A stretch of DNA of 64,000 nucleotides, taken from positions 24,333-88,332 of IMG/VR virus record IMGVR_UViG_3300021400_000686; one strand, given 5' to 3'. Under the pieces are notes generated by a model, which was not told where the DNA came from, did not search any database, and saw nothing but the letters and a program-made list of their open reading frames with translations. Source of the stretch: a virus. Lineage: Duplodnaviria; Caudoviricetes. The position numbers and the translations under genes are program-made. Numbering within the stretch: the first letter of the stretch is position 1; each line of letters begins with the position of its first letter. This document shows positions 1-64,000 of this stretch, in pieces.

Positions 1-306
1 GCGAACCCAGATGCGGCCATAACGCATAACGCCCATAGAAGCGTTCTGGCGGATATACAGTTGACCCGCAAGGTCGTATTCGGTTGTGAGGTTGTTGTTG
101 GAAACGCCCTCGATAGCGGTAGAAGCCGCGACAGGAAGCTTAACCTGTTCGCCCGCCTTTGTGCCCGCGACTACAGCCACACCAAACTTCATGGTGCCAG
201 TCGCTTCCTCGTTCAGGAAAGTGTCGATAGCATACGGCGCGAGGTCGTAAATGCCACCAGCGATACCTCTCTGAGTATCAAAATTGTAAGTTGTCTGTGC
301 GCTCAT
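1..306 (-). CDS. Partial structural protein, probably capsid decoration/cement protein (runs off the left edge)
   Basis: Translated by hand: MSAQTTYNFDTQRGIAGGIYDLAPYAIDTFLNEEATGTMKFGVAVVAG... The start overlaps the stop of the DUF2213 gene (TAATG). Position is typical for a decoration protein. Confidence 0.55.
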   Translation of the reverse strand, partial: MSAQTTYNFDTQRGIAGGIYDLAPYAIDTFLNEEATGTMKFGVAVVAGTKAGEQVKLPVAASTAIEGVSNNNLTTEYDLAGQLYIRQNASMGVMRYGRIWVR

Positions 307-1913
307 TACTTATTTTCCTCCTTCTTGTTCTGGCGACGCTCGATCATGCGCTGACGTGCGCTTTCGGGCGTGTTCTCATCACGCTTGATCGCGGAGTCCT
401 TATTGAACATCTTCTTCCGCTGATCATTGGTAGTCTTGCGCTGTGACTTTTTGATGTCCTGTGCCGCATACTGATAAGCGGCGTTAATGTAAGCGTAGCT
501 CTTGCCATCCAGACGCATCGACGGGCGAACCGCCTTGATAATCGTCTTCTTTGCCTTCAGGACGCTCATGTTCTCAAGGCCGTCAAGATTGAGGGCTCTA
601 CCAAGCATGCCGAGCTTAATCCGCTCACGGATAATCTTGTCTACGCTGTCGACATTCATACGGGGCTTCTCCTCGTACTTCATGATATCGACTTCCTCTT
701 CCTCGTCCTCATCGTCCTCTTCGTCCTCGTGAACGTCTACATCAACATCGGTTGCCTCATCCTCGGGGATTTCTTCAAATCCTTCGATGGTCGGGATATC
801 GTCGTCATCTGCATCGCAGTTTTCTTTCTCTTCCCAATCATCCGCGTCAAAGGTAAGCTCTTCCTCTTCCTTCTCTTTGACTTCGGGCTCAGCCTCATCA
901 AACGCCTTCTCGGCCAGAAGAGTATCGATGATGTCCAGAAGAGTCTTGATGTCCTTGTCCTGATCACGGATCACTTCGTCCGCATCCTTGGAGAACTCAT
1001 CGGTCATTTCCTCTTCGGAAACAACTTCCTCGTCCTCATCCATCTGCTCTTCTTCAACCACAGGCTTCTTTTCAGGAATCGGTTTCTTTTCGGGCAGCTT
1101 CTTTTCCGGCGCCACTTTCTCTTCAGCAACCGCTTCCTTCTCGGCCTCTACCGGATGATTGTCGCGAATGTTAGCAATCTTGTCTTCAATCTTGCTCTCT
1201 TCGGTCTGAACATCATCCGCATCTTTGTTCTCGAACTGATCCCGGTTTGCCTTATACCACTCAATGGCCTTTTTCAGCTCTTCTGGTGTAAGCGCCTCGT
1301 CAGCTCTCCGAGCATTGCGAATTTTCTTGCTCATCAGCTTTTTTCCTCCTACTAAGGTTTCTCCGTCCTTCGAATCAATGTTCAGACGGGCTTGATCTCC
1401 CGCTCTCGCTTCGCGTACAAGAGCAAGGTGATTGATTCTGATATTACGTTGGATAGCATCGTAATGCTCACCATTGTAAATACCGGGTGTCTCGTCAAGA
1501 TCAAGGTTATAGCCTAAAGATAATTCCTTAAAGCCACGCTCCTTCATCTCGTCTGTATCGTGAATGACGATTTTCGCCCTCACATCTGATCCATCGCGGT
1601 ACCCATCCGAAAGGATTGTACCAATGCTTGCATCGTGAACATTGTTTTTGTCCACAAGCCCAGCATCATGCGTGATAATAATGGGCTTTCCCCGATAGCT
1701 TTCAAGACTTTCTTTGCTGAAAACCTCGGACGGAACCCTTAATTCACGCCGAATAGAACCATCTGGGTTTGCATACTCAAATATGCCCACGCTTGTCAGA
1801 ATCGGGGAATCAACCAAATACCCCTCTTCCGTGTAGTACGCTCTGCTTAACGGCGTACTATCAAATCGAATTACACTTTTAAGTGTCGGATGATCTCTGA
1901 TTTCCATACTCAC
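306..1913 (-). CDS. DUF2213-family prohead protease/scaffold protein
   Basis: N-terminal domain with EGYLVDSPILTSVGIFEY, ELRVPSEVFSKESLESY, ELSLGY, IRINHLALVREARAG, followed by a long acidic scaffold-like region. Confidence 0.85.
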   Translation of the reverse strand: MSMEIRDHPTLKSVIRFDSTPLSRAYYTEEGYLVDSPILTSVGIFEYANPDGSIRRELRVPSEVFSKESLESYRGKPIIITHDAGLVDKNNVHDASIGTILSDGYRDGSDVRAKIVIHDTDEMKERGFKELSLGYNLDLDETPGIYNGEHYDAIQRNIRINHLALVREARAGDQARLNIDSKDGETLVGGKKLMSKKIRNARRADEALTPEELKKAIEWYKANRDQFENKDADDVQTEESKIEDKIANIRDNHPVEAEKEAVAEEKVAPEKKLPEKKPIPEKKPVVEEEQMDEDEEVVSEEEMTDEFSKDADEVIRDQDKDIKTLLDIIDTLLAEKAFDEAEPEVKEKEEEELTFDADDWEEKENCDADDDDIPTIEGFEEIPEDEATDVDVDVHEDEEDDEDEEEEVDIMKYEEKPRMNVDSVDKIIRERIKLGMLGRALNLDGLENMSVLKAKKTIIKAVRPSMRLDGKSYAYINAAYQYAAQDIKKSQRKTTNDQRKKMFNKDSAIKRDENTPESARQRMIERRQNKKEENK

Positions 1914-1936
1914 CTCGCTATATTAAAAAAAGAAAC

Positions 1937-2332
1937 TTATTCAGCCTCTTCTTTTTCCTCTTCAGTAATTGTGGCCTCATCGTCGGTTTTATCTCCAATG
2001 TTTGAGTTTAATTCATTGGCGAAAAACGCCTCGTCTTTGTTCACTTCATTAGTGAACATTTTTTCAAGCATACTCATCCCCGGGGTTTTCTCGTCCTCGG
2101 AGTCGGTATTCATCGGCCCATCGCCTTCTGTTTCTTCCCCTTCAAAGGCGTATTTTGTAAATTCCAGAACAAGCTTTTGCGTATGTGCAAGCTCGTCCCA
2201 AAGCATTTCATCGTAGGTTTCGTTTTCTTCCGCCTCGGCCAGATTGATAATCACGTTGCACACGCCCATCATCTGCTTGGCGACATTTGCGATCTTTTCA
2301 GTGTTCTTCATTTGCGCCTCCTTAAGTTGCAA
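1937..2332 (-). CDS. Hypothetical acidic protein
   Basis: ORF in operon context; no motif recognised. Confidence 0.5.
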   Translation of the reverse strand: MQLKEAQMKNTEKIANVAKQMMGVCNVIINLAEAEENETYDEMLWDELAHTQKLVLEFTKYAFEGEETEGDGPMNTDSEDEKTPGMSMLEKMFTNEVNKDEAFFANELNSNIGDKTDDEATITEEEKEEAE

Positions 2333-3156
2333 CAGTCGTCGGGGTTCGGATTGAAATGTTCATTCCAATACTCATACGCTAACGACTCATCCTCGCATAC
2401 CGTTATTTCCTTAAACCCTTTGATATTTTCCAAATACCTTTGCTTTGTCGAAAGCGGTAGATGTAAATATCCGTTTTGCTTTATTACATATTCGGAGTAG
2501 TCAATGTCAAACCACTTCCTGATCCAAGTATTGACCCTCAAAAACTCAACAAGCAGTTTGTCGCACTTTATCGAATTCAGCTTATCAAAGTCCACGAATT
2601 CTGGGATAAAAGGGCTCAGCCTTACTTGAACATCGAACCCATTCTCTTGCAGTTTTTCAACCGCTTTAATCCGTTTGGATGGAAGAGAAGCCTTTTCATA
2701 ATCTAAGCGCTTATACAGATCATCATTGAAGCAAGTAATCGTTACCTGAATATGCGCAAGGTTCTTGTCCATCACCTCAATATACTTATCATCGGCGACA
2801 AGATCACTTTTCGTAACAATCAGATACTCTATCCCTTTTTCGTTCAGGGCCTTAATCGTCTCATACGTTACGCCGTGCCTTTTCTCAAGCGGTTGGAAGC
2901 AATCTGTCATTCCGCCAAGTCGTATAGCGGGCACCCCCCCGTCTAACTTTTCTATCTTTTTGCGGATTTTATCGATGTCGGCAATAGAGGGCTCTTCAGC
3001 ATCCCACATTTTTCTAAAGCTCAGCAACGACTTAGCGTAGCAGTACCGGCAATCGTGCTGGCATCCCCTCCCATAAGTGTCTAATCTGGTCGAATAATGG
3101 CACTTGCCACCTTCATTTCCTCCAACAGTCTTGTAAAACGACTTAAATTCTTTCAT
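2308..3156 (-). CDS. Radical SAM protein, spore photoproduct lyase-like
   Basis: CxxxCxxC motif (GCQHDCRYCYAK), RLGGMTDCFQP, VRLSPFIP. Confidence 0.8.
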   Translation of the reverse strand: MKEFKSFYKTVGGNEGGKCHYSTRLDTYGRGCQHDCRYCYAKSLLSFRKMWDAEEPSIADIDKIRKKIEKLDGGVPAIRLGGMTDCFQPLEKRHGVTYETIKALNEKGIEYLIVTKSDLVADDKYIEVMDKNLAHIQVTITCFNDDLYKRLDYEKASLPSKRIKAVEKLQENGFDVQVRLSPFIPEFVDFDKLNSIKCDKLLVEFLRVNTWIRKWFDIDYSEYVIKQNGYLHLPLSTKQRYLENIKGFKEITVCEDESLAYEYWNEHFNPNPDDCCNLRRRK

Positions 3157-3189
3157 TCCGATCCCCCTTTCGGCATGAAAAAAGGGCGA

Positions 3190-4077
3190 TCATCTCGCCC
3201 CTAACTCTTTCTTCCATTTTTCTCTTGTAAGTATCGTAAGCACCGCCTCTTTTGTGAATAACGGGATCGCTCGACACCTACAATTGTAGTCTTCCCCCGG
3301 GTGGCAATGCCTCCCCGTATATACTCTTCCGTGTTTTGTCATGTACCATATCTCAGGCGGTTGATCTACACGAAATATATGCCCGTCAAACGACTTGTGG
3401 CAGTCACGAACTTTATGGTCTCTTCGTGTTCGCCAAACATATCGCTTTATCCCGAACATGCTGTATATTTTTGAATTTACCGACGCCGAAAAATCGCCGA
3501 CCCGATTTCTCGCAATCTCGCCGATCCCACCGTACTCATTCACAATCTTGTCAAGGCTTTCAACGGTCTCTTTGGCCCCACGCTTTCCCTCTTCGATGTC
3601 ATCAAGCTTTTTATTTACATTCATCAGGTAGAGAGCAATCAGTCCTATCGTCCCATAAACCCAGTCGTCTCGCTCGTTCTTAAACGTGTCCTTGTCAAAC
3701 TGTTCCATGTCCACGCCGATCGTCTTTTTGAACGATCTCCTAAACTGGGTCTCCTCTATTCCCTCGATCTGGCGCGAAATTTTATCGATTTCCCCGATCG
3801 GGTTGAACTTTTGGCCCAGTTCCTCAATCTCTTTCTTACAACGCCTTAAAACACGTTTTTTGCGCTCTCCGGAGGCAATGTCTTTTTGCGCCTTCCGAAT
3901 GATTTTGTACAAGCCGTTGGAATACCTCTTCAAGTATCGCTTCATCTCGCGTTCAGCCGATTGTGGGTATACGGACGCCAAAACAGCGACAAGCTCACGT
4001 TTGCTTCTGAACTTTCGATCTACGAGTTTTAGTTGTTCTCTTTCTTCCTGTTTTGTCATCGCCCTTAACCCAATCAA
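3190..4077 (-). CDS. Phage MuF / SPP1 gp7-like head morphogenesis protein, short form without toxin extension
   Basis: YVWRTRRDHKVRDCH...GHIF...HPGEDYNCRCRAIP. Confidence 0.85.
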   Translation of the reverse strand: MIGLRAMTKQEEREQLKLVDRKFRSKRELVAVLASVYPQSAEREMKRYLKRYSNGLYKIIRKAQKDIASGERKKRVLRRCKKEIEELGQKFNPIGEIDKISRQIEGIEETQFRRSFKKTIGVDMEQFDKDTFKNERDDWVYGTIGLIALYLMNVNKKLDDIEEGKRGAKETVESLDKIVNEYGGIGEIARNRVGDFSASVNSKIYSMFGIKRYVWRTRRDHKVRDCHKSFDGHIFRVDQPPEIWYMTKHGRVYTGRHCHPGEDYNCRCRAIPLFTKEAVLTILTREKWKKELGAR

Positions 4078-4453
4078 TCCCCCACTTATCGATTACGGAT
4101 CGGAAGTCTTCAACATCATGCGGAATAATACAGAACCGAGCCATACCATCAGCGCTCGGATTATATCCAACGTGGCACAGCTCGTGATACATCAGCTTTT
4201 CAAGCCTGTCCGCATCCAACGCCTCGGTGTTTCCAGTGTAAAACGTGATAATGAAGTCCGCCTCTATAAAAAGCTTCAACTTCTCTTTGACAAGCTCGGT
4301 ATCTGCAAACACCTCAAGCCCGTTTGACTTTTTTGCTTTGTCGCAATACTGGTAAACAATTCTGCAATCAGGATCATCGAGGGCGTTCAGTTCTTTGTAT
4401 TTTTGAATAACATTTTTGCCAAGCGCATCGAGGTCATCCTCTTGCCAGTACAT
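3995..4453 (-). CDS. Putative phage metallopeptidase
   Basis: LMYHELCHV...IIPHDVEDF motif. Confidence 0.7.
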   Translation of the reverse strand: MYWQEDDLDALGKNVIQKYKELNALDDPDCRIVYQYCDKAKKSNGLEVFADTELVKEKLKLFIEADFIITFYTGNTEALDADRLEKLMYHELCHVGYNPSADGMARFCIIPHDVEDFRSVIDKWGIDWVKGDDKTGRKRTTKTRRSKVQKQT

Positions 4454-5687
4454 CTGCTTCGTCCCTCCGACCGTTTGGTGCTATCTCGCGCGGAACTAAG
4501 ATTTCAGCTTCTCCGTTTGTGAAGACGCTACCGTATGTATCAATCGGCCTGATTTCCGCTTCATAAATCACACCGTTCGGATCAGGCGCATGGCCCATGC
4601 CGACTTCGCTCCCAGTAAAGGAACCCGCAACGTCTCTGTCAAACGTGTAAGACGAGAACACCGACGCCTTTTCGTATTCTTTCCCTGTCCCTCCACGATA
4701 CATCTTGATCGGGGTAACAAGAAACTCGTCAAAGGATAATGGCTCCTTTTTCTTTGCCTCGCAGTCGTACTTGTAATTTCCGTACATGATGTTCAGAGCC
4801 GCGTTGTGAACCTCGGGGCTTTGAATCATCTGTTTCGTCAGATTGTCCTTATATTCATGGTTGTACGCTCTGAACCATCCGTCTATGGTTGATTGACTCA
4901 AGTTGTCATAAAGGATTTCATCCGCTTCGTCCCGACTGATTTCGTGGAGGTTTTTTGTCACCTTTCCGAGTTTGAATTTGTAGAATTCCGAATCGATTGC
5001 GTCGCTTCCTCCTTCTTCATAAAGGGGCATCAGCTTCCCAACATTCTTGGTTGTAAAGTCGTCAACGCTATCACCGTCCTCATATTCATAGTCGTCGCGG
5101 TTCGGTCTCAATTTCTCGGTCAGATCAGACTTGACTTGTTTTTTCTGATGAACGTATTTGTCGTCCTTTACCTCAAAGTCGCCTTCTATGTCAGAGCGCC
5201 CGTGAGCTTTAAGAATCTGCTTTGCGGTCGCCACCTTTTTTTCGCCGTTTGAGGCTTCGTACTCAAATTGATCATCTCCGATCTTTTTATATGCTCTGTC
5301 ATGAGATACCGCCGTATACCCTGTCGGCATCTCTTCAAGAGACTTGCGAACAGCATCTTTAATTTCGAATGAGCTTTTTTCTTTCACCGCATCTTGATAA
5401 GCCTTTGTGTACTCGGAAGTGTCAACACTTTTTCCCGTGTCAATCCCCTTCCCCATCTTCTCGGCCTTCACGCTCTCAGCGGACTTTCCAGTCTTGTTCT
5501 CGTACGCTTCCCATGCTTCCCGTGGAGTCATGCCTTCGGTGTTGATCCCCTCAGAATTGCAAAGGCCATACGGAAGCTGTGTGCTATATGCACTATGTTT
5601 TTTTGCCTTCGGCTTTTCTTCATCGTCAGCGTCCAGTCGTAACAACCATTTAAGCCGTATTTTCTCTACAACCTTTGCTTGATTCAT
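4434..5687 (-). CDS. Leader-bearing cargo protein with LPYG module and C-terminal ADP-ribosyltransferase-like (R-S-E) domain
   Basis: IRLKWLLRLD leader; LPYGLCNSEGINTEGMTPREAW; C-terminal MYRG...FSSYTFDRDVA...GEAEILVP. Confidence 0.65.
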   Translation of the reverse strand: MNQAKVVEKIRLKWLLRLDADDEEKPKAKKHSAYSTQLPYGLCNSEGINTEGMTPREAWEAYENKTGKSAESVKAEKMGKGIDTGKSVDTSEYTKAYQDAVKEKSSFEIKDAVRKSLEEMPTGYTAVSHDRAYKKIGDDQFEYEASNGEKKVATAKQILKAHGRSDIEGDFEVKDDKYVHQKKQVKSDLTEKLRPNRDDYEYEDGDSVDDFTTKNVGKLMPLYEEGGSDAIDSEFYKFKLGKVTKNLHEISRDEADEILYDNLSQSTIDGWFRAYNHEYKDNLTKQMIQSPEVHNAALNIMYGNYKYDCEAKKKEPLSFDEFLVTPIKMYRGGTGKEYEKASVFSSYTFDRDVAGSFTGSEVGMGHAPDPNGVIYEAEIRPIDTYGSVFTNGEAEILVPREIAPNGRRDEADVLARG

Positions 5688-5699
5688 ATTGACCTCAAT

Positions 5700-6452
5700 T
5701 CAAGTATTTCTTGATCTATCCCCGTCCTCCTTTGACGCGTTCGAACTTTCCACGCTTTTCGCAAGTTGCCCCTCACTGCTGTCTATCCACGCAACGTCGT
5801 CAACCCCAACTGTTTGTGAATAAACCTTGCCTCCGCCAGAATAGTCTTGCGCCATCCTTTTTGACGGGGAAACAAACCCACCCTCTTCAATAGGCTTGCT
5901 ACTGTAAATCGTTATCTTTCCGCTCTTAAGCGCGTTGTCGGCGTCTTCTTTAGTGAAGTCAGGATAGATAAACTCGTCCTCGCCAAACGCTTCTTTCGCC
6001 GTTTTGATGTCTTCAGGCGATCTGATCCCTGTATGATAATCATCCATCATTGGATTGGACTTTTGGATAATCTCAAACTGCTTTCTTTTCGCATCCGTGA
6101 CAGGATATTGACTCGCTTTTGGCTTTGTTGTTTCAGGGGCGCTTTTCTTTGTTTGCTTGGTCTCCCTCGGCTTTTCTGGCTCGCCCTTTAACTCTTTGAG
6201 CTTTTGCAAAATCTCCGCTCTCCTTTTTCCGCCACTGCCAAATCTGCTTGTCCGTTTCAACTCCGACTCAAGGGCACTTATTGTCTCCGCATTGCCAAAC
6301 GCTTTCATCTGTCCACCGATTGGGTTCTTCTCCTCGTCAAGTGGAATATGGTTCCCGTTGACAGTAACCCAACTATCAGGCTCTTCATCAAATCGTTGTT
6401 GCCACTTATGGCGAATATGATCTATAGTATTTGTGCGCTTCATCTGTACCAA
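5700..6452 (-). CDS. Leader-bearing cargo protein with a small, possibly degenerate ART-like C-terminal domain
   Basis: IRHKWQQRFD leader; WVTVNGNHIPLD; ITIYSS...FVSPSKRMAQDYSGGGKVY...DVAWIDSSEG. Confidence 0.5.
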   Translation of the reverse strand: MVQMKRTNTIDHIRHKWQQRFDEEPDSWVTVNGNHIPLDEEKNPIGGQMKAFGNAETISALESELKRTSRFGSGGKRRAEILQKLKELKGEPEKPRETKQTKKSAPETTKPKASQYPVTDAKRKQFEIIQKSNPMMDDYHTGIRSPEDIKTAKEAFGEDEFIYPDFTKEDADNALKSGKITIYSSKPIEEGGFVSPSKRMAQDYSGGGKVYSQTVGVDDVAWIDSSEGQLAKSVESSNASKEDGDRSRNT

Positions 6453-6454
6453 CC

Positions 6455-7048
6455 TTATTCAAAATCAATTCGCCAGTCGTCCTCGTCCTCATCTGTTCCG
6501 TAGCGTGTCATCTTTTCCCCAGCAAGTGTTTCGTTATAGTTCTCGATTTTTACCCCTGTGCCAGAGTATGCGGACGTTGAGCCGTTGTCGTAAATGACGC
6601 CCTTAATGTTGGACAACTTCATTTTGCTTGTATCGTCGCCCTCGCTAAACACCTCAATATCACCGTTTCTATAAAGAATTGCGATAGAACTATCCGACCA
6701 CATATCACCATTGTTTTTGACGTCTTGTAATATCACGCTCTTCATCTCGTCCATCGAATAGCGTTCAAGAATCTGCCCGTTTGCCATTTCAATGGATTTC
6801 CCCCTCGACGGACACTTGCCTTTCATCAAATCAGCGACCTTCTTGTTTTCTTTGTCGAAATGTTGTCTAAGTTTAGGGCTTATCTTGCTCTCTTTGATTT
6901 TATCTGCAACTTTCCCTGTTGCGTGACCGTCCTCATCAAGGGGAATGTGCGTACCGTTAATTGTTATCCAGTCTTCTGGCTCCTCGTCGAAGCGGGCGTG
7001 CCACTTACTCCTGATTGTTTCGATCTGTTTATTTGTTTTCATGCCCAC
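6455..7048 (-). CDS. Leader-bearing cargo protein, unknown C-terminal domain
   Basis: IRSKWHARFD leader; WITINGTHIPLDEDG. Confidence 0.6.
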   Translation of the reverse strand: MGMKTNKQIETIRSKWHARFDEEPEDWITINGTHIPLDEDGHATGKVADKIKESKISPKLRQHFDKENKKVADLMKGKCPSRGKSIEMANGQILERYSMDEMKSVILQDVKNNGDMWSDSSIAILYRNGDIEVFSEGDDTSKMKLSNIKGVIYDNGSTSAYSGTGVKIENYNETLAGEKMTRYGTDEDEDDWRIDFE

Positions 7049-7059
7049 CTCAACGCATC

Positions 7060-7092
7060 AAAAAAGGGAGTCGGATTTCTCCGCTCCCTCTT
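7060..7092 (-). terminator. Intrinsic terminator
   Basis: Minus strand GGGAGCGGAGAAATCCGACTCCC followed by a T-run. Confidence 0.55.
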
Positions 7093-7123
7093 GATAATGA
7101 TATTCTAAAACTCAATCGTGGCT

Positions 7124-7414
7124 TTACTTCTGTGAAAGCTCCGCAATCTTCTGCTTGATCTTCACAACGCCCGGATTGTTACCCTGATACTTCAGAAGGT
7201 ATTTCCAGTCCTCTAAATCAAGCTTGCTTTCGACTTTTTCCACTTCCTCGGCGAAAGTATCGTCCGCGTTCGCTTCATCGAAGAATGTGGAATAATAGAA
7301 ATTCAACGCAATCCTCTCCTTGCATGCTTCCGACGGCGCTTTATCGTAAATATCCTTCCAATAGGAATTTTCGCTAAACAGCTCTCGCGCCGCGTCAACC
7401 TTACTCTTATCCAT
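7124..7414 (-). CDS. Small acidic protein, candidate partner/immunity protein of 7427-8188
   Basis: No leader; lies directly downstream of a cargo gene; has its own RBS (AGGAGG). Confidence 0.5.
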   Translation of the reverse strand: MDKSKVDAARELFSENSYWKDIYDKAPSEACKERIALNFYYSTFFDEANADDTFAEEVEKVESKLDLEDWKYLLKYQGNNPGVVKIKQKIAELSQK

Positions 7415-7426
7415 TGCGATCCTCCT

Positions 7427-8188
7427 TTAATCGTGCCCCTCAATGGGGTTAAGCTCAGGCTTGTAGAATGGGTTAATCAAAAGCATCCCCGCTTTATTGT
7501 CCCAAATCGAATGTTGGTTATGCTGTACCGCAAACTCAAGCGCATTATCCACATCGTCCGCGACAAAGCTCAACTCTGGGTTTCCAAAGTGTCCTACGTA
7601 CGGGCCACCAGTTGGGTATGAATCGGGATCGTCTGAAAGTTCTCTCTTTGCTACCGCGCACATCTGTCCGTAAGTTTCTGGATCGTATCCCCCAAACGGA
7701 TCATCAGCTTTGTTGTTCTGATGGAATGTTACGCTAAAGCCACGAGAAATATTGGCTTCCTTGTACGGTGGCACCATCGTGAACGTTCCGTCCTTTTTGT
7801 CTGGCGCTATCTTATCAAAGTTCTGTACCGTTGATAATGCCTTCTCGTATTTCTTACCCTCAGCCTTCAAGTCTACGCCGTGTTCTTTTGCGTACCTCTC
7901 AAGGAACTTCTTTGTTCCTTTCGGCCCCTCAGCGACGATCTTCTTGGATGTTTTTAGCCAACGCGTCGCATGATCCACTCCGTCGTTTGTCCTGAATGTA
8001 TCTCGGTTTTCCACAAGCCAGTTGTGACCACCGCCCGGTTGTGAACCGCCTTGATGCCCGGGAATCCCTTTATGTCCCCAGTTGCCAGATGTCTTAGTCC
8101 CTTTATCGCTTCTCTCAGTCGGCAACAGCATACCGTCCGTCCGAAGCATCCACTTCTTCCGTATCGCCTCTACTCTCCTCATAAGCAC
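7427..8188 (-). CDS. Leader-bearing cargo protein, possible SAM-lyase-like C-terminal domain
   Basis: IRKKWMLRTD leader; SGNWGHKGIPGHQGGS motif; GPYVGHFGNPELSF...ALEFAVQHNQHSIWD. Confidence 0.45.
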   Translation of the reverse strand: MLMRRVEAIRKKWMLRTDGMLLPTERSDKGTKTSGNWGHKGIPGHQGGSQPGGGHNWLVENRDTFRTNDGVDHATRWLKTSKKIVAEGPKGTKKFLERYAKEHGVDLKAEGKKYEKALSTVQNFDKIAPDKKDGTFTMVPPYKEANISRGFSVTFHQNNKADDPFGGYDPETYGQMCAVAKRELSDDPDSYPTGGPYVGHFGNPELSFVADDVDNALEFAVQHNQHSIWDNKAGMLLINPFYKPELNPIEGHD

Positions 8189-8257
8189 CCTCTCTGGCCT
8201 CGAAAAAGCCCCGTTTTGGGCGTTTACGATATGAGGCCGATCATTTTATTGTATAAC

Positions 8258-8725
8258 TCACTTAAGCGCAACAGCGACGCATTTTTCAGCGTCGCCGTCA
8301 ATCCCCTTAAGATAATTATAGGCAACGACATATTTGTCATATCGTGCCAAGTCTCTGTCTGTGACCCTCGGTAAACGACTCAAATCCATATTATGTTTTA
8401 AGTCCGCTTCCTTCACGTGTCGTGCAATCTCATTTACAGACAACCGTTTGATCTGATCCATGTAAGGCATCCCCTTCGGGTGTGTAATGTAAGACACCGC
8501 TTCCCCTATCTTTTCGCCAAACATCGCGGTGATCATCCCAATCGTTGTATCCGTATCTTCGACTGTATCATGTAAGTATGCTACTATTTTCTCCTCATCC
8601 GTCGAACACATCCGCGCAACCGCGTCTGGGTGCATCCAGTACGGAGTCCCTCCCTTGTCCACCTGTCCAAAGTGGACTCGTTTCGAAAATTCCTTCGCAA
8701 ACTCAACATCAGACATCCGCGCCAC
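8258..8725 (-). CDS. HD-domain small alarmone hydrolase-like protein (Mesh1/SAH type)
   Basis: HFGQVDKGGTPYWMHP...AYLHDTVEDT...VKEADLKHN. Confidence 0.85.
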   Translation of the reverse strand: MARMSDVEFAKEFSKRVHFGQVDKGGTPYWMHPDAVARMCSTDEEKIVAYLHDTVEDTDTTIGMITAMFGEKIGEAVSYITHPKGMPYMDQIKRLSVNEIARHVKEADLKHNMDLSRLPRVTDRDLARYDKYVVAYNYLKGIDGDAEKCVAVALK

Positions 8726-8726
8726 C

Positions 8727-8936
8727 TCACGAGAGCCGATTAACGTATTCCTCGGCCTCCTCGTCGCTAATTCCGTAACTGTGAATTAAACCGTTGAAGG
8801 CGTCAAACGCATCAGAAGAGCTTTCCCATCCTTTACGCGGAATGAACTCCTCATAAGAACCGTCTTCCGTTTTACGGTACAAATCCATGATCGTCCCGTC
8901 GTTCCATTTCGTTGCTTCGTAAATTACTTTTCCCAT
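8727..8936 (-). CDS. Small protein between the RelA-like gene and the HD hydrolase, candidate antitoxin
   Basis: Strong RBS (AAGGAGGT); has its own promoter at 8965-8993. Confidence 0.6.
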   Translation of the reverse strand: MGKVIYEATKWNDGTIMDLYRKTEDGSYEEFIPRKGWESSSDAFDAFNGLIHSYGISDEEAEEYVNRLS

Positions 8937-8964
8937 TTAGCAACCTCCTTTCCCCCACGGCTAT

Positions 8965-8993
8965 ATTATATCACATATTGGGCAATATGTCAA
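8965..8993 (-). promoter_or_regulatory. Sigma70 promoter with palindromic operator in the spacer
   Basis: TTGACA-TATTGCCCAATATGTGA-TATAAT; the -35 overlaps the stop codon of the RelA-like gene. Confidence 0.85.
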
Positions 8994-10183
8994 GGATTAT
9001 TCCGTCTTTTGAACGGCTTTAATTTCTCGATCCCCGGCGGATTTTTGTAGTTCTCTCTCCACCGCTCAATCTGAACCTTGTTCAACTCTTCGTTCTTGTC
9101 ACGCATTTCCTGAGTCCACTCGTCCTTCGGCGTCTTTTCATAATCCCTCTGGATTTCATATTCCTTATGGTTAAGGTCTTTGACCGCTTGGCTCTGTGGT
9201 GAGTGTACTTGCAGTTCGAAAACGCGTCCACTTGGGGCCTTTACAGAAAGGTGCACCGCACGATAAATCGCGTCCTCGTTTACCTTGCCGTCCTTTCCAA
9301 GGAACTTGTTGTCAAGCTCGATTACCTCGTAGCCTTGATCCGAGAGGTTTTTCTGCAACTTGTTTACACACCCAACGATATCTTTATTATCGCACATCGC
9401 AGTGTATCTTACAAGGTCTCCGAACTTTTCTGCAACATCGTCAACCGTTGCTTCTGGGTTCCCCGTTTCCGCGCGGAACTTTTCGAGCTTTCTAAGAGCT
9501 TTGTCCTCAATATGGCTTGCACCCTTGGAAGCGTTTTCCGTACCGTCAAGGTACATCCCCGCGTTTCCGACGGAGTCAAACAAGTCTTTCGTGATCTTCT
9601 TTTCGTCCGCGACAGCGCCCTCGAACACCTTCTTCATCCTTTCGGAGCCTTTAATTTCGCTATCGACCTTTGACGCGAGCCCGGGGATGCATGCGAACGT
9701 CTCGCCCTTTTCATTCTTTTGATAAACGATGTCCTCGTCCTTCAGGTTCGCAACGATATTCTCCCATGTGCCGGGCTTGATCCATCCTTTTTCCTCGTCT
9801 TCAAGCGCCGTTTTCTCTGCGATTTCAAGCGCTTTGGAGTATTTTGCCCCGTTCTTCAGCTTCGGGAAACTTGTCCCTTTGCTTGTGGTAGTCTTGTCCG
9901 AGAGCCTGTTTGTGTCAAGTTCACTCTTTTTCGGCTCTTTTCCTTCGTTTTTAACCGACTCATTCACTTTTTTACGAAGCTCTTGGGTCGGTTTCACGCT
10001 CTTGCTTTCCACCATTTTTTTAGCAACGTACGGATTTGCCTTGTCAAGGACGCCGTTTTCGTTAAAATGGATATGATCGCCTTCTTCTGTCGTGCGCCAC
10101 TTGCCCTTTTCTTGCGCGTCCATCCGACTTTGATAATCCGCACGAATCCGCCTTAAGATTTTATCTGTATATTTCTTGTTCAT
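8990..10183 (-). CDS. Leader-bearing cargo protein with RelA/SpoT-like nucleotidyltransferase domain (toxSAS-like)
   Basis: IRADYQSRMD leader; FGDLVRYT...YRAVHLSV...FELQVHS...K...HKEYEIQR; adjacent to an HD hydrolase. Confidence 0.75.
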   Translation of the reverse strand: MNKKYTDKILRRIRADYQSRMDAQEKGKWRTTEEGDHIHFNENGVLDKANPYVAKKMVESKSVKPTQELRKKVNESVKNEGKEPKKSELDTNRLSDKTTTSKGTSFPKLKNGAKYSKALEIAEKTALEDEEKGWIKPGTWENIVANLKDEDIVYQKNEKGETFACIPGLASKVDSEIKGSERMKKVFEGAVADEKKITKDLFDSVGNAGMYLDGTENASKGASHIEDKALRKLEKFRAETGNPEATVDDVAEKFGDLVRYTAMCDNKDIVGCVNKLQKNLSDQGYEVIELDNKFLGKDGKVNEDAIYRAVHLSVKAPSGRVFELQVHSPQSQAVKDLNHKEYEIQRDYEKTPKDEWTQEMRDKNEELNKVQIERWRENYKNPPGIEKLKPFKRRNNP

Positions 10184-12276
10184 CTTACAGTTTTCCTCCG
10201 CGCTTCAGTGTATTTGCGCTTTACCTCTTCAAATAATTCTTGCGCGAGCTCAAGAGGGCTCTTTTCCTCGTCCTGTTTGAATATCTGTTTTTCGTAAAGC
10301 TCGTGCATCAAGAGGCTCAGCGCCTTCTTGAACGCCGGGAGAAGTGCGTCCGACTTCTTTAGTAGTTCCTCAAGAGAAGACCACCTTGGGTCTTCCATTT
10401 CGCCGTCTCTGCACTTAGGGACTCCCTCAAAATCCAAAGCAACATATTGCTTGGATACGATGTCGCCGTTTCCACTTACAATACCAATCGGCTGTAAGTT
10501 CTTCGGCTCTACCCCAAATTCCTCAATTGCCTCTCTAACCGCCGCCTCTTCTGGCGTTTCGCCGTCTTCAATGTGTCCACCCGGGCCACATATCAACCCG
10601 TTGTCGGTTCTTATGCCCGTAAGAACGTATCCATCCTTAACGATTAAAACGCCCACGCAATTCGGTTCCGCCTCGTCGGTGGCCATTTTATCCTTTTCGA
10701 CATTTGGTGCGCCGTTTTGCGCCATTTCTGGGCTCTGGTGGGCATCCTGAGGCGCTTCTTCACCTTGTGGTTCTTCTCCGTCACCCTGTCCGCCAAGCAT
10801 CTGCATCATTTCTGGTGGCATTCCACCCATTCCGGGCATTCCGCCCTGTTGTTGTGGCGCGTTCTCCTCAAGCTCTTCCTCGGTGTAGTCATCAAGCATC
10901 GTCTCGACGTCAAACTCTTCTGTTTCGGCGAGCTTCTTCCTAACCTCAGACGGATCAATCGCTTGCATTCCAACATAAGCCTCGGCAACCGCCGCCCTTG
11001 CCTGTTGAACGGCAACTTTCTGCTGTTCAAGCTGAACTTGTTCAACCTCACTCAAAGACCAAAGTGGGCTGAATTCTATTTCGATCTTCGGTGCCTCTTT
11101 GATCTTCCCTGTAACGATGCCCGCGGCGAATATAAGCTGTAGCAGATACCTCAGATTGCTCTTAACCATCCGCTTCTGGATTCTCTCAACGTAGTTGTAC
11201 CAGTTTTCTAAATCGCCTTGTCCAGTTGCATTCATTCCTGCGGGGCTTCGTCCAAACAGGATCGTCTGCGGAATGTTTGTCAGCGCCGACAAGTAGTTGC
11301 ACGTTGTGTCAATTACATCCGCAACCCCAGAAAATGAAAATTGACGGAAGCTGTAATCCTCACCATCTCCGTCAACCGTAATCGTATTTAACAATCCCCT
11401 CGCAAGGTCAATCGTTTGCAAGCGCTTCAAGACCATGCTCTCACCTTGCTCAGTAGCGAGCATGCTTGATAATCCCTTCATCGAATACACCGCTTGTATC
11501 GATCGATCTAATAGCTTCACGGCGCTTCCGTGCGCCACCTCAGCATCTCTGATCGCCCTGTGTATCCTAATGTATTCGGGGACGCCCCACTCTCTGTAAA
11601 TGGAGCTTGTGGTTCTCTCTGGCAACTGTCCGTTCTGGAACACCAAGCATCTGCTCTCGTGAACCTTGAACGATCCATACATGCTGTAAACGTAGTAGAA
11701 TTCTGGCATTCCGAGCTTGCTACCACGGTTCACAAACGGGCTCCTGTAGGCGTCCGTAGTATATAACGATGAGTAGTCTATCTGAACAAGCGAACGGTCA
11801 TACACTCTGATGTCGTCGATTGACTCCACGTGCATCCAGTCGACTGGATCGGTAAGATCACCGCCGTCGTTGATCAGCATCACCGCGATACATCCACCAA
11901 AAAGTCGCGTCCACTTGATACACTGTATAAATATTTCGTCCCAGTCAAGCTCGTCGAGCGCGTCCTTGTAAAACGCCTCAACAGTATCATTCGAAAGGTC
12001 TTTGATCTCAAACCCGTGTTTGATAGCCTCCTCAGCGGGGGCATCAATCACTTTTGAGAAAAGTCCGTTCCCCTCATAGAAATATGTCAGCTCTGTATCT
12101 GGTACATCGGGCTCGCCTTGGTAATGATAATGCTCTGTGGTGTCGCGAGAAGTTCCATACTTATTCAGGACGTTTACAAAACCGTCCTCTCTGTATGGAC
12201 GAACTACTTTTCCCGTTTGCTGTTGGATCAGATGCATGTATCGCCTGACCTCAGCCATTTTTTCGTTTTCACCCAT
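10180..12276 (-). CDS. DUF1073-family portal protein with C-terminal Nudix hydrolase domain
   Basis: Portal motifs (RWTRLFGG-like KWTRLFGG, LSALTNIPQTILFGRSPAGMNATGQGDLENWY); full Nudix box GGHIEDGETPEEAAVREAIEEFGV. Confidence 0.9.
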   Translation of the reverse strand: MGENEKMAEVRRYMHLIQQQTGKVVRPYREDGFVNVLNKYGTSRDTTEHYHYQGEPDVPDTELTYFYEGNGLFSKVIDAPAEEAIKHGFEIKDLSNDTVEAFYKDALDELDWDEIFIQCIKWTRLFGGCIAVMLINDGGDLTDPVDWMHVESIDDIRVYDRSLVQIDYSSLYTTDAYRSPFVNRGSKLGMPEFYYVYSMYGSFKVHESRCLVFQNGQLPERTTSSIYREWGVPEYIRIHRAIRDAEVAHGSAVKLLDRSIQAVYSMKGLSSMLATEQGESMVLKRLQTIDLARGLLNTITVDGDGEDYSFRQFSFSGVADVIDTTCNYLSALTNIPQTILFGRSPAGMNATGQGDLENWYNYVERIQKRMVKSNLRYLLQLIFAAGIVTGKIKEAPKIEIEFSPLWSLSEVEQVQLEQQKVAVQQARAAVAEAYVGMQAIDPSEVRKKLAETEEFDVETMLDDYTEEELEENAPQQQGGMPGMGGMPPEMMQMLGGQGDGEEPQGEEAPQDAHQSPEMAQNGAPNVEKDKMATDEAEPNCVGVLIVKDGYVLTGIRTDNGLICGPGGHIEDGETPEEAAVREAIEEFGVEPKNLQPIGIVSGNGDIVSKQYVALDFEGVPKCRDGEMEDPRWSSLEELLKKSDALLPAFKKALSLLMHELYEKQIFKQDEEKSPLELAQELFEEVKRKYTEARRKTVR

Positions 12277-12287
12277 ACATTATCTCC

Positions 12288-14363
12288 TTAATACTTCGTT
12301 GCATTTAATAGCTCGTCGGCATTGTAATCTTCCCATTGCCCGAGCTTCTTATTATAGAACCTAACCCTGATCCCGTTATCCTTGATCGCTTTTTTAGCTT
12401 TATCGTCCCACGACTTGAAAGCACTCTCCATCTCCGAACGGCTCTTGAAACGAATCTGTTCGATGTCCTTCGCTAAAACGCCCCCGTGATATTGGCACTC
12501 GCAATAATTGAGCGGCGAGTTGTATAGCTCACCAAGCGACTTGACTTGCCCTTTTGCTATCTTTCTGGCGTTATTAGGACTGTACGACGCTCCCTCGATA
12601 GAGCATGTCGTGTCTACAATGCCCGCCGCGTACGTCTGATGCCCCGAGTCCGAGCACCCCATTAAGCTATCGTCTAAAGTATAAGTCGTGCGGTCTTTTA
12701 CGTTGTCTTTCTTGAAAACGATTGTGCATCTGTTTCCATCGCCCTTTTCGCCGTACCACGGGCCACCACTTCCAAGCGTGTTCTCGAAATCGTCTTTGTC
12801 GGCCATGTAGCCGTACTTTTCTCTCTCCTCTTTCCCCGTGCCTACTGGCGTTCCGAAGATGTTCTTAGACAAATCCCTACGAGCATCCAAGTCGGAAGAA
12901 CCGTCTGTCGTGCCAGTCTCAAATTGGTTCTTTAGATGTCCATTCAATACATCGTCAATATTGGCGGAATTGATATTCAAACAAAGGTCGGCATTGTCGA
13001 ACATCTTCTGCATGTTCGTCTGTAGGTTCACCAACCCTTCTGTATCCAGTCCCCAAAGAGTATTTTTGTTCTCGCCGTTATAGTCGCCGTCTTCTCCGTA
13101 TGCCCTGTTTTCCATATACTCAGAAGCACACTTGCTCCACCCGTCTAAGGTCTTAATTCCTTGCGCAACCTTCGGAGCATCAACAAGACTCGCATAATCG
13201 CTTATTACAGGCTTTTTGTAATTCAGTTCAATGCTCTCAGACTCAATAGGCTTATCCCATTTCTTCTGATATTTGGATTCGCCCCTTCTTTCAAGCTCGC
13301 TCTCGATAGCCTCAGTCCTTTTTGTTACATCTGGGTAAATCTTTGAAATCGCTTTCTCAAGAGCAGACCCGTAAGTTGAGTCTGTAGCCGCCTTCGTGTA
13401 GGCGTCTCTAACAGCTTTGAGCTCTTTTTTCATCGCCGACTCAGACATCGACTCTGGATCATCCGATCCTAACCCAATATCCTTTTCGAGTTTCGACTTA
13501 AATATATTGACAATCGACTCGGCTCTCGCGTCTAATGCGTCTACTGCTTCCGCCTCTTTATCGATGTCGTCGAGCGTCATCACCGCGCGATCCATATCCT
13601 TGATCTTTTTGTATTCCTTCTCAAGCTTTTCATCGTCCATGTTATCCACGGGCTCAAGCTTGCACCCACCCTCGACAAATTTCTCGGCCCACTTTTTACG
13701 TGCGTCAATAAGTTTTGCTCTGTACTCTTTAGACTTTTCGTTTGATCCACCAAATCTTGAATATGCCCACGCATCATATGCCTTTGCCTTATCAATATCC
13801 GCAAGCATTTTATCAAGCTCGGTGGTTGGCTTCGGGTCGAATCGGTGCGTGTAAGCGTAGTCGACGTCAAGACGTTCTTTGGCCAGTTCGTCGCCACGAT
13901 CCAACAGCTTCTCTATCCCCTCCCGATGTGGATTGCTTGACAAATCACCAAATCTCCTCATAGATGAAGCGTCCGACATACTGATACCGTATTTCGAAAG
14001 CATTTCATCGTCGATTTTTCTGATATCGTCAAGAATTCTGTCGGTCTCCGCTGTCATCTCCGACTCGGTCATCCCGGACAGATTCTTTACCTTTGGCCCC
14101 TCCGCCTTTTTCTTCGTCTTAGTCGGCATAACTTCATCGTGGCTTTCCCCCGTTTCGTTATAATATGCCGACCACGCCTCTCTTGGCGTCATTCCAGTGG
14201 TGTCTATACCCATATCTTTGCATAGGCCGTAAGGTAAGCGGGTACTGAATGCCGAATACTTCTTTCCGCCCTTGTCTTTGTTTTGGTTGTCATCCGCATC
14301 ATCCGCGTCCATCCGTATTGTCCAACGACGCCGAATGTCCTCAAGTTTGGTAAGTATATTCAT
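12288..14363 (-). CDS. Leader-bearing cargo protein with LPYG module, helical repeats and DUF3626-like C-terminal domain
   Basis: IRRRWTIRMD leader; LKNQFETGTTDG...EKYGY...WYG...RTTYTLDDSL...YCECQYHGGV. Confidence 0.65.
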   Translation of the reverse strand: MNILTKLEDIRRRWTIRMDADDADDNQNKDKGGKKYSAFSTRLPYGLCKDMGIDTTGMTPREAWSAYYNETGESHDEVMPTKTKKKAEGPKVKNLSGMTESEMTAETDRILDDIRKIDDEMLSKYGISMSDASSMRRFGDLSSNPHREGIEKLLDRGDELAKERLDVDYAYTHRFDPKPTTELDKMLADIDKAKAYDAWAYSRFGGSNEKSKEYRAKLIDARKKWAEKFVEGGCKLEPVDNMDDEKLEKEYKKIKDMDRAVMTLDDIDKEAEAVDALDARAESIVNIFKSKLEKDIGLGSDDPESMSESAMKKELKAVRDAYTKAATDSTYGSALEKAISKIYPDVTKRTEAIESELERRGESKYQKKWDKPIESESIELNYKKPVISDYASLVDAPKVAQGIKTLDGWSKCASEYMENRAYGEDGDYNGENKNTLWGLDTEGLVNLQTNMQKMFDNADLCLNINSANIDDVLNGHLKNQFETGTTDGSSDLDARRDLSKNIFGTPVGTGKEEREKYGYMADKDDFENTLGSGGPWYGEKGDGNRCTIVFKKDNVKDRTTYTLDDSLMGCSDSGHQTYAAGIVDTTCSIEGASYSPNNARKIAKGQVKSLGELYNSPLNYCECQYHGGVLAKDIEQIRFKSRSEMESAFKSWDDKAKKAIKDNGIRVRFYNKKLGQWEDYNADELLNATKY

Positions 14364-14401
14364 CGTTCAACCCCAATAAAAAACGGTGCATCTCTGCACC
14401 G

Positions 14402-14740
14402 TTAGCCTAAATATATTCCTTTTTGCTGTTCTTTCGACATCGCAATCAGCTTCCGCTGTTGTCGCCTTATGTCCCCAATGTCTACGTTTTCACGTGCCTC
14501 TAAAAGGTCGTAGATTTCCTCCTCGTTCGGATTGTCGGCCTCAACAATCTTTACCGCTTTTTCTACTGCCCCCTGATCCAGTTGATCCGAGGAATAAATT
14601 GGTTCGTATTTCGCAAGGAATAACCACATCCACCGATAGGTTACAAGTTCTCTCCGTGTGTCTACAATGGCGTATAACCCGTCCTCAACCTCACAAATCA
14701 CGGTATCGCCTGAGCCACCTACAACTGATCGTATCTTCAT
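14402..14740 (-). CDS. Small leaderless protein, candidate immunity/partner
   Basis: Downstream of the zincin cargo gene; followed by a terminator-like sequence. Confidence 0.5.
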   Translation of the reverse strand: MKIRSVVGGSGDTVICEVEDGLYAIVDTRRELVTYRWMWLFLAKYEPIYSSDQLDQGAVEKAVKIVEADNPNEEEIYDLLEARENVDIGDIRRQQRKLIAMSKEQQKGIYLG

Positions 14741-14749
14741 GCCTTGCCC

Positions 14750-14980
14750 TCACCAAAAAATCTTTTCATCAGCCGTATCCTTCGGCATGTCATCTAAAAC
14801 ATCGTAAAAGTTCGGAATGTCGTCTGGAGCATCGCCGTCAATAAGCCTTTGGCAAACTTCAATCTTCTCGTCAAGCATCTTCCCGTTTTCGTCGTTCATG
14901 AACCGCTCAACAAGCTCGTTCCCTGTTTGCCATATAAGCTCGAACAGCTTTGTCTCTTTTTCCATTCGCTTAATGTCCAT
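14750..14980 (-). CDS. Small acidic leaderless protein, candidate immunity/partner
   Basis: Starts immediately after the stop of 14982-16244. Confidence 0.5.
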   Translation of the reverse strand: MDIKRMEKETKLFELIWQTGNELVERFMNDENGKMLDEKIEVCQRLIDGDAPDDIPNFYDVLDDMPKDTADEKIFW

Positions 14981-14981
14981 A

Positions 14982-16244
14982 TTACGCCCCCGTAACCCGT
15001 TTCATCATGTTTCTAACATGCTCTTCTAACCTTTTGCTCGTCTCCGGGAAATCCTTCTTAAAGTATTCAAGCAACTCGGGCTTGAATACGGACAGCGAAC
15101 AGTAATTCGCAAACAGCTCGTGCGCCCTACTTTCACGATCCGCGTAATAACCTTTCCCGTGCCCAGCGTAAATATACCCGTCGCTCATCAACCTTCCGCC
15201 AGACATCGCGTCGTACATATCCATAAGGTTATCAAAGCCGTCAAGCTCTTTGTTCGAGACACTTTGAATTCGTTTTTTTCCTTCTCTCTTGATCCGTCTG
15301 TACTCTTTAGAATACTCGTCATAAGATGAAAACGAACCGCCTTCGAGAAACTTGGTGTTACACGCGCTTAATTCCCCCGACACCTTTACAGTCTCGGCTC
15401 TTCTCGCGCTAACAGCCCTTTTTGAAGCGCCCGAAATTGCCTCCCACGACTCTTTTGATATGTTATCCTTTCCGTCTATCCTCTCATTGAAAATAGCGTC
15501 CATCAGCCCTTTGTTCTTTGACGTTGACATATACCCACTGACGGTACCATCGCCACACATTGCATCCATATAGTGACCAAGCTCGTGAGCCACGGTTCTC
15601 GCAGAATCGTCATCTATAACTTTCGGTATCTTTACAGCGCAATTTGTAAGCTCACCTGTACTTTTTCTAACGCTGACCTCCAGTTGGCCTTTGCCGTACG
15701 GAACAGTTTTTCTTGTTGCGTTCTTAATAGCGTCGGACACGCACTTATCATTTAACGAGCCCATCGCTCTATATAACTCTCCGACCTCAGAGTCGCTTCC
15801 TTTAGCGGAGTTAATCTTTTCGCAGAAAGCAGACGTTTCTTTCTTACTCGCTGACGTCCCCCTCATCCACGTTGGGAAGTTATCAGTCGTTATTTTTGGC
15901 AAGCTCTTTTTTTCGTGTACACTATTAGCCTTCGAAACGTCAACCTTCTTGTCTGGAGCATTGACTTTTTCGTTCATCGCCACTTTTGGCGAGATTCCTT
16001 TCCCTTCGATCTTCTCCCAAACCTCACGTGGGGCTAATCCCTCGGTATTGATCCCTAAGTCTTTGGCAATACCGTACGGAAGCCTTACACCGAGCGCCGT
16101 TGATTTTTTCTGTTTCCTGTTCTGATTCCTGTTTTGATTTTGGCTTTCGTTCTCGCCTTCCTCTTCAGCGTCCAATCTGAACAGGAGCTTTTTTCTTATG
16201 GCCTCGACGGCATTAAGCATTTTGTTCATGCGCCGCACCTCCAT
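14982..16244 (-). CDS. Leader-bearing cargo protein with LPYG module and zincin metallopeptidase domain
   Basis: IRKKLLFRLD leader; VAHELGHYMD (HExxH); distal AHELFANY. Confidence 0.7.
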   Translation of the reverse strand: MEVRRMNKMLNAVEAIRKKLLFRLDAEEEGENESQNQNRNQNRKQKKSTALGVRLPYGIAKDLGINTEGLAPREVWEKIEGKGISPKVAMNEKVNAPDKKVDVSKANSVHEKKSLPKITTDNFPTWMRGTSASKKETSAFCEKINSAKGSDSEVGELYRAMGSLNDKCVSDAIKNATRKTVPYGKGQLEVSVRKSTGELTNCAVKIPKVIDDDSARTVAHELGHYMDAMCGDGTVSGYMSTSKNKGLMDAIFNERIDGKDNISKESWEAISGASKRAVSARRAETVKVSGELSACNTKFLEGGSFSSYDEYSKEYRRIKREGKKRIQSVSNKELDGFDNLMDMYDAMSGGRLMSDGYIYAGHGKGYYADRESRAHELFANYCSLSVFKPELLEYFKKDFPETSKRLEEHVRNMMKRVTGA

Positions 16245-16269
16245 TTAGTGTACGGCGCATGTGTCGCCG

Positions 16270-17073
16270 TTATCTCAATTTTTCGAACTCTTCCACAACT
16301 TCCAATAAGTCATCGGGCAGATACCATCTCAGCTTGTCCTTGATATTGTCTGGTACACCGAAATACGCTTCCGCAATCGCACCCGCAATCGCACCCAATG
16401 TGTCGCTGTCCCCTCCGATTGAAACACAGTTACGAATTACATCTTCGTAGCTCGTTCCTTCGTAAAAGCACTGCAACGCTTCAGGCATCGAAACCATACA
16501 AGTTTCATCGCCGTGCCCATTGATAATGTTGCGATACCATCCTACGCTTCCATGTGGGACGTAGTATTTATCCATCTCGGCCTTGATAGCATCTTTGCTT
16601 GATCCGTTCAGCGCCATGTATACCGCAACCGCCGTCGCCTCAGCGCCTTTAATGCCTTCAGGATGATTATGAGTTACTTCAGTCACCTTGCGAGATAGCT
16701 CTTTAACCTCGTCAAGATTTTTTGCGAAATACGCTACAGGACTTACTCTCATAGCCGATCCGTTGCCGAAACTGTTGTAAGGCATCGGATTGTTTGAGAA
16801 CATCCACTGGAAAAACATTCCGCCGTACCCACAGTTTGGATGCTTGCGCCCAATTCTGTGCATAGTCTCGATGGTTTTCCTTGATAGATCGCTGTAATCT
16901 CCATGGCAATCCATCAGCGCCTTTGCTACGGCGCACGTCATCACCGTGTCGTCCGTGTACTCGCATTCCGCCGCAAACAGTTCAAACTTCTTTGTTTTGG
17001 TGTTATTGAATTCCCACCGAGAACCAATAATATCGCCTAAAATAGCCCCTACCATTAACATCACCCCTTTCAT
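16270..17073 (-). CDS. ADP-ribosylglycohydrolase (DraG/ARH family)
   Basis: GAILGDIIGS, YTDDTVMT, NSFGNGSAMRVSP, THNHPEGIKGA, GGDSDTLGAIAG. Confidence 0.93.
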   Translation of the reverse strand: MKGVMLMVGAILGDIIGSRWEFNNTKTKKFELFAAECEYTDDTVMTCAVAKALMDCHGDYSDLSRKTIETMHRIGRKHPNCGYGGMFFQWMFSNNPMPYNSFGNGSAMRVSPVAYFAKNLDEVKELSRKVTEVTHNHPEGIKGAEATAVAVYMALNGSSKDAIKAEMDKYYVPHGSVGWYRNIINGHGDETCMVSMPEALQCFYEGTSYEDVIRNCVSIGGDSDTLGAIAGAIAEAYFGVPDNIKDKLRWYLPDDLLEVVEEFEKLR

Positions 17074-17089
17074 ATCATCTTACAGCGAT

Positions 17090-17118
17090 ATTTTATCACA
17101 TATTGGATAATATGTCAA
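17090..17118 (-). promoter_or_regulatory. Sigma70 promoter with palindromic operator, driving the ADP-ribosylglycohydrolase
   Basis: TTGACA-TATTATCCAATATGTGA-TAAAAT. Confidence 0.8.
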
Positions 17119-17133
17119 TAGTAGGGAGTTATT

Positions 17134-17355
17134 TTATTCTTCCTCGTAATAATCGCACTCTTCTTCGCCACGAACGACCATCTCGGGCTTGTGCTCTGGA
17201 TAAGGATACATTTGGCAACTCGCTTTTCTGTAGTCGTTCGACCAAATGTCTCCGTTGTCCCTCAGCACACACGTTTTGCACTGTTCGCAAATAACCAATT
17301 TGCCGTTATCAGTAGCGCTGTCATCTTCATACCATCTTTTCGATTTCTCTGCCAT
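17134..17355 (-). CDS. Small Cys-rich protein between the ART and the glycohydrolase
   Basis: CEQC...CQMYP...KP...CDYY. Confidence 0.65.
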   Translation of the reverse strand: MAEKSKRWYEDDSATDNGKLVICEQCKTCVLRDNGDIWSNDYRKASCQMYPYPEHKPEMVVRGEEECDYYEEE

Positions 17356-17410
17356 GCGAACCTCCTTTCGGCATTTTGATCATTATATCATAGCGAACGG
17401 TTCTTTGCAA

Positions 17411-20400
17411 TCACTTTACGGGATACTGCCCAATTACCTCAAGATCGATGTACACGGTGCCGTAATCAGACTTTGCTTTTGTCACGCGAAAACGCGTCCC
17501 TTGCTGAAGCAAAACTTCAAGCTCGTAACCCGCGGTCGAATGATGATAATCGCCATCCCATAGATAATTTTCAGACCAATGCTTAGAAAAATCGGCATCG
17601 CCAAATTCAGAGAATGGTTCCATGTACAACGCCTTTGTTCCTCTTGGAACATAGATGTTATAGATCACTTTCTTTTGCATTCCCGTGCCCTTGGCGGCAC
17701 CCGTGCTTGAGAAGCCGTATTCGATCGGCTCACGACCAACAAGCTGTTGTAAGTCTTCCGTACTACCAGTCCTCAGAAGTTCTTTATCACATCCAAGGAA
17801 GGCAGACGCTCCTCCAAAGCCAACGCCTCGCTGAACCCACATATCAAAGTCGTACGAGCTTCTTTCAATCATTTCTGTTAAGTCGCGTACTTTCTTTGGT
17901 AGAGGCCCTGAAGATTTTCCGTAGCCAATATCCCGAAGCGGATCATTGTATGAGTCATAGCTACCCGTCGTGTAGTTGTACGCCGCTTTCTTTTGTGCAA
18001 TGCTCGACTCTTTCCAAACGGAACTGCATTTGTCAAACAAAGCGTTATCTGCATCTTTCGGCTCTTGCGCCCACATCGCATTGTCTTTTCGCTTTTGTGT
18101 ATAAGCGCTTGCTTCAAAGGCGTTTTGCAAAGGCCCACCATTCAACGCCGTGATTTTGCTGTTGTTTTCGTTTATCTTAGCGTTGATATCGGCCAACTCA
18201 TTCTCGATACGTTTCTTCTCTTCGAAGCCCTTTTTGAGCTTTTGCATATTGTTTAGCTTTGCCTCGATAACGCTACGCGCATTATCGTCCGACGCGTTCT
18301 TCGCCGTTTCAAGAGCCTGTTGCAATTGGCCCTCAAGAAAACTTATACTATCATCGTCGAAACTTCCTAACGGTATCTCGAGGTCTTCCGTTGGGTGGAC
18401 TTTGTACATCTTCCCTTTCGCCACGTCGATCTTTTGCTTTAACTTGTTAGCGTCTTTGGAAAGCTTTTTGTTTTCTGCATTCAGCTCTTTTATTTTCGCG
18501 TTATTCTCTTTTTTCTTGACCGCCTCGGCCATCCCGTCGACGTCGGCTTGTAGTTCCTTGATCTTATCGCGTTGCTTCATCACGGCGTCTTTCCACGATA
18601 AGGAGCGCTTCATATTATCTCTTGACGTCCAGTTCGGCTCGCCTTTATCATTGAACGCGTACCCGTACTTCTCCGAAAGCTCTTTTTGATTTTGCGCTAT
18701 CGCGCTATCCACTTCCTTAAGTGCGTCGTTTATAGCGTCTCGCTCCGAAGAAGGCAAAAGCCCAACTTCGTACGCCTTATCTGGAGTCATTCCGTTAAGT
18801 TTGAACCCATCTAACTTCTTCTGCTTTTCCTCAAGCAAGTCGTATAGGTCTGTCACTTTTTGCGCCCTGTCGAAGAAATCATCTACCGTCTTGACCTTAT
18901 CACCAGCGCCACCTTTTTCTATGAATTTTTCAAAATCTTCATATGTCGGTATCGCCGTGCCGTTTGCGTCTGTAAGCTGTTGCTTTTTCAGCGCGTCAAT
19001 TTCGGCTTGCGCACTATTGATCTTCTTTTGAAGTTGCTTGATTGTACCTTTGTATTCCTTTTTGGGCGGTTCTTTGGATGCTTTTAACGTCTCCGCGTCC
19101 GCAACGATCAGCTCTTTGTTGTTTATAATATTCTTGATCTTCTCTTTGTCTATCGTGTTGCCTGTTTCGTCTTGAACGGAACCGTTATAATTGACAGCGT
19201 ATCCATACCCATTTTCTTCAATCACGTCTGCCGCTTCCATCATCTTTTTGAACACGGGATTGTAGTCTTCCTTGTCCTCGTCGGAAAGCTCCCAAGCGCC
19301 ACCTACTCCATGGTCGGACAGAAACTTTTCCTCCGCTTCACAAGCGTTCAAAAAGTTGTTGTATGCTTCATACTTATCAAGAACCTCTTTGAAATTCTCG
19401 CTCTTAATTTCCTCGTCGCTGAACCCAAACGACTTAAGGTTTGCCTCCGCCTCTTCCTTGTTTTTCCCCTTAACATGAGGAATGCTCGGTGCCGTCTGTT
19501 CAGTCCCAACCGTGTCGCCTAAACCAGAAAGTTTTTTCTTGTTCTCGGCCTTCTGATCCTTTGCTCCCTTTAGTAGGTCGCCGTAATATCCTACCATGTC
19601 CTTCTTTTGAAGGATGTCTTGAACCTTGTCCTTGTCATATCCGTGAACGGTGCCATTGCTTGGTGCATAATCATAAATCCCAAATTCATGAAGCTTGCTA
19701 CCCGCTTTACTCACGTCCTCGTACATGTCGTAAAACTCAAGTTGCTTTTCTTTTGATAACTTCGAAAACCAACTTGCGTCATTCGGATCAATGTTGTTTT
19801 CTTCTTTCCAATCTTCTGCGTCCTGATATGCATCGTAGAAATTACCAAGAGCCTCGTACTTCTTGATCACATTGTCAAAGTCATCCGAATTGATCTCCTC
19901 ATCGGTGAAGCCAAAATCTTTAAGCGTACTCGTAAAAGTGTCTATATCCGCATCGTTGTCATTTATGGCCTTCTGCAATTCCTCAACGGCTTGCGTCGAA
20001 TCGACGGGCGCTTCACCATAAGGAATATCGTCTGGATCATTCGATTGCTCTGGAGTATTCCCACCAACATTCTCCGTACCAAGCGCCTTCTGATTGTCAA
20101 TCGACTTCTGAACAGCTTCCTTCTCTTCCGCCGTGAAATACTCGCCTGTAAGCGGGTTCACGAACCCATCACCGCTTTTTTGGAATCCGCCCTCGCCCTC
20201 GAACTCATCTATGCTACCGCCAAGCGCGTACTCTAAATCGCCCTTACTAAGACTCGAAATGTCGGTGTCGCTCGGCTCTTCGCCCAACCCAAGCGGATCG
20301 TCCATTGGCTCGATCTCCAAGTCCTTCGGAATTTCGGATTCTGGCTCTTGATAATCGTACCCCTTGAAATATTTGTTTATTTCATTCCGTTGCTCGTAAA

Positions 20401-21178
20401 GGTCGTCAAGTTGCTCCATTTCCTCGTCGGTAAACAATTCGCCCGATTCATCGAATATCTTTTGAATAGCATTGTTTACGTTCTCAAGTTCTGAAGCAAG
20501 CTCCGTTTGGCTCATGTCGGAATAGTTGGGTTTGTCCTCTATCCCGAGTTTGTCCATCAGCTCTTTTTCTTTTTTACCTAATTCGTAATAGTCTTCCCAG
20601 TCGGTCTCGATCTTGTTGTTGTCGTAGTCGGACAACTTTTCCTGTACCTTCTTCAGTTCCGCCTCAAGTGCCTCTTTAGTTTCTACACCCTCGCTCTCGT
20701 TTTGCTTGAGATTATCAAGGGCGGATGTAATCTTGTACTGTTCCTCTTGGAGTTCCCTTGCCTCTTTAATATAATTGTCCGACTTTTCTTTGTCGTAGGC
20801 ATGTGACCACGCGTTGTCCATTGCCTCATCTACTTTTTTCTTTATTTCTTCGAGCTTGTCGTTTAGCTCGCTCTCCGTCATGCCAGAATAGGCATCGCCT
20901 TCTGGGTTTTCAGCGTCTATTACATCGCCCTCGCCCTTCTTTTGCTTCTCAGCATACATTTCATCAGCGGTTTTGCCCGTTTCGTTCTCGTATGCCTCCC
21001 AAGCCTCAGATGGCGTCATTCCCGTTGTATCGATCCCAAGGTCTTTGCAAAGGCCGTAAGGCAAACGCGTGCCCCATCCAGTAGCCTTCTTCGGTTCCTC
21101 GTGTTCTTCCCCTTCTTCGTCGGCGTCCATGCGAGCGCAATATTTAAGTCTAATTGTGTAGAGTATATTGTCTCTCAT
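17411..21178 (-). CDS. Large leader-bearing cargo protein with C-terminal VIP2-like ADP-ribosyltransferase
   Basis: IRLKYCARMD leader; LPYG module; YTTGSYDSYNDPLR...VQRG...FSSTG...ELEVLL (R-S-ExE). Confidence 0.85.
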   Translation of the reverse strand: MRDNILYTIRLKYCARMDADEEGEEHEEPKKATGWGTRLPYGLCKDLGIDTTGMTPSEAWEAYENETGKTADEMYAEKQKKGEGDVIDAENPEGDAYSGMTESELNDKLEEIKKKVDEAMDNAWSHAYDKEKSDNYIKEARELQEEQYKITSALDNLKQNESEGVETKEALEAELKKVQEKLSDYDNNKIETDWEDYYELGKKEKELMDKLGIEDKPNYSDMSQTELASELENVNNAIQKIFDESGELFTDEEMEQLDDLYEQRNEINKYFKGYDYQEPESEIPKDLEIEPMDDPLGLGEEPSDTDISSLSKGDLEYALGGSIDEFEGEGGFQKSGDGFVNPLTGEYFTAEEKEAVQKSIDNQKALGTENVGGNTPEQSNDPDDIPYGEAPVDSTQAVEELQKAINDNDADIDTFTSTLKDFGFTDEEINSDDFDNVIKKYEALGNFYDAYQDAEDWKEENNIDPNDASWFSKLSKEKQLEFYDMYEDVSKAGSKLHEFGIYDYAPSNGTVHGYDKDKVQDILQKKDMVGYYGDLLKGAKDQKAENKKKLSGLGDTVGTEQTAPSIPHVKGKNKEEAEANLKSFGFSDEEIKSENFKEVLDKYEAYNNFLNACEAEEKFLSDHGVGGAWELSDEDKEDYNPVFKKMMEAADVIEENGYGYAVNYNGSVQDETGNTIDKEKIKNIINNKELIVADAETLKASKEPPKKEYKGTIKQLQKKINSAQAEIDALKKQQLTDANGTAIPTYEDFEKFIEKGGAGDKVKTVDDFFDRAQKVTDLYDLLEEKQKKLDGFKLNGMTPDKAYEVGLLPSSERDAINDALKEVDSAIAQNQKELSEKYGYAFNDKGEPNWTSRDNMKRSLSWKDAVMKQRDKIKELQADVDGMAEAVKKKENNAKIKELNAENKKLSKDANKLKQKIDVAKGKMYKVHPTEDLEIPLGSFDDDSISFLEGQLQQALETAKNASDDNARSVIEAKLNNMQKLKKGFEEKKRIENELADINAKINENNSKITALNGGPLQNAFEASAYTQKRKDNAMWAQEPKDADNALFDKCSSVWKESSIAQKKAAYNYTTGSYDSYNDPLRDIGYGKSSGPLPKKVRDLTEMIERSSYDFDMWVQRGVGFGGASAFLGCDKELLRTGSTEDLQQLVGREPIEYGFSSTGAAKGTGMQKKVIYNIYVPRGTKALYMEPFSEFGDADFSKHWSENYLWDGDYHHSTAGYELEVLLQQGTRFRVTKAKSDYGTVYIDLEVIGQYPVK

Positions 21179-21189
21179 GGCTTATCCCC

Positions 21190-21723
21190 TTACCTATCTT
21201 TTGGCCGTCTCTTCAACTCGCTATTGAAAATAGCCTTTCTCTCGATTGAAAGCGCAAGATTTTCACCGTCCCGATCTGGGTTTTTCTTGAACGCTTTAAT
21301 TTTCTTCTCGCAGTCATCAATCTGCTTTTTTATCGTATCCACATCCGCCTTTGACGCTTCCTTCGTCCATGCCTCGCGCATCTTCACCAAGCGTTTTCTA
21401 AACTTCTCGGCTTCTGCATCTTCCTTGCGTCTCTTTGCAGATGTATACTCTTGCGCATACATTCTATGAAGTTCGTCCTCGTCGATGTCCTTGATTTTGA
21501 CATCACTGCCTACGCCCTTCTTTTCCTTCTGCTTGTAGAACTCCGTTGGTGACTCTTTCGTCGCTTTTTGTACGCGATCCCAAACTTCTCTCGGTGTCAG
21601 TCCCTCAGTATCTATGCCTAAATCTTTCGCGATGCCGTAAGGAAGGCTCACGTTCCACCCATCAAGGCGCTTTTTCTGTTTATATCTAATCGTGTTTGTT
21701 GTTTTGTTGATATTCATACTCAC
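21190..21723 (-). CDS. Leader-bearing small protein (LPYG module plus coiled coil)
   Basis: IRYKQKKRLD leader; LPYGIAKDLGIDTEGLTPREVW. Confidence 0.65.
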   Translation of the reverse strand: MSMNINKTTNTIRYKQKKRLDGWNVSLPYGIAKDLGIDTEGLTPREVWDRVQKATKESPTEFYKQKEKKGVGSDVKIKDIDEDELHRMYAQEYTSAKRRKEDAEAEKFRKRLVKMREAWTKEASKADVDTIKKQIDDCEKKIKAFKKNPDRDGENLALSIERKAIFNSELKRRPKDR

Positions 21724-21751
21724 CTCGATGCATATTGCGTTTTTTCACGAA

Positions 21752-21824
21752 AGCCACCGACAGGATTTGAACCCGCAACCTACTGATTACAAATCAGTTG
21801 CTCTGCCAATTGAGCTAAGATGGC
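21752..21824 (-). tRNA. tRNA-Thr(UGU)
   Basis: GCCATCT TA GCTC AATTGGCA GAGC A ACTGA TTTGTAA TCAGT AGGTT GCGGG TTCAAAT CCTGT CGGTGGC T; cloverleaf with one acceptor mismatch. Confidence 0.92.
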
Positions 21825-22114
21825 TAAATCCACTCTATTGTCAGCGCCGAGTGACTAAGCGCCGTGCTTTCCCACATTTCTTTCGTCAGGGCCGTGTGCC
21901 TGTTACGGCCCCACCGAATACGACAAGTCGGGGCTTGCACCCGTTAAATCCCTTCGCCTTCGGCTTGACGGTCTTGCCGATAAAAATACGTGCCCTGTTC
22001 CGCATTGTTAAGAGGCTTGGCGCGTTCCGTTCGTATGCGCTCTATTTGTATTCCGCCGAGCGCTTAAGCGGTGATCTAAGAAGGAACCGTGGAAGAAGTC
22101 AATTATACACAACA

Positions 22115-23515
22115 TTAAAAGAAATTCGCCAAGTTGAACTGTGCTTTCAGCTCAAGCTCGGCAAATCCGTTCGCAGAAGCGTCGACCATATCCTTGAGCT
22201 TCATATCTGGGAACCCCTCAAGTTGTAATAGGTAGGGCTCATTCCAGTCGGCGGAAACAATATCAAAATTACCAGCTTGCCACTGCGCCGCCATCGGTGT
22301 TGCCCTCGCCTCTTTACTGCCTGTCTCTGGAACCGCCGTAACGTCAAACCCTGAAAGGAATTTGATGTACATTTCAGCTTGATCCTTACCCGCTTGCCCG
22401 GGGTCTTGAGGAATTCTAACGCGAACTTGTTGCTTGTATTTCGCGTTGTCGGATTGGGCGGTCAGTTTGATAATGTTCCGAACATCGGAAGCCGATAGCG
22501 CACGGTTGATCACATCGGCGACTACATATCGCCCGTTCTTTCTTTTGCCAATCAAAACACCCGCCGTATACGCGGGGTCATTGTTCTCGTCTTTTTCTGT
22601 CGCCGCCAAGTCCCAACACCGCACCCACTGAATAACATCGTCGGGGACAAACGGAAGAATGTTGCCAAGCTGTTCGCGTTTGAAATACAACCCAGCCGAC
22701 GGCTTGATCTTCCAGTTACCCATCAGAAGGCGTTCGCGCTCGACCGTTGGTAGCGCCTTTAGGTTCGCAAGGTACTGTGGGTTCGCCTTCAGCAAGGCTT
22801 GATTATCGTAAATAGTTGCCGAAATAAATGTAACAGAGCGCGGTTCCGCTCTCTCTTCTGGCGTCGTAAGGTTGAACTGTTTACATAATTCTTCTCTCGT
22901 GTCAGCCCAAAAGATTTCATTGTCTCTTCGGATCATCCACCGAATTTTCCCACTCCGCTCTGGAATCGGATATCCTGTCTCTTGGTCGATCCACCATGAA
23001 ATGAATTTTGCTACCCACGAATTTGCATCTGGGTTACATGTGCCGATCACGTACGGTTTAACGCCACACATCGAGCGATTACGGGAAAGCATATAAAAAA
23101 AGACATATTCGCTAAAATGGCAAAGCTCGTCATACTCAATTCCACAGATTTGTGACCCGTGATAGTTCTGCACCTCTTCATCGCGCTCTATATGTCTGAA
23201 TGATACCCTTGATAATTGTTCTCCGTTTTTATCGTTAAATATCCACGCGCTTTCCCCTCGCCTGATTTCGGCCCCTCGTATGCCAGAATACATATCACGC
23301 GCATTGTCCCACAATCCGCCCTCGTTATAGATTTGGTTCGCGTTTTTTCGAAAGATTACACATCCGAAGCCCTTAGTGTTTTTGTATCTAAGGGGATAAA
23401 GCAACTCCGCATGTGTCTTCCCAGACCCCGCCGCTCCACCGTAGATAATAATTGACGCGGGGTTTGACAGGAACTTTTCCTGAGCTCCCCGTTGAGGCCG
23501 TAGTATCTTCGCCAC
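22115..23515 (-). CDS. terL: Terminase large subunit
   Basis: Walker A YGGAAGSGKT, Walker B GIEYDEL, GTCNP, nuclease domain WDLA...DMVDA. Confidence 0.93.
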   Translation of the reverse strand: MAKILRPQRGAQEKFLSNPASIIIYGGAAGSGKTHAELLYPLRYKNTKGFGCVIFRKNANQIYNEGGLWDNARDMYSGIRGAEIRRGESAWIFNDKNGEQLSRVSFRHIERDEEVQNYHGSQICGIEYDELCHFSEYVFFYMLSRNRSMCGVKPYVIGTCNPDANSWVAKFISWWIDQETGYPIPERSGKIRWMIRRDNEIFWADTREELCKQFNLTTPEERAEPRSVTFISATIYDNQALLKANPQYLANLKALPTVERERLLMGNWKIKPSAGLYFKREQLGNILPFVPDDVIQWVRCWDLAATEKDENNDPAYTAGVLIGKRKNGRYVVADVINRALSASDVRNIIKLTAQSDNAKYKQQVRVRIPQDPGQAGKDQAEMYIKFLSGFDVTAVPETGSKEARATPMAAQWQAGNFDIVSADWNEPYLLQLEGFPDMKLKDMVDASANGFAELELKAQFNLANFF

Positions 23516-24013
23516 TTAATCACCCCCTGTGGCGTCTTCTTCCCCTTTCTCTGGGTCTTCCTCTTCTTTTTCGATTTCTGGCAAATAAATAACGACCCCA
23601 CCGTCATCCTCATCCTGAGAATTCACTGTAAGGTCGCCCATATTCTTCTTCATCGCGTCAATACGCGCCTGTGACTCTTTTGCTTTCCGATCGTCTTCGC
23701 TCGCCTTGAAGAAATAATCGATCAACAGCTCCATCGCCCGTTGATTTCCGCCAAGGGCCATCTGGAACAACTTTGTAGCCACCGCATTTGCGTTCACTTG
23801 CTCATCCTCGGTATACCCCGCGTCCTTGACAAGTTCTTTTGCTCTTCCAACAGCGGGCATACTCATGAGCTCATTCATCGCTTTGCGAATGTCGGCTTTT
23901 CTTCTTCTCGCCTCTCCAGAAGCAATTCCGCCTTTTCGGCAAATCTCGCTTCTCTCGGCTTTGCTAACTTCCCCAAGCGACCGAAGATTTTTCTCGCGTA
24001 CGTTTTTTGCCAC
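23516..24013 (-). CDS. terS: Terminase small subunit
   Basis: Abuts terL; NLRSL...EICRKGGIASGEARRRK signature. Confidence 0.75.
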   Translation of the reverse strand: MAKNVREKNLRSLGEVSKAERSEICRKGGIASGEARRRKADIRKAMNELMSMPAVGRAKELVKDAGYTEDEQVNANAVATKLFQMALGGNQRAMELLIDYFFKASEDDRKAKESQARIDAMKKNMGDLTVNSQDEDDGGVVIYLPEIEKEEEDPEKGEEDATGGD

Positions 24014-24203
24014 GTTTCGCCCTCCTCAAATCATCTTCGGTTAAATTATCGTCTATTTATTTTAAACGCCTGTAAAGGCCGTTTCTCAACGTTTAAGAGC
24101 CACCGTAAGTGTGGCGGCCCCCAACATTCAGCTTGTTCAACTTTGGATATTGCATTCAATCCCCTTTTAGAGAACCGCCACGAGAAAGGCCGTTGGCCCC
24201 TCT

Positions 24204-24425
24204 TTACAGAAAGTCCATGTCGTCGATCTCGTCCGCGCCAAGGCTAATCATTTCTTCCCCGTCTTTTATAACCAGTCTTGAATATCCGTCTTCCTCGTCG
24301 TCCCCACTTGAATAGATAAATGCGACGCCCTCAAGCTCGTCACCGTCTTTTGTTTTGATCGACACCCTGTGTTTTCCGCTTACCGCCTCATACATCATAT
24401 CCTCGATATCGCCAATGTTCAGCAT
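24204..24425 (-). CDS. Candidate immunity protein for the Ntox50 toxin
   Basis: Small and acidic, directly downstream of the toxin; VSIKTKDGDELEG...EIDDMDFL. Confidence 0.6.
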   Translation of the reverse strand: MLNIGDIEDMMYEAVSGKHRVSIKTKDGDELEGVAFIYSSGDDEEDGYSRLVIKDGEEMISLGADEIDDMDFL

Positions 24426-24437
24426 TTCGACCTCCCT

Positions 24438-25163
24438 TTACGGGATTACTGGAACTATATGCGTTCCGTCCCGTGATAAAATTATTTTCCCCCACTTTGT
24501 CGGAACATGTGTATTGGAATCGCCCTTCTTGACCGCCTCACCAATCACTTCCGTATGTTCGAAAAGGACTCTAAGATTCCCACTTTCGTAAAGAACCGTT
24601 CCCTCTGTAATGTACTTATCCACAAGCTTCTGTACATCCTCTTCTGGAATTGTAAGATAACTCGGATACTTCTTTTCCGCAACCCTTTTTTGATATTCTT
24701 TTGTGCCGGGGATATGTTCCCTCTGTTTATCCTTTTTCACGGCCTGTGAATAAGTACCTTCTTTAAGCCTTTCCCCAACGATTTTCTTAAGTTGGTCTTG
24801 GCTCATTGCCCTGTACTTATCTCTTTCCGCCTTCGCTTGTTGTTTGGCGCTCTGGCCTTTATTTTGGCCGTTTTCCGACGTTTTCTTCTCCTCGTCGGTA
24901 CTTTTATCGCCGTTCTCGTTATCGCGAGGATTTTCAGCCTTTTTGGTTTTTGCCTCTTCCTCGTTCTTCTCGATCTCCTTGCCGATCTCTCCCCCAAGGC
25001 TTCCGTCGTCTTCAAGTGGGACTGGCTGATGGTTTATTGTAATAAACTGCTTCTTAGGATCGTGATTAACTATATGAATTTTTTTCTTCCGCTTCTCATC
25101 GCGAGCGTCCATCCTTGCAAGATATTTAGTTTTGATTTCTCTGAGAAGCTCGTAAACGTTCAT
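24438..25163 (-). CDS. Leader-bearing cargo protein with Bacterial toxin 50 (Ntox50) RNase-like domain
   Basis: IKTKYLARMD leader; KQREHIPGTKEY...SYLTIPEEDVQKLVDKY...TKWGKIILSRDGTHIVP. Confidence 0.75.
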   Translation of the reverse strand: MNVYELLREIKTKYLARMDARDEKRKKKIHIVNHDPKKQFITINHQPVPLEDDGSLGGEIGKEIEKNEEEAKTKKAENPRDNENGDKSTDEEKKTSENGQNKGQSAKQQAKAERDKYRAMSQDQLKKIVGERLKEGTYSQAVKKDKQREHIPGTKEYQKRVAEKKYPSYLTIPEEDVQKLVDKYITEGTVLYESGNLRVLFEHTEVIGEAVKKGDSNTHVPTKWGKIILSRDGTHIVPVIP

Positions 25164-25291
25164 TTCTTTCGCCCCTAAAAAAATTCAGGGGACATCCGTC
25201 CGAACGTCCCCTACACCAATGGCTATTATATATATAGCACGTCATAAAGGTGAATTTCAATGAATTTTAGTGAACGCGAAGCGACTTTTTT

Positions 25292-25591
25292 TCACTTTTC
25301 CATATATAAAATTTGTCCGTCTATCGCATACCCCAAATCAATGTCCACCGCGTCATCATCAAAATCGGCATCTTTTTCCGCTCCGAGAATTCCGTAAATC
25401 TCATCCTCATATCCACTATCGATCAAGCGATGAAGCGTATCCTCTAAGCATCCACCAAGATCAATATAGGCAATGTCCCCATCTGGTACGATCACATAGT
25501 GCTCGAAATACTGTGATGTAACGCCGAACCTACAGACATGTTCGCCTTCCCCACACAACTCCTTTATGATCTTATACCCTCTGTCGCTCAT
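25292..25591 (-). CDS. Hypothetical protein downstream of the RAMP-like gene
   Basis: ORF with RBS, co-oriented with the RAMP-like gene. Confidence 0.5.
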   Translation of the reverse strand: MSDRGYKIIKELCGEGEHVCRFGVTSQYFEHYVIVPDGDIAYIDLGGCLEDTLHRLIDSGYEDEIYGILGAEKDADFDDDAVDIDLGYAIDGQILYMEK

Positions 25592-25606
25592 CGTTTCCCC
25601 CCTTCG

Positions 25607-26344
25607 TTATGCAGTCCAAAGCTTTTTCCAAGTGCTCGTCTTAAGATTTCCACCAATCACCTCTCCTTCCTCGTTAAGGATTTCATAAAGGAACGCACCG
25701 CATCCGGAATTCCGCCACTGTAGCATCCCGTTGTACTGGCCATAGTTCAGCCATTCCAAAAGTGCCATCACCCACTCTTCATTAAGACAGCGCACCGTGA
25801 ACTCTACCGTTGACCCAGAAGGAACTGTCTCAGATGACGCAAGCGCTACCCTCGGGCCTTGCGCCGTCTCCGCACGAAGCGGTCTCTCAATAACCCCCAT
25901 CTCACCGCTCAACTTAAACTTGATTTTTCTCGGGGCCACAAGAATGCACTGATCCAGAATTTTACGGAACGCCTTCAGCTTCTCCGTATGCTTCGCGCTC
26001 GCCATTCCTTTACATCTCTGAAGGGAAGAACAAGCCGCCTTGAAGAACCCCCTTACTTGATAATCCCACATGAACGGATTTCCGTTTTCGTCTTTTGGAA
26101 ATACCGTCATTCCCTTGTCGGCAACTTCGTCAACGCCAAGCGCCTCAACCTCTTCTTCCTTTGATAATGCGTCTGGTGCCTTGCTTGCGATATACGCTCT
26201 ATAAACATCCTCTTGCGATGTTGCCGTACCGAGAACATCTGCAATAAATGTCAGACGAACTCTCACATCGTACCCGTCGTCACCTGTTTCTCTCTCCGCT
26301 TCAAAAGCATTTACAATTGACTCTAACGATCTTGCCATTTTCAT
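25607..26344 (-). CDS. Stand-alone RAMP/Cas7-like (Csf2-like) protein
   Basis: N-terminal strand VRVRLTFIADVLGT; YQVRGFFKAA helix; RPLRAETAQGPR thumb-like region; C-terminal glycine-rich loop YGQYNGMLQWRNSGCGAF. Confidence 0.65.
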   Translation of the reverse strand: MKMARSLESIVNAFEAERETGDDGYDVRVRLTFIADVLGTATSQEDVYRAYIASKAPDALSKEEEVEALGVDEVADKGMTVFPKDENGNPFMWDYQVRGFFKAACSSLQRCKGMASAKHTEKLKAFRKILDQCILVAPRKIKFKLSGEMGVIERPLRAETAQGPRVALASSETVPSGSTVEFTVRCLNEEWVMALLEWLNYGQYNGMLQWRNSGCGAFLYEILNEEGEVIGGNLKTSTWKKLWTA

Positions 26345-26352
26345 ACCTCCTT

Positions 26353-26875
26353 TTACATTACCTTAACCTTACTACGCATCGCTTTGCTATGCCACTACAC
26401 CACAAGACGATTCCATTCTTCGCCATACCAATACAAAGCCTTTACGTTACCACGCTTTACTTCACAACGCAGAACCTTCGCGTTACCATACTCGGCTTCA
26501 CCACATACTACTTCACCGATACGTAGCCCCACACCGCGATACCATTCCACTGCCATTACGTAACAACACTCAACAGCAACTCGCATTACCGTTCCATAAC
26601 ATCAAATCACACGACTATACCACCGCTTCTCAATACCTCTCTTTTCATAACCAACACAAGACGATTCCATACTTCGCCATACCACAGCATTACAGATACA
26701 TTACTCCGCCGCGCCTCTCGGAACAATTTCAAAACCCAACCTTGCCTGACCGCACGTTACAATGCCATGCCTTCACTTCGCGTTACCATTCATTACATGT
26801 CCCTACCCTACCAACACAACGCCTTACCGTCCACCGCAGTACCCATAACAAAACAACACCTTGCCTTGCTATACC
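26353..26875 (-). repeat. About 520 nt 5-nt-periodic NGY-NN array, candidate guide RNA locus
   Basis: Minus strand reads GGTAT AGCAA GGCAA GGTGT TGTTT TGTTA ... GGCAT GGCAT TGTAA CGTGC GGTCA GGCAA GGTTG GGTTT ...; ends at the RBS of the RAMP-like gene. Confidence 0.8.
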
Positions 26876-26876
26876 A

Positions 26877-27635
26877 TCACTTAGCAACGGCCATAAAAGC
26901 CTTTTCCCAGATACTCGCCTCCTTCTTTGCGAACTCAAGCTCCATCTTCATTGCCTTCACTTCATCACTCTCAATCACCTTCTCCACAATCTTATCCTTA
27001 TAAACGACCTTCTCAACCTCCTTCTCGACCTCGGTAACATTCATGCCAGCGAGGCTCGCGATCTGCTTGAACAGCGCGTTGTCAATCGACTGCAACGTCG
27101 TTTTATCAACCTTACGAGTGTAAACCGACCAAACCCTATGTGGGTTTACAAAGCACTCCTCCCCGTTAAGATTGAACCGCACGCACGTGTCCGTAATGAA
27201 CTCGCGCTTCTCGGCAACTTTTCCGATATCCAAGTACACTAACGTATCATAGAATACCTTCAGCACAAGATACCGTCCCTCGTAAATGCCACCGACAAAG
27301 AAATCATTCATCCTCTTCCCCATGATCGCTTCGCCAGCGGTTCTGTCCGTGTAGCCCTCGGCGTTTTTCATAACATTATCATTTTTCTTTTCGTCCTTCC
27401 CCTCGGGCTTTCCAGTCGATCCTTCGTACACGTAGCACCTCTTTCCTTCCGCGTTTTCTCGCTTTACAATTCCATGCGACTCAAACTGATTTGCACGGTT
27501 GTACATTACGCTCGGCGGAAACCCCGTAAGAACAGATATTTCCGAAATGGTGATTCCCTCTTCACCATATTCCTTTATCGTTTCGACGATCTTCCCCATA
27601 ACATCGTCTCCGTACTTACTCTTATTACCGCGCAC
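26877..27635 (-). CDS. Hypothetical protein with N-terminal winged-HTH-like region
   Basis: IVETIKEYGEEGITISEISVLTGFPPSVMYNRANQFESHGIVKRE. Confidence 0.5.
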   Translation of the reverse strand: MRGNKSKYGDDVMGKIVETIKEYGEEGITISEISVLTGFPPSVMYNRANQFESHGIVKRENAEGKRCYVYEGSTGKPEGKDEKKNDNVMKNAEGYTDRTAGEAIMGKRMNDFFVGGIYEGRYLVLKVFYDTLVYLDIGKVAEKREFITDTCVRFNLNGEECFVNPHRVWSVYTRKVDKTTLQSIDNALFKQIASLAGMNVTEVEKEVEKVVYKDKIVEKVIESDEVKAMKMELEFAKKEASIWEKAFMAVAK

Positions 27636-27639
27636 CTAA

Positions 27640-27852
27640 TCACCTCCGAATAATATTGTATTTCCACTGGCTATCGTTGAAAAACGAGTCGTCCATCAGA
27701 TTTTTAATTTTCCGAGCGCCGTCCGCATCGTTAGCAAAGACCTCGTGTACAACATCGTCGCTTCGCTCCACCGTTCCAACGCTAAGTGCCGAGGAAAACA
27801 CCACCCCACGGCTTTTCTGGTCGTTTGTCAGCTTGTGGTAAATCTTTCTCAT
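27640..27852 (-). CDS. Hypothetical phage protein
   Basis: ORF in operon. Confidence 0.5.
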   Translation of the reverse strand: MRKIYHKLTNDQKSRGVVFSSALSVGTVERSDDVVHEVFANDADGARKIKNLMDDSFFNDSQWKYNIIRR

Positions 27853-27862
27853 CCGTACCTCC

Positions 27863-28273
27863 TTACCAAACCCTTTTCACACCGCCGTTAATAGGCTGAA
27901 TTCCGATCGTTCCAAACTCACTGCAATCTGGCATATCTACATTCACCCCGTACGCTAAAGCCTGTCCATCCTTCAAGTCGGCCATGTCCTCTTTCCACTC
28001 TCCCGTCCATTTTGACACGTACAGGAGCTCATAAATCACGCCGTATAGCGTAAGCGTCTTGATCACATGATAGACAACTGCTTCGTTCTCGTCCTCGAAG
28101 CGCTTGACCATTTTTCGCTCATTCTCGTCGAGCCAATAAAGATATCCTTCGCCTTCGGATAAGTTCACTATATTGTACTTCTCGAACTCCGTTACAGTCT
28201 GATCTATAATTCCAAGATAACGCAGTCTTTTGACGCCCTCAGCGTGCTGTCTGTCTTTCATGATCTCCGCCAT
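27863..28273 (-). CDS. Hypothetical phage protein
   Basis: ORF in operon. Confidence 0.55.
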   Translation of the reverse strand: MAEIMKDRQHAEGVKRLRYLGIIDQTVTEFEKYNIVNLSEGEGYLYWLDENERKMVKRFEDENEAVVYHVIKTLTLYGVIYELLYVSKWTGEWKEDMADLKDGQALAYGVNVDMPDCSEFGTIGIQPINGGVKRVW

Positions 28274-28276
28274 CCG

Positions 28277-28633
28277 TTACCCCCTTGCAAAATTCTTACA
28301 CCAGAAGCCTTCGTCGAACATGTTGTCGTTGTAAAGGCTGTACTCATAAGCCACCCGAACTGTGTTCTTGTTTGGCTTGCGTGTGACTTCCATGTCGTTG
28401 TTTACGAAGAAATTCACCCCGCTTCTCGTGCCTTCGAGCATGATGTACCATCCGCTCGTCTTGCTGTCACGTCCATGAATGTCCTGAACCTTCGCCACCT
28501 GAAGCGAATAGCAACTTGTCAGATAGCAATTTCTCTGGCAAGCCTTTGTGATCTGCTCCCGAAGCTTGTCTGTCATAACCTCCGCGTCGGTAAGAAATCC
28601 GACAACCATTTCCGCGATCCCTCTATTTCTCAT
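28277..28633 (-). CDS. Hypothetical phage protein
   Basis: ORF in operon. Confidence 0.5.
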   Translation of the reverse strand: MRNRGIAEMVVGFLTDAEVMTDKLREQITKACQRNCYLTSCYSLQVAKVQDIHGRDSKTSGWYIMLEGTRSGVNFFVNNDMEVTRKPNKNTVRVAYEYSLYNDNMFDEGFWCKNFARG

Positions 28634-28836
28634 CTGTCCTCCCGATTACTTTAACAGCTCATCCGTCTCTAAATCTAAAATGTGAAGAACCTCTGGGTCA
28701 TTCATCAGAAGCCACAAAACGCTCGTTGTATAAATCTCGTGGCGTCCATTCTTGAACTCAACCTCAACTTCGTGATATTTTTTCATTTAAGCATCCTCCC
28801 ATCCAAGAATTGATGTGGGGCCGAAGCCCCACGCCA

Positions 28837-29118
28837 TTAAACCGCGTATTTTTTGAAGGGGCGCGTCACCTCCGTTTTCAGATACATCTTGTAAAGGTCT
28901 CCATGCTCCTTCTTGAAAGCAGTGGTATCGAATTTGTTGCTCACGACCTCTTTGTAGTAGAGAACGAATTTGCCAGTGTCAATCACGTCGACGCCCTTGG
29001 CATCCATATCCCTTTTCAGCTCCTCTTTCAGAGCATCAGCTTTTTCCTTGAGAGAAGCGATCTCCGCCTCAATCTCCTCAATCTTACGAACACGGTTGTC
29101 AATCATCTTGTTGGTCAT
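28837..29118 (-). CDS. Small coiled-coil phage protein
   Basis: First gene after the promoter at 29186; RBS GGAGGT. Confidence 0.6.
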   Translation of the reverse strand: MTNKMIDNRVRKIEEIEAEIASLKEKADALKEELKRDMDAKGVDVIDTGKFVLYYKEVVSNKFDTTAFKKEHGDLYKMYLKTEVTRPFKKYAV

Positions 29119-29185
29119 ATCTAAACCTCCCTATTTGTGTTGGGCACCATTGCCACTCGGGGATTACCTCCCCCTTACATTGTAT

Positions 29186-29214
29186 ATTCTACCACATATT
29201 GATCAATATGTCAA
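29186..29214 (-). promoter_or_regulatory. Sigma70 promoter with palindromic operator
   Basis: TTGACA-TATTGATCAATATGTGG-TAGAAT. Confidence 0.8.
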
Positions 29215-29244
29215 TAGTTTTTGGAAAAATATTTATGTCAACTA

Positions 29245-29862
29245 TCACGACACCCTGTCCAGTCGAAAACGCTCTTGCGCGAACGACCGCAGAAAATACA
29301 GATTTGAGCACATCAGGTCGCCGTACCGATAAAACGCCCCAACGTACGCAAGCTCCCCAGACGCATCCAGAAGCACCATTTTTGACTTGATCAAGTCTTC
29401 AATGTCTAAGAGGACGCCCTTGTCACGTAAGTCGTTCACGTTGTGCACCATGTCCGAAAGGTAGAACGCAATGAACATGGCCGTATCGCTGTACTCCCTC
29501 TCTCTCGGGTCAGACGTCAACGGGATAATTCCGTTATGTGCCACCCCACACGGGCAGAGAAGCGCGAGCTCCTTCATGTATTTTAGCTCATCAGTCAGAG
29601 GAAACGGCTGTGTCATTTTCGCCCCGACACCCGCTTGCGTCGATATCCTGAAATGATAAACAACCACGTCGTCGTCCCCGAACTGTTCCGCTCGAAGCGC
29701 GTCGAGCAAATCCCCCACTCTCATGAACCCCTTCTGTATTCTTACACGATCACCCTCCGCGACCATATACCCCGCTCCGTGTGGATTCCTATCAAACATC
29801 ATCCGAATTTCAGCCTCCGTCGGCTGTCTCTTTCCCTTCTCCGACACACAAATCACGCACAT
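29245..29862 (-). CDS. Class II glutamine amidotransferase (Ntn) domain protein
   Basis: Start re-called at MCVICVS (catalytic Cys1); NPHGAG, HFRIST, AHNGII, SDT. Confidence 0.8.
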   Translation of the reverse strand: MCVICVSEKGKRQPTEAEIRMMFDRNPHGAGYMVAEGDRVRIQKGFMRVGDLLDALRAEQFGDDDVVVYHFRISTQAGVGAKMTQPFPLTDELKYMKELALLCPCGVAHNGIIPLTSDPREREYSDTAMFIAFYLSDMVHNVNDLRDKGVLLDIEDLIKSKMVLLDASGELAYVGAFYRYGDLMCSNLYFLRSFAQERFRLDRVS

Positions 29863-29956
29863 AGCTCTCTCCCTTCTGAAAAGGCCATTTCCGGCCTTTT
29901 CGCGTATCTTTCCGATATTTTTATCGCGCCACCTTTTTGAGCCGTCGGAACTGGCT

Positions 29957-30916
29957 TTATGCCACCAGTTCCGATCCGTTTGCCGTGTAAGCGTAGCGCC
30001 CACGTCCTACACCCTCAAGCTTCGCCGACATGTGAAGTCGGCACGTCTTATACTCCTCGCCCACAAGGCCCATCTGCTTTAACCAAAGGCGCATCACGTA
30101 CTTGGGGTTCTCGTACCGTGCGACGGGTTCTTCTGGCCGAGCATACCGAACCGACTTTGCGTAATTGCTCAGGGCCAAGCAGAACTGAATATAGGCTTTC
30201 AGCTTCCCCGCGTGAATTCCACCGCCCTTACCGTCAACCCAGTTGTCGAACTGGAATGCTCTAAACTCGATAGTTCCCTTCGTGAATGTTGCATGAAGGT
30301 TGAGCATGTGATACCGCGAGTTATTGTAGTGCGCCATACGTCCGCTATCACAACCCTGTGACTGATACCACACATCCGCAAGCTCTTCCATCGTCTTCGG
30401 CTTTTTGCTATTTACCGCAGAAATGAACCGAGGATCAACCACTCGACACCATCTATAGAGTCGATCGTTTCCAATACCTACCGCGTCGGCGATTAGAGTC
30501 TCGTGACCCGCCATGATGTTCGCAAGATTTCTAAGAGTCTTCGCCGTGTGTCCGTTAGCGCCAATGTGGACATGAACCCCACACCCTCGGCTCGGGGAGC
30601 TCTTCGCACCCGCCTTCCGAAGCTCTCGGACAACCCCCTGTAACGTCTCGATATCGTTGTAATAAAGGATCGGGGTGACAAGCTCACACTTGTGTTCGCT
30701 GTCCCCTTCGATCGATGAGTCATATTTCATCGACCACTTACGGCCCGTCATATCGTAGGCTATCCATTCGTCATAAGCGCCACCTACATACCGATACTGA
30801 TCTGTCCCGAAAAATTTAGCTACAACCATCGCCGCGTCTTTCCGCGTGATGTTATTCATTTCAACTTCAACGCCGATTGTCTGGCCCTTAAGATCGTCTC
30901 TAAGGTTTTTTCTCAT
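29957..30916 (-). CDS. Amidoligase (COOH-NH2 ligase) family enzyme
   Basis: GVEVEM, DSSI, ELVTP, GCGVHVHIG, RYHMLNL, TIEFR. Confidence 0.85.
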   Translation of the reverse strand: MRKNLRDDLKGQTIGVEVEMNNITRKDAAMVVAKFFGTDQYRYVGGAYDEWIAYDMTGRKWSMKYDSSIEGDSEHKCELVTPILYYNDIETLQGVVRELRKAGAKSSPSRGCGVHVHIGANGHTAKTLRNLANIMAGHETLIADAVGIGNDRLYRWCRVVDPRFISAVNSKKPKTMEELADVWYQSQGCDSGRMAHYNNSRYHMLNLHATFTKGTIEFRAFQFDNWVDGKGGGIHAGKLKAYIQFCLALSNYAKSVRYARPEEPVARYENPKYVMRLWLKQMGLVGEEYKTCRLHMSAKLEGVGRGRYAYTANGSELVA

Positions 30917-30984
30917 TTCCTAAAATCCTTTCTGGCCTAAGCCGAAACCCACTAACGAGGGAACCTCCCTCACCCGACGATTGT

Positions 30985-31026
30985 ATTCTATCACATCTTG
31001 ATCAATATGTCAATACCTATAGGTAT
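30985..31026 (-). promoter_or_regulatory. Sigma70 promoter with spacer operator and a second palindrome (ATACCTATAGGTAT) abutting the -35
   Basis: TTGACA-TATTGATCAAGATGTGA-TAGAAT; palindrome at 31013-31026. Confidence 0.8.
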
Positions 31027-31115
31027 ATTTTTTTCGAATTTTCTCACCGTCAAAAAACATTTGCCAAATCGACGCGGATATGATATAATGAACAAAATAT
31101 TGTAAGGAGGTATTT

Positions 31116-31472
31116 ATGAAAGAATCCGATTACACGGCGCGTCAGTTACAGATTATCCGTGGGGAGGTACCGCTTGACTCCGTTCGCGGGCGCGAACTTA
31201 CCGTGATCATTAAAAACGCAACCGCGCTTAACGATAAAGACGTGTTGAAGATAGCCGAACCGATGAAGTCATCACTAAAGGCTAAACAGACCAAAAGCGC
31301 ATATGATTACATCAACGAGTATTCCCAGAAGAACTACGCGAAGATTTCGGGGCTTTTCCCGCTTGATTATAAGGACAAAGTGCAAGAAATAGCATCAGAA
31401 CGCGGAATGTCGGTAAGCAGATTTGTTGTAGAAGCCGTTTGCGAAAAAGCGGGGCTTCCACTGCCAAACTAA
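31116..31472 (+). CDS. Regulator with C-terminal ribbon-helix-helix-like domain
   Basis: NYAKISGLFPLDYKDKVQEIASERGMSVSRFVVEAV; promoter TTGCCA-17-TATAAT and RBS AAGGAGGT. Confidence 0.65.
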   Translation: MKESDYTARQLQIIRGEVPLDSVRGRELTVIIKNATALNDKDVLKIAEPMKSSLKAKQTKSAYDYINEYSQKNYAKISGLFPLDYKDKVQEIASERGMSVSRFVVEAVCEKAGLPLPN

Positions 31473-31498
31473 AAAGAGTCGGGGCCAATCCCCGACTC

Positions 31499-31960
31499 TT
31501 ACTTATTCATGATATTCGCCAAGCTTTGAAGAGCTCTCCCGTGTATCAATTGTGTCCGTCTCATATAGGAGTCTGTTCGATCAAAGAAATCCTCTTCTTC
31601 GCCGAACAGCATCCTGTTCACAGTATCCCACTTTTCGCAGTCCAGATATCGGATTTGCAATACTGCCTGTTCGTCTGGATTGTCGATCATACCGATCTTT
31701 TCCTCAAACATCTCGCTTTTTTGCTTCCGTTCAGGTTCCAAGACGCTAATCATGTGTTCTATGTGTTGTTTTCTATCCAACAAGTCGGTTTCATAATCAT
31801 TGGACGGAGACGGATTTTTAGGCATGTCCGATAATGTCGGAGAACCAACCGTATACAACTTCGTCATCACGACCTTTAACCGTTGGTTCTGATTATTTAA
31901 CTTTCGGACAAGCCTTCTGTACCGTGTTAAGCTGTCTTTTACCTCAGCGACCGTTACCAT
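31499..31960 (-). CDS. ArpU/RinA-like (DUF1492) late-gene transcriptional activator
   Basis: IDNPDEQAVLQIRYLDCEKWDTV...TQLIHGRAL; lies at the end of the replication operon. Confidence 0.7.
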   Translation of the reverse strand: MVTVAEVKDSLTRYRRLVRKLNNQNQRLKVVMTKLYTVGSPTLSDMPKNPSPSNDYETDLLDRKQHIEHMISVLEPERKQKSEMFEEKIGMIDNPDEQAVLQIRYLDCEKWDTVNRMLFGEEEDFFDRTDSYMRRTQLIHGRALQSLANIMNK

Positions 31961-32316
31961 TATTCTTCCTCGCTCATCATCCCAAATGGAAACTCGTTCG
32001 ATTTCCCAGAAAAATACGCCTTTTCAGCAACCACTTCGATCTGCTTGATCCTTTCACCGTCTTGCGTAATATGCAAACGTCTTTGTAGCCGCCCTACAAT
32101 TACGATCCTGTCACCCTTGACGAAATTGTCCGAGATAAATGTTGCAAGGTCTTTCCATGCTACAATATCAATAAAATCGGACACTCTCCCACCATTCTTG
32201 TCCCTTGCCTCGCGGGTATTGACAATCGTAAATGTCGCAATCGGCGTCCCGTCGGATGTGTTAGTCGCGCGTACATCCTTCAAGAGCTTTCCCTGTAAAA
32301 TCACAATATTCAGCAT
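31960..32316 (-). CDS. ssb: Single-stranded DNA-binding protein (short form)
   Basis: MLNIVILQGKL...DFIDIVAWKDLA...KGDRIVIVGRLQ. Confidence 0.85.
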   Translation of the reverse strand: MLNIVILQGKLLKDVRATNTSDGTPIATFTIVNTREARDKNGGRVSDFIDIVAWKDLATFISDNFVKGDRIVIVGRLQRRLHITQDGERIKQIEVVAEKAYFSGKSNEFPFGMMSEEE

Positions 32317-32984
32317 TCTTCCATCCTTTCCATCATACTTTTAATCCCATACTCTTTACTTAAATGCTTGTCTAAAGTAATCCCATCGTTAATATGATAC
32401 ATTTCCTTGAATTTGTCAAACGAATTTTCAGCTTCCTCCATGTGGGCTCCACATAGCGGAAGAACCTTTTCGCCGACGGCCAGTCGCCCAATCGGGAAGA
32501 TATCCGCATGCCGTCCACAAACACAACACCGATGTGATGCCGTGCAAGCATATAAATAGTCCCCGATATCGTCAACATAGTCCAGTAGAGAAAAATCGCA
32601 CGGGATTTCCCAGTCGATTATAAACCGAACGAGGAACCTCTGGAACGACGCAACCAACGACATGCTCGCATCACTAAGACTGAACATCTCCATTTGCATC
32701 TGCAAATCCTCGGAAATGAACTTGAGCTTCATGAACTCCTTGGTCGGGTCAAGTCCCATACCAGTATAGTCTGATATTGCCCTGAGCAACGCGTAGCACG
32801 ATCTCCGTTGTTTGTCCGACAGCGATCTTGAGTCCTTAAACATCACCGTACACTCTTTGTACCCGCGTTTTATCAGTGTCCCAAAGTCGTCGCAGTGCGC
32901 CTTAATTGTCAGTTCGCCAGTTGGACTAATATCAACAATCCGACCTTTTGTTGTGTCAACAGGGCTCTTCATACACATCCTCAA
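32310..32984 (-). CDS. Putative HNHc / DUF968-like nuclease
   Basis: LSDKQRRSCYALLRAISDYTG...FSLSDASM...CCVCGR...PLC. Confidence 0.6.
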   Translation of the reverse strand: MRMCMKSPVDTTKGRIVDISPTGELTIKAHCDDFGTLIKRGYKECTVMFKDSRSLSDKQRRSCYALLRAISDYTGMGLDPTKEFMKLKFISEDLQMQMEMFSLSDASMSLVASFQRFLVRFIIDWEIPCDFSLLDYVDDIGDYLYACTASHRCCVCGRHADIFPIGRLAVGEKVLPLCGAHMEEAENSFDKFKEMYHINDGITLDKHLSKEYGIKSMMERMEEC

Positions 32985-33390
32985 TCATTATTTCGACTCT
33001 CGGTACCTCACCGTAGTATCGATTTATCACCGACTCGACAATTTGTACATCATCGTGATACGCGACCCCGTTCAGCGCATCCTCAACGACCTTCATCAAG
33101 TTGCTACTGTCGACCTTCTTTAGTGGGCGTATCTTCCCAGAGGCCATCATTGCCTTTTTCTTTTTGCTCGCGCTCGTTGGGATATCCAGATAGCCCGTGA
33201 TCTCCATTCTCAAGGCCCTGTCTCTATCAAAATACTTATCCCCACATTGTCGCTCGTACTCTACGGCGATCAAGTTTTCGTAGGTCGCCGTCGGCTTAGG
33301 CGTGTATGCCCTAACCACATTCCCCACATTTGTGAACCTTGGCCTACCCTTGCCCCTCGGCGTCCCCATAATTGTGAACTCAACCCTCAC
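32956..33390 (-). CDS. rusA: RusA-family Holliday junction resolvase
   Basis: GTPRGKGRPR...KKVDSSNLMKVVEDALNGVAYHDDVQIV. Confidence 0.88.
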   Translation of the reverse strand: MRVEFTIMGTPRGKGRPRFTNVGNVVRAYTPKPTATYENLIAVEYERQCGDKYFDRDRALRMEITGYLDIPTSASKKKKAMMASGKIRPLKKVDSSNLMKVVEDALNGVAYHDDVQIVESVINRYYGEVPRVEIMIEDVYEEPC

Positions 33391-34246
33391 CTTTTAATAA
33401 ATCTCTCATTTCCGCAAATCTGTCGTTCGCTTTTATTTTTCGCCAACTCTTCCCAGACAGCTTGAACTCAATCGGATAGCAAACCTCAAATATTCTGTCG
33501 TACAGTCTCCGATACCTCATGTCCTGTTCGTTTTTCATCTCGGCGAAGCTAATGTTCGTCGTGATAATCATCGGAAGCTTCGAACGATACCTTTGATCAA
33601 GGATGTCAAAAATCTTTTCCATCGCGTACTCGGTATCTCGCTCCGCCCCGAAGTCGTCGAATATCACAAGGCTTGAACTTGTTATCTGATTGAGAATGTT
33701 CCGCTCTTCCTCGGAGCCTTGCCTTACGATGCTTAAAATCCTCGCGAACGATGTCATTAGCACCGTCGTCCCTCTTTCCATAAGTTCGTTGGCAATGCAC
33801 GCACTCGCGAAGCTCTTACCAGTCCCCACATCACCGTAAAACAAAAGTCCTTGGTTCTTCTCTTTGAAAATTGGAAACGCTTCGACGTACCTTTTGCAAT
33901 ACTTCAAAATCTGCAAGTTATCGTCGTTGACCTCGAACTTGTCAAATGTTGCGTCATTGTATTTGACGTCAATCATCGAAGACAGCTTCATTCGGCGAAC
34001 CATGTTTTTCCGCGCTTCCTCTTCACTGGCCTTCTGTGCTTCATAATAGGCGATTTCATCGCATTGGCACGAGCACGGTACCTTTATCGTCTTCTTATTG
34101 AAAAACGTCACAAAGCGTTCTTTTTTGCGCCCACAGACCCCACAGTAAAGCAGTCCGTCCTCTCTTACCTCATCGCCTTCTCTATGAACCATGTTCTGAT
34201 ATCCTTTTTCCACAATTCCGCCAATTGCGCCCGCAACGTCGTTCAT
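33380..34246 (-). CDS. DnaC/IstB-like helicase loader ATPase
   Basis: CxxC...CxC Zn motif; GLLFYGDVGTGKS; LVIFDDFGAE; ITTN. Confidence 0.88.
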   Translation of the reverse strand: MNDVAGAIGGIVEKGYQNMVHREGDEVREDGLLYCGVCGRKKERFVTFFNKKTIKVPCSCQCDEIAYYEAQKASEEEARKNMVRRMKLSSMIDVKYNDATFDKFEVNDDNLQILKYCKRYVEAFPIFKEKNQGLLFYGDVGTGKSFASACIANELMERGTTVLMTSFARILSIVRQGSEEERNILNQITSSSLVIFDDFGAERDTEYAMEKIFDILDQRYRSKLPMIITTNISFAEMKNEQDMRYRRLYDRIFEVCYPIEFKLSGKSWRKIKANDRFAEMRDLLKGEG

Positions 34247-34262
34247 TTTCTACCCCTTTGCT

Positions 34263-34709
34263 TTATTGGAACGGAAGCCCATCATCGTCAACATTGTCTG
34301 GGATCGGCATGAAGCCGTCATTGTCTTTGACGTTCTTCATCCCATTCTTGCGTCTGCGGTCTTCCAATTCGTCCTCCGTCAACGAACCAGTTCCTTTTGA
34401 CTCGCAAAACTCGTGGTTGTTTACGATAACGTCCGTTGTATATACTTTCCTTCCCTCGTTGTCGGTATAACTTCCCGTCTGTATCCGACCAGTGACCATT
34501 ATCTTTGTCCCCTTGGAAAGGAATTTCTCCGCGAACTCTGCCCCTTTATCAAACGCAGTACACGAAATGAAGTCGGCACTCTGTTCGCCCTCATTTCTTT
34601 TTGTCCTACGGTCTACGGCGAGAGTATACCTTGCAATCGCCATTCCGCCCTGTGTATACCTTACCTCTGGGTCTTTAGTTAACCTTCCGCATAAAACAAC
34701 TAAGTTCAT
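34263..34709 (-). CDS. ssb: Single-stranded DNA-binding protein
   Basis: MNLVVLCGRLTKDPEVRYT...GRIQTGSY...acidic tail DDDGLPF. Confidence 0.93.
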   Translation of the reverse strand: MNLVVLCGRLTKDPEVRYTQGGMAIARYTLAVDRRTKRNEGEQSADFISCTAFDKGAEFAEKFLSKGTKIMVTGRIQTGSYTDNEGRKVYTTDVIVNNHEFCESKGTGSLTEDELEDRRRKNGMKNVKDNDGFMPIPDNVDDDGLPFQ

Positions 34710-35599
34710 TTTTCCCCCTTAATTCCATATGGATCATCCTCGTCAAAACCCCACGTGTCCGTTGGTACGTCATTTTTTAAGTAGTCCGTGAATGGCGTAT
34801 CCGCAGAAAAGAATGTCGACGGATGTTTAATATACTTTTCTGGCGTGTGTGCTTTTCTGCACTCGTCGGCGTACGCCCTCACCGCTTTCTCTAACTCGTC
34901 GTCACTCCAACCGCTTGATATTCGTGCTTTATACGCCTTATAGGCCCTTCCCTTATCCTTCTTCCTTGGATAGAGCCTCCACACCTCCTCAAAACGGTCA
35001 GAGTAACTTGCGCTTTTTTCTTTTGCGCATGATGCGTCTTGCGCATTTGCGCACTCTTCTGTTGCGCAATCATCGCTTTTGCGCACTTGCGTTGCGCATA
35101 TATTATTATTATTCTTATTCTCTATATCTTCTTCTTTATCTGTACCGTTACGTAACGTTACATTTTCCGTTACATCTTCTAAGATGGCCTCCTTTTTCCG
35201 TTTCCTGTATTCGCTAACGCGTTTCCTTGTCTGCTCCCGAACCCTTTCAAGGCTCGCCGTGTTCTGGTATTTCTCCCAGTTAGAAACCATGATCAACGAG
35301 TCCACTATCTCAATCATCTCAAATTTCTCGAAAAGACTGAGGGCCATCTGGACTGTTGATATTGGCCTATTGAACTGGGCGGAAAGCAGTTGATCGGTAT
35401 ACGCTATGTCTTTCGTGAAATACACAAGACCACCGTCATTTATCTGCCCCGCTAAAGCCAACAGCTTAAACCATATCACTATCAGCGTATCACCGTTCGG
35501 CATGCATTCGATCTGCCGTATCTTACGATTATCGAACACATCGGTCATCAATTTAATCCACTTTACGTCTGCCATTTCTGCCCCCCTCTCGCATGGCAA
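34706..35599 (-). CDS. Phage replisome organizer / replication initiator
   Basis: VKWIKLMTDVFDNRKIRQIE...WFKLL; C-terminal FEEVWRLYPRKKDK...YIKHPSTF. Confidence 0.85.
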   Translation of the reverse strand: MPCERGAEMADVKWIKLMTDVFDNRKIRQIECMPNGDTLIVIWFKLLALAGQINDGGLVYFTKDIAYTDQLLSAQFNRPISTVQMALSLFEKFEMIEIVDSLIMVSNWEKYQNTASLERVREQTRKRVSEYRKRKKEAILEDVTENVTLRNGTDKEEDIENKNNNNICATQVRKSDDCATEECANAQDASCAKEKSASYSDRFEEVWRLYPRKKDKGRAYKAYKARISSGWSDDELEKAVRAYADECRKAHTPEKYIKHPSTFFSADTPFTDYLKNDVPTDTWGFDEDDPYGIKGEK

Positions 35600-35638
35600 C
35601 GCCTACATGTCTGGGGCGGATAAACCGCCCCACCAGTA

Positions 35639-36421
35639 TTAAATAACCTTGGCAAGCTCAACAGCTTCCTCGTATTTACTCAGCATCAGGGCTTTCAGGT
35701 TTGGAATTCCATATTTGTCCCTAAGACGTACAAACGCGTTATTTCTGTCAGCGTTGTTGTCAAATCGATCTCTAAGTATCGCAATTATGGAGTCAACTTG
35801 ACTCTGCGAGATTGTCTCCACGCTTGCGATATTATCGCTTTTATTTGGGCGTTCATCCTTTACCACAACGTCTCCGCTCGGCCCCTCCACGACATTTGCA
35901 TTCTCCGCCTGAACGATTTCAGGAAGATCAGTGCCCGCGTAAATGTATAGGCCAAGCCCAAACATCGCTAAATTTTTCGTCAGACACCGCATGATCGTTT
36001 TGTTAATGTCAAACATTGTCGCAGAGTCTACGTGTTTTTCAATGTACTCCGTCTGGACGTTTCCGTATCTGTCGTAAAAGCGCCCGTCCTCGGCTTTTTT
36101 GGCGTACTTAAAGTTCTTGTTGGCAACCTTGTACGAATACGGCTCCGCCTTCATTGCGTTATTCGCACTGTCCATAACAGGAAGCCACATCTCCCTTGTC
36201 ACGCCGTCTATGGTTACGGTCGTGAATACCATATACCCCGTCAATGGATCAAAAACATACGGGCGGTGGTTTTCATCCTTCCATACCTCGTATGTCGCAT
36301 CTGGATAACGCTTAATAGCTTCATCCCACGCCCACGCCCACGAAAGATAGGTAAGCCCATTTCTTTCCTCGGTATGACCGTTCACATTAACAGCTCGCAA
36401 AGTATTGAACGCATCAGCCAT
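35639..36421 (-). CDS. Sak3/DUF1071 single-strand annealing protein
   Basis: NGLTYLSWAWAW...REMWLPVMD...DINKTIMRCLTKNLAMFGLGLYIYAG. Confidence 0.85.
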   Translation of the reverse strand: MADAFNTLRAVNVNGHTEERNGLTYLSWAWAWDEAIKRYPDATYEVWKDENHRPYVFDPLTGYMVFTTVTIDGVTREMWLPVMDSANNAMKAEPYSYKVANKNFKYAKKAEDGRFYDRYGNVQTEYIEKHVDSATMFDINKTIMRCLTKNLAMFGLGLYIYAGTDLPEIVQAENANVVEGPSGDVVVKDERPNKSDNIASVETISQSQVDSIIAILRDRFDNNADRNNAFVRLRDKYGIPNLKALMLSKYEEAVELAKVI

Positions 36422-36435
36422 TTGTGTTTCCTCCC

Positions 36436-37104
36436 TTATACTCTTACAGTCACCGTGACTTTTTCACGATACCGAACCCCCGGTATAGACACCTTTCCTT
36501 TAGTCCCTCGGATCAGCGCGATAACGGCCTTTTCATCAACTGGGCGAATTTCAACCCCCGCGACCGATATCGGAACCGCCTCGGGATCGATTGAAACGAT
36601 TTCCCAGTCTTTCCTCTGGCCAACGCCACCAACAGTTGGCTTTGCAACTTCGACTGTTGTAGACATCGCGCTTTCCATCACCGACGCCTCCGCTCTCGCA
36701 ATTTCCGCCCCCTCATCGTCACCGATCAGGGAAGCTTCCTCCGCCTCGCGCATCTTGGCTTCCATTTCGGCCTTGGCAAGCTCTCTAATCCTCGCCTCTT
36801 CCTCTCTCTTTCTACGCTCAACCTCCATCATGTAGGACGCCATTTTGTCCTTTGTGGTTTTCTCCGCCTCCTTGAACGGATTAAGCGCTTCGGACTTAAA
36901 TGCATTGACCTCCTTGTAGGCCTCGTACGACTTACGCCAGAACGGCTCAATCTTTTTCTCGATTTCCTTCTGCCTACGCTTCAAATCCTTCAGAAACTCG
37001 CCAGCTGTTTTGTATTGTTCATCGTTATGAACCTCGATTGCCGACGCCATCTGTTCCACCGCCGAAATCTCTTTCAGCACCTCCTGTTTTTCGATCTGCT
37101 CCAT
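36436..37104 (-). CDS. Coiled-coil phage protein of the recombination module
   Basis: Start re-called at MEQIEK because the promoter at 37130-37158 lies inside the longer ORF call. Confidence 0.6.
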   Translation of the reverse strand: MEQIEKQEVLKEISAVEQMASAIEVHNDEQYKTAGEFLKDLKRRQKEIEKKIEPFWRKSYEAYKEVNAFKSEALNPFKEAEKTTKDKMASYMMEVERRKREEEARIRELAKAEMEAKMREAEEASLIGDDEGAEIARAEASVMESAMSTTVEVAKPTVGGVGQRKDWEIVSIDPEAVPISVAGVEIRPVDEKAVIALIRGTKGKVSIPGVRYREKVTVTVRV

Positions 37105-37129
37105 AGCAAGTCCCCCCCTTTCACACTGT

Positions 37130-37158
37130 ATTTTACAACATATTGTGCAATATGTCAA
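37130..37158 (-). promoter_or_regulatory. Sigma70 promoter with palindromic operator
   Basis: TTGACA-TATTGCACAATATGTTG-TAAAAT. Confidence 0.75.
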
Positions 37159-37161
37159 CAG

Positions 37162-37752
37162 TTAATTTGAATAGTCGTAAATCGTCTTGCACGCGCCGAA
37201 AGCCCTCCACGCCTCGGCATCTTTTGTCGGATACACAATCTCCTTGTACTTCCGATCTTTTGATAAATGCAAGATTATTTTTTTGTCAATCGAAATACCT
37301 TGCGTGGCAAGCGCTTGCGCATATGCTTCCAGTTGCAAGCGATAATTCTTATCGATCACCGTATAGCTCGTTTTATAATCGACAAGCCACGTTTCGTCCC
37401 CGACCGTCGCGATCAAATCCGCCGTCCCCGCGTAACGCATGATCTTGTGGTAAAAACGATATTCGCACGCTTCAACCTTTGGCGCCCTTAAGGCAAACCA
37501 ATCTTCATACGCGCCCGTGTATCCAGAAAGAGTCGGTTCAATATCCATGATCCCGTACTTGTTGAACAGCTCAATCGCATTGTGCACAGCAGTTCCCTTA
37601 TCCGCCGCGTTCTGCAAAACCACTGCGCTGATATGCTGATATCCCTTTGTGGTTATCGGTTCGATGATTTTGCTTACAGACGGAATTTGTACACCGTTAA
37701 GCGTATAGATATGCCCCACTTCCTCAAATTCAAGCTCCCTCAGATTCTCCAT
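37162..37752 (-). CDS. PD-(D/E)xK exonuclease
   Basis: PSVSKII, KGTAVH, YAGTADLI, LVDYKT, LQLEAY. Confidence 0.85.
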   Translation of the reverse strand: MENLRELEFEEVGHIYTLNGVQIPSVSKIIEPITTKGYQHISAVVLQNAADKGTAVHNAIELFNKYGIMDIEPTLSGYTGAYEDWFALRAPKVEACEYRFYHKIMRYAGTADLIATVGDETWLVDYKTSYTVIDKNYRLQLEAYAQALATQGISIDKKIILHLSKDRKYKEIVYPTKDAEAWRAFGACKTIYDYSN

Positions 37753-37799
37753 CTTTACCCCTCTCCGATTCTTCTATCGGCTCTACAAATATCGAAATA

Positions 37800-38027
37800 T
37801 CAATCGGCATCCCCACCATAAGGTAACGCTCCACGGTAAAATATTGTATTGAACTGTTTCAGCGAAAGTCCAAAAAGCCCGACAAGCATCAGCTTTTCCC
37901 CGTCGTCAAAACTACGCATTCCTCGCTCTTTGAGCGAATAAGATTGCTTCGTTATTCCGAGCTTGCTTGCCATGTCTTCTTGTGTATAGCCGAACAACGT
38001 TCGCAGTGCTTTTAACTCGTATCTCAT
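37800..38027 (-). CDS. Cro-like XRE HTH regulator
   Basis: LKALRTLFGYTQEDMASKLGITKQSYSLKERG; start re-called at MRYELK. Confidence 0.8.
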   Translation of the reverse strand: MRYELKALRTLFGYTQEDMASKLGITKQSYSLKERGMRSFDDGEKLMLVGLFGLSLKQFNTIFYRGALPYGGDAD

Positions 38028-38047
38028 GCAAATCCCCCTATGCGAAG

Positions 38048-38076
38048 AGTATAGCATACCTATAGGTATTTGTCAA
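38048..38076 (-). promoter_or_regulatory. Cro-side promoter with ATACCTATAGGTAT palindrome in the spacer
   Basis: TTGACA-AATACCTATAGGTATGC-TATACT. Confidence 0.75.
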
Positions 38077-38179
38077 CGGCTAAATTTGTACTTTATGTTT
38101 ACTTTTGAATATATTTTATACCTTGCGGTAAACATTTTGTTGATTTTGTAAACAAATTATTATATAATAGGAAGAAAAA

Positions 38180-38566
38180 ATGAAAGGAGACAAAATGGAC
38201 ATATTAGTAAACAACGAGCAAGTGCTGATCGAGCTCGAAAATAAAGACTTTCACAGGTTCAATGAACGGGTAAGGCTTTTATCTTACGCGCGTAGTTTAG
38301 GATACCCAGACCTAACAAAAGCATGCAAAGTACCGCCCAACACGTTTTACCGCTACAACACAGGCATCAAGCACCCAGACGTTAAGACCCTCGCTAAGCT
38401 ATCTGTCTTCTTCGGCGTGAGTATGAACTGGCTGATCGGGATCGAAGACTATGCCGTGAAAGAAGAAGAGCTCGTGGAACTTTTCAGAAGGGCGTACAAA
38501 GAGGATAAAGAAGCGATAATGGCGATCTTATCAAAATATGACGTCCAAAAGGAGACAAAAGCATGA
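38180..38566 (+). CDS. CI-like XRE repressor
   Basis: HTH region ...PDVKTLAKLSVFFGVSMNWLIG; divergent from the Cro-like gene and upstream of the integrase. Confidence 0.75.
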   Translation: MKGDKMDILVNNEQVLIELENKDFHRFNERVRLLSYARSLGYPDLTKACKVPPNTFYRYNTGIKHPDVKTLAKLSVFFGVSMNWLIGIEDYAVKEEELVELFRRAYKEDKEAIMAILSKYDVQKETKA

Positions 38567-38949
38567 TCTCTGGGGATACTGGTTATTGTCGTCGCATGTC
38601 GGAACATGGATACGACGAAGATGTCCTTATCGAATACTTATTCACGCTCGACGCTATTACTGGTATAGAGACCAGTGAAACGGATGACGCCATTGTCTTT
38701 TCATTCCGTCTTGACAATGAGTCGTGCCCTCTTCTTGTGTTCCGTGAAAGCGGTTGCACAACAAACCCTGAAGGTATCAGAAAGTTTTTATCTATTCACG
38801 GGCACCTTCCATTCGAGGCAGAAGATTTCTTTACCGATGTCGGGGAGGAAAACGGGATTGTTCCAATCCCACTCGAAAGCGAGGATTGTGACCCGATCAT
38901 CTTAGCAGTGTACAGGCTAATGCGTGTCCTGAATTATCATGGCCAATAA
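38563..38949 (+). CDS. Hypothetical protein in the lysogeny cassette
   Basis: Overlaps the repressor and integrase reading frames. Confidence 0.5.
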   Translation: MISGDTGYCRRMSEHGYDEDVLIEYLFTLDAITGIETSETDDAIVFSFRLDNESCPLLVFRESGCTTNPEGIRKFLSIHGHLPFEAEDFFTDVGEENGIVPIPLESEDCDPIILAVYRLMRVLNYHGQ

Positions 38950-40594
38950 AGTAGCAATTTATGTCCGCGTATCAACGCAATATCAAGTAGACCGAGAGTC
39001 GCTTCCAGTGCAACGGAGGGAGCTTTCGGCGTATTCCGAGTATGTCCTTGGGATCAACGACTATGAAATATTTGAAGACGCGGGGTACTCGGCGAAAAAC
39101 ACGGACAGGCCATCGTTCCAACAGATGATGTCGAGAGTCCGACAACATGAGTTTTCCCACATGCTTGTGTGGAAAATTGACAGGATCAGCCGAAATCTTC
39201 TCGACTTTGCAGAAATGTACGCTGAGCTTAAAAAGCTCGGCGTGACTTTCGTGTCTAAACACGAGCAGTTTGATACGTCTACCGCCATCGGCGAAGCCAT
39301 GTTGAAAATCATCCTTGTGTTTGCTGAGCTTGAACGGAAGATGATCGGCGAACGAGTCGCGGCGGTAATGCTGTCTCGCGCATCAGAGGGAAAGTACAAC
39401 GGAGGAACCCCTCCCTTCGGATACACGAGGGACGGAACAACAATTGTCGTCAACGAGGAAGAACGCCCCACGGTGGAACGGATATACAAGCTATATCTCT
39501 CAGGGGAGTCAACCCACAGCATTTCCAAAATGCTAAACAACGAAGGCGTGAGCAAACGCGGAGCGACTTGGTGCGCCCAAACAGTACGCGCCATTTTAAG
39601 GAGTCCAACGTACATCGGTACAATGCGGTACAACGTGTCCGACCTTGAAAAGTCAAAAATTAAGCCAAAAGAGCAATGGATAATAATCGAGGATCACCAC
39701 GAACCAATTGTCTCCCCAGAGACATTCAACGCAGTACAAGAAATGCTTGATAATAACAGACGCGGCGCTCATAAGCTCGGGGACACCTACACGTCGAAAT
39801 ATGTAAATATCTTTGCGGGGTTGATACGCTGTTATTACTGTGGGGATAACGCAAGCGCACACACGGATCATGTAAGGCGTAAGACAGGAATAAGGCCATG
39901 CGCTTATATTTGCGCAAGGAGGCGTAACGCCGTCGGGTCTTGCCAGAACAAGAGCATTATGGACTCCACTCTTGTCCCGTTCATATTTACCCTTGTTGGC
40001 AACGCGCTTAGGTTACGCTCGTCTATACCCAAGAACGCCACTATCGCTTATGTAAAAACCAAGCTTCTCTACGACAGCTTCCACGAAGTTATGATCGCGG
40101 ACGATATCCCAGATGAAGACGTTGTGGCAATATCAAAGATGCTGAAAGCGAACCTCAAGAAGAGGGAATACTCGCCATCCATCCTCACGGGTGTGCACGA
40201 TGAACGAAATGCTCTTGTCGAGCAAAAGAGAAAACAAGAGACCGCGCTTGAAAGATTGCACTCGCTATATCTGTACGGATCATCCGCAATGCCAGAAGCC
40301 CAGTATATAATCGAGCGCGAAGCGATCCAGAAGGAAATAGAAAAGATCGAATCCCAACTTAAGCACATAAAAGAACCGCCGACCAATGAACGCTTAGCAG
40401 AGTCCCTGTCGGCGATGTCTGATATGCTTAGCAACGGAATTGATTATGTGAAGTTTGTCAAAACAATTAACCCCACTATCCCTAAAGACTTTGTGAACGC
40501 GATCATTGATCATATCGTCGCCAAAGACGGGAAAGTCGAGTCTGTAGTTTTCAAAAACTCGCTTACATTGCATTTCATATATAAAGCCCCTTGA
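38939..40594 (+). CDS. Large serine recombinase (integrase)
   Basis: VAIYVRVST, DAGYSAKNTDRP, WKIDRISRN, recombinase domain PPFGY, Zn ribbon CYYC...C...C, coiled coil. Confidence 0.93.
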   Translation: MANKVAIYVRVSTQYQVDRESLPVQRRELSAYSEYVLGINDYEIFEDAGYSAKNTDRPSFQQMMSRVRQHEFSHMLVWKIDRISRNLLDFAEMYAELKKLGVTFVSKHEQFDTSTAIGEAMLKIILVFAELERKMIGERVAAVMLSRASEGKYNGGTPPFGYTRDGTTIVVNEEERPTVERIYKLYLSGESTHSISKMLNNEGVSKRGATWCAQTVRAILRSPTYIGTMRYNVSDLEKSKIKPKEQWIIIEDHHEPIVSPETFNAVQEMLDNNRRGAHKLGDTYTSKYVNIFAGLIRCYYCGDNASAHTDHVRRKTGIRPCAYICARRRNAVGSCQNKSIMDSTLVPFIFTLVGNALRLRSSIPKNATIAYVKTKLLYDSFHEVMIADDIPDEDVVAISKMLKANLKKREYSPSILTGVHDERNALVEQKRKQETALERLHSLYLYGSSAMPEAQYIIEREAIQKEIEKIESQLKHIKEPPTNERLAESLSAMSDMLSNGIDYVKFVKTINPTIPKDFVNAIIDHIVAKDGKVESVVFKNSLTLHFIYKAP

Positions 40595-40613
40595 CGCGCT
40601 CAAAGGGGCTTTA
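40582..40613. terminator. Bidirectional terminator between the integrase and the convergent early genes
   Basis: TAAAGCCCCTTG-ACGCGCT-CAAAGGGGCTTTA. Confidence 0.7.
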
Positions 40614-41515
40614 TTTTAATCCTAAGCCTTCGCTCGGTAAAATATTCGTCTTTCGTTACTCAGGCCGTAAAAACGCCGTTTTTCGCGCCTCACAGCGATT
40701 TTGTCATACATTTTGGAACACGTGGCTTCCCACGAATTCCAATAACGTGTAAATTCACGGTCTATTCCCGTCGAATTTCGTCTGCAACCTTCGCCATTCA
40801 AACCAATTTGTGCCCCTTATCAGTCTATGTTCAGCCACACAAGCGTTTCTTCGACGCCCCACTTGTCGAACTTATCATAATTTGGCTTTCCGCCGATAAA
40901 ATCAGGCTCTTCTTCCGCGCCAGACGGGAAGGACAACTTAGTGTACTCCCCACGCTTCACATCCTCCGCAAACGGATACAGTTCTTTCATCTTCCCCCCT
41001 TGTCCACTATCATTTCCACCATGCGCTCCACACTAAGTCCCTCTGGGCAAGCCTCGCGCTGTGCAAATATGTTTCGCGTCATCCGTTCGGCCTCATCCGC
41101 GTCGTAGCCCTTACGAATGATCTTGTTCATAACGATCATGAAATTTCGGTATGTCATCTTTTTAATCATCTCACCATCTCCCTCACATTTTCCTTCTGGA
41201 ACCGCGCCCCATCGGAGGGCAACCGCCCTCCGTCATCCAACCTTACACCGCGTGAGATCAGTCTGCTTAACCACACGGTATTCCTTGTGCTCATTAACCA
41301 TTTCAATAACGTGTAAATTTACTGTCTAATCACACTGGATTTCGTCTGCAACCTTTGCCGAACACACCAAGTTATATACTTTACCAGTAATAGTGTCCAT
41401 CAATTTCTCCTCACGTCTACATCCGTCCGTGTACATAAGATCATTGTGCAACGCAATACAGTCATCCAAAATGTGCATCAGCTCTTCCATCTGTCTTTTC
41501 GTCATATTACCTCCA

Positions 41516-42679
41516 TCACGCAATCCGACAACGTGTAAGCTCCGTCTGTTTCACGCCACGGAACTCTTTATGCTCCTTAACCGTACCAACCATCTTTCCA
41601 CTATCAGGAATCCCTCGCGAGGTTTTCCAAGTGAAGACATTCCCGTCCTTGTCCAGTATCTTCCACACGTAGGTCGTTCCATACATCGTCTCCCAAGAAG
41701 TGATCAGACGAGTTTCAGAGATGTCAAACGCGACGCGCTTACCAACCTCCCCGACCCAGTTCGAAAGAGCACCTTTTTCGGCTTCTTTCCGACGCGTTGC
41801 TTCGCGCTCAAGCTCCCTGTCGTACGTCGGGAACAGAGACGCAAGAATCCCGAAGTGACCTGCACTAATCATTTCCAGAGACACCGCCGTTTTAAGATTG
41901 TGCATATAGTTGTTGTTCTCAGGCTGTTCGTTCAGCCAAGCAATTGCATCCTCAACCGTCTTCACGGCCTCGTCGCTCTCGGCATTGAACCCACATTCAG
42001 CCATCTCGTTTTTGTACTCTTCCCGAAGATCACCATAGAAGCGCCAACCGTGATCCACGCCATAATAGCTTTCGGCTCTATCCGCAGTCGCTCGCGTCCA
42101 AGAACCGCTCTTGACATATCCGAAGTGACGGATCGTCTCAGCAACGTATCGAAGATATTCCTTCGTTCCGTAATACCGAGTGATTGAGCAACCAACAGTA
42201 GCCTCGCCACTAATCAGCTCGTCAATACCGTTCATATACATCGCAACGCCCTCGGCACTCATACCATGCGTGTAATCGCAAAGGCAATTTCGACCGACTT
42301 GCTTGAACTCACCAGTCTCGTCGTTTCGTACAATGTACGTGTGACGAACCCGCTTATTTCCGCAGTGCTCACACTTGGGGTCACCACAGTAATATCTCTC
42401 AGGAACCTCTATGTCTGTTGCGCGAGAGATGATGTTCCCTTTTTCAGTGTGATCAAGAGACGCCACAAACCGCCAACCGTTGATCACCGAGTGGCCTTCC
42501 GCCTCTACCAGAATAAACCGCGCGTTCACGGTGTTTCCGTTGTCGTCCGTAACCTCTCGATATTCTTCCCCGACTTCCTCGTATCGGAAATCACAACCAT
42601 ACTTCGCACATTTATTACGAATACGAGTCATTTTCTTCCGAAGCCGTTCAAGATTTCCTTCAAAGATCGCGTATCTCAT
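41516..42679 (-). CDS. Hypothetical early protein with Zn finger and C-terminal OB-fold-like region
   Basis: CEHCGNKR...VGRNC; C-terminal VGEVGKR...TWKTS...GTVKEHKEFRGVKQTELTRC. Confidence 0.6.
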   Translation of the reverse strand: MRYAIFEGNLERLRKKMTRIRNKCAKYGCDFRYEEVGEEYREVTDDNGNTVNARFILVEAEGHSVINGWRFVASLDHTEKGNIISRATDIEVPERYYCGDPKCEHCGNKRVRHTYIVRNDETGEFKQVGRNCLCDYTHGMSAEGVAMYMNGIDELISGEATVGCSITRYYGTKEYLRYVAETIRHFGYVKSGSWTRATADRAESYYGVDHGWRFYGDLREEYKNEMAECGFNAESDEAVKTVEDAIAWLNEQPENNNYMHNLKTAVSLEMISAGHFGILASLFPTYDRELEREATRRKEAEKGALSNWVGEVGKRVAFDISETRLITSWETMYGTTYVWKILDKDGNVFTWKTSRGIPDSGKMVGTVKEHKEFRGVKQTELTRCRIA

Positions 42680-42736
42680 TTCTACCTTCCTTTCACATTG
42701 GGCACCATTGCCACCGTAGGAACTCCCTACATGTGT

Positions 42737-45276
42737 ATTGTATCATATATTGTTCAATATGTCAATACTTATTTTTCTTTTCCGTTTACGAACTCCCAAA
42801 ACATATCGAACCCTTCCTGAGCGGAGCCCTCATACTTCTGGACGGGGCGAGGATCGTTTTCATGCGCAATTAACTCGTCTATTTTGCGCTGTTCTTCTTC
42901 ATGCTGAACCCTTAACGGCGCCCCCATGTATCCGTTATTGTCCTTCTCCACGCAGTATGTATGCCCCCTGTATTCGTACCACAATTCCGTATGCTTCCAC
43001 GCCTCCCGAGGATTTCTGTCTCTCGTAGACCCGATGTATCTCGCCTTGTTCATTATGCCCTCCTCATGCCTTAACCCATCCGCGAAGAACCTTATGGTTC
43101 ATGATGCTTTTCCAGAAATCGTTTGCTTCTTTCTTCGTTCTGAAGCTCCACCCTCTGGAATTCGTCTCCCGTTTGTTTGTTAGCCGAACCACATAAGGGC
43201 GTCCGTAAGCCATCTCGATCTCCTCATCTGTAACATCAACGCCATCTCGAAAGTATCGCAACTGGGCCTCACGGATACGCCCGATCTCCTCGGAATAGTC
43301 ATACACAATGCACTCCATTTTTGTCCAGTCTTGTGCAACGTAAAACGCATTCGCGCGAGGCCACAATGTCGACTCTCTTTTGTATGTTGCCAGTACCTTT
43401 TCTACCATAACCTCCCCCATTACTTGGCGAATCTGATGCTTATTCCTGTCTCTCGTGGGAACCCGTCCCCCTACAATTGTATTTTATCACATCTTGTTCA
43501 ATATGTCAATAGTTTCTTGAAACAATCAATAGAAAAGGGGCTCACCGCCCCTTATTACGCCTCGTATTCAACGCTGTACCATGTACACTCTTTGTCCCGT
43601 TCGATCAACCACGCTTCAAGCTCGTATTGCCGTTCCGCTTCAAGGTTCGCGTCCCCGTCCTCTTGGTATCGGAACCGTTTTTCCACAGTCGTTCCATCGG
43701 CGTATTTTCCTCTCGCTACCCAATACCCCATATACTCACTCCTCCTCCTCTTTTTCCAACTTCAGGCGCTTAATTGCCCGAATGCTAACCTTGTCGCTTA
43801 GTGTTGTCTTGTCGGCCACCTCGGCGATCATCTCCTCTTTGGAGCCCACCGTAATGTAACGCCACCGTCCGTCTTTTTCCCAACCAATTCTATAGATCAT
43901 ACTCCCCCCAATGCTCTTTTATGCGTACCGAGCGCTCATAGAAGAACCGCCGTTAGCCCATCGAATAATCTGCTCCGTGGAGACGTGAGGACGATGTCCG
44001 AAAATGTCCTTATGCCAATCAGACACAACATCCCAGTTGCTTCTCTCCCCGTGCTCCCGAATGTATTTCTTAAGCGACTCGACCGCTCTTGCATCCTCGG
44101 CCAAGCGATCCTCATATTCGCTGATACATTTGGCGACATAAGTAAGGCTTTCGCCCCCACAGAAATTCACTTTTCCACTGTCCATAAGGAAGAACTCAAC
44201 ATCATCAATGGAAGTGATATCCTTATACCCGCAAGGCGTGATCGTCACTCGATCCCCGTTGCATTCCATTGTCATCGTTACGGCCTTGAACCCGTTTTCC
44301 ATGAAACGGTCGACGAGCTCTTTTTCGATTTTCTCAACAGTTGTCATAGCGTCTACCTCCGTATGTTTAGCAGTCATCGTTGTCACAACGCCCCAAGATT
44401 AGAATCCGATTGTTACCGTCCCGTCTTTCCGAAGATTGACAGGATAATCGATCAGTCGCTCGACCATCTCCTTGCAGACGATCATTTCGTCAAGCATTCT
44501 TCTGGTCTCCCTGTCATCCATCCCGTAGCGCTCCTTACTCATCATAAAGTCATCCATCATCCCACGAAGATAATTGATCAGATCAGACGCGCTGATAGTA
44601 CGGTTCATAACGTCCTCTTCCCGAATAGCCTCACCAGTCAAAACATTAACCATCATATCCTTTATACCTCCCTTGATTGATGCCTCGGGGAACCATCTCC
44701 CCACATCATGTATTTTATCACATATTGGTCAATATGTCAATATGTTTTGCAAAAATATTTCACCTTTGATGTTCAAATAAAAAAAGAGGGGTCAACGCCC
44801 CTCAGTCTTCTCATAGAACCCGTACAGCGATTTGTACCCACAGTCCCATGTGTCATAGTATTTTCCATCCACCACCGCCACAACGTGATGTGCAACGCTC
44901 GCAATGTATGTTCCAGTAGGATGCGCTTTTGCGAACTCTTCGACCGTTGGCCTTTTCGACCCCTTCTTGTTGGAAATGCCCGTGTACTTGAACCCAAGCG
45001 TCTCCATCGCGCCACGCGTTCTTTTAAGATCGCCACCGAATATTGTATATGTCTGTAGCTCTCTACAAATTGGTACCGTCAAGTCAAAGGCCTCAACCCA
45101 TGTTAAACCAAGCGCCTTGCACAGCGCACGTATCTGGCAGTCACCCACCTCGTCTTTGATATCCTTCTTGTTAGGCTGATAATAAGCATACCTTTTCCCC
45201 ATATAAGAACCTCCCTGATTTTTTGGGGGTACCATCCCCACTCTTATATTATACCATATATTGGTCAATATGTCAA
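42737..45276 (-). promoter_or_regulatory. Four more operator-containing sigma70 promoters (42737-42765, 43481-43509, 44712-44740, 45248-45276)
   Basis: Each is TTGACA-17-TA(C/A/T)AAT with a CATATTG/CAAGATG-type palindromic spacer. Confidence 0.8.
43919..44386 (-). CDS. Hypothetical early protein
   Basis: ORF in early operon. Confidence 0.5.
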   Translation of the reverse strand: MTTMTAKHTEVDAMTTVEKIEKELVDRFMENGFKAVTMTMECNGDRVTITPCGYKDITSIDDVEFFLMDSGKVNFCGGESLTYVAKCISEYEDRLAEDARAVESLKKYIREHGERSNWDVVSDWHKDIFGHRPHVSTEQIIRWANGGSSMSARYA

Positions 45277-45313
45277 GCACCAATTTTAAGGGCATATTTT
45301 TAGAGGGAACCAA
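44792..45313 (-). CDS. Conserved hypothetical phage protein (true start probably MGKRYA)
   Basis: NPxK-like QPNKK...VGDCQIRALC...HVVAVVDGKYYDTWDCG; the promoter at 45248 lies inside the ORF call. Confidence 0.55.
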   Translation of the reverse strand: MVPSKNMPLKLVLDILTNIWYNIRVGMVPPKNQGGSYMGKRYAYYQPNKKDIKDEVGDCQIRALCKALGLTWVEAFDLTVPICRELQTYTIFGGDLKRTRGAMETLGFKYTGISNKKGSKRPTVEEFAKAHPTGTYIASVAHHVVAVVDGKYYDTWDCGYKSLYGFYEKTEGR

Positions 45314-48300
45314 AGTCCCCTCTAAGCGTTCAAAAACAGGCCTTAAACCCTCGCTATTTACGATTAGGTATTTCCCCCGAGCTCTAATGCAATCTGCCCC
45401 CTAATCGGCCTTCTCGTGTGCGAGCGATGCGCCTCTGTAGTATAGCTCTTGCACTTCATTCCGGCATACCATTTGGCGTTTTCCAAAAGATCATCATAAG
45501 GAAACTTGTTCTTGTCAATCATGGCATAGCATATCGCATTGTATATCCGACACTTTCCGTTTCGGAAAAGCTTACATCCGTTGAAGCACTGTGTATCAAG
45601 AAACCACTCGAATTCAGTTCCGTTTGAAAATAAGTGCTTACAGTCTACCCATTCACTCATCCCCACTCTCGATCCTTTCAATCATATCACCCACAAGCTC
45701 AGATATAGCCCGTTCGGTACCGACGCACCCGCTATAATACTGTTCCTGTGTCTCTTCCTCCATTGCAGTATCAGCTTCGAGCATACAATCAAGTTCATAT
45801 CCGAGATCGTCCCACGCATCAAGGCTACGAATAGCAATTGAAAATGCCTGTTCTGCCTCTTCCGTATAAGCGCGGATCACCTTACTCAGGACATTCGCGG
45901 CTTCCGCCCTCGTCATCTGTTTTTTCTTCTTTACGCTTACCATAATACGGGCACCTTATAAGAACGCCTTGAAAAACTGGTTGAAGTTACTCTTATTGCC
46001 GAGTACATACTTGCACAGCGCCATTGCAAGACCCTTTTCGGGGTCATAAATCTCATTTCGTCCGCACTTGACAACCGTCTTTTCCCCAGACTCCCAGAGA
46101 ATAATCGTTGCCGTACCATTAAAAATCACTCGTTTAATTTTCTTCTTCCAGTCCCGCCATTTCATTCCTAAAAAAGTACAACCTTCAATTTTTGAAGCGC
46201 AAATGACATCTGTAGACATCTTTTCTCCTCTCAGTTTATTCCATCTTTCTATAACCTCTTCGCCAGTTGCAACCATTTTTTCGGTGTTTACATGAGTGAA
46301 AATTCCTTTCCCATTATCGGCCAGATACAACCCAACTACAGTTCCACATCCCTCGCAGTAAAGCATGTACTTATCTTCGCCATTGCAATTGACTTTTAGC
46401 AATTGCCGTTTTCCTCCACACCAACAATTAACTGGGTCTTTCATTCGATCATCCCCCTCCGTATAAGTTTCCTCAAACTGTTCTCCGTTATAAAAATCAT
46501 TGCAGTTCCGCCATACATCAATCGCTCTTGCTTCCATATTCAGCCTCTCTCTTCTTCCATCGTGGACATATCAGATGCAGAACGCCATCGCCGCCATGCT
46601 CCATCCATTCGCAAGTTCTAAGGAAATCGATCTGGAACTCACAATTCCGGCATCCTTTGTAGCCGATTTCACGCTCCAACTTTTTTACGAACTTATCCAT
46701 CTCTCCCCTCCTTAATCATCTTCCTCATCGTCTTCGAATAATGTCTGCCCTGTCTTGATTACGCCACCAGTTCCGCAGTTCGGACATTCCAGTTCTTTCA
46801 GCAAAGTCCTTTCGGAATGCACTGAAATCCACCGCTTGCCGCACTTGACGCAGATCACTTCGCAAACTTCATGCGGAAGGATTTGCTCGATGCCAACGTC
46901 GGCAATGCTCGCCATCATCTGAGCGAATTGCTTTTCCTCATCGTCCATCTTCCACCTCTCTCCGCTTGCCCTTATCGCAGTAGCCGTCATCAGGGACGAG
47001 CTGTTCCGGATAACCTCGACCCGCACAGAAATCGTCTGAGCGTCTGTACTTGCAGTTCCGACATCTGACGATTTCGCAGACCACTTCCTGTTTTACGCCC
47101 GCTACCGGATAGCATGTTTCACGGACAATGTATTCACGGACAGGGTATTCACTCATCTTCCACCTCATTTCCCTAACGCATTCAGCATACATCGCTTAAT
47201 TGCCGAAATCAGTTCTTCTCCGTCAACCGTATATCGGTTGCCATCTACTTCAAGTTCAACATGATCGCCACCGTACCAGTCACTATGCACTCTGATCGAA
47301 GGCTTCGCTGGTTGAGAATAATCTTGGATTTCACAAGTTACTTTCATCTTCCACCTCTTTCCACGGACACGAATCACACTTGTAGATTAACTGTCCGTCT
47401 TTCCACTCGATGTTGTTTCCATCATCAGCGCATTCTACACAAGTTTCATTCATCTTCCGCCTTGCCCCCTCATTGTCCTCGCATTCCCCCATCTCCTCAA
47501 TGAGTGTGGAAAACTGCTTGTGCTTTTCTTTGATCCACTCCATCGCTTCTTTCCCGGCTCTATGCATTGTCCATTCGGCTTTATCCTTACATTTTGCAAC
47601 ATCAATCATCTCATCGATCAAACAGTCGAGCGTATCATAAACAACCATCAAATTTGTATACCTAACATCATCTACGTTTGATTCCCCTGTCGGTTCGATC
47701 TCCCCAATCACCCTCATTACAATGTCAGCCACCTCGTCAGCCGCAAATACATTTCTAAACACCTTCCACTCCTTTCTTCTTCAACTTACAAATGTCCGTC
47801 CCTTTGAAATGCGCGTATGAAATCGGAACACAAACTAAGTCAAAGCGTGTCAATAAATCCCATGATAATTTGTACAGATCACAACTTCGCGGACAGTCGT
47901 GTTTCCAATCGGCGCAATGAGTTACATCATGGTTCAAGCTCCACCCATTACGGCTCATCTTCAACCTCCTCACCTTCTTCAAGCATAAACGGGAACTTTG
48001 TTCGATAGCATTTACGGCAAAGATGTACGCATGAGTATCCGTATAACGGATCGTCAATCTTCACCAGAACATACGCTCCTTTTTCTGTCCTACTGTCTGT
48101 GTAAAACATCTTTTTACACGAATCGCATTGTACCATATCACTCATCTTCCACCTCTTTCCTCGTTCCCCAAGAGCAATAATTATCTTCTCTGACCTTTCT
48201 GCCCAATTCGGTGCAATAATTCTCGCCAAAAAGAAACTCGTCAGACCTTGTGTATTTGCAGTCTCGGCATCTGATCAACTTGTGCGGTTTCGGCTCTTCG

Positions 48301-49105
48301 TAGGAAAAATCGGGATGTTCCGTTATGATGTATTCAGGCATCTTCGCTCCTTTCTGCCTCATCGCAAAATCCATTATCCGGCTTACCTACACCGTACCGT
48401 TTGCATATTCTGTAAAACTCGGGTGCTATCTCGTCTTTTGATAAGTATTTGCAGTCTTTACACCTGACCAAGATGCTGACTCTTTCAGCATAAGCGACAA
48501 TTTCCGGGTTCATTTTCGAATAGCCACTTGCTATGATCGGTGAAATGAACTCAATCTGTTTTGCTCCCATCTTCGCTCCTTTCCGCGTTTGCGCAAAACC
48601 AGTTGTCGTCAGGCATCCACGAATACCAATAGTCTCCGGCACACTGGCACGGACATTTGTCATCAGGAAATTCCAAGTCATGATTTGCGCCTGTCCCCGT
48701 TGGTCGGTGCTTACAGTCTTTACACCGAACCAAATTTAGTGCGCTCTCGATCTTATCAAGTCGCTCTTGTATATTCTCGATCTCCGCCATTTCTTCTGAG
48801 ATAAATCTCATCCTATCGCTATTCAATTTGATCGTTGGCATCTTCGCCCCTTTCGCTTTCCTTTTTGGAACAAATCAAAGCATTACTCTTCACGACCCTC
48901 ACTCTTTTTTTCTTCGTCTTCACGGACAGCTTTAATTCGGTCAAGCTCCTTTTGAATTTCCCTGAGTTTGTACTCCATAAAGTCCTTCCAGTCCGCTACA
49001 GACATCCAGAACGATACTATCCCGATTAGTACGAAAATCACGAAAAGTATTCCCAAAACTGCAATCGTCGTTTTCCCAATTATTTCCCAATTCATTCTCC
49101 ACCCC

Positions 49106-49768
49106 TTACATAAAATCTTTTGTCTTGACCTTTACAATCAGGCGTTTGCCCATTCTATCCCTAAGCTCCACGCGTGGCCTTCCGACTACACCTTCCATCG
49201 GAGCAGTTCCAATCGTAGACACTGGCTTACTTTTTACAAAACGCACAGCATCATCAATGGTTCCACGGAATATAAGCGGAACAACGCGAATTCCAAAAGC
49301 CTTTGCAATGTCTTCCACCGCATCACGCTTCAGCCACAAGTCCTGATCGGGAAGGTACACATCGAAAAGGATATAGTCCACACTGTCGGGGATGTACTGC
49401 GATCCGACCTTCTGGATTTTGTTCCCGAACCCCTCACCGAAAAGGATCACTTTCATACTGCCGAATTTCTGTTCAAACAGCTCCTCGTTTGTCTCCCCAC
49501 CGAATAATTCATTGAGCCTGCTGACAAGCGAAGCAGGAATCTGTGCCCGCTCTGTCCTCCCCTGAAAACTGACGGAATGGCCATCCCACACAACGCCAAT
49601 GTTTGTGCCGTCGATTTTTTCTGTCCACTCCCACAGAAGATTTCGCGTGAATTCAACGGCTTCTTCTCTGAACTTTCCTTCGATTAGTTTCTTTGAGCCG
49701 TCCATGTCACGCTCAAATACCGTTTCAATCTTAATGTATTCTTTCATCTTCGCTCCTTTCGTAGGCAT
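49106..49768 (-). CDS. RNA ligase (Rnl2-like nucleotidyltransferase)
   Basis: WEWTEKIDGTN (KxDG motif I), LFGEGFG, ILFDV, EGVVGRP, IVKVK. Confidence 0.8.
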   Translation of the reverse strand: MPTKGAKMKEYIKIETVFERDMDGSKKLIEGKFREEAVEFTRNLLWEWTEKIDGTNIGVVWDGHSVSFQGRTERAQIPASLVSRLNELFGGETNEELFEQKFGSMKVILFGEGFGNKIQKVGSQYIPDSVDYILFDVYLPDQDLWLKRDAVEDIAKAFGIRVVPLIFRGTIDDAVRFVKSKPVSTIGTAPMEGVVGRPRVELRDRMGKRLIVKVKTKDFM

Positions 49769-49911
49769 AATTCAGCGGATACGCTGGTGCGGCATATACA
49801 GAAGTCATCGGAATATCGTTAGGAGGCGTATACCGCGCTTCCAATTGCGAACACAACGAGCCTGTTTTGTCACAAATCCCACACGGCAAAAGATATTTAC
49901 AGCCCACCGAG

Positions 49912-50181
49912 TTAATCAGGTTCACCATCGCTGTCATCTTCCTCATCACTCCTTTCCGCCCGTCTGTTCCATGCTTCGATAGCCTCTTCCTTTGTCTCGA
50001 AGAATTGCCTCGTTTCACAGCAACAATCAAGACACACAACTCCAAATGTATCGGTATATCCGACAAACTCGTGTCGCTGAAGACACGCTTCTCCACCGCA
50101 GAACGGACACGGTTTCAATTTAATCATTTTCGTCCCCTTCCATTTTTCCCCACGATTCTCCAAGCTTCCACCCAAAAGCAA
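49912..50181 (-). CDS. Lar-family restriction alleviation protein
   Basis: LKPCPFCGGEA...CLDC...TKEEAIEAWNRR. Confidence 0.8.
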   Translation of the reverse strand: MLLGGSLENRGEKWKGTKMIKLKPCPFCGGEACLQRHEFVGYTDTFGVVCLDCCCETRQFFETKEEAIEAWNRRAERSDEEDDSDGEPD

Positions 50182-53100
50182 ACCCGCTTATGAAAAAGCA
50201 GATAGCAATAAAGAACACACCGAGATTATCAGACATCTTCGCTCCTTTCCATCATATCGGCGATGGCGGAAAGCACCTCTAAAATCATCAGGTTGCTGTC
50301 GAGGATATGTTTATCAACTCGCTCTCTGTTCCTTACGCTTTCCCGCACCTCTTTGCAATACTCAGCACAATCACTTGACCAACTCATCCTTCGCTCCTTT
50401 CTCCATCCTCTGTCTCCTCCCTCGGCAAAATGAAAATCGGTTCTCTGCCATATCGTTCATACCCGCCTTTTCCATTGCTATACAGATGGTAATCCTTGAC
50501 GGCACTCTTGGCTTCTTCCTTGGTTAGGTAAGTCATGTTGCGATAGTCAGACGGAAAATATGCTAAATACGGATATTTCTTAGGATTGTCTCTACGTTTC
50601 CTTAGTTCTGCGTCGCGGTCAGCACATATTTGCCTGTACATATATTCATCGCTGTCCATCTTCGCTCCTTTCGTATGGCTCGCACAGGGGGCTATCTTCG
50701 TCCTCATCTTCTAACGGACAAAGATAATCTGGCACTACCCTGTCATCGATAAAGAAAATCTCATCGTCAGAGAGCAACCAACAGACCTTGCGATTGCCAT
50801 AGTATTCTCTCCCATGCGGACAACATTCACATTTCGCCATCTTCGCTCCTTTCGTACGGCTTCGGAATCTGAATCGGCATCCATGCTGTGACCTTCAGAG
50901 TAATTTTTGCGCGGCTTTTCGGATATATCCATTTAACTCCGTCCCATTGACCTTTTGTAACTATATTGCGTCCAAATATCACAAGTGTAACCCACACAAT
51001 AACCCCTAAATCAGGTAAGTGTTCCTCAACCGGAATCCACCTCGGTTCTGGCTGTGCGGGAGGCAAGCCGTTAATTACCTCTTGTACCGCGCTCCCATAC
51101 TCTTCCTCGACGTTGAATCCAAAATGGCTGTTGATCGCCTCAATCGCCGCTTGTCTTGAAATGAGGTCATCCATCCTTCAGCACCTCCTTAATCTGGTAA
51201 AGCAAGTCCATCGCATCATCCCTGTCGAAGTGGTCTATCGTTCCATCAACGAGGTCTGCGATTTTATTCAACCGTGCATCCGGCTGTGCGGAAGGCATAT
51301 TCTCAATCCGCAGTTTCATTTCAATAATACTTGCCATGCAATATTCCGCTCTTGCCTTTATCGAATCATCAGATGCTTCTACCCTCCATTTTTCAGCGGC
51401 ATGATACATATCTTTCAGCGCATCAATCGCCACCTGCCTACTGATTAAATCATCCATCTTTTTCACCTCTCATCTTCGCGCCGCAATTCATGCAATAATT
51501 GCCCCAACACTCGAAGCTACCGCAATTAGAACACTTAATGTTTCCGTCTTCATCGCTTATAACATACGCAGTTAGTGGCTGTGCGGATGGCTGATCCCTC
51601 ACCACTTCCTCGCACAGATACATACCGTTCATAATGATGCTTGCCCTGTGTAAATCATCCATCATCAGCGCGTCCTGTCGTATCTTTTCGATGTGTTTCA
51701 GTGTTGCCTGTCTGTCAATCAAATCTGCCATTGCGCCTTGCCTCTCTTTCCGCAATCTCCTTGTACTTCTGTTCCGTGTCAGCAAGCAGGATGTCATAGA
51801 ATTTCTCTCCGAAGTCGAAGTCTATCTGACCGTAAACGTGAACCCGATCCTCGCCTTTCTTTTCCCGAATCCTTATGTAACGGTTCTTGTACTTAAATTC
51901 GGATTCTGGGAAAACGTGTTCTCTTTGCAGTTTCTCAGCAAGAGTTTTTCTTACCTGTCTACTTGCGTCACGGTATATTCTACGGCTGAAAATATGGCTT
52001 GCTTCTTCTCTGGCATAATTCGCAAGATACTTGTAATTGTAATCGCCATCGAACTCGAACGTGCTGATGCGATTTGTAATCGCATAGCAGATATCCTGAC
52101 GGATTCTCTCTCGGTACGATTCTCTCTGCTCCGCTACTGTCAGCGGAATCTCATCTACTGGTTTGATCGGCATCTCCTTCTCCTTGTCTTTCGCTTTTAA
52201 CAGTTTCAAGCCTTCACGCAAGCAATCCTCACAGTAGGAATAATGCGTGTAGCTGATTTCTTCAAATGTCCGCAACGTCAGCGGAATATCCTTCTTGCAC
52301 CTCAAACAGATAAGAGGCATAATGTCATTAGACTTCATTGTTGCTCACCTCTCTCATGTCATCCTCTGTCGCTTCTCCATTGTAACTACCACACAATGGA
52401 CAATATGGGCATTCTTTCTTCATGCGTTCAATGGGCTTCGCGCCCACCCACCATTCACTCCAAAGCTGATTACAAGATGAACACCTGTAAATCCCTCTGT
52501 CGTTTACCCACTTCCCTTTCTTCCGCTCAACTACATTTGGATTTATGGCGGTACAAATATCAACCTCGTTTACCCATCTCAAAATTGACCAGTCCATTCT
52601 TATCGAATGTTTCATCAGCTTATCAACATTAGCATATCTCGGCATTGTCGCTCTCCTCTATTTCCTCAACGCATAGTCTGTACTTCTTTCCGTCATACGC
52701 CTTAAATCTAAACTCTGATTTATTACCCATCAGAAATTGCGCTACGGCAGACAACGCCTCATCCCTGACATCGCTTTTATGAAGCCATTGATCTCCACCC
52801 TTATTGAGCGTTCCTGCATAGATTGATGCAATTCCACATCCTACATGATACTCAGCCATTTTTGCTCTCCTCATGCTCGTCATCTAAAACTCTATGGTAT
52901 CTTCGCCACCCTTCTTCCGGGCCGCAATTTTCTCCGTCACAATCGACTTGATTCATGCACCACATGCAATTTGGCTCTTCATAGTCCGCATTAACCAACA
53001 TCATTTTCCGTTCTCCCTCATATCTGCCCCGCATATTGGGCAAAACGGTGACATATCATCAAGTTCTGCGTTGCATTGATCGCAAAAGTATTCTCCTTCA

Positions 53101-53898
53101 TAGTGACGCCACCGTCCTCTCTTCCGTTCCACCACATCAACAGTCGGTGCATCTATGATTAACGATGCCCCGCATAACAAACTTAATGCCTCGTTGCTGA
53201 TTTGTGGCGTATCGGTGGACTTCAAAAGTTCCTTCATCTTCTGATAAAACGCCTCTTTTAAAGCGTTCCCATCAATGTATCTCGGCATCCGCTCTCCTCT
53301 CTCATCATGTTCATCTCCCAAAAAGTAACCATGCTTTCATCCACGGATTCATGTCACTTCGTGCGATGCAATACTTGATTGATACACTTGCCCAAACAAC
53401 CAATGCGAGAAACACAAGCGATAAGATGATCGGCACGATGTCATTTTTCTTCATCCTCTGTCTCCTTTCCTCTTCCGGAATATACATTTATAAAATTCAC
53501 CACATTGGTCATGCTTACGATTGCATCATCTGTGCTTTTCTCTTCCAGATACTTACAAAATAGTCTAAAGCAGTTGATATATCCATCGACATAAGATAAC
53601 CGCTCACCTTCGCTTCGTAAATGAATCATCCTCTGTCTCCTTTCGCTCTCCGTCCGCGCAGTAATAATCCTCGAGATGGCACATACGGTGACGGTTGCAG
53701 TACCGCTCGTCTGAAAGCTCCCCTGTCACGGTATCAATGCGTGTTGGTATTCCGTGTATGCAATCCTTACAACGCACCACTTCCGTAGCATCGACGGTCG
53801 GTGCATAAACAATGTCACAAACCAAGACAACGTGTCCGTATTCTTGAGAATACTTAACGTGTTCTAATCCGTCCGTATTATTTAATAATACATCAGCA

Positions 53899-54285
53899 TC
53901 AATTAGCCGCATCCTCTGCTTCCCTTCCATTAGCCCATTCTTCCATTGACCGACACCACATATCATATATGATTTTCCACTCTTTACTTTTGAAACCTTG
54001 CTTCGAGATTGCATATCCGTTTGTCGGTGGCGCAGATTCACGTACCAACTCTGTGTATTCTCCGAAACTTGCAATCGCAGGATTTCCGCAACTTGCCCTT
54101 TCGATTAGACCTTTTTCAATAAGCCTTTTAATCGCTTTCTTTGTGCGGTATTTTGACCATAAACACATCTTCGCAATATCGCCTGTTGATACAATAACCC
54201 GATCTGGTGCATACATCGTTGTATAGGACGATACTTCGCAATTTGCTATGCACTGGAATACCGCAATTTCATCAGGTAGCATCAT
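53899..54285 (-). CDS. Winged-HTH-like early protein
   Basis: Minus-strand ATGATGCTACCTGAT start; VSTGDIAKMCLWSKYRTKKAIKRLIEKGLIE. Confidence 0.5.
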   Translation of the reverse strand: MMLPDEIAVFQCIANCEVSSYTTMYAPDRVIVSTGDIAKMCLWSKYRTKKAIKRLIEKGLIERASCGNPAIASFGEYTELVRESAPPTNGYAISKQGFKSKEWKIIYDMWCRSMEEWANGREAEDAAN

Positions 54286-57056
54286 CTGTCTCCCCCCTCA
54301 TATCCAGTCCACACTTTCCACAAAACGCATGATACTCTGCCAGATACTTTCGGTTCTTAGCGTAAATTACCTGATAGCAATTTGAACATGTATAAGCATT
54401 CGGTATGTCACTTCGCTGAATCCATTTTCCCTTCTTCCGCTCTGGCGCATCTACTATCGGCTGTGCATCAAGTATATTTTCAAATAGTTTATATCGAATC
54501 CAACACCCACCATCCCACTTTTGTAGCTCTGTGTCGGTTTCAAAGGCGTTGTGGTACATCTCTTGCCTAAGCTTATCGGCGTTAATCAGTATCATTTTGC
54601 CACCCATTCCCTTTAATCTCCGCTCCACACCAACTGCAATATCTCGACTCGGAAAAGTAATAAAGGTACGGCTTAGTCTCATACCGCTTACATACAGGAC
54701 AACGGCAACTCTGCCAAGCATCAATCACTTTGTCCTCGTCAATGTGGAACACCTCTTTTTCTTCCCATCCAACAAGCGACCGTTCTCCCCTCTCAACCGT
54801 TGGAAAATTCGCAATGTAAAGCATTACATCTTTCGGATTTTCTGAATATATTCCGTTCAGCAGTTCGTTCTTGTCGATGTATTGTTTAGCCATTCTCCTT
54901 TAATTCCCTTTCGTTCGCGTACCACTTCGACCCATCAGCAAAAGATACATACCATATCGGGTGCGTCCTGTCTTTTCGGATCAGCGTACACAACTCACCG
55001 TAATGCGGATGATCCTTCCATCTCCGATTTAATACCTTCGGATAAAATCTCACTTTCTGCCACTGTTCCATTTAAGCATACCCGCAAAGCTCACCGACTT
55101 GCTCCCACATATCGCCGTGGTTCCCATACTCATAAATCTTCCCCTGAAGCGGTTCATCCACTATCACCCAGATAAGCGGTCTTTTATGCTTTCCGCATAG
55201 CTGATCGGAAATCTCGCTTAATGTCAAAGTCTGGTACGGAACAAGACACATCTTGCTTGCTTCCTTGTCATAACGCCACTCTAAATCGCCTGTAGCGAGC
55301 ATTAGACCGCTTAATCCACCAACATATACACTTGACTCGACAACGCCGTTAAAACGGCAAATTTCGGCCTTCTCAGGCGCTTCTATGATGATCGGTGTCA
55401 CGAGCACACCTCGTTTGCGTAAATCATCCTTGATACAATCGGTTTTCCATCATGCCCAAGTTCAAACCGCTTGAAGCCTCTCCGACTCTTCTGGCAAACA
55501 TCCATTGCCTCTTCAGGTGTTACAGCGTCAACAATCATGTTGGCAATCCTTCCACTTCTTGTACGGTAATACACGCACCAGTGCGCCATTGTTACGCCTT
55601 CAACATACTCGTTCTCTTTAAGGATCATTCGATTTCCTCCTTGTCCTTTGTGTCGTAAGTGTTTTCGTCCCCTTCTATCACTTCAGTAGCGCTACAATCT
55701 GCCCGTTGCTTGCGAGCCATAAATACATTGTGGCCATCCCAAGGATGAACGCCAGAAAATATTTCAAAAGCTTCAGTTCCGTCTTCGTCAATTTCAATCC
55801 TCCTTACATCTTCTCAAGATACAGTCGATTTTTTGACCGAAACGCCTTCACGCCGTCGTACCGTTCCTGTGCTTTCTTTAGGCCATTGTATGCGTTGATC
55901 AGCTTTTCGCCTTCCTCAAGCTTTACCTCCATCATATCAAAAGGCCCACTCATAAACTCCTTTACAACCCCCGTATATGTTCCTTTTTTCGCCCGTTTAT
56001 TTGGCACATTACACTTTACCAGTTCCATAAAATCCCCCTTAATCCATGTTATAAATCGCGTTCTCCTCGAAAAAATTCAACATCCTACAGTCACTCGAAA
56101 AGACATCAAGATTTACGTCCTCCATATTGGAAACATAATCATAGACGATGCATTCGACGTCCGCCCGAACCTCCGACGGCGAATAGTAGTCCAACAGTTC
56201 ACATCCGTAAAGAGACTCACGATACTCAAAATCTTCCTCAAGCGTCGCGAACCACTCTACGTCGTCCGAGCATTCATTCGCGATCAGCTTTTTGTCGTAT
56301 CCCGAAAGTGCCTCTTTCAGGCCGTCAAGGTCTTCAATGTTCTTCTTGTCGATCACAAGGTCAACAACACAATCGTACATAATCCGCCCTCCCAAACTGG
56401 TTCTGGCACCATTGCCACGAAGGATACCCCCTACGATTATATTTTATCACATCTTGTTCAATATGTCAATACCCATAGGTATTTTTCTTTGCATTATTTG
56501 AAAAACCCGTCCTTCTTGTTGTACTTGACCCCTTCAATAAACCCAGTTTCTCGCAATTCCTCACGGTTCTTAATCGCCAAGGACATATAAGTCATCACGG
56601 CCTTTTTGTTCAATGTGATGCCCTGTTCGGCCATCTTCCCGAAAATATCTTGCATGTGCAAAAGAGCTTGTGTGTATCCACTATTGAATGTGTCTTGCAT
56701 CCGTACACCTCCCATTACGCTCTGAGCACAGGGGCCATCGAATACCGTCCAAGCGGAAGCACGGCCTCCCCACCGTCCGAATAGGCTTTGCTGATCCGTT
56801 TCACGCCACCGTCGTTGTTGTTCAGTCCTACAAGAGTGACAGTTTTCTCCGTCCGCGCTACCACCTTGAATTTCCACACGCAGTTGTGATCGCAACTACT
56901 TCTCGCGCTGTATTCCTTACCTACCTCAAATCTCTTCATTCTCGATCTCCTATCAAACAACCGACACATCCTTCTTTGAGGGAACCCCCTCACACTATGT
57001 ATCATATCACATATTGATCAATATGTCAATACCTATAGGTAAATTTCCCTTATTTA

Positions 57057-57593
57057 TCAGTCCATTTCGCAGTAATCGAGGGCGTCGTACCCAAGTTCTT
57101 CAAGCGCATACGTCACCGCAGAAGCATTGCGAGACCGCGCGTTCCCCTGTCCGTGCGTTCTCGGTGGAAACACCCACCATCTTTCTCCACAAAACTTCCA
57201 CTCGAAGCAATGAACCCCACACTCCTTAGCGATCTGGTAGACAACCGCCTTTTTCCGAACAGGAAGCTTTACCGCCGTCCCGTCAAAATTGCACGTTCCA
57301 CCGTCTTCGGAGTTCTCCTTCTCGACTGCTTCGCCAACGTCAAGGGCGCGTCTGATATCATCCCGAATTTTCGCATATTTCTCGTTCAGGACAAGCGGTT
57401 CCCCACTATATTTCAGAATATACCGTCTATACGCATCATACGCCGAGTCGAAATTTTTGGACTGGAAGCACTCGATTTCGTCCATCCCGTGGTCGAGCAC
57501 CATCACCTCGTATATTCCACCAAGGTCGGCAATGTCGACAAGCAGTTCCTTTCCGTGGTACATAAGATGCTCATGGTACATTCCATTGATCAT
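57057..57593 (-). CDS. Hypothetical early protein
   Basis: EDGGTCNFD...GQGNARSR motif. Confidence 0.55.
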   Translation of the reverse strand: MINGMYHEHLMYHGKELLVDIADLGGIYEVMVLDHGMDEIECFQSKNFDSAYDAYRRYILKYSGEPLVLNEKYAKIRDDIRRALDVGEAVEKENSEDGGTCNFDGTAVKLPVRKKAVVYQIAKECGVHCFEWKFCGERWWVFPPRTHGQGNARSRNASAVTYALEELGYDALDYCEMD

Positions 57594-58651
57594 TTCAGGC
57601 CCTCCATTCTGATATAGCGTCTTGCGTCTTTCACGCAGTCGGCCTTTGTGTCACCAAAGGCCACTGCATTTCCCCATTCGTTCCGCGCTACCCATTCCGT
57701 AACCATACCATCGCTTCTTGAGCGAGAATTATAAGGATCAAAATGCGCTACCTTTTCAAAACTCAGATCACTTAGCTTCATCACTTTTCCTCCGCATCTC
57801 TGATCATCGCTATCGGGGTTACATGTTTCGAAGTCTTGCCGACCTTCATCATTCGAACCGCGGCCATCGATCCACCTTCCCACGAATAAACAACAACTAC
57901 GTCGTCCCCACCTTTTACGATAGGAGCCATAGCAAACTTCGCCATATCAATTACATCGTTGGCACCGAAGCTTTCGCTCAGCATCGCCCCACCGCCCGGG
58001 AGATGAATGTCCGATTTCAGACGGTTCATAACCGTGTTCTCAATCCCCTCGTGATTGTTGTCAACATAAATCGTCGGGATCGAGTCATTCAGCCACCGCG
58101 TACCGTCGCTGAAGGTTCCCATGTCCACACGGACGGGAGTCCCTTCATAAACATCATCCCAACCGCGCTTCGGCGAGTCAAGATCAAACATGATCACGGG
58201 ATACTTACCGAAGTTCAAGGCCTTCGCAATCTCTTTTCTGTCTGTCAGGAAACGCATATCATACCTACCTTTCTTTTCTGTGGGAACCATTTCCCTCTCA
58301 ACCTTACGAGTATATTATACTACATATTGATCAATATGTCAATACTTTTATTTCTCCTCGTTCGGCACAACAGGCGCCTTTATTTTACTAACGGTAACAA
58401 CGCACCGTTCGCAGAGGATTTCCCCCAGAGTCTCAAGCAATTCCTCGGCCTGTGGGTATTTCCCAGAAACAAGCTTGTACGCTTCGTCTCTGTCGATCTC
58501 TTCCTGTTTCGAGAGCCCGTATGTTCTCTTAGTGTACTTCAGCACTTCTTCGTACTTCTTCTTTGTCGCCATAATTCACTCCTTTTCTTGGCTTTTTATT
58601 TTAAGCGGATATTTTATCCACCCAATCCCCTATATCGCGTAAAAATGCCGT

Positions 58652-59209
58652 TTATCGACCGTAGAACCGATCTAAGCTATCCTTTATCTCAGCAATCGAT
58701 ACCGTACCAAGGTTCCGAACACCTTTGAGCTCTTTTTCCCCAAGCTCGTTGAGCTCTTTGATGCTTGGCTCACGCCAGAACCATCTTGTAAGAGCATTCA
58801 GTGACCGCCTTGAAAGCCCTAACTCGGATATACCGTCATCCTCTGTTATCGCCTTTTGCGTGTCCTTGATCCTCTTGTCCCATGCATCAAAATACTTTTG
58901 TCGTTCTCTCTCCCCGTCAATGATCCACTTCATCCGTAACGGGTTCCGAAGCTTCCGCCCCACATTAAGGATCACGCGCCTTGCAACCTCGCGCGTCATT
59001 CCGTACCGCTCCCCTAACTCCTGTATCGTCACCCCGTCTCTGTAGTGGGCCTCTAAAAACTCCCGTTCCTGATCACTCAGTTCCGCGACCATGTTGTTAT
59101 ATGCCGTAATGTGATCCTCATCGGGCACCCACTCTTCATGGATGCCCGCGTCTTTCATCAGTTTGTCTACAAGGTTTTTGGGATACATCGTCCTCCTATC
59201 AGGCGTCAA
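58652..59209 (-). CDS. Sigma70 region-4-like HTH fused to an RNA polymerase alpha-CTD-like domain
   Basis: LSDQEREFLEAHYRDGVTIQELGERYGMTREVARRV; ISELGLSRRSLNAL...ELKGVRNLGTVSIAEI. Confidence 0.75.
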   Translation of the reverse strand: MTPDRRTMYPKNLVDKLMKDAGIHEEWVPDEDHITAYNNMVAELSDQEREFLEAHYRDGVTIQELGERYGMTREVARRVILNVGRKLRNPLRMKWIIDGERERQKYFDAWDKRIKDTQKAITEDDGISELGLSRRSLNALTRWFWREPSIKELNELGEKELKGVRNLGTVSIAEIKDSLDRFYGR

Positions 59210-59807
59210 GCCAGTAACTCCATGAATTCACGTGCTTTGTGCCGTACTTCTTAAGATATGTCCGCACGCGCTTCTCGTGATTTGCCATCGCAAGCTTGTA
59301 ACCGTCCAGAACCTTTTTAATATCCGCATCGTTCAGAATGTAAACATCGCGACCAGTAGCGTCCTTGGTATATGTTCCGCCGATCTTATCCATGTAACAG
59401 CTTCCGCCAAACAGATCGCAGATTTCCCAACCCCTCATAAAACGGACGCTCTTAATCTTCTCACCGCCACTGTAGTACATAGTCGATACTACAGGATAAT
59501 ACTCTTCAAAAGCCTTGACCTCCGAGCGAAAAGCCTTCATGTTTTCATCGAAGAAATAACTTTCGCTCTCGCGGGCATGTCGCGCCATCGCGTTCGCTTC
59601 ATCGTAGCTTTCAGTATCATATCTGCTATCATGGTATCCGAAGCAGAAATCCTTCTCAATGCTTCTCTTGTCGATCGGGATCAGAAAACCGTTGTCCAGT
59701 TTGACAACGTTGTCCACCTTACCAAGGCAATATTTAACCATTCTTTCCGAACTCCAAACCGTGCGAAGCTCCGCTTCGTAATCCTCAATGAAACCTTTCT
59801 TTCCCAT
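59199..59807 (-). CDS. Hypothetical early protein
   Basis: First gene after the promoter at 59872; RBS AGGAGGT. Confidence 0.6.
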   Translation of the reverse strand: MGKKGFIEDYEAELRTVWSSERMVKYCLGKVDNVVKLDNGFLIPIDKRSIEKDFCFGYHDSRYDTESYDEANAMARHARESESYFFDENMKAFRSEVKAFEEYYPVVSTMYYSGGEKIKSVRFMRGWEICDLFGGSCYMDKIGGTYTKDATGRDVYILNDADIKKVLDGYKLAMANHEKRVRTYLKKYGTKHVNSWSYWLDA

Positions 59808-59946
59808 TTCATACCTCCTAAGATTATCGGCACCATTGCCAGTCGAGGATCATCGCCCCCTCACAGTATGTATTTTACCATATCTTTATCAATATGTCAA
59901 TACCTATAGGTATATTTTCTCAAGTTATAAAAAACAGGGGCAAGGA

Positions 59947-60363
59947 TTACCTCGCCCCATACTTATCCGCAAACGCTTCCGCTTCACTTTTCGTAACGGC
60001 CTTGATTTTCCCCTTGGCATAGTCCGCAAGGAAATAGAGCCCCTTCCGATCGACGAAAAGCTCTTGTGATCCGTCATAAGCCAGTGGCCTCGAAACCCCA
60101 GTGTTGTACTTGTGATACTCCGAAATGCCTTTAAGCGTTCCATGCGGTTCCCTGTACTTCCACCGCTCCCCAGTGTTTCGATCCACAAAAACTATATCGT
60201 ACCCCAACGCGTCAATCGCCGTCAACATCCGATCCGCTCGGAAAGAGCCCAAACGCGTTTGTTGATAGTACGATTGCTCGCTTAGCCCAACGAGCTTGGC
60301 GCAGTCGGCCACACTGGCCCCACGCCACCTTGATAATGCTCTTAGCACATCTTGTGCCCTCAT
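59947..60363 (-). CDS. HTH-containing protein
   Basis: SVADCAKLVGLSEQSYYQ. Confidence 0.5.
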   Translation of the reverse strand: MRAQDVLRALSRWRGASVADCAKLVGLSEQSYYQQTRLGSFRADRMLTAIDALGYDIVFVDRNTGERWKYREPHGTLKGISEYHKYNTGVSRPLAYDGSQELFVDRKGLYFLADYAKGKIKAVTKSEAEAFADKYGAR

Positions 60364-60372
60364 TCATCCCCC

Positions 60373-60690
60373 TTATTGCTTTACAACACCCCTATAAATA
60401 GGATGCGTCGGTAATTTATTCAAGTCCATCCAGTACACCGATACCCGCTTGTCGTTCGGCCCAACGGTGATCATCCGACTTTCAATCGGATACCCGTCCC
60501 TCTTAAGGTCATACACCCTCGCCCCAAGCCTCATGCACCCGTAAAGGTTAAGCGCGTCAAGCGCCGTGATCGACTTCCCCTCAAGCATGTGCCCTAAAAT
60601 CATTTCATTCTGCGTCATATCACCCCTCCATGATTTCTTTGATGTATGGTAGCCTTTTAAGCACCTCAACAAATGCATTCCACTCGTCAA
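60373..60690 (-). CDS. Phage HTH-domain protein
   Basis: TQNEMILGHMLEGKSITALDALNLYGCMRLGARVYDLKRDGYPI. Confidence 0.7.
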   Translation of the reverse strand: MTSGMHLLRCLKGYHTSKKSWRGDMTQNEMILGHMLEGKSITALDALNLYGCMRLGARVYDLKRDGYPIESRMITVGPNDKRVSVYWMDLNKLPTHPIYRGVVKQ

Positions 60691-61303
60691 GCTTATGCCC
60701 CGTGCGCTGTTTGATAATAGAGATTACATTTTCGTAATTCATAGTCACGGTTCGTGTCTGATTAAACGACTCAGGCAAATACTGAATCAATGTGCGCCAT
60801 GTTGGGTCACCAGATTTACAGTTCTTCCGCAAGTCCTCAAGCATATGAATATAGCGATCAACGACCTCATGCTGATATTCGTCCAGTTCAATCCCACCGT
60901 CAAGGCTGAAAAGACCGTAATCTATCCCCTTCTTGTGAATCGTATGCATCTTGCTTGTACTGTTCGCGGTAGTTCCAATCTTATATGTGTCAAATTCAGA
61001 AAACCAATACAGCGGTGCCGTAATATCCATACTTACGAATATCTGTCGAAGATACTTCCTGTGTTCTGTACCGGCATTGTACAGGCGTTTCATCAAGTCA
61101 AGATCATTCGGGCCGATAACGACTTGCCCTAAGCGGTCTAATAAGTCCCCATCGCACCATGAAGAGGCATTGCAATCTTGACAGTCACAACATAAGTCAC
61201 TATCGCTTCTCGCCCAAGAATTCAAAGGATTTCGCATACCACGTATTGCGTGCTTAAATCCCCACACATCTATATTTTCAACTTTAATCATTCCACCCCT
61301 CAC
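60620..61303 (-). CDS. ThyX-like (flavin-dependent thymidylate synthase family) protein
   Basis: AIRGMRNP, HRKYLRQI, APLYWFSEFDTY, LPESFNQTRTVTMNY...QRTGHKLDEW. Confidence 0.65.
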   Translation of the reverse strand: MRGGMIKVENIDVWGFKHAIRGMRNPLNSWARSDSDLCCDCQDCNASSWCDGDLLDRLGQVVIGPNDLDLMKRLYNAGTEHRKYLRQIFVSMDITAPLYWFSEFDTYKIGTTANSTSKMHTIHKKGIDYGLFSLDGGIELDEYQHEVVDRYIHMLEDLRKNCKSGDPTWRTLIQYLPESFNQTRTVTMNYENVISIIKQRTGHKLDEWNAFVEVLKRLPYIKEIMEG

Positions 61304-62000
61304 AGCATGTCGTACAGTTCCTTGCGGACTTTCTCTATTGTTTCGTCAATATAACCTTTAAGGCGCTCGTTTCTGTCCGTTCCGAACCACTTGCGCTTGA
61401 ATTTGTTTACCGTTTTGATATAGTCCTCTTTCGAATAGTCCCCACTTTCATACCATTCGAGATCATGCGCCAGATCAACGATATCCGCCATTAGATCGTC
61501 AAGCTCTTTATCATGCATCTGTCCGACAAAGTATTCTTCAATTCTGCAATAGATATAGTCCTTACTGCCTCCGCTCACTAATTACCTCCATGACCTTTTG
61601 TGGCCGCGCAACTTGATTTTCAAGTTCAGCCATTTGCTTCTCTAAATTCGCTTTGCTGTTTTCTTCGTTCCGTCGGTATCGGATAGCCTTGGACAACTGT
61701 TTAAGGCAACCCTCGTGCACTACGTACCGTCCATAGAACGTCTCCCACGTTTCCCTCATCCAGATGGTCTTACGTCCATTCTTGATAATATCCCCACAAA
61801 GTTCGCACACGTAATATTTCATTGCTTCACCACCCTGATAATCTCGCCCTTTCGGTCTTTGATGGCGACCGTCTTTATGCCGTCGTTCACCGCAAGAATC
61901 TGGTGCGCCCCTCTTACAGCCGCGGCATAAGACGTAGCATGGATGGTGACGGTCATATTCTTGTACTTACCCTCGACAAAATACTTGTCCACATTGCCTC

Positions 62001-62279
62001 CTACAAATACGACTTTCCGAACGTCCTCCTAAAGTCCTCAACCGATCCGTTTCGCTTTTGCCACTCTCTCTGCGCCAGTTGTTTCAGCTCAAGGTCAAGT
62101 TCCTTGTTAAAATGCACGCCTACATCAGACATATTGTGATGCCTTGCGCAAAGATAAACCCACAGGCCGTACTGTTCGCTTTTCTTTCTGTTCGGCCCGA
62201 ATATGATGTGATGCCGATGTAAGTTGTATGTTGTTCCGCAAACAAAACATTGCTTCTCGTTGGATATAATGGAATTCAT
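62001..62279 (-). CDS. Small Zn-finger/HNH-like phage protein
   Basis: CFVCG...LHRHHIIFG...VYLCARHHN...GVH...FGKSYL. Confidence 0.65.
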   Translation of the reverse strand: MNSIISNEKQCFVCGTTYNLHRHHIIFGPNRKKSEQYGLWVYLCARHHNMSDVGVHFNKELDLELKQLAQREWQKRNGSVEDFRRTFGKSYL

Positions 62280-62387
62280 TCTTCACTCATTGTTAAACAT
62301 TTTGTTGACTCTATTACACACGTGTACCAATAAACCACACTTGTTACTCTCCTTGACAATGATTCATCGCCTTGCTCTCTTCTCTTT

Positions 62388-62684
62388 TCACGCTCGCCCT
62401 TCGTTCACGATCTTGACATTGTCCACTTTTTCGTAAACATCAAGATACCCTTCCTGAAGATCGCCATTCCAAGTAAACTCGTAAAGCTTCTGCCCCTTCG
62501 TGCTTGATAATATTGCCTTGTTGTTCTGCAATGCTTTAGCAAGCCATACAACAAACACATCCTCTTGCGTGATCTCGCTCATTTCGTGGAGGTTGTGATA
62601 CTCGGACACGAACTCTTTTGCAAGATCAACGAAATCATTGTTACTCATCTTTATCCCCCTTTCCAAAGATGGTCTGAAGTACAA
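62388..62684 (-). CDS. Conserved hypothetical phage protein (DUF6275-like)
   Basis: DVFVVWLAKALQNNKAILS...YEFTWNGD...YLDVYEK. Confidence 0.6.
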   Translation of the reverse strand: MYFRPSLERGIKMSNNDFVDLAKEFVSEYHNLHEMSEITQEDVFVVWLAKALQNNKAILSSTKGQKLYEFTWNGDLQEGYLDVYEKVDNVKIVNEGRA

Positions 62685-62877
62685 GCAGAAGGAACAACAT
62701 TATCGTCAACGCGCCACATACAATCAAGGGAACAAACACGGTGATCCACATGATCGCGGAGCCGCATATCTTCATCAGCAGAAACACGATGAAGAACAGC
62801 AAGCACGTCGCTTCCATCATCCCCCACAAGCATCCGACGGCCCTGTAATTATGTTCTTTCATAATCGCCTCCTATTA

Positions 62878-62950
62878 CAGCGGGTAGCGGACTTGAACCG
62901 CTACTACAAGAGTCAAAGTCTTGTGTGCTAACCGATTACACAAACCCGCG
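62878..62950 (-). tRNA. tRNA-Gln(UUG)
   Basis: Anticodon arm CAAGA CTTTGAC TCTTG; T arm AGCGG TTCAAGT CCGCT; acceptor GCGGGT/ACCCGC; G discriminator. Confidence 0.88.
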
Positions 62951-63131
62951 ATACGAACCTTGAGGTCGGCTCAACCGCCCATCCCGCAATTTGGCCTGAT
63001 TACTCGCTTCTGCCTCAGATTAACGGTCTTTGGTGTCACAGTCATGCGGATTCGGATTCGCGATATCCTTAACTGCCTGACTGAAGTCGGCTTTCGTCAC
63101 TGGGTATGCGGAGATTTGCTCTCAACCCCGT

Positions 63132-63195
63132 TGCAGAACGGTTGGACTCGAACCAACATCTCAAATGCGCTATAGCCTTTTAAGCTACGTTCCGC
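63132..63195 (-). ncRNA. tRNA-like RNA lacking a normal anticodon arm
   Basis: 8-bp acceptor GCGGAACG/CGTTCTGC, D arm GCT/AGC, T arm GTTGG TTCGAGT CCAAC; only about 10 nt where the anticodon and variable arms should be. Confidence 0.55.
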
Positions 63196-63325
63196 CAAGC
63201 TCGCCACCCACGCACGGGCGCTTGCTCATGCACTGTATTTTACGCTTTGCAGTTACCATTAGCGGGTTTTATATCAAGGGAATCTGGTGCGTCAATTCTC
63301 TTGTGGGAGTTTTCCATCTCCAGTG

Positions 63326-63396
63326 CTGGAACGGAAGGATTCGAACCCTCGTCTTCGATTTTGGAGACCGATGTTCTACCATTGAACTACGAACCA
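63326..63396 (-). tRNA. tRNA-Trp(CCA)
   Basis: Anticodon arm TCGGT CTCCAAA ATCGA; canonical D and T arms; two U:U mismatches in the acceptor. Confidence 0.88.
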
Positions 63397-63533
63397 ATCT
63401 CAATTGCCCGTCCTTCCAAAGATCGGCAATAACAAGACTCCCTACCATTGGGTTATCTCCGCTCCTTTCGGTCACGGTTACTCTTGCCACCGCCTGTGAA
63501 CTGTTCGCGGGCGCGGTATATTTCATTTCCAAA

Positions 63534-63642
63534 TGGAGCGAGGCGGATTCGAACCACCGTATCTTGTTGACGAAACAAGCCTTTGCCATTGACATACTAA
63601 CAATGTTGTCATCATTGCCCCTTTGTCTACAAATACCGCCCC
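63534..63642 (-). ncRNA. 109-nt tRNA-like RNA with an Ala-type acceptor stem
   Basis: GGGGCGG pairs with TCGCTCC (G3-U70, A73); T arm GGTGG TTCGAAT CCGCC; several internal hairpins. Confidence 0.45.
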
Positions 63643-64000
63643 GAAAATTCTGCCGTTATGTTTTACAAGCGACGGCTGAACAGTTCGCGCTTGTAGTGTA
63701 TTTATACGTCCTTTACCGAGCTACCTTACACTAACATTACGTCGCTCTCCCACTTGTCACGGAAATGGGCGGGAACCGATGCTTATAACCCTGTCCTATC
63801 TGGGAAGTGCATCTGGCAACACTCACGCCTTGCTTTTGGCTTTTATTTACGGACGTAAAACAAAGCAATAACGAAGTCGTCCGCTTCTTCCGACAAGGAT
63901 TTGCACCTTACATGATGCCTTAGTATCCCGAAACAATCGTCTTGAATCACGTTTCAATTGCTCGGTCTTGCTACCCATCTTGAACTAAGCGTCTACCTAT

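What the first reader, a model, noticed from the sequence alone, without database searches (positions are those of the whole stretch)
4434..25163. Ten head-region genes share an N-terminal I-R-x-K-W-x-x-R-x-D leader: candidate capsid-targeting and cleavage signal for injected cargo
Seen, leaders in order: IRLKWLLRLD-A (4434), IRHKWQQRFD-E (5700), IRSKWHARFD-E (6455), IRKKWMLRTD-G (7427), IRADYQSRMD-A (8990), IRRRWTIRMD-A (12288), IRKKLLFRLD-A (14982), IRLKYCARMD-A (17411), IRYKQKKRLD-G (21190), IKTKYLARMD-A (24438). All lie within the first 25 residues and are fused to unrelated C-terminal domains. The small genes between them lack the leader. R-x-D sites also occur in the DUF2213 protein (IRFD-S, RRAD-E, RLD-G) and the portal N-terminus (RED-G). 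The MuF here has no toxin extension. Established: T4 internal proteins and Alt use an N-terminal capsid-targeting sequence removed by the prohead protease; MuF polymorphic toxins are head-associated. Inference: this is a MuF-independent polymorphic cargo system in which a basic helix docks on the scaffold or portal, the DUF2213 protease cleaves after R-x-D, and the payloads are injected with the DNA.
Basis: partly seen in the sequence, partly recalled or inferred. Interest (0 to 1): 0.92.

Follow-up and report, generated by a model that had tools for sequence, protein, structure and literature searches.

The report
Cleavable head-loading leader on phage toxins
Ten unrelated toxin-like proteins of an uncultured 88-kb gut phage start with the same roughly 19-residue basic helix, which ends where the phage's head protease probably cuts, so they are probably loaded into the capsid and trimmed there: a new variant of the phage T4 head-targeting tag, carrying toxins that other phages fuse to the MuF head protein.

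Summary
The motif I-[RK]-x-[KRD]-[WYLQF]-x-x-R-x-D occurs 10 times on the coding strand of the 88-kb genome. Every copy lies 16-22 residues from the Met of a minus-strand gene between terminase and MuF (0.1 hits expected by chance). The ten protein bodies share no BLAST similarity.

The reading is largely supported, but by inference only.
- The DUF2213 N-domain models as a T4 gp21/herpesvirus assemblin-type protease with invariant His-Ser-His.
- R-x-D followed by S, G or E is conserved at three domain borders of DUF2213 itself, and in the N-termini of the portal and the capsid protein.
- Coliphage TLS has the same head module. Published Edman sequencing puts the mature capsid N-terminus directly after K-N-D, at the homologous site.

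Two cargo cassettes copy characterised MuF toxin-immunity sets: a Bxa-like ADP-ribosyltransferase with a hydrolase, and an alarmone-synthetase-like protein with a (p)ppApp hydrolase. Neither carries a MuF domain.

The leader is usually followed by one of three small modules. Leader plus the 'LPYGL' module defines 306 protein clusters with varied toxin ends, all found in phage head modules.

Packaging, cleavage and injection are untested. The scan has found analogous shared leaders, with other sequences, in other phages, but not this one. Verdict: a new variant of a known kind.

The parts
24438..25163 (-). Cargo 1: leader (25107-25163) + FITINHQPVPLEDDG module + Ntox50 (BECR RNase toxin)
   Evidence: N-terminus. 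Pfam Ntox50 at E=1.4e-14. Ntox50 is listed among MuF-linked toxins in PMC3482391.
24204..24425 (-). 73-aa gene directly downstream of the Ntox50 cargo: candidate immunity protein, no leader
   Evidence: The role is inferred from position only.
22115..23515 (-). Terminase large subunit
   Evidence: Pfam Terminase_6N and Terminase_6C.
21190..21717 (-). Cargo 2: leader (21661-21717) + LPYGI module + short helical tail
17411..21178 (-). Cargo 3 (1255 aa): leader (21125-21178) + LPYGL module + long body ending in a Bxa-like ADP-ribosyltransferase
   Evidence: phrog_16625 'Bxa ADP-ribosyl transferase' at E=1e-28, residues 859-1253. N-terminus.
17134..17355 (-). 73-aa Cys-rich gene after the ART cargo: candidate non-enzymatic immunity protein (Bsi-like position)
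   Evidence: The layout matches Bxa/Bsi/BAH in PMC11699363. The role is inferred.
16270..17073 (-). ADP-ribosylglycohydrolase: candidate enzymatic immunity to the ART cargo (BAH-like)
   Evidence: Pfam ADP_ribosyl_GH at E=1.7e-38. phrog_6572.
14982..16229 (-). Cargo 4: leader (16170-16229) + LPYGI module + C-terminus like the C-terminal part of MuF 'head morphogenesis' proteins
   Evidence: phrog_4728 positions 324-590 of 591, E=1.5e-15. The start at ATG 16229 has a GGAGG upstream.
14402..14980 (-). Two small leaderless genes (14750-14980 and 14402-14740) after cargo 4: candidate immunity genes
   Evidence: Conserved in L014 and L015. The role is inferred.
12288..14363 (-). Cargo 5 (691 aa): leader (14307-14363) + LPYGL module + body of unknown function
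   Evidence: phrog_8314. An AF2 model of residues 1-80 gives helix 3-21, a disordered acidic linker, then helix-loop-helix 38-71.
10180..12276 (-). Portal protein (Phage_portal_3) with a C-terminal NUDIX domain; conserved R-E-D|G site near residue 30
   Evidence: Pfam. The [YF]R.D[GDE][YF][VI]N motif is conserved in 11 relatives.
8990..10183 (-). Cargo 6: leader (10118-10183) + WRTTEEGDHIHFNENG module + alarmone-synthetase-like / XopAD-C-like domain
   Evidence: phrog_7625 C-terminal part. NCBIfam XopAD C-terminus at E=4e-15. Weak match to a small alarmone synthetase, PDB 8vx3, E=0.01.
8258..8936 (-). 69-aa gene (8727-8936) plus HD-domain (p)ppApp-hydrolase-like gene (8258-8725): candidate immunity pair for cargo 6
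   Evidence: PDB 7smg '(p)ppApp hydrolase' at E=1.8e-31. Pfam HD_4. The Apk2/Aph1 layout is described in PMC11699363.
7427..8182 (-). Cargo 7: leader (8135-8182) + GNWGHKGIPGHQGGS module + unknown body
7124..7414 (-). 96-aa leaderless gene after cargo 7: candidate immunity protein
   Evidence: Conserved with cargo 7 in L015 and L016.
6455..7042 (-). Cargo 8: leader (6986-7042) + WITINGTHIPLDEDG module + unknown body
5700..6443 (-). Cargo 9: leader (6387-6443) + WVTVNGNHIPLDEE module + unknown body
   Evidence: Homologues share the N-terminus but have different C-termini, two of them with HExxH.
4434..5687 (-). Cargo 10: leader (5631-5687) + LPYGL module + unknown body
3995..4453 (-). Putative phage metallopeptidase (alternative candidate processing enzyme)
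   Evidence: Pfam PhageMetallopep at E=5e-23. Absent from the leader-bearing loci L019, L022 and L023.
3190..4077 (-). MuF-type minor head protein without a toxin extension
   Evidence: Pfam Phage_Mu_F at residues 208-271 of 295. phrog_324.
2308..3156 (-). Radical-SAM protein (PA0069/Rv2578c type) inside the head module; not linked to the leader
   Evidence: Pfam and NCBIfam. Absent from other leader-bearing loci.
306..1907 (-). DUF2213 (Pa193_gp24 family) protein: N-terminal assemblin/gp21-like protease domain + acidic scaffold + basic C-terminal domain; R-x-D sites at residues 14-16, 201-203 and 465-467
   Evidence: Pfam DUF2213. PHROG 530 'head maturation protease'. PDB 9b40 Pa193 gp24. Fold hits 5jbl Z 8.4 and 1vzv Z 7.2. 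Invariant H80, S130 and H160 and conserved R.D sites.

Best explanation
The roughly 19-residue N-terminal leader is an amphipathic basic helix. Hydrophobic residues sit at motif positions -3, 1, 5 and 9, and Arg/Lys at 2, 4 and 8. The helix ends in R-[LMF]-D and is followed by A, E or G and then an acidic, disordered linker.

I read it as a T4-CTS-like propeptide that brings a set of interchangeable toxins and effectors into the assembling procapsid. There the protease domain of the DUF2213 protease-scaffold protein removes it by cutting after the Asp. This is the same basic-x-Asp site that the enzyme uses in the capsid protein N-arm, the portal N-terminus and its own scaffold.

The mature cargo keeps one of three small N-terminal modules (LPYGL helix-loop-helix, WITVNGxH or GNWGH). 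It stays inside the head and leaves with the DNA. Adjacent leaderless genes (an ADP-ribosylhydrolase, a (p)ppApp hydrolase and small ORFs) protect the producing cell.

Shown here:
- the leader and its statistics;
- the head-module context;
- the toxin/immunity identities;
- the protease fold with a conserved His-Ser-His;
- the conserved R-x-D sites;
- the experimental P1-Asp cut in the homologous TLS capsid protein.

Inferred:
- packaging of the ten proteins;
- cleavage of their leaders;
- the docking partner (the acidic scaffold is my guess);
- ejection into the next cell.
For: 1. Ten of ten motif hits are at N-termini of head-module genes, against 0.1 expected. Conservation is at the peptide level.
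2. The same leader heads 8 or more genes in each close relative (L014, L015, L016). Variant leaders (IRxxLxxRx1-4RxD-G; YRxRRxxRLD-A/S) head cargo genes in more distant phages with the same head type (L004, L007, L019, L020, L022, L023, L024, L030).
3. A profile of leader plus LPYGL finds 306 clusters. In the 143 listed representatives that have the module, it lies within the first 110 residues in 140. An upstream R-x-D is present in 91 of the 143, against 10% of background windows. The logo is xIRx[KR]xxxR[MLF]D|A[DE]EEE. C-termini include ADPrib_exo_Tox, Zeta_toxin, Gln_amidase, PBECR1 and NUDIX.
4. The best fold matches to the DUF2213 N-domain among 48,161 chains are T4 gp21 protease (Z 8.4, rmsd 3.0, 130 aa) and VZV protease (Z 7.2). 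H80, S130 and H160 are invariant in 28 homologues.
5. R-[LFY]-D|S is invariant at the DUF2213 N-terminus (in all 73 N-termini tabulated from the 120 listed homologues). R-x-D|[GE] follows the protease domain, and RLD|GKS lies before the C-terminal domain. The portal has [YF]R-x-D|[GDE] and the MCP has R-F-D|S (H-F-D|S in this phage).
6. Coliphage TLS has the same module: portal_3, MuF, DUF2213 (38% identical) and the Major_capside MCP. Edman sequencing of its mature MCP reads ASDMGIW (PMC11447400), which follows K-N-D in the gene. That position aligns with the F-D|S of this phage's MCP. The TLS protease-scaffold has 12 [RK]xD[AGS] sites against 1.1 expected.
7. Cargo C-termini match the C-terminal effector parts of MuF proteins and Bxa. 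The immunity-like neighbours match (p)ppApp hydrolase and ADP-ribosylglycohydrolase, as in Apk2/Aph1 and Bxa/BAH/Bsi (PMC11699363).
8. The AF2 model places R-M-D at the end of helix 3-21, followed by a low-confidence acidic linker. That is an exposed position suitable for a protease.
Against: - There is no virion proteome, N-terminal sequence or cultured host for this phage or any leader-bearing relative.
- This phage's own MCP has H-F-D, not R-F-D, at the presumed site.
- Relatives with the same protease, portal and MCP sites carry no leader cargo (L006, L010, L011, FP_Brigit). Co-occurrence therefore runs one way only.
- LPYGL-module proteins also exist without an R-x-D leader. One sits in an SPP1-like head module without DUF2213 (L017). 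The module rather than the leader could therefore be the packaging determinant.
- The DUF2213 model has only moderate confidence (pLDDT 64), and Foldseek gave no significant hit.
- In Pa193 the homologue is described only as a scaffolding protein (PMC11456595).
Confidence: 0.6

Rival explanations
1. The leader is an uncleaved docking helix. It tethers the cargo non-covalently to MuF, the portal or the scaffold, replacing the covalent MuF fusion of classical MuF toxins. On this view the terminal R-x-D is part of the binding surface, not a cleavage site.
For: - MuF lacks a toxin extension here, while the cargo bodies are of MuF-toxin type.
- The conserved part of the leader (I, R, K/R, W/Y) extends well upstream of R-x-D.
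- The portal and DUF2213 N-termini contain similar segments that could simply be structural.
Against: - The leader always ends with R-x-D followed by a small residue and an acidic disordered linker. The same tripeptide marks domain borders in the protease-scaffold and the experimentally cut MCP site of TLS.
- Tandem leaders each end in R-[LF]-D.
Confidence: 0.15
2. The true capsid-loading or co-ejection determinant is the second-tier module (LPYGL helix-loop-helix, WITVNGxH or GNWGH). The R-x-D leader is only a removable pro-piece, for example one that keeps the toxin inactive or unfolded until the head matures.
For: - The LPYGL module is more conserved than the leader. It occurs at N-termini with at least two different leader types, including in an SPP1-like phage without DUF2213.
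- Single family members give weak SAP, Rho_N and E3_binding Pfam hits, suggesting a helix-extended-helix motif that might bind DNA.
- The module has high model confidence.
Against: - No single second-tier module is shared by all ten cargo proteins. Only the leader is.
- Fold search of the module gave no significant match.
- Only one leaderless context was examined.
Confidence: 0.15
3. The leader is the recognition sequence for another conserved enzyme of the head module, either the radical-SAM protein (2308-3156) or the PhageMetallopep protein (3995-4453). That enzyme would modify or cut the cargo.
For: - Both genes sit between MuF and DUF2213 in this phage and its closest relatives.
- An earlier scan note (e1-127136) describes a shared phage N-terminal tag tied to a radical-SAM enzyme.
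Against: - tblastn finds neither gene in L019, L022 or L023. These loci carry R-x-D-leader cargo, and their coverage spans MuF through DUF2213 to the MCP.
- The rSAM is of the PA0069/Rv2578c type without a SPASM domain.
- The metallopeptidase is also present in leaderless relatives (L003, L005, L006).
Confidence: 0.04
4. The shared N-termini have no targeting role. They are a conserved 5' cassette end that promotes recombinational swapping of toxin modules, or simply a remnant of duplication.
For: Polymorphic toxin loci do exchange C-terminal cassettes by recombination at conserved segments (PMC3482391). Cargo content differs between close relatives at the same position: a Zeta_toxin in L015 sits where this window has the alarmone-synthetase-like cargo.
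Against: - Third-codon identity among the ten leaders is only 0.34, and Arg and Ile codons differ, so there is too little DNA identity for homologous recombination.
- The peptide motif is kept across phages whose portals are only 60-68% identical, and across 306 clusters.
- The distance from the Met is fixed.
Confidence: 0.04

Closest known systems
Phage T4 capsid targeting sequence (CTS) of internal proteins IPI-III and Alt, removed by prohead protease gp21
   Same: A short N-terminal peptide is shared by unrelated head-internal proteins and ends at the prohead protease's recognition site. The protease has the same fold class (the DUF2213 model matches gp21 best). The payloads include an ADP-ribosyltransferase, as Alt is.
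   Different: - The sequence is different and the leader is longer (about 19 aa of basic amphipathic helix, against about 10 aa).
- P1 is Asp with a basic P3, rather than (L/I)-x-Glu.
- The protease is fused to the scaffold.
- The cargo consists of polymorphic toxins with immunity genes.
- A second tier of small N-terminal modules follows the leader.
- Nothing has been tested experimentally here.
MuF polymorphic toxins (Jamet et al. 2017, PMC5576092), including Bxa (PMC11699363) and Apk2
   Same: The head-morphogenesis location, the variable C-terminal toxin domains (ART, alarmone-synthetase-like, BECR RNase, Zeta, Gln deamidase) and the downstream enzymatic plus non-enzymatic immunity genes. 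Three cargo C-termini hit the C-terminal parts of MuF PHROGs or Bxa.
   Different: The defining N-terminal MuF domain is absent from all ten cargo proteins. MuF is a separate 295-aa protein without an extension. A short leader replaces the covalent MuF anchor, and there are ten toxins per genome rather than one.
Propeptide-bearing ejection proteins of giant phages (phiKZ, SPN3US) processed by the gp175/gp245 prohead protease
   Same: Many head proteins are cut by one prohead protease at a short motif with an acidic P1 (PMC5694885, PMC7411985, PMC10052503; listed).
   Different: Those propeptides are long and not a single shared leader. The motif is S/A/G-x-E, and the phages are unrelated jumbo myoviruses of Gram-negative hosts.
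DUF2213 / Pa193_gp24 protease-scaffold of T1-like and PB1-like phages (TLS hspA; Pa193 gp24, PDB 9b40)
   Same: A homologous N-domain (38% identity to TLS hspA; E=1.5e-12 to Pa193 gp24). The same gene order: portal_3, MuF, DUF2213, decoration protein, Major_capside MCP. The MCP is N-terminally processed (TLS Edman data; Pa193 MCP is modelled from residue 66).
   Different: Those phages have compact head modules with no leader-bearing cargo. Protease activity and specificity of DUF2213 have not been shown biochemically in any of them, as far as the papers I read say.

Membership tests
T4-type capsid targeting sequence (CTS) system | The same short peptide sits at the extreme N-terminus of several otherwise unrelated proteins of one phage | tested here: met
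   Ten of ten motif hits are N-terminal, and the bodies show no pairwise BLAST similarity.
T4-type capsid targeting sequence (CTS) system | The peptide ends at the recognition site of the phage's own prohead protease | tested here: inconclusive
   R-x-D recurs at conserved sites in DUF2213, the portal and the MCP. The homologous TLS MCP site is cut after K-N-D. There are no cleavage data for this phage.
T4-type capsid targeting sequence (CTS) system | The peptide is necessary and sufficient for encapsidation and is absent from the mature virion protein | not testable with these tools
   This needs virion proteomics or N-terminomics and reporter fusions.
MuF polymorphic toxin family | N-terminal MuF (PF04233/PF06152-type) domain in the same polypeptide as the toxin | tested here: not met
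   None of the ten cargo proteins has a MuF hit in Pfam. PHROG hits cover only the C-terminal, non-MuF parts of MuF-family profiles.
MuF polymorphic toxin family | A variable C-terminal toxin with an adjacent immunity gene, encoded in the head-morphogenesis module | tested here: met
   Ntox50, a Bxa-like ART and an alarmone-synthetase-like domain. The neighbours are ARH, a (p)ppApp hydrolase and small ORFs. All lie between TerL and MuF/DUF2213.
Assemblin / T4 gp21-type prohead serine protease (for the DUF2213 N-domain) | Assemblin-like fold | tested here: met
   The top two of 48,161 chains are 5jbl_A (Z 8.4, rmsd 3.0, 130 aa) and 1vzv_A (Z 7.2); 8j3s and 1fl1 also appear. The model pLDDT is only 64 and the Foldseek E-values are not significant.
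Assemblin / T4 gp21-type prohead serine protease (for the DUF2213 N-domain) | Conserved catalytic Ser and His residues | tested here: inconclusive
   H80, S130 and H160 are invariant in 28 homologues, and also present in TLS hspA. Their spatial arrangement and equivalence to the gp21 triad were not checked.
Assemblin / T4 gp21-type prohead serine protease (for the DUF2213 N-domain) | Demonstrated proteolytic activity on head proteins | not testable with these tools
   The evidence is indirect only: MCP processing in TLS, T1 and Pa193, which encode no other head protease annotated in the stretches I read.
SAP/HeH DNA-binding motif (for the LPYGL module) | Helix-extended loop-helix fold with sequence similarity to SAP, LEM or Rho_N | tested here: inconclusive
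   The model shows helix 38-51, a loop and helix 60-71. Single members give weak Pfam SAP, Rho_N or E3_binding hits. The fold search gave no significant match.

The most novel reading that the evidence does not exclude
The leader and the three small modules form a portable, two-tier 'address code' for loading proteins into phage heads. The first tier is a short propeptide matched to the specificity of each phage lineage's head protease: R-x-D for DUF2213 heads, and possibly other leaders such as KKKYxSPxI[DE]IxE elsewhere. The second tier is an exchangeable adaptor (LPYGL, WITVNGxH or GNWGH) that holds the cargo on the DNA or portal for ejection. This code would operate across hundreds of gut-phage lineages. 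It would explain how MuF-type toxins can be multiplied to ten per virion, and it could be used to load chosen proteins into phage capsids.
Probability: 0.25. Interest if true: 0.8.

Novelty: new variant of a known kind. Interest (0 to 1): 0.62.

Why it matters
How phages put non-structural proteins into their heads is understood mechanistically only for a few models, chiefly T4 and to some extent P1 and the phiKZ-like phages. MuF polymorphic toxins are thought to ride in capsids through their MuF domain, but this has not been shown.

This finding offers a short, sequence-defined leader. It comes with a specific, experimentally anchored prediction for the cut site: after Asp in basic-x-Asp. It appears to have freed the same toxin repertoire from MuF, allowing ten toxin-immunity cassettes in one gut phage. 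The family is large (306 clusters at 50% identity) and has no Pfam model over its N-terminus.

If confirmed, it would have four consequences:
- It would assign a function and a specificity to DUF2213.
- It would give a rule for predicting virion-delivered effectors in Lachnospiraceae- and Oscillospiraceae-type gut phages.
- It would make the question 'are MuF-type toxins really packaged and injected?' directly testable.
- It would provide a tag for loading proteins into capsids.

Tried and rejected
- **Complex prediction.** Full-length DUF2213 against the N-terminal 70 aa of cargo 5 scored 0.01 (mark 0.32), which is no verdict. It is not used as evidence either way.
- **Foldseek, DUF2213 model against PDB.** No hit at E<=0.001. 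gp21 and EBV protease appear only at low probability. The VIA-align wide search was needed.
- **Foldseek, leader+LPYGL model.** Nothing significant.
- **ESM Atlas look-up of the N-terminal 80 aa.** No usable hit.
- **Depletion test for internal R-[hydrophobic]-D sites in cargo bodies.** 4 observed against 3.7 expected, so the test is uninformative.
- **Leader-only HMM on portal-related IMG/VR loci.** It missed the variant leaders; they were found by reading N-termini.
- **The search for related loci with the leader+LPYGL alignment.** Only 3 of 252 pattern matches were confirmed, because the query is short.
- **Word-indexed homology searches with the WITVNG and GNWGH N-termini.** These returned only 5-6 clusters each, so the spread of those two modules is not established.
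- **Contexts for alternative-leader members P0059, P0105 and P0069, and for the R-x-D member P0090.** These were contigs of 4 kb or less and gave no information.
- **DNA search of the phage collection.** Only tRNA and terminase fragments were found. The nearest cultured phage by MCP, Faecalibacterium phage FP_Brigit (58% identity), has no leader cargo.
- **Radical-SAM and metallopeptidase as leader partners.** Rejected on co-occurrence.
- **Literature searches.** No paper describing this leader or the LPYGL module turned up. The library is incomplete, so prior description cannot be excluded.

Full report
**What the window is.** The window is the right-hand 64 kb of a single 88,332-bp contig. 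Almost all genes are on the minus strand. The region in question is the packaging and head module. Read along the minus strand it contains:
- small and large terminase (23516-24013, 22115-23515);
- a tRNA-Thr (21751-21825);
- the portal, fused to a NUDIX domain (10180-12276);
- a phage metallopeptidase (3995-4453);
- MuF without any extension (3190-4077);
- a radical-SAM gene (2308-3156);
- a 533-aa DUF2213 protein (306-1907).

A cement/decoration protein and a Major_capside-type MCP lie just outside the window. Homologues of the DUF2213 protein carry the source names 'Lachnospiraceae bacterium' MAG and 'Myoviridae sp.'. The nearest cultured phage by MCP is Faecalibacterium phage FP_Brigit, at 58% identity.

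**The observation.** The finding's coordinates are the stop ends of minus-strand ORFs, and the leaders are at the other ends.
- A regex for the motif finds exactly ten matches in six frames of the window, all at N-termini of long ORFs. The whole genome adds one match, in a non-coding plus frame. Shuffled genomes give 0.1 on average.
- Each ATG is preceded by a Shine-Dalgarno-like purine run. Counted from those ATGs the Asp is residue 16-22, most often 19. The leader carries a net charge of +1 to +5.
- Hydrophobic residues recur at motif positions -3, 1, 5 and 9, and basic ones at 2, 4 and 8. That is the pattern of an amphipathic helix. AlphaFold2 with a 72-row alignment predicts helix 3-21 and then a low-confidence acidic linker.
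- Invariant Ile and Arg use several synonymous codons, and third-position identity is 0.34, so the constraint is on the peptide.
- Beyond residue 75 the ten proteins have no pairwise BLAST similarity.
- The small genes between them have no leader.

Directly after the leader and linker come three alternative small modules: LPYG[LI]xK..GI.T.G.TPxEAW (five proteins), W[IV]T[IV]NGxH[IV]PLDE (three, with a weak fourth) and GNWGHKGxPGxxGGS (one).

**What the cargo proteins are.**
- Pfam names only one: Ntox50, a BECR-fold RNase toxin. Zhang et al. list Ntox50 among toxins that are fused to MuF elsewhere (PMC3482391).
- PHROGs show that three other C-termini match the C-terminal, non-MuF parts of 'head morphogenesis/minor head protein' families, or the Bxa ADP-ribosyltransferase.
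- The 1255-aa ART cargo is followed by a 73-aa Cys-rich ORF and an ADP-ribosylglycohydrolase. This is the layout shown experimentally for Bxa with its two immunity proteins, Bsi and BAH (PMC11699363).
- The cargo after the portal gives a weak small-alarmone-synthetase match, plus a match to the C-terminus of XopAD-type effectors. It is followed by a 69-aa ORF and an HD protein that matches the solved (p)ppApp hydrolase at E=1.8e-31. This is the Apk2/Aph1 layout described in the same paper.

These are therefore MuF-type polymorphic toxin-immunity cassettes in which the MuF domain is missing and a short leader stands in its place.

**Spread of the leader.**
- Portal-based retrieval from IMG/VR gave two classes of relatives. 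Compact relatives with portals about 50% identical have TerL, portal, (metallopeptidase), MuF, DUF2213, cement protein and MCP, with no leader genes (L006, L010, L011). Closer relatives (L004, L007; portals 60-68% identical) carry variant leaders such as IRKSLKRRRRED-G or IRHNLNQRMRMD-G in front of the same three modules.
- Very close relatives (L014-L016) have eight or more leader genes each. Some cargo is exchanged between them: a Zeta-toxin cargo in L015 sits where this window has the alarmone-synthetase-like one.
- A profile of leader plus LPYGL, searched against 1.84 billion representatives, found 306 clusters at E<=1e-3. Almost all hits were at the extreme N-terminus of proteins of 50-1886 aa.
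- Of the 143 listed representatives with the module, 140 have it within the first 110 residues. An upstream R-x-D is present in 91 of them, against 10% of control windows. The logo is xIRx[KR]xxxR[MLF]D|A[DE]EEE. Some members have two tandem leaders.
- The Pfam-recognisable C-termini are ADP-ribosyltransferase exotoxin, Zeta toxin, glutamine deamidase, PBECR1, NUDIX and DUF3626.
- Every genomic context of an R-x-D member that was long enough showed the same head type: Phage_portal_3, MuF, DUF2213 and Major_capside (L019, L020, L022, L023, L030).
- No Pfam, PHROG or NCBIfam model covers the N-terminal region. I found no paper describing it.

**Is DUF2213 the protease, and does it cut after R-x-D?** PHROGs label the family 'head maturation protease'. 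The only solved homologue, Pa193 gp24, is described as a scaffolding protein (PMC11456595).
- *Fold.* A model of the N-domain (pLDDT 64) was aligned to 48,161 PDB representatives. The top two matches were T4 gp21 capsid assembly protease (Z 8.4, rmsd 3.0 Å, 130 residues) and varicella-zoster protease (Z 7.2), with HCMV and KSHV proteases further down. Foldseek alone was not significant.
- *Catalytic residues.* His80, Ser130 and His160 are invariant in 28 homologues.
- *Conserved sites in DUF2213 itself.* The alignment shows three conserved R-x-D sites at domain borders: R-[LFY]-D|S at residue 14-17 (in all 73 tabulated N-termini), R-x-D|[GE] just after the protease domain, and R-L-D|G-K-S before the basic C-terminal domain.
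- *Sites in other head proteins.* The portal has [YF]-R-x-D|[GDE] about 30 residues in. The MCP has R-F-D|S about 35 residues in, and H-F-D|S in this phage. These sites are also present in leaderless relatives, as expected if the cargo leaders exploit an older maturation system.
- *Experimental anchor.* Coliphage TLS has the same module: Phage_portal_3, MuF, a DUF2213 protein 38% identical to this one and annotated 'capsid maturation protease', a decoration protein and a Major_capside MCP. Its authors determined the mature MCP N-terminus by Edman degradation as ASDMGIW (PMC11447400). In the gene this follows ...G-A-K-N-D. That Asp aligns with the Asp of F-D|S in this phage's MCP.
- *Site enrichment in the TLS scaffold.* The TLS protease-scaffold contains 12 [RK]-x-D-[AGS] sites, against 1.1 expected (0 of 2000 shuffles).
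- *Further support from Pa193.* Its MCP is modelled only from residue 66, and its portal lacks the first 93 residues.

Taken together, basic-x-Asp followed by a small residue is a well-supported recognition motif for this protease family. All ten leaders end in it.

**Mechanism proposed.**
1. The cargo genes are expressed with the head genes.
2. The basic amphipathic helix brings each protein into the procapsid. My guess for the partner is the very acidic scaffold segment of the DUF2213 protein, but this is inference, and the complex prediction gave no verdict.
3. On maturation the protease cuts the MCP N-arm, the portal N-terminus, its own scaffold and the leaders after Asp.
4. The cargo stays in the head. 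It now begins with an acidic linker and one of the small modules.
5. It leaves with the DNA.
6. Leaderless neighbours neutralise the toxins in the producing cell.

Steps 1 and 6 rest on gene order and homology. Step 3 rests on the evidence above. Steps 2, 4 and 5 rest on analogy with T4 and on the unproven MuF-toxin model.

**Rivals.**
- An uncleaved docking helix, and a division of labour in which the second-tier module is the real loading signal, both remain possible. The second is encouraged by LPYGL proteins with a different N-terminus (KKKYxSPxI[DE]IxE). One of these sits next to the terminase of an SPP1-like head module lacking DUF2213.
- A radical-SAM or metallopeptidase partner was suggested by an earlier scan note about another phage tag. 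It is disfavoured because both genes are missing from leader-bearing loci that span MuF to the MCP, and because the rSAM is of the PA0069/Rv2578c type.
- A purely recombinational or vestigial explanation is contradicted by the synonymous-site divergence and the wide conservation of the peptide.

**Comparison and novelty.** In function this resembles the T4 capsid targeting sequence. In content it resembles the MuF polymorphic toxins. It is a member of neither in the strict sense. The defining MuF domain was tested and is absent, and the defining CTS behaviours (necessity, sufficiency, removal) cannot be tested here. The scan has reported analogous shared leaders, with other sequences, in several large phages, so the general kind is recurring. 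This particular leader, its Asp-specific site tied to DUF2213, its three-module second tier and its link to MuF-type toxin cassettes appear to be undescribed. I rate it a new variant of a known kind, with interest 0.62 and confidence 0.6 in the main reading.

Noticed in passing
window 10180-12276 (and L004, L006, L019, L030): The portal protein carries a C-terminal NUDIX domain. Relatives have much longer portal fusions: 1137-1620 aa, one with NUDIX plus an ADP-ribosyltransferase exotoxin domain. Effectors are therefore also fused directly to the portal in this phage group.
   Followed up: partly
window 2308-3156: A radical-SAM gene of the PA0069/Rv2578c/'mobile pair B' type sits between MuF and the protease-scaffold gene. 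It is found only in the closest relatives (L015, L016). Its function in a head module is unexplained.
   Followed up: partly
window 21751-21825: A tRNA-Thr (TGT) gene lies inside the head module, between the terminase and the first downstream cargo gene.
   Followed up: no
L027:4413-5522 (coliphage TLS hspA): The TLS DUF2213 protease-scaffold contains 12 [RK]-x-D-[AGS] sites against 1.1 expected (0 of 2000 shuffles). This matches the Edman-defined K-N-D|A cut in its capsid protein and suggests wholesale self-digestion of the scaffold.
   Followed up: yes
L017:2217-3440 and proteins P0040, P0043, P0050, P0055, P0059, P0060, P0074: A subgroup of LPYGL-module proteins has a different N-terminus (KKKYxSPxI[DE]IxE) instead of the R-x-D leader. 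The one long context is an SPP1-like head module (Phage_min_cap2, no DUF2213), with the gene next to the terminase.
   Followed up: partly
proteins P0064, P0065, P0122, P0154; L019:10001-11533; L020:10001-10798: Some family members carry two tandem leaders, each ending in R-[LF]-D (for example ..RRQHRLDSRKVRLDDE..).
   Followed up: no
window 17134-17355; L019:7847-8116; L020:9597-9926: Small Cys-rich ORFs (Pfam Cys_rich_CPCC in the relatives) recur next to cargo genes. They may be zinc-binding immunity proteins.
   Followed up: no
L016:1001-1764: In one close relative the homologue of the GNWGH cargo (window 7427-8182) is split into two ORFs. This suggests a frameshift or decay of that cassette.
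   Followed up: no
window 8990-10183: The C-terminal domain of this cargo matches the extreme C-terminus of XopAD/skwp type III effectors of plant pathogens (NCBIfam, E=4e-15). The domain shared with those effectors has no assigned activity.
   Followed up: no

What the first reader, a model, noticed from the sequence alone, without database searches (positions are those of the whole stretch)
25607..26875. Stand-alone RAMP/Cas7-like gene with an upstream 5-nt-periodic NGY-NN array: candidate phage RNA-guided system
Seen: the 523 nt between two co-oriented genes read on the minus strand as roughly 100 pentamers with G at position 2 and mostly C/T at position 3 (for example 26875 onward GGTAT AGCAA GGCAA GGTGT TGTTT TGTTA; 26771-26732 GGCAT GGCAT TGTAA CGTGC GGTCA GGCAA GGTTG GGTTT). 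Positions 4-5 vary freely and there are occasional 1-2 nt phase slips. The array ends at the RBS (AAGGAGGT) of a 245-aa gene with a C-terminal G-rich loop (GMLQWRNSGCGAF). No cas1, cas3, cas5, cas6 or repeat-spacer array is in the window. Established: RAMP/Cas7 proteins polymerise along guide RNA with a fixed nucleotide period. Inference: the protein oligomerises on this RNA one pentamer per subunit, the constant NGY is the protein anchor and the variable NN dinucleotides encode a gapped target, for example promoters of competing phages. From memory, and not verifiable here, this resembles recently reported viral RAMP systems with GGY/NN guide RNAs (VIPR), so it may be a new member rather than wholly undescribed.
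Basis: partly seen in the sequence, partly recalled or inferred. Interest (0 to 1): 0.95.

Follow-up and report, generated by a model that had tools for sequence, protein, structure and literature searches.

The report
Phage VIPR system with 31-nt guide modules
An 88-kb gut phage carries a lone Cas7-like protein gene preceded by a 530-base RNA array written in five-base steps; this is a real example of the CRISPR-related VIPR systems first published in 2026, from a very large gut-phage branch whose arrays have a regular 31-base module structure.

Summary
On the minus strand, 26345-26876 reads as about 103 units with G at position 2 (96%) and a pyrimidine at position 3 (87%). It is the only such tract in the 88-kb phage genome. 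The adjoining 243/245-aa protein folds as a minimal Cas7-type RAMP (Z 10.5 to Csm3/Cmr4). It aligns end to end, weakly, with the canonical Vipr family of phage SUSP1 (hhalign 72%, E 3e-5). That alignment puts SUSP1's G-loop W178-R179 on W210-R211 here.

Of 160 homolog loci, 157 carry a same-strand period-5 array next to the gene. The phage has no cas1, no CRISPR array and no second RAMP. I file it as a VIPR system: a known kind, new member.

Differences from the studied type II:
- one continuous array of about 100 units with no structured tails;
- a relaxed first base (NGY rather than GGY);
- no family-wide accessory gene;
- a clade-wide 31-nt super-period (five pentamers plus one hexamer).

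The published "staggered arrays" may be the same thing as that super-period.

Targets could not be identified, and expression could not be tested. Earlier agents of this scan found the same grammar in another phage on other DNA.

The parts
26877..27635 (-). Upstream co-oriented gene (252 aa) whose stop codon abuts the array. It has a weak N-terminal HTH. It is probably the first gene of the transcript that carries the array, and it is not a family-wide accessory gene.
   Evidence: ORF list. Pfam HTH_IclR E 0.0033, below the curated cut-off; weak PHROG Ren-like match. No NCBIfam hit. A homolog was found only in the syntenic sister phage L084 among 163 loci. A promoter-like site lies at 27683-27655 on the minus strand.
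26353..26876 (-). vrRNA-type array: about 103 units of N-G-Y-N-N, grouped into about 17 blocks, each led by a GGY unit and closed by a hexamer (31-nt super-period). It is C-poor, unstructured, and has no internal promoter, terminator or ribozyme.
   Evidence: autocorrelation peaks at 5, 10, 15, then 21, 26, 31, then 62. No Rfam match at E<=1. No promoter or terminator on the minus strand inside it. Fold z-score -1.6.
26656..26688 (-). One complete 31-nt module (GGTAT GGCGA AGTAT GGAAT CGTCT TGTGTT). It is repeated at 26402-26428 and is also present in the otherwise non-alignable array of sister phage L084.
   Evidence: the repeat finder family D1; blastn of the window locus against L084; parse.
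26402..26428 (-). Second copy of the conserved module.
26345..26352 (-). Shine-Dalgarno AAGGAGGT of the RAMP gene; the array runs right up to it.
25607..26344 (-). vipr-like gene: a minimal single-RRM Cas7-type RAMP (245 aa from the first ATG; more likely 243 aa from the ATG at 26338).
   Evidence: Translation. AlphaFold2 model, pLDDT 83. VIA-align Z 10.5/10.4/10.2 to Csm3, Cmr4 and type VII Cas7; the top ~28 matches are all CRISPR RAMPs. Foldseek E 2e-6. PDB profile hits to type VII Cas7 (E 1e-5) and Csm4. hhalign to the SUSP1 Vipr family: 72%, E 3.4e-5, 184 columns.
25691..25741 (-). Glycine-rich loop (residues 202-218: G202, G206, Q209-W210-R211-N212, G216, F218). It aligns with SUSP1 Vipr G174...D177-W178-R179...F185.
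   Evidence: Invariant and near-invariant columns; alignments; roles of the SUSP1 residues from 10.64898/2026.04.26.720927, numbering verified.
25823..25897 (-). Long beta-hairpin (residues 150-174), the likely thumb. It carries the conserved R154, L156, R157, G163 and R165.
   Evidence: Secondary structure of the model; conservation. Calling it the thumb is an inference from RAMP architecture.
25292..25591 (-). Downstream co-oriented 99-aa gene of unknown function. It is not linked to vipr outside the sister phage, so it is not shown to be part of the system.

Best explanation
This is a phage-encoded VIPR system (Viral Interference Programmable Repeat). Shown here: a lone minimal Cas7-like RAMP gene sits directly behind a 530-nt same-strand array of N-G-Y-N-N units, and this pairing is conserved across a very large family of gut phages while the array content turns over. 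Inferred from the published type II system: the operon is transcribed through the array, and Vipr protomers coat the RNA, one per five-base unit. The G-loop Trp-Arg pair (W210, R211) and the thumb would hold the fixed G and pyrimidine flipped out. The exposed variable bases would then pair discontinuously with double-stranded DNA of competing mobile elements and silence them. Specific to this clade: the array is built of 31-nt modules, each with one strong GGC/GGY unit, four looser N-G units and a closing hexamer (consensus N-G-S-A-A-N). It has no structured tail, no ribozyme and no dedicated accessory gene. How the long RNA is divided into working guides, and which bases are read, is not known.
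For: - Fold: a Cas7-type RAMP with a G-loop and a long hairpin.
- Sequence link to bona fide Vipr: full-length co-linear hhalign to the SUSP1 family, probability 72%, E 3.4e-5. It matches beta-1, the helix-1 G..AC motif and G(D/Q)WR..G.F. The identity of SUSP1 Vipr was checked against the published residue numbers.
- Array: period 5, strand-specific, unique in the genome.
- Linkage: 79/80 viral and 78/80 cellular-assembly homolog loci have a 200 to 900+ nt array on the gene's own strand, directly upstream or downstream.
- Guide-like evolution: against sister phage L084 the gene is 78% identical and the flanks 64-73%, but the arrays do not align. Only module-sized blocks are shared, at shuffled positions.
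- Not CRISPR: no Cas1, no CRISPR array, one RAMP only, in a roughly 90% complete virus record.
- RNA properties: 10% C, not significantly structured.
- The literature defines VIPR by exactly these features and records YNNNG/NNNNG variants and tail-less 'staggered' arrays.
Against: - There are no expression or RNP data for this locus or clade.
- The sequence link to canonical Vipr is weak. HMM search of the SUSP1 genome found nothing, and the first profile gave only 27-47% probability.
- The type II hallmark of 9-16 repeats plus a conserved structured 3' tail is absent, and no vap gene is linked.
- No natural target was found under any rule tested.
- The closest solved folds are RNA-targeting type III and VII Cas7 subunits, so DNA targeting is assumed, not shown.
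Confidence: 0.88

Rival explanations
1. The RNP is real, but it targets RNA rather than double-stranded DNA, or acts as a non-targeting regulatory or scaffold RNP. That would make it behave more like type III or type VII Cas7 backbones than like SUSP1 VIPR.
For: The best structural matches are Csm3, Cmr4 and type VII Cas7, all from RNA-targeting complexes. No DNA target was found under the published 1-nt-skip rule or six other rules. The clade is only distantly related to the one experimentally studied type.
Against: The protein lacks any catalytic or effector partner in the locus. Every VIPR tested so far binds dsDNA. The G-loop Trp-Arg pair that reads G2 and Y3 in the DNA-binding SUSP1 complex is near-invariant here. 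The target searches had low power, so their failure says little.
Confidence: 0.08
2. The periodic tract is a DNA-level element, for example a bent or protein-phased region, origin or packaging signal (31 bp is three helical turns). The RAMP gene would then be an unrelated neighbour.
For: The mean period of 5.17 is half a helical repeat, and 31 nt equals 3 x 10.3. No transcript evidence is available.
Against: The signal is strictly strand-specific, and the G-rich strand is the RAMP gene's coding strand in 157 of 160 loci, whether the array lies upstream or downstream. A DNA-structural element has no reason to keep that orientation or that neighbour. The array content is hypervariable while its frame is conserved. 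The same pairing is experimentally an RNA guide in SUSP1.
Confidence: 0.03

Closest known systems
VIPR type II, Escherichia phage SUSP1 (KT454805.2: vipr 28474-29061, vap1 28031-28471, four vrRNAs in the flanking gaps); bioRxiv 10.64898/2026.04.26.720920 and 10.64898/2026.04.26.720927
   Same: Both are phage-encoded. Both have a lone small single-RRM RAMP with a G-loop and thumb. Both have a same-strand non-coding tract of five-base units with fixed G-pyrimidine and variable bases. The same lag-5 scan picks out both loci. The G-loop Trp-Arg pair and the helix-1 G..AC motif align. Neither has cas genes or a CRISPR array.
   Different: The protein is only remotely similar (72% hhalign probability; no HMM hit) and is about 50 residues longer, with a poorly modelled insert at 56-89. 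SUSP1 has discrete ~100-nt vrRNAs of 10-15 strictly in-phase units, each with a hairpin tail. Here there is one continuous tract of about 100 units with a +1 slip every six units and no tail. Both SUSP1 G1 readers are replaced (H17 by T40, D177 by Q209), and position 1 is G in 48% here, against roughly 60-70% in SUSP1. No vap1-like gene is present.
Published VIPR variants: alternative repeats (NNNGG, YNNNG, NNNNG; WGT/NN, TGH/NN) and 'staggered arrays with overlapping vrRNAs' (same preprint, fig. S17-S18; bioRxiv 10.64898/2026.10.21.760802)
   Same: The degenerate first G (NGY/NN is YNNNG in the other register) and a tail-less continuous array in which one unit ends where the next begins, offset by one nucleotide, both fit what is seen here.
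   Different: The figures and data tables are not held, so I could not check whether this clade, its 31-nt period or the N-G-S-A-A-N hexamer are what those authors describe. According to the text, the staggered arrays were not confirmed by small-RNA sequencing.
CRISPR Class 1 backbone subunits (Csm3/Cmr4 of type III, Cas7 of types VII, IV and I)
   Same: Same fold and glycine-rich loop (Z 8-10.5; PDB profile E 1e-5). They polymerise along a guide RNA with a fixed step and a flipped base.
   Different: No cas1, cas2, cas6, large subunit or repeat-spacer array is present. The step is 5 nt, not 6. It is a single small protein in a phage.

Membership tests
VIPR system | Vipr protein: a small RAMP with one RRM core, a glycine-rich loop and a thumb | tested here: met
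   AlphaFold2 model, pLDDT 83. The top ~28 structural matches are all CRISPR RAMPs, Z up to 10.5 over residues 21-232. The G-loop (202-218) and the hairpin (150-174) are conserved.
VIPR system | Protein homologous to the Vipr family (seed X1U2U4 / SUSP1 Vipr) | tested here: inconclusive
   hhalign of the diverse family profile A3 against the SUSP1-family profile A2 gives probability 72%, E 3.4e-5, with 184 co-linear columns. Narrower profiles gave 27% and 47%. HMM search of the SUSP1 genome found nothing. X1U2U4 itself was not available.
VIPR system | Adjacent non-coding tract of tandem pentanucleotide units, GGY/NN or a related consensus, on the gene's strand | tested here: met
   103 units with G2 at 96% and Y3 at 87%. 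It is unique in the genome. It is present in 157 of 160 homolog loci.
VIPR system | Fixed positions conserved while variable positions are hypervariable between relatives | tested here: met
   The periodic frame and punctuation are shared, but the arrays of 88%-identical proteins do not align. Logo of 335 modules. Shared short blocks centre on the punctuation.
VIPR system | Minimal locus without cas genes or a CRISPR array, in a virus or provirus | tested here: met
   G000 is an 88,332-nt virus record, about 90% complete. It has no Cas1, no CRISPR-like tandem repeat and one RAMP. A terminase and other phage genes flank the locus.
VIPR system | vrRNA is transcribed and co-purifies with Vipr | not testable with these tools
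   This needs small-RNA sequencing and pull-down.
VIPR system | Variable bases specify a gapped DNA target (1-nt-skip rule) | tested here: inconclusive
   Ten register rules were tested against 0.8-1.5 Mb of related phage DNA, and four pattern scans were run on IMG/VR. None gave more than chance. The power was low.
VIPR type II (SUSP1-like) | Discrete vrRNAs of 9-16 in-phase YNNGG repeats followed by a conserved structured 3' tail | tested here: not met
   The tract is continuous, about 100 units, with a +1 slip about every six units. There is no hairpin tail, no Rfam family and no terminator, and the fold z-score is -1.6. SUSP1 shows strict peaks at 5 through 30 and has tails.
VIPR type II (SUSP1-like) | Linked vap accessory gene | tested here: not met
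   The window's neighbours recur only in the syntenic phage L084. The commonest linked families across 163 loci are cI/cro-type HTH regulators and early-region genes such as SSB, ERF and AAA_24.
CRISPR-Cas Class 1 | Repeat-spacer array with adaptation and processing genes and a multi-subunit effector | tested here: not met
   No Cas1, no CRISPR-like array, and a single RAMP gene in the genome.

The most novel reading that the evidence does not exclude
In this gut-phage clade the working guide is not a ~100-nt vrRNA. It is a 31-nt cassette bound by six protomers, which is one turn of the published six-subunit helix. The cassette is bounded by a conserved ~15-nt punctuation (..G-C-a-a-N-G-S-A-A-N | G-G-C-a..) that serves as a processing or nucleation site. 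That would make the array a miniature repeat-spacer array, with cassettes gained, lost and shuffled individually. Such an arrangement would be a structural intermediate between VIPR tandem repeats and CRISPR arrays, and would imply a reading rule that differs from the type II NN-x code. It may be what the preprint calls 'staggered arrays', which by its own text were not confirmed experimentally.
Probability: 0.25. Interest if true: 0.7.

Novelty: new member of a known kind. Interest (0 to 1): 0.4.

Why it matters
VIPR was described only in 2026, and experiments cover essentially one type. This locus belongs to a branch that is very large: 2,092 clusters at 50% identity, 575 IMG/VR stretches, and 170 species-level genome assemblies, mostly gut Clostridia. 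That branch is still unnamed in Pfam, PHROGs, NCBIfam and the ESM Atlas.

Its arrays differ from the studied type in four ways: one continuous array, a relaxed first base, no tail, and a regular 31-nt module that equals six protomers. Members often sit directly behind the cI/cro switch of temperate phages.

If the modules prove to be separate short guides, the clade would show how a tandem-repeat guide can become a repeat-spacer array. It would also offer an even smaller programmable unit. In practical terms, the lag-5 G statistic plus the 5/31/62 autocorrelation signature gives a cheap way to annotate these systems in gut viromes.

Tried and rejected
- Family libraries: Pfam, PHROGs and NCBIfam found nothing for the RAMP. 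The ESM Atlas returned only unnamed viral clusters.
- HMM search of the SUSP1 genome with the family profile found nothing.
- Short-window Fourier power at exactly period 5 was a poor detector because of the regular +1 slips. I replaced it with a lag-5 statistic.
- Local target search, first set: seven register rules (NN, NNx, NNxx, NNxxx, NNN, NNNx, NNNxx) with 445 guide runs from 83 arrays against 0.83 Mb of related phage DNA gave no excess over unit-shuffled controls.
- Local target search, second set: three further rules that read position 3 (HNNN, HNNNx, HNNNxx) against 1.46 Mb. The one apparent excess (15 vs 3-5) came from array segments that overlapped the 3' end of vipr.
- IMG/VR scan with the longest in-phase run under the 1-nt-skip rule gave 7 hits (4 independent sequences), near the chance expectation. 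Two hits lie in-frame in a 317-aa structural-looking protein with the skip at the wobble base (L168, L171). Their flanks do not extend, other guides do not converge on them (4 near-matches against a null of 2.2 +/- 1.8), and the phage has no homolog.
- Two more IMG/VR scans gave 0 and 2 hits.
- Codon-like reading of the triplets at positions 4, 5 and 1': only about 10% depletion of stops in either orientation, too weak to support it.
- RNA evidence: no RNA holder was listed for this stretch.
- Complex prediction was not used. A homo-filament without its RNA is a poor test, and the verdict does not depend on it.
- The idea that Q209 replacing D177 explains the relaxed first base is kept only as a hypothesis, because SUSP1's own vrRNAs also have degenerate first bases.

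Full report
**Observation.**
It is G-rich and C-poor (G 196, C 53 of 532). G autocorrelation is +0.39 at lag 5, and the top spectral peak is at period 5.17. A slip-tolerant statistic counts G at i and i+5 against neighbouring lags. It exceeds z=4 only at about 26331-26890 on the minus strand in the 64-kb window, peaking at 7.3. The same is true in the whole 88,332-nt genome.

A dynamic-programming parse gives 103 units. Position 2 is G in 96%, position 3 is a pyrimidine in 87%, and position 1 is G in 48%. The score is 218, against 61 +/- 10 for shuffles. The array ends at AAGGAGGT. Because that RBS abuts the first ATG, the second ATG (26338, 243 aa) is the likelier start, which agrees with the public gene call.

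**The protein.**
Pfam, PHROGs and NCBIfam do not recognise it. An AlphaFold2 model built on 44 relatives is confident (pLDDT 83). Its structural matches are uniformly CRISPR RAMP backbone subunits: Csm3 at Z 10.5, Cmr4 at 10.4, type VII Cas7 at 10.2, then type IV, I and III-E Cas7, with Foldseek E 2e-6. Family profiles hit the G-loop of type VII Cas7 (E 1e-5) and Csm4 in PDB sequences. The top BFVD match is a 51%-identical gut siphovirus protein already labelled 'Cas system-associated RAMP superfamily protein'.

**What is known.**
VIPR systems were published in 2026. They consist of a lone minimal RAMP (Vipr) plus vrRNAs made of GGY/NN pentamers. One protomer binds each repeat. The GGY is flipped out and held by the G-loop and thumb. 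The NN dinucleotides pair with dsDNA, skipping every third target base, and the outcome is silencing of rival phages and satellites. The preprint describes seven types, with alternative repeats (NNNGG, YNNNG, NNNNG) and alternative array forms, including tail-less 'staggered' arrays.

I located the reference system in phage SUSP1 (KT454805.2) with my own lag-5 scan. I confirmed the protein by the published residue numbers H17, E71, M72, R138, C173, D177, W178 and R179.

**Relationship to canonical Vipr.**
The relationship is distant. An HMM search of the SUSP1 genome finds nothing. Profile-profile comparison gives 27% and 47% probability with a narrow profile. It gives 72%, E 3.4e-5, over 184 co-linear columns with a profile built from mutually diverse representatives.

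The alignment matches beta-1 and the helix-1 G..AC motif. It also puts SUSP1 G-loop GDWRPRFGRF on GQWRNSGxGRF here. W178 and R179, which hold G2 and Y3 in the cryo-EM structure, correspond to the near-invariant W210 and R211. Both G1 readers differ (H17 becomes T40, D177 becomes Q209). This fits the relaxed first base, but SUSP1's own vrRNAs are also partly degenerate there, so I keep it as a hypothesis only.

**Linkage of gene and array.**
In IMG/VR, 79 of 80 homolog loci have a 300 to 900+ nt period-5 G tract on the gene's strand. It lies directly upstream, directly downstream, or one gene away; the one exception is cut 8 nt upstream of the gene. In species-representative genomes, 78 of 80 loci show the same. 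Those assemblies are mostly gut Clostridia MAGs, with 170 species carrying a homolog.

Against the sister phage L084 (protein 88% identical), the gene is 78% identical at the DNA level and the flanks 64-73%, yet the arrays do not align. Only module-sized blocks are shared, in a different order. A conserved frame with fast-changing content is what a guide array should look like.

**A clade-specific grammar.**
The slips are nearly all +1 and recur about every six units. In the window and in every homolog array tested, G autocorrelation runs 5, 10, 15, then 21, 26, 31 (a second maximum), then 62. SUSP1 stays on 5 through 30. Over 80 arrays there are 7,286 pentamers and 1,448 hexamers, and the spacing between hexamers has its mode at six units.

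The logo of 335 clean modules is GGCaN NGNNN NGNNN NGNNN NGCNN NG(C/G)AAN. Short blocks shared between unrelated arrays start 5-12 nt before a module boundary and end 3-9 nt after it. So the shared element is a ~15-nt punctuation that alternates with a ~16-nt variable stretch.

In the window the punctuation is looser (for example GGTAA CGCGAA GGY), but 15 of 17 hexamers are followed by a GGY unit. One whole module occurs twice in the window and once in L084. Six units equal one turn of the published six-subunit Vipr helix.

The array has no Rfam family, no promoter or terminator and no significant structure. It is therefore probably transcribed as part of the operon that starts upstream of the 252-aa gene.

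**Context.**
The genome is a roughly 90% complete virus record with no Cas1, no CRISPR array and a single RAMP gene. The window's neighbours recur only in the sister phage. Across 163 loci the commonest linked genes are cI/cro-type HTH regulators (78 loci) and early-region genes. So I see no dedicated vap gene.

**Targets.**
I could not identify any. Ten register rules against up to 1.5 Mb of related phage DNA, and four IMG/VR pattern scans, gave chance-level results. One in-frame match with the skip at the wobble base, in a capsid-like gene of two related contigs, is suggestive in form. It does not extend and is not joined by other guides. The stop-codon test on the variable triplets was weak.

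**Verdict.**
This is a genuine VIPR system: a known kind and a new member, from a very large and still unannotated gut-phage branch.

The 31-nt module grammar is the most interesting residue. It may be the preprint's 'staggered array', which I could not check because the figures are not held. Earlier agents of this scan reported the same grammar in a jumbo phage, and I derived it here before reading those notes.

Mechanistic steps beyond fold, linkage and array anatomy are inferred from the type II system and have not been tested for this clade.

Noticed in passing
window 24438-25163 (-): A 241-aa gene two genes downstream of vipr has a C-terminal Ntox50 toxin domain (Pfam E 1.4e-14). The same arrangement is kept in sister phage L084.
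   Followed up: partly
L009 2982-3975; L086 137-2364: In about half of the homolog loci (78 of 163), vipr sits in the immunity region of a temperate phage. It lies directly behind a cro-like HTH gene and divergent from a cI-like repressor, and L086 also has an integrase. This suggests early expression.
   Followed up: partly
L168 (hit 6756-6781) and L171 (hit 1965-1990): The longest in-phase run of the window's array matches, under the NN-x rule, the coding strand of a 317-aa capsid-like protein (...TRMMNAQKWFNRRK...) in two 90%-identical IMG/VR phages, with every skip at the wobble base. The number of hits is at chance level and the match does not extend.
   Followed up: yes
P0251 (458 aa), P0283 (432 aa): Some family representatives are about twice the normal length and match the profile in two stretches. 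They may be tandem-fused double RAMPs.
   Followed up: no
L091 and L092 (JAGCAN010000001.1, 86,093 nt): One contig carries two vipr copies 47.9 kb apart with identical match statistics. This is probably a concatemer assembly of a ~48-kb phage rather than two systems.
   Followed up: no
window 26742-27242 (+) and 26248-26526 (+): The antisense strand of the array yields long spurious ORFs (166 and 92 aa) because of its composition. Gene callers may annotate them as proteins.
   Followed up: no
window 29957-30916 (-): An Amidoligase_2 gene (Pfam E 1e-51) lies in the same leftward gene block, 3 kb upstream of the VIPR locus.
   Followed up: no
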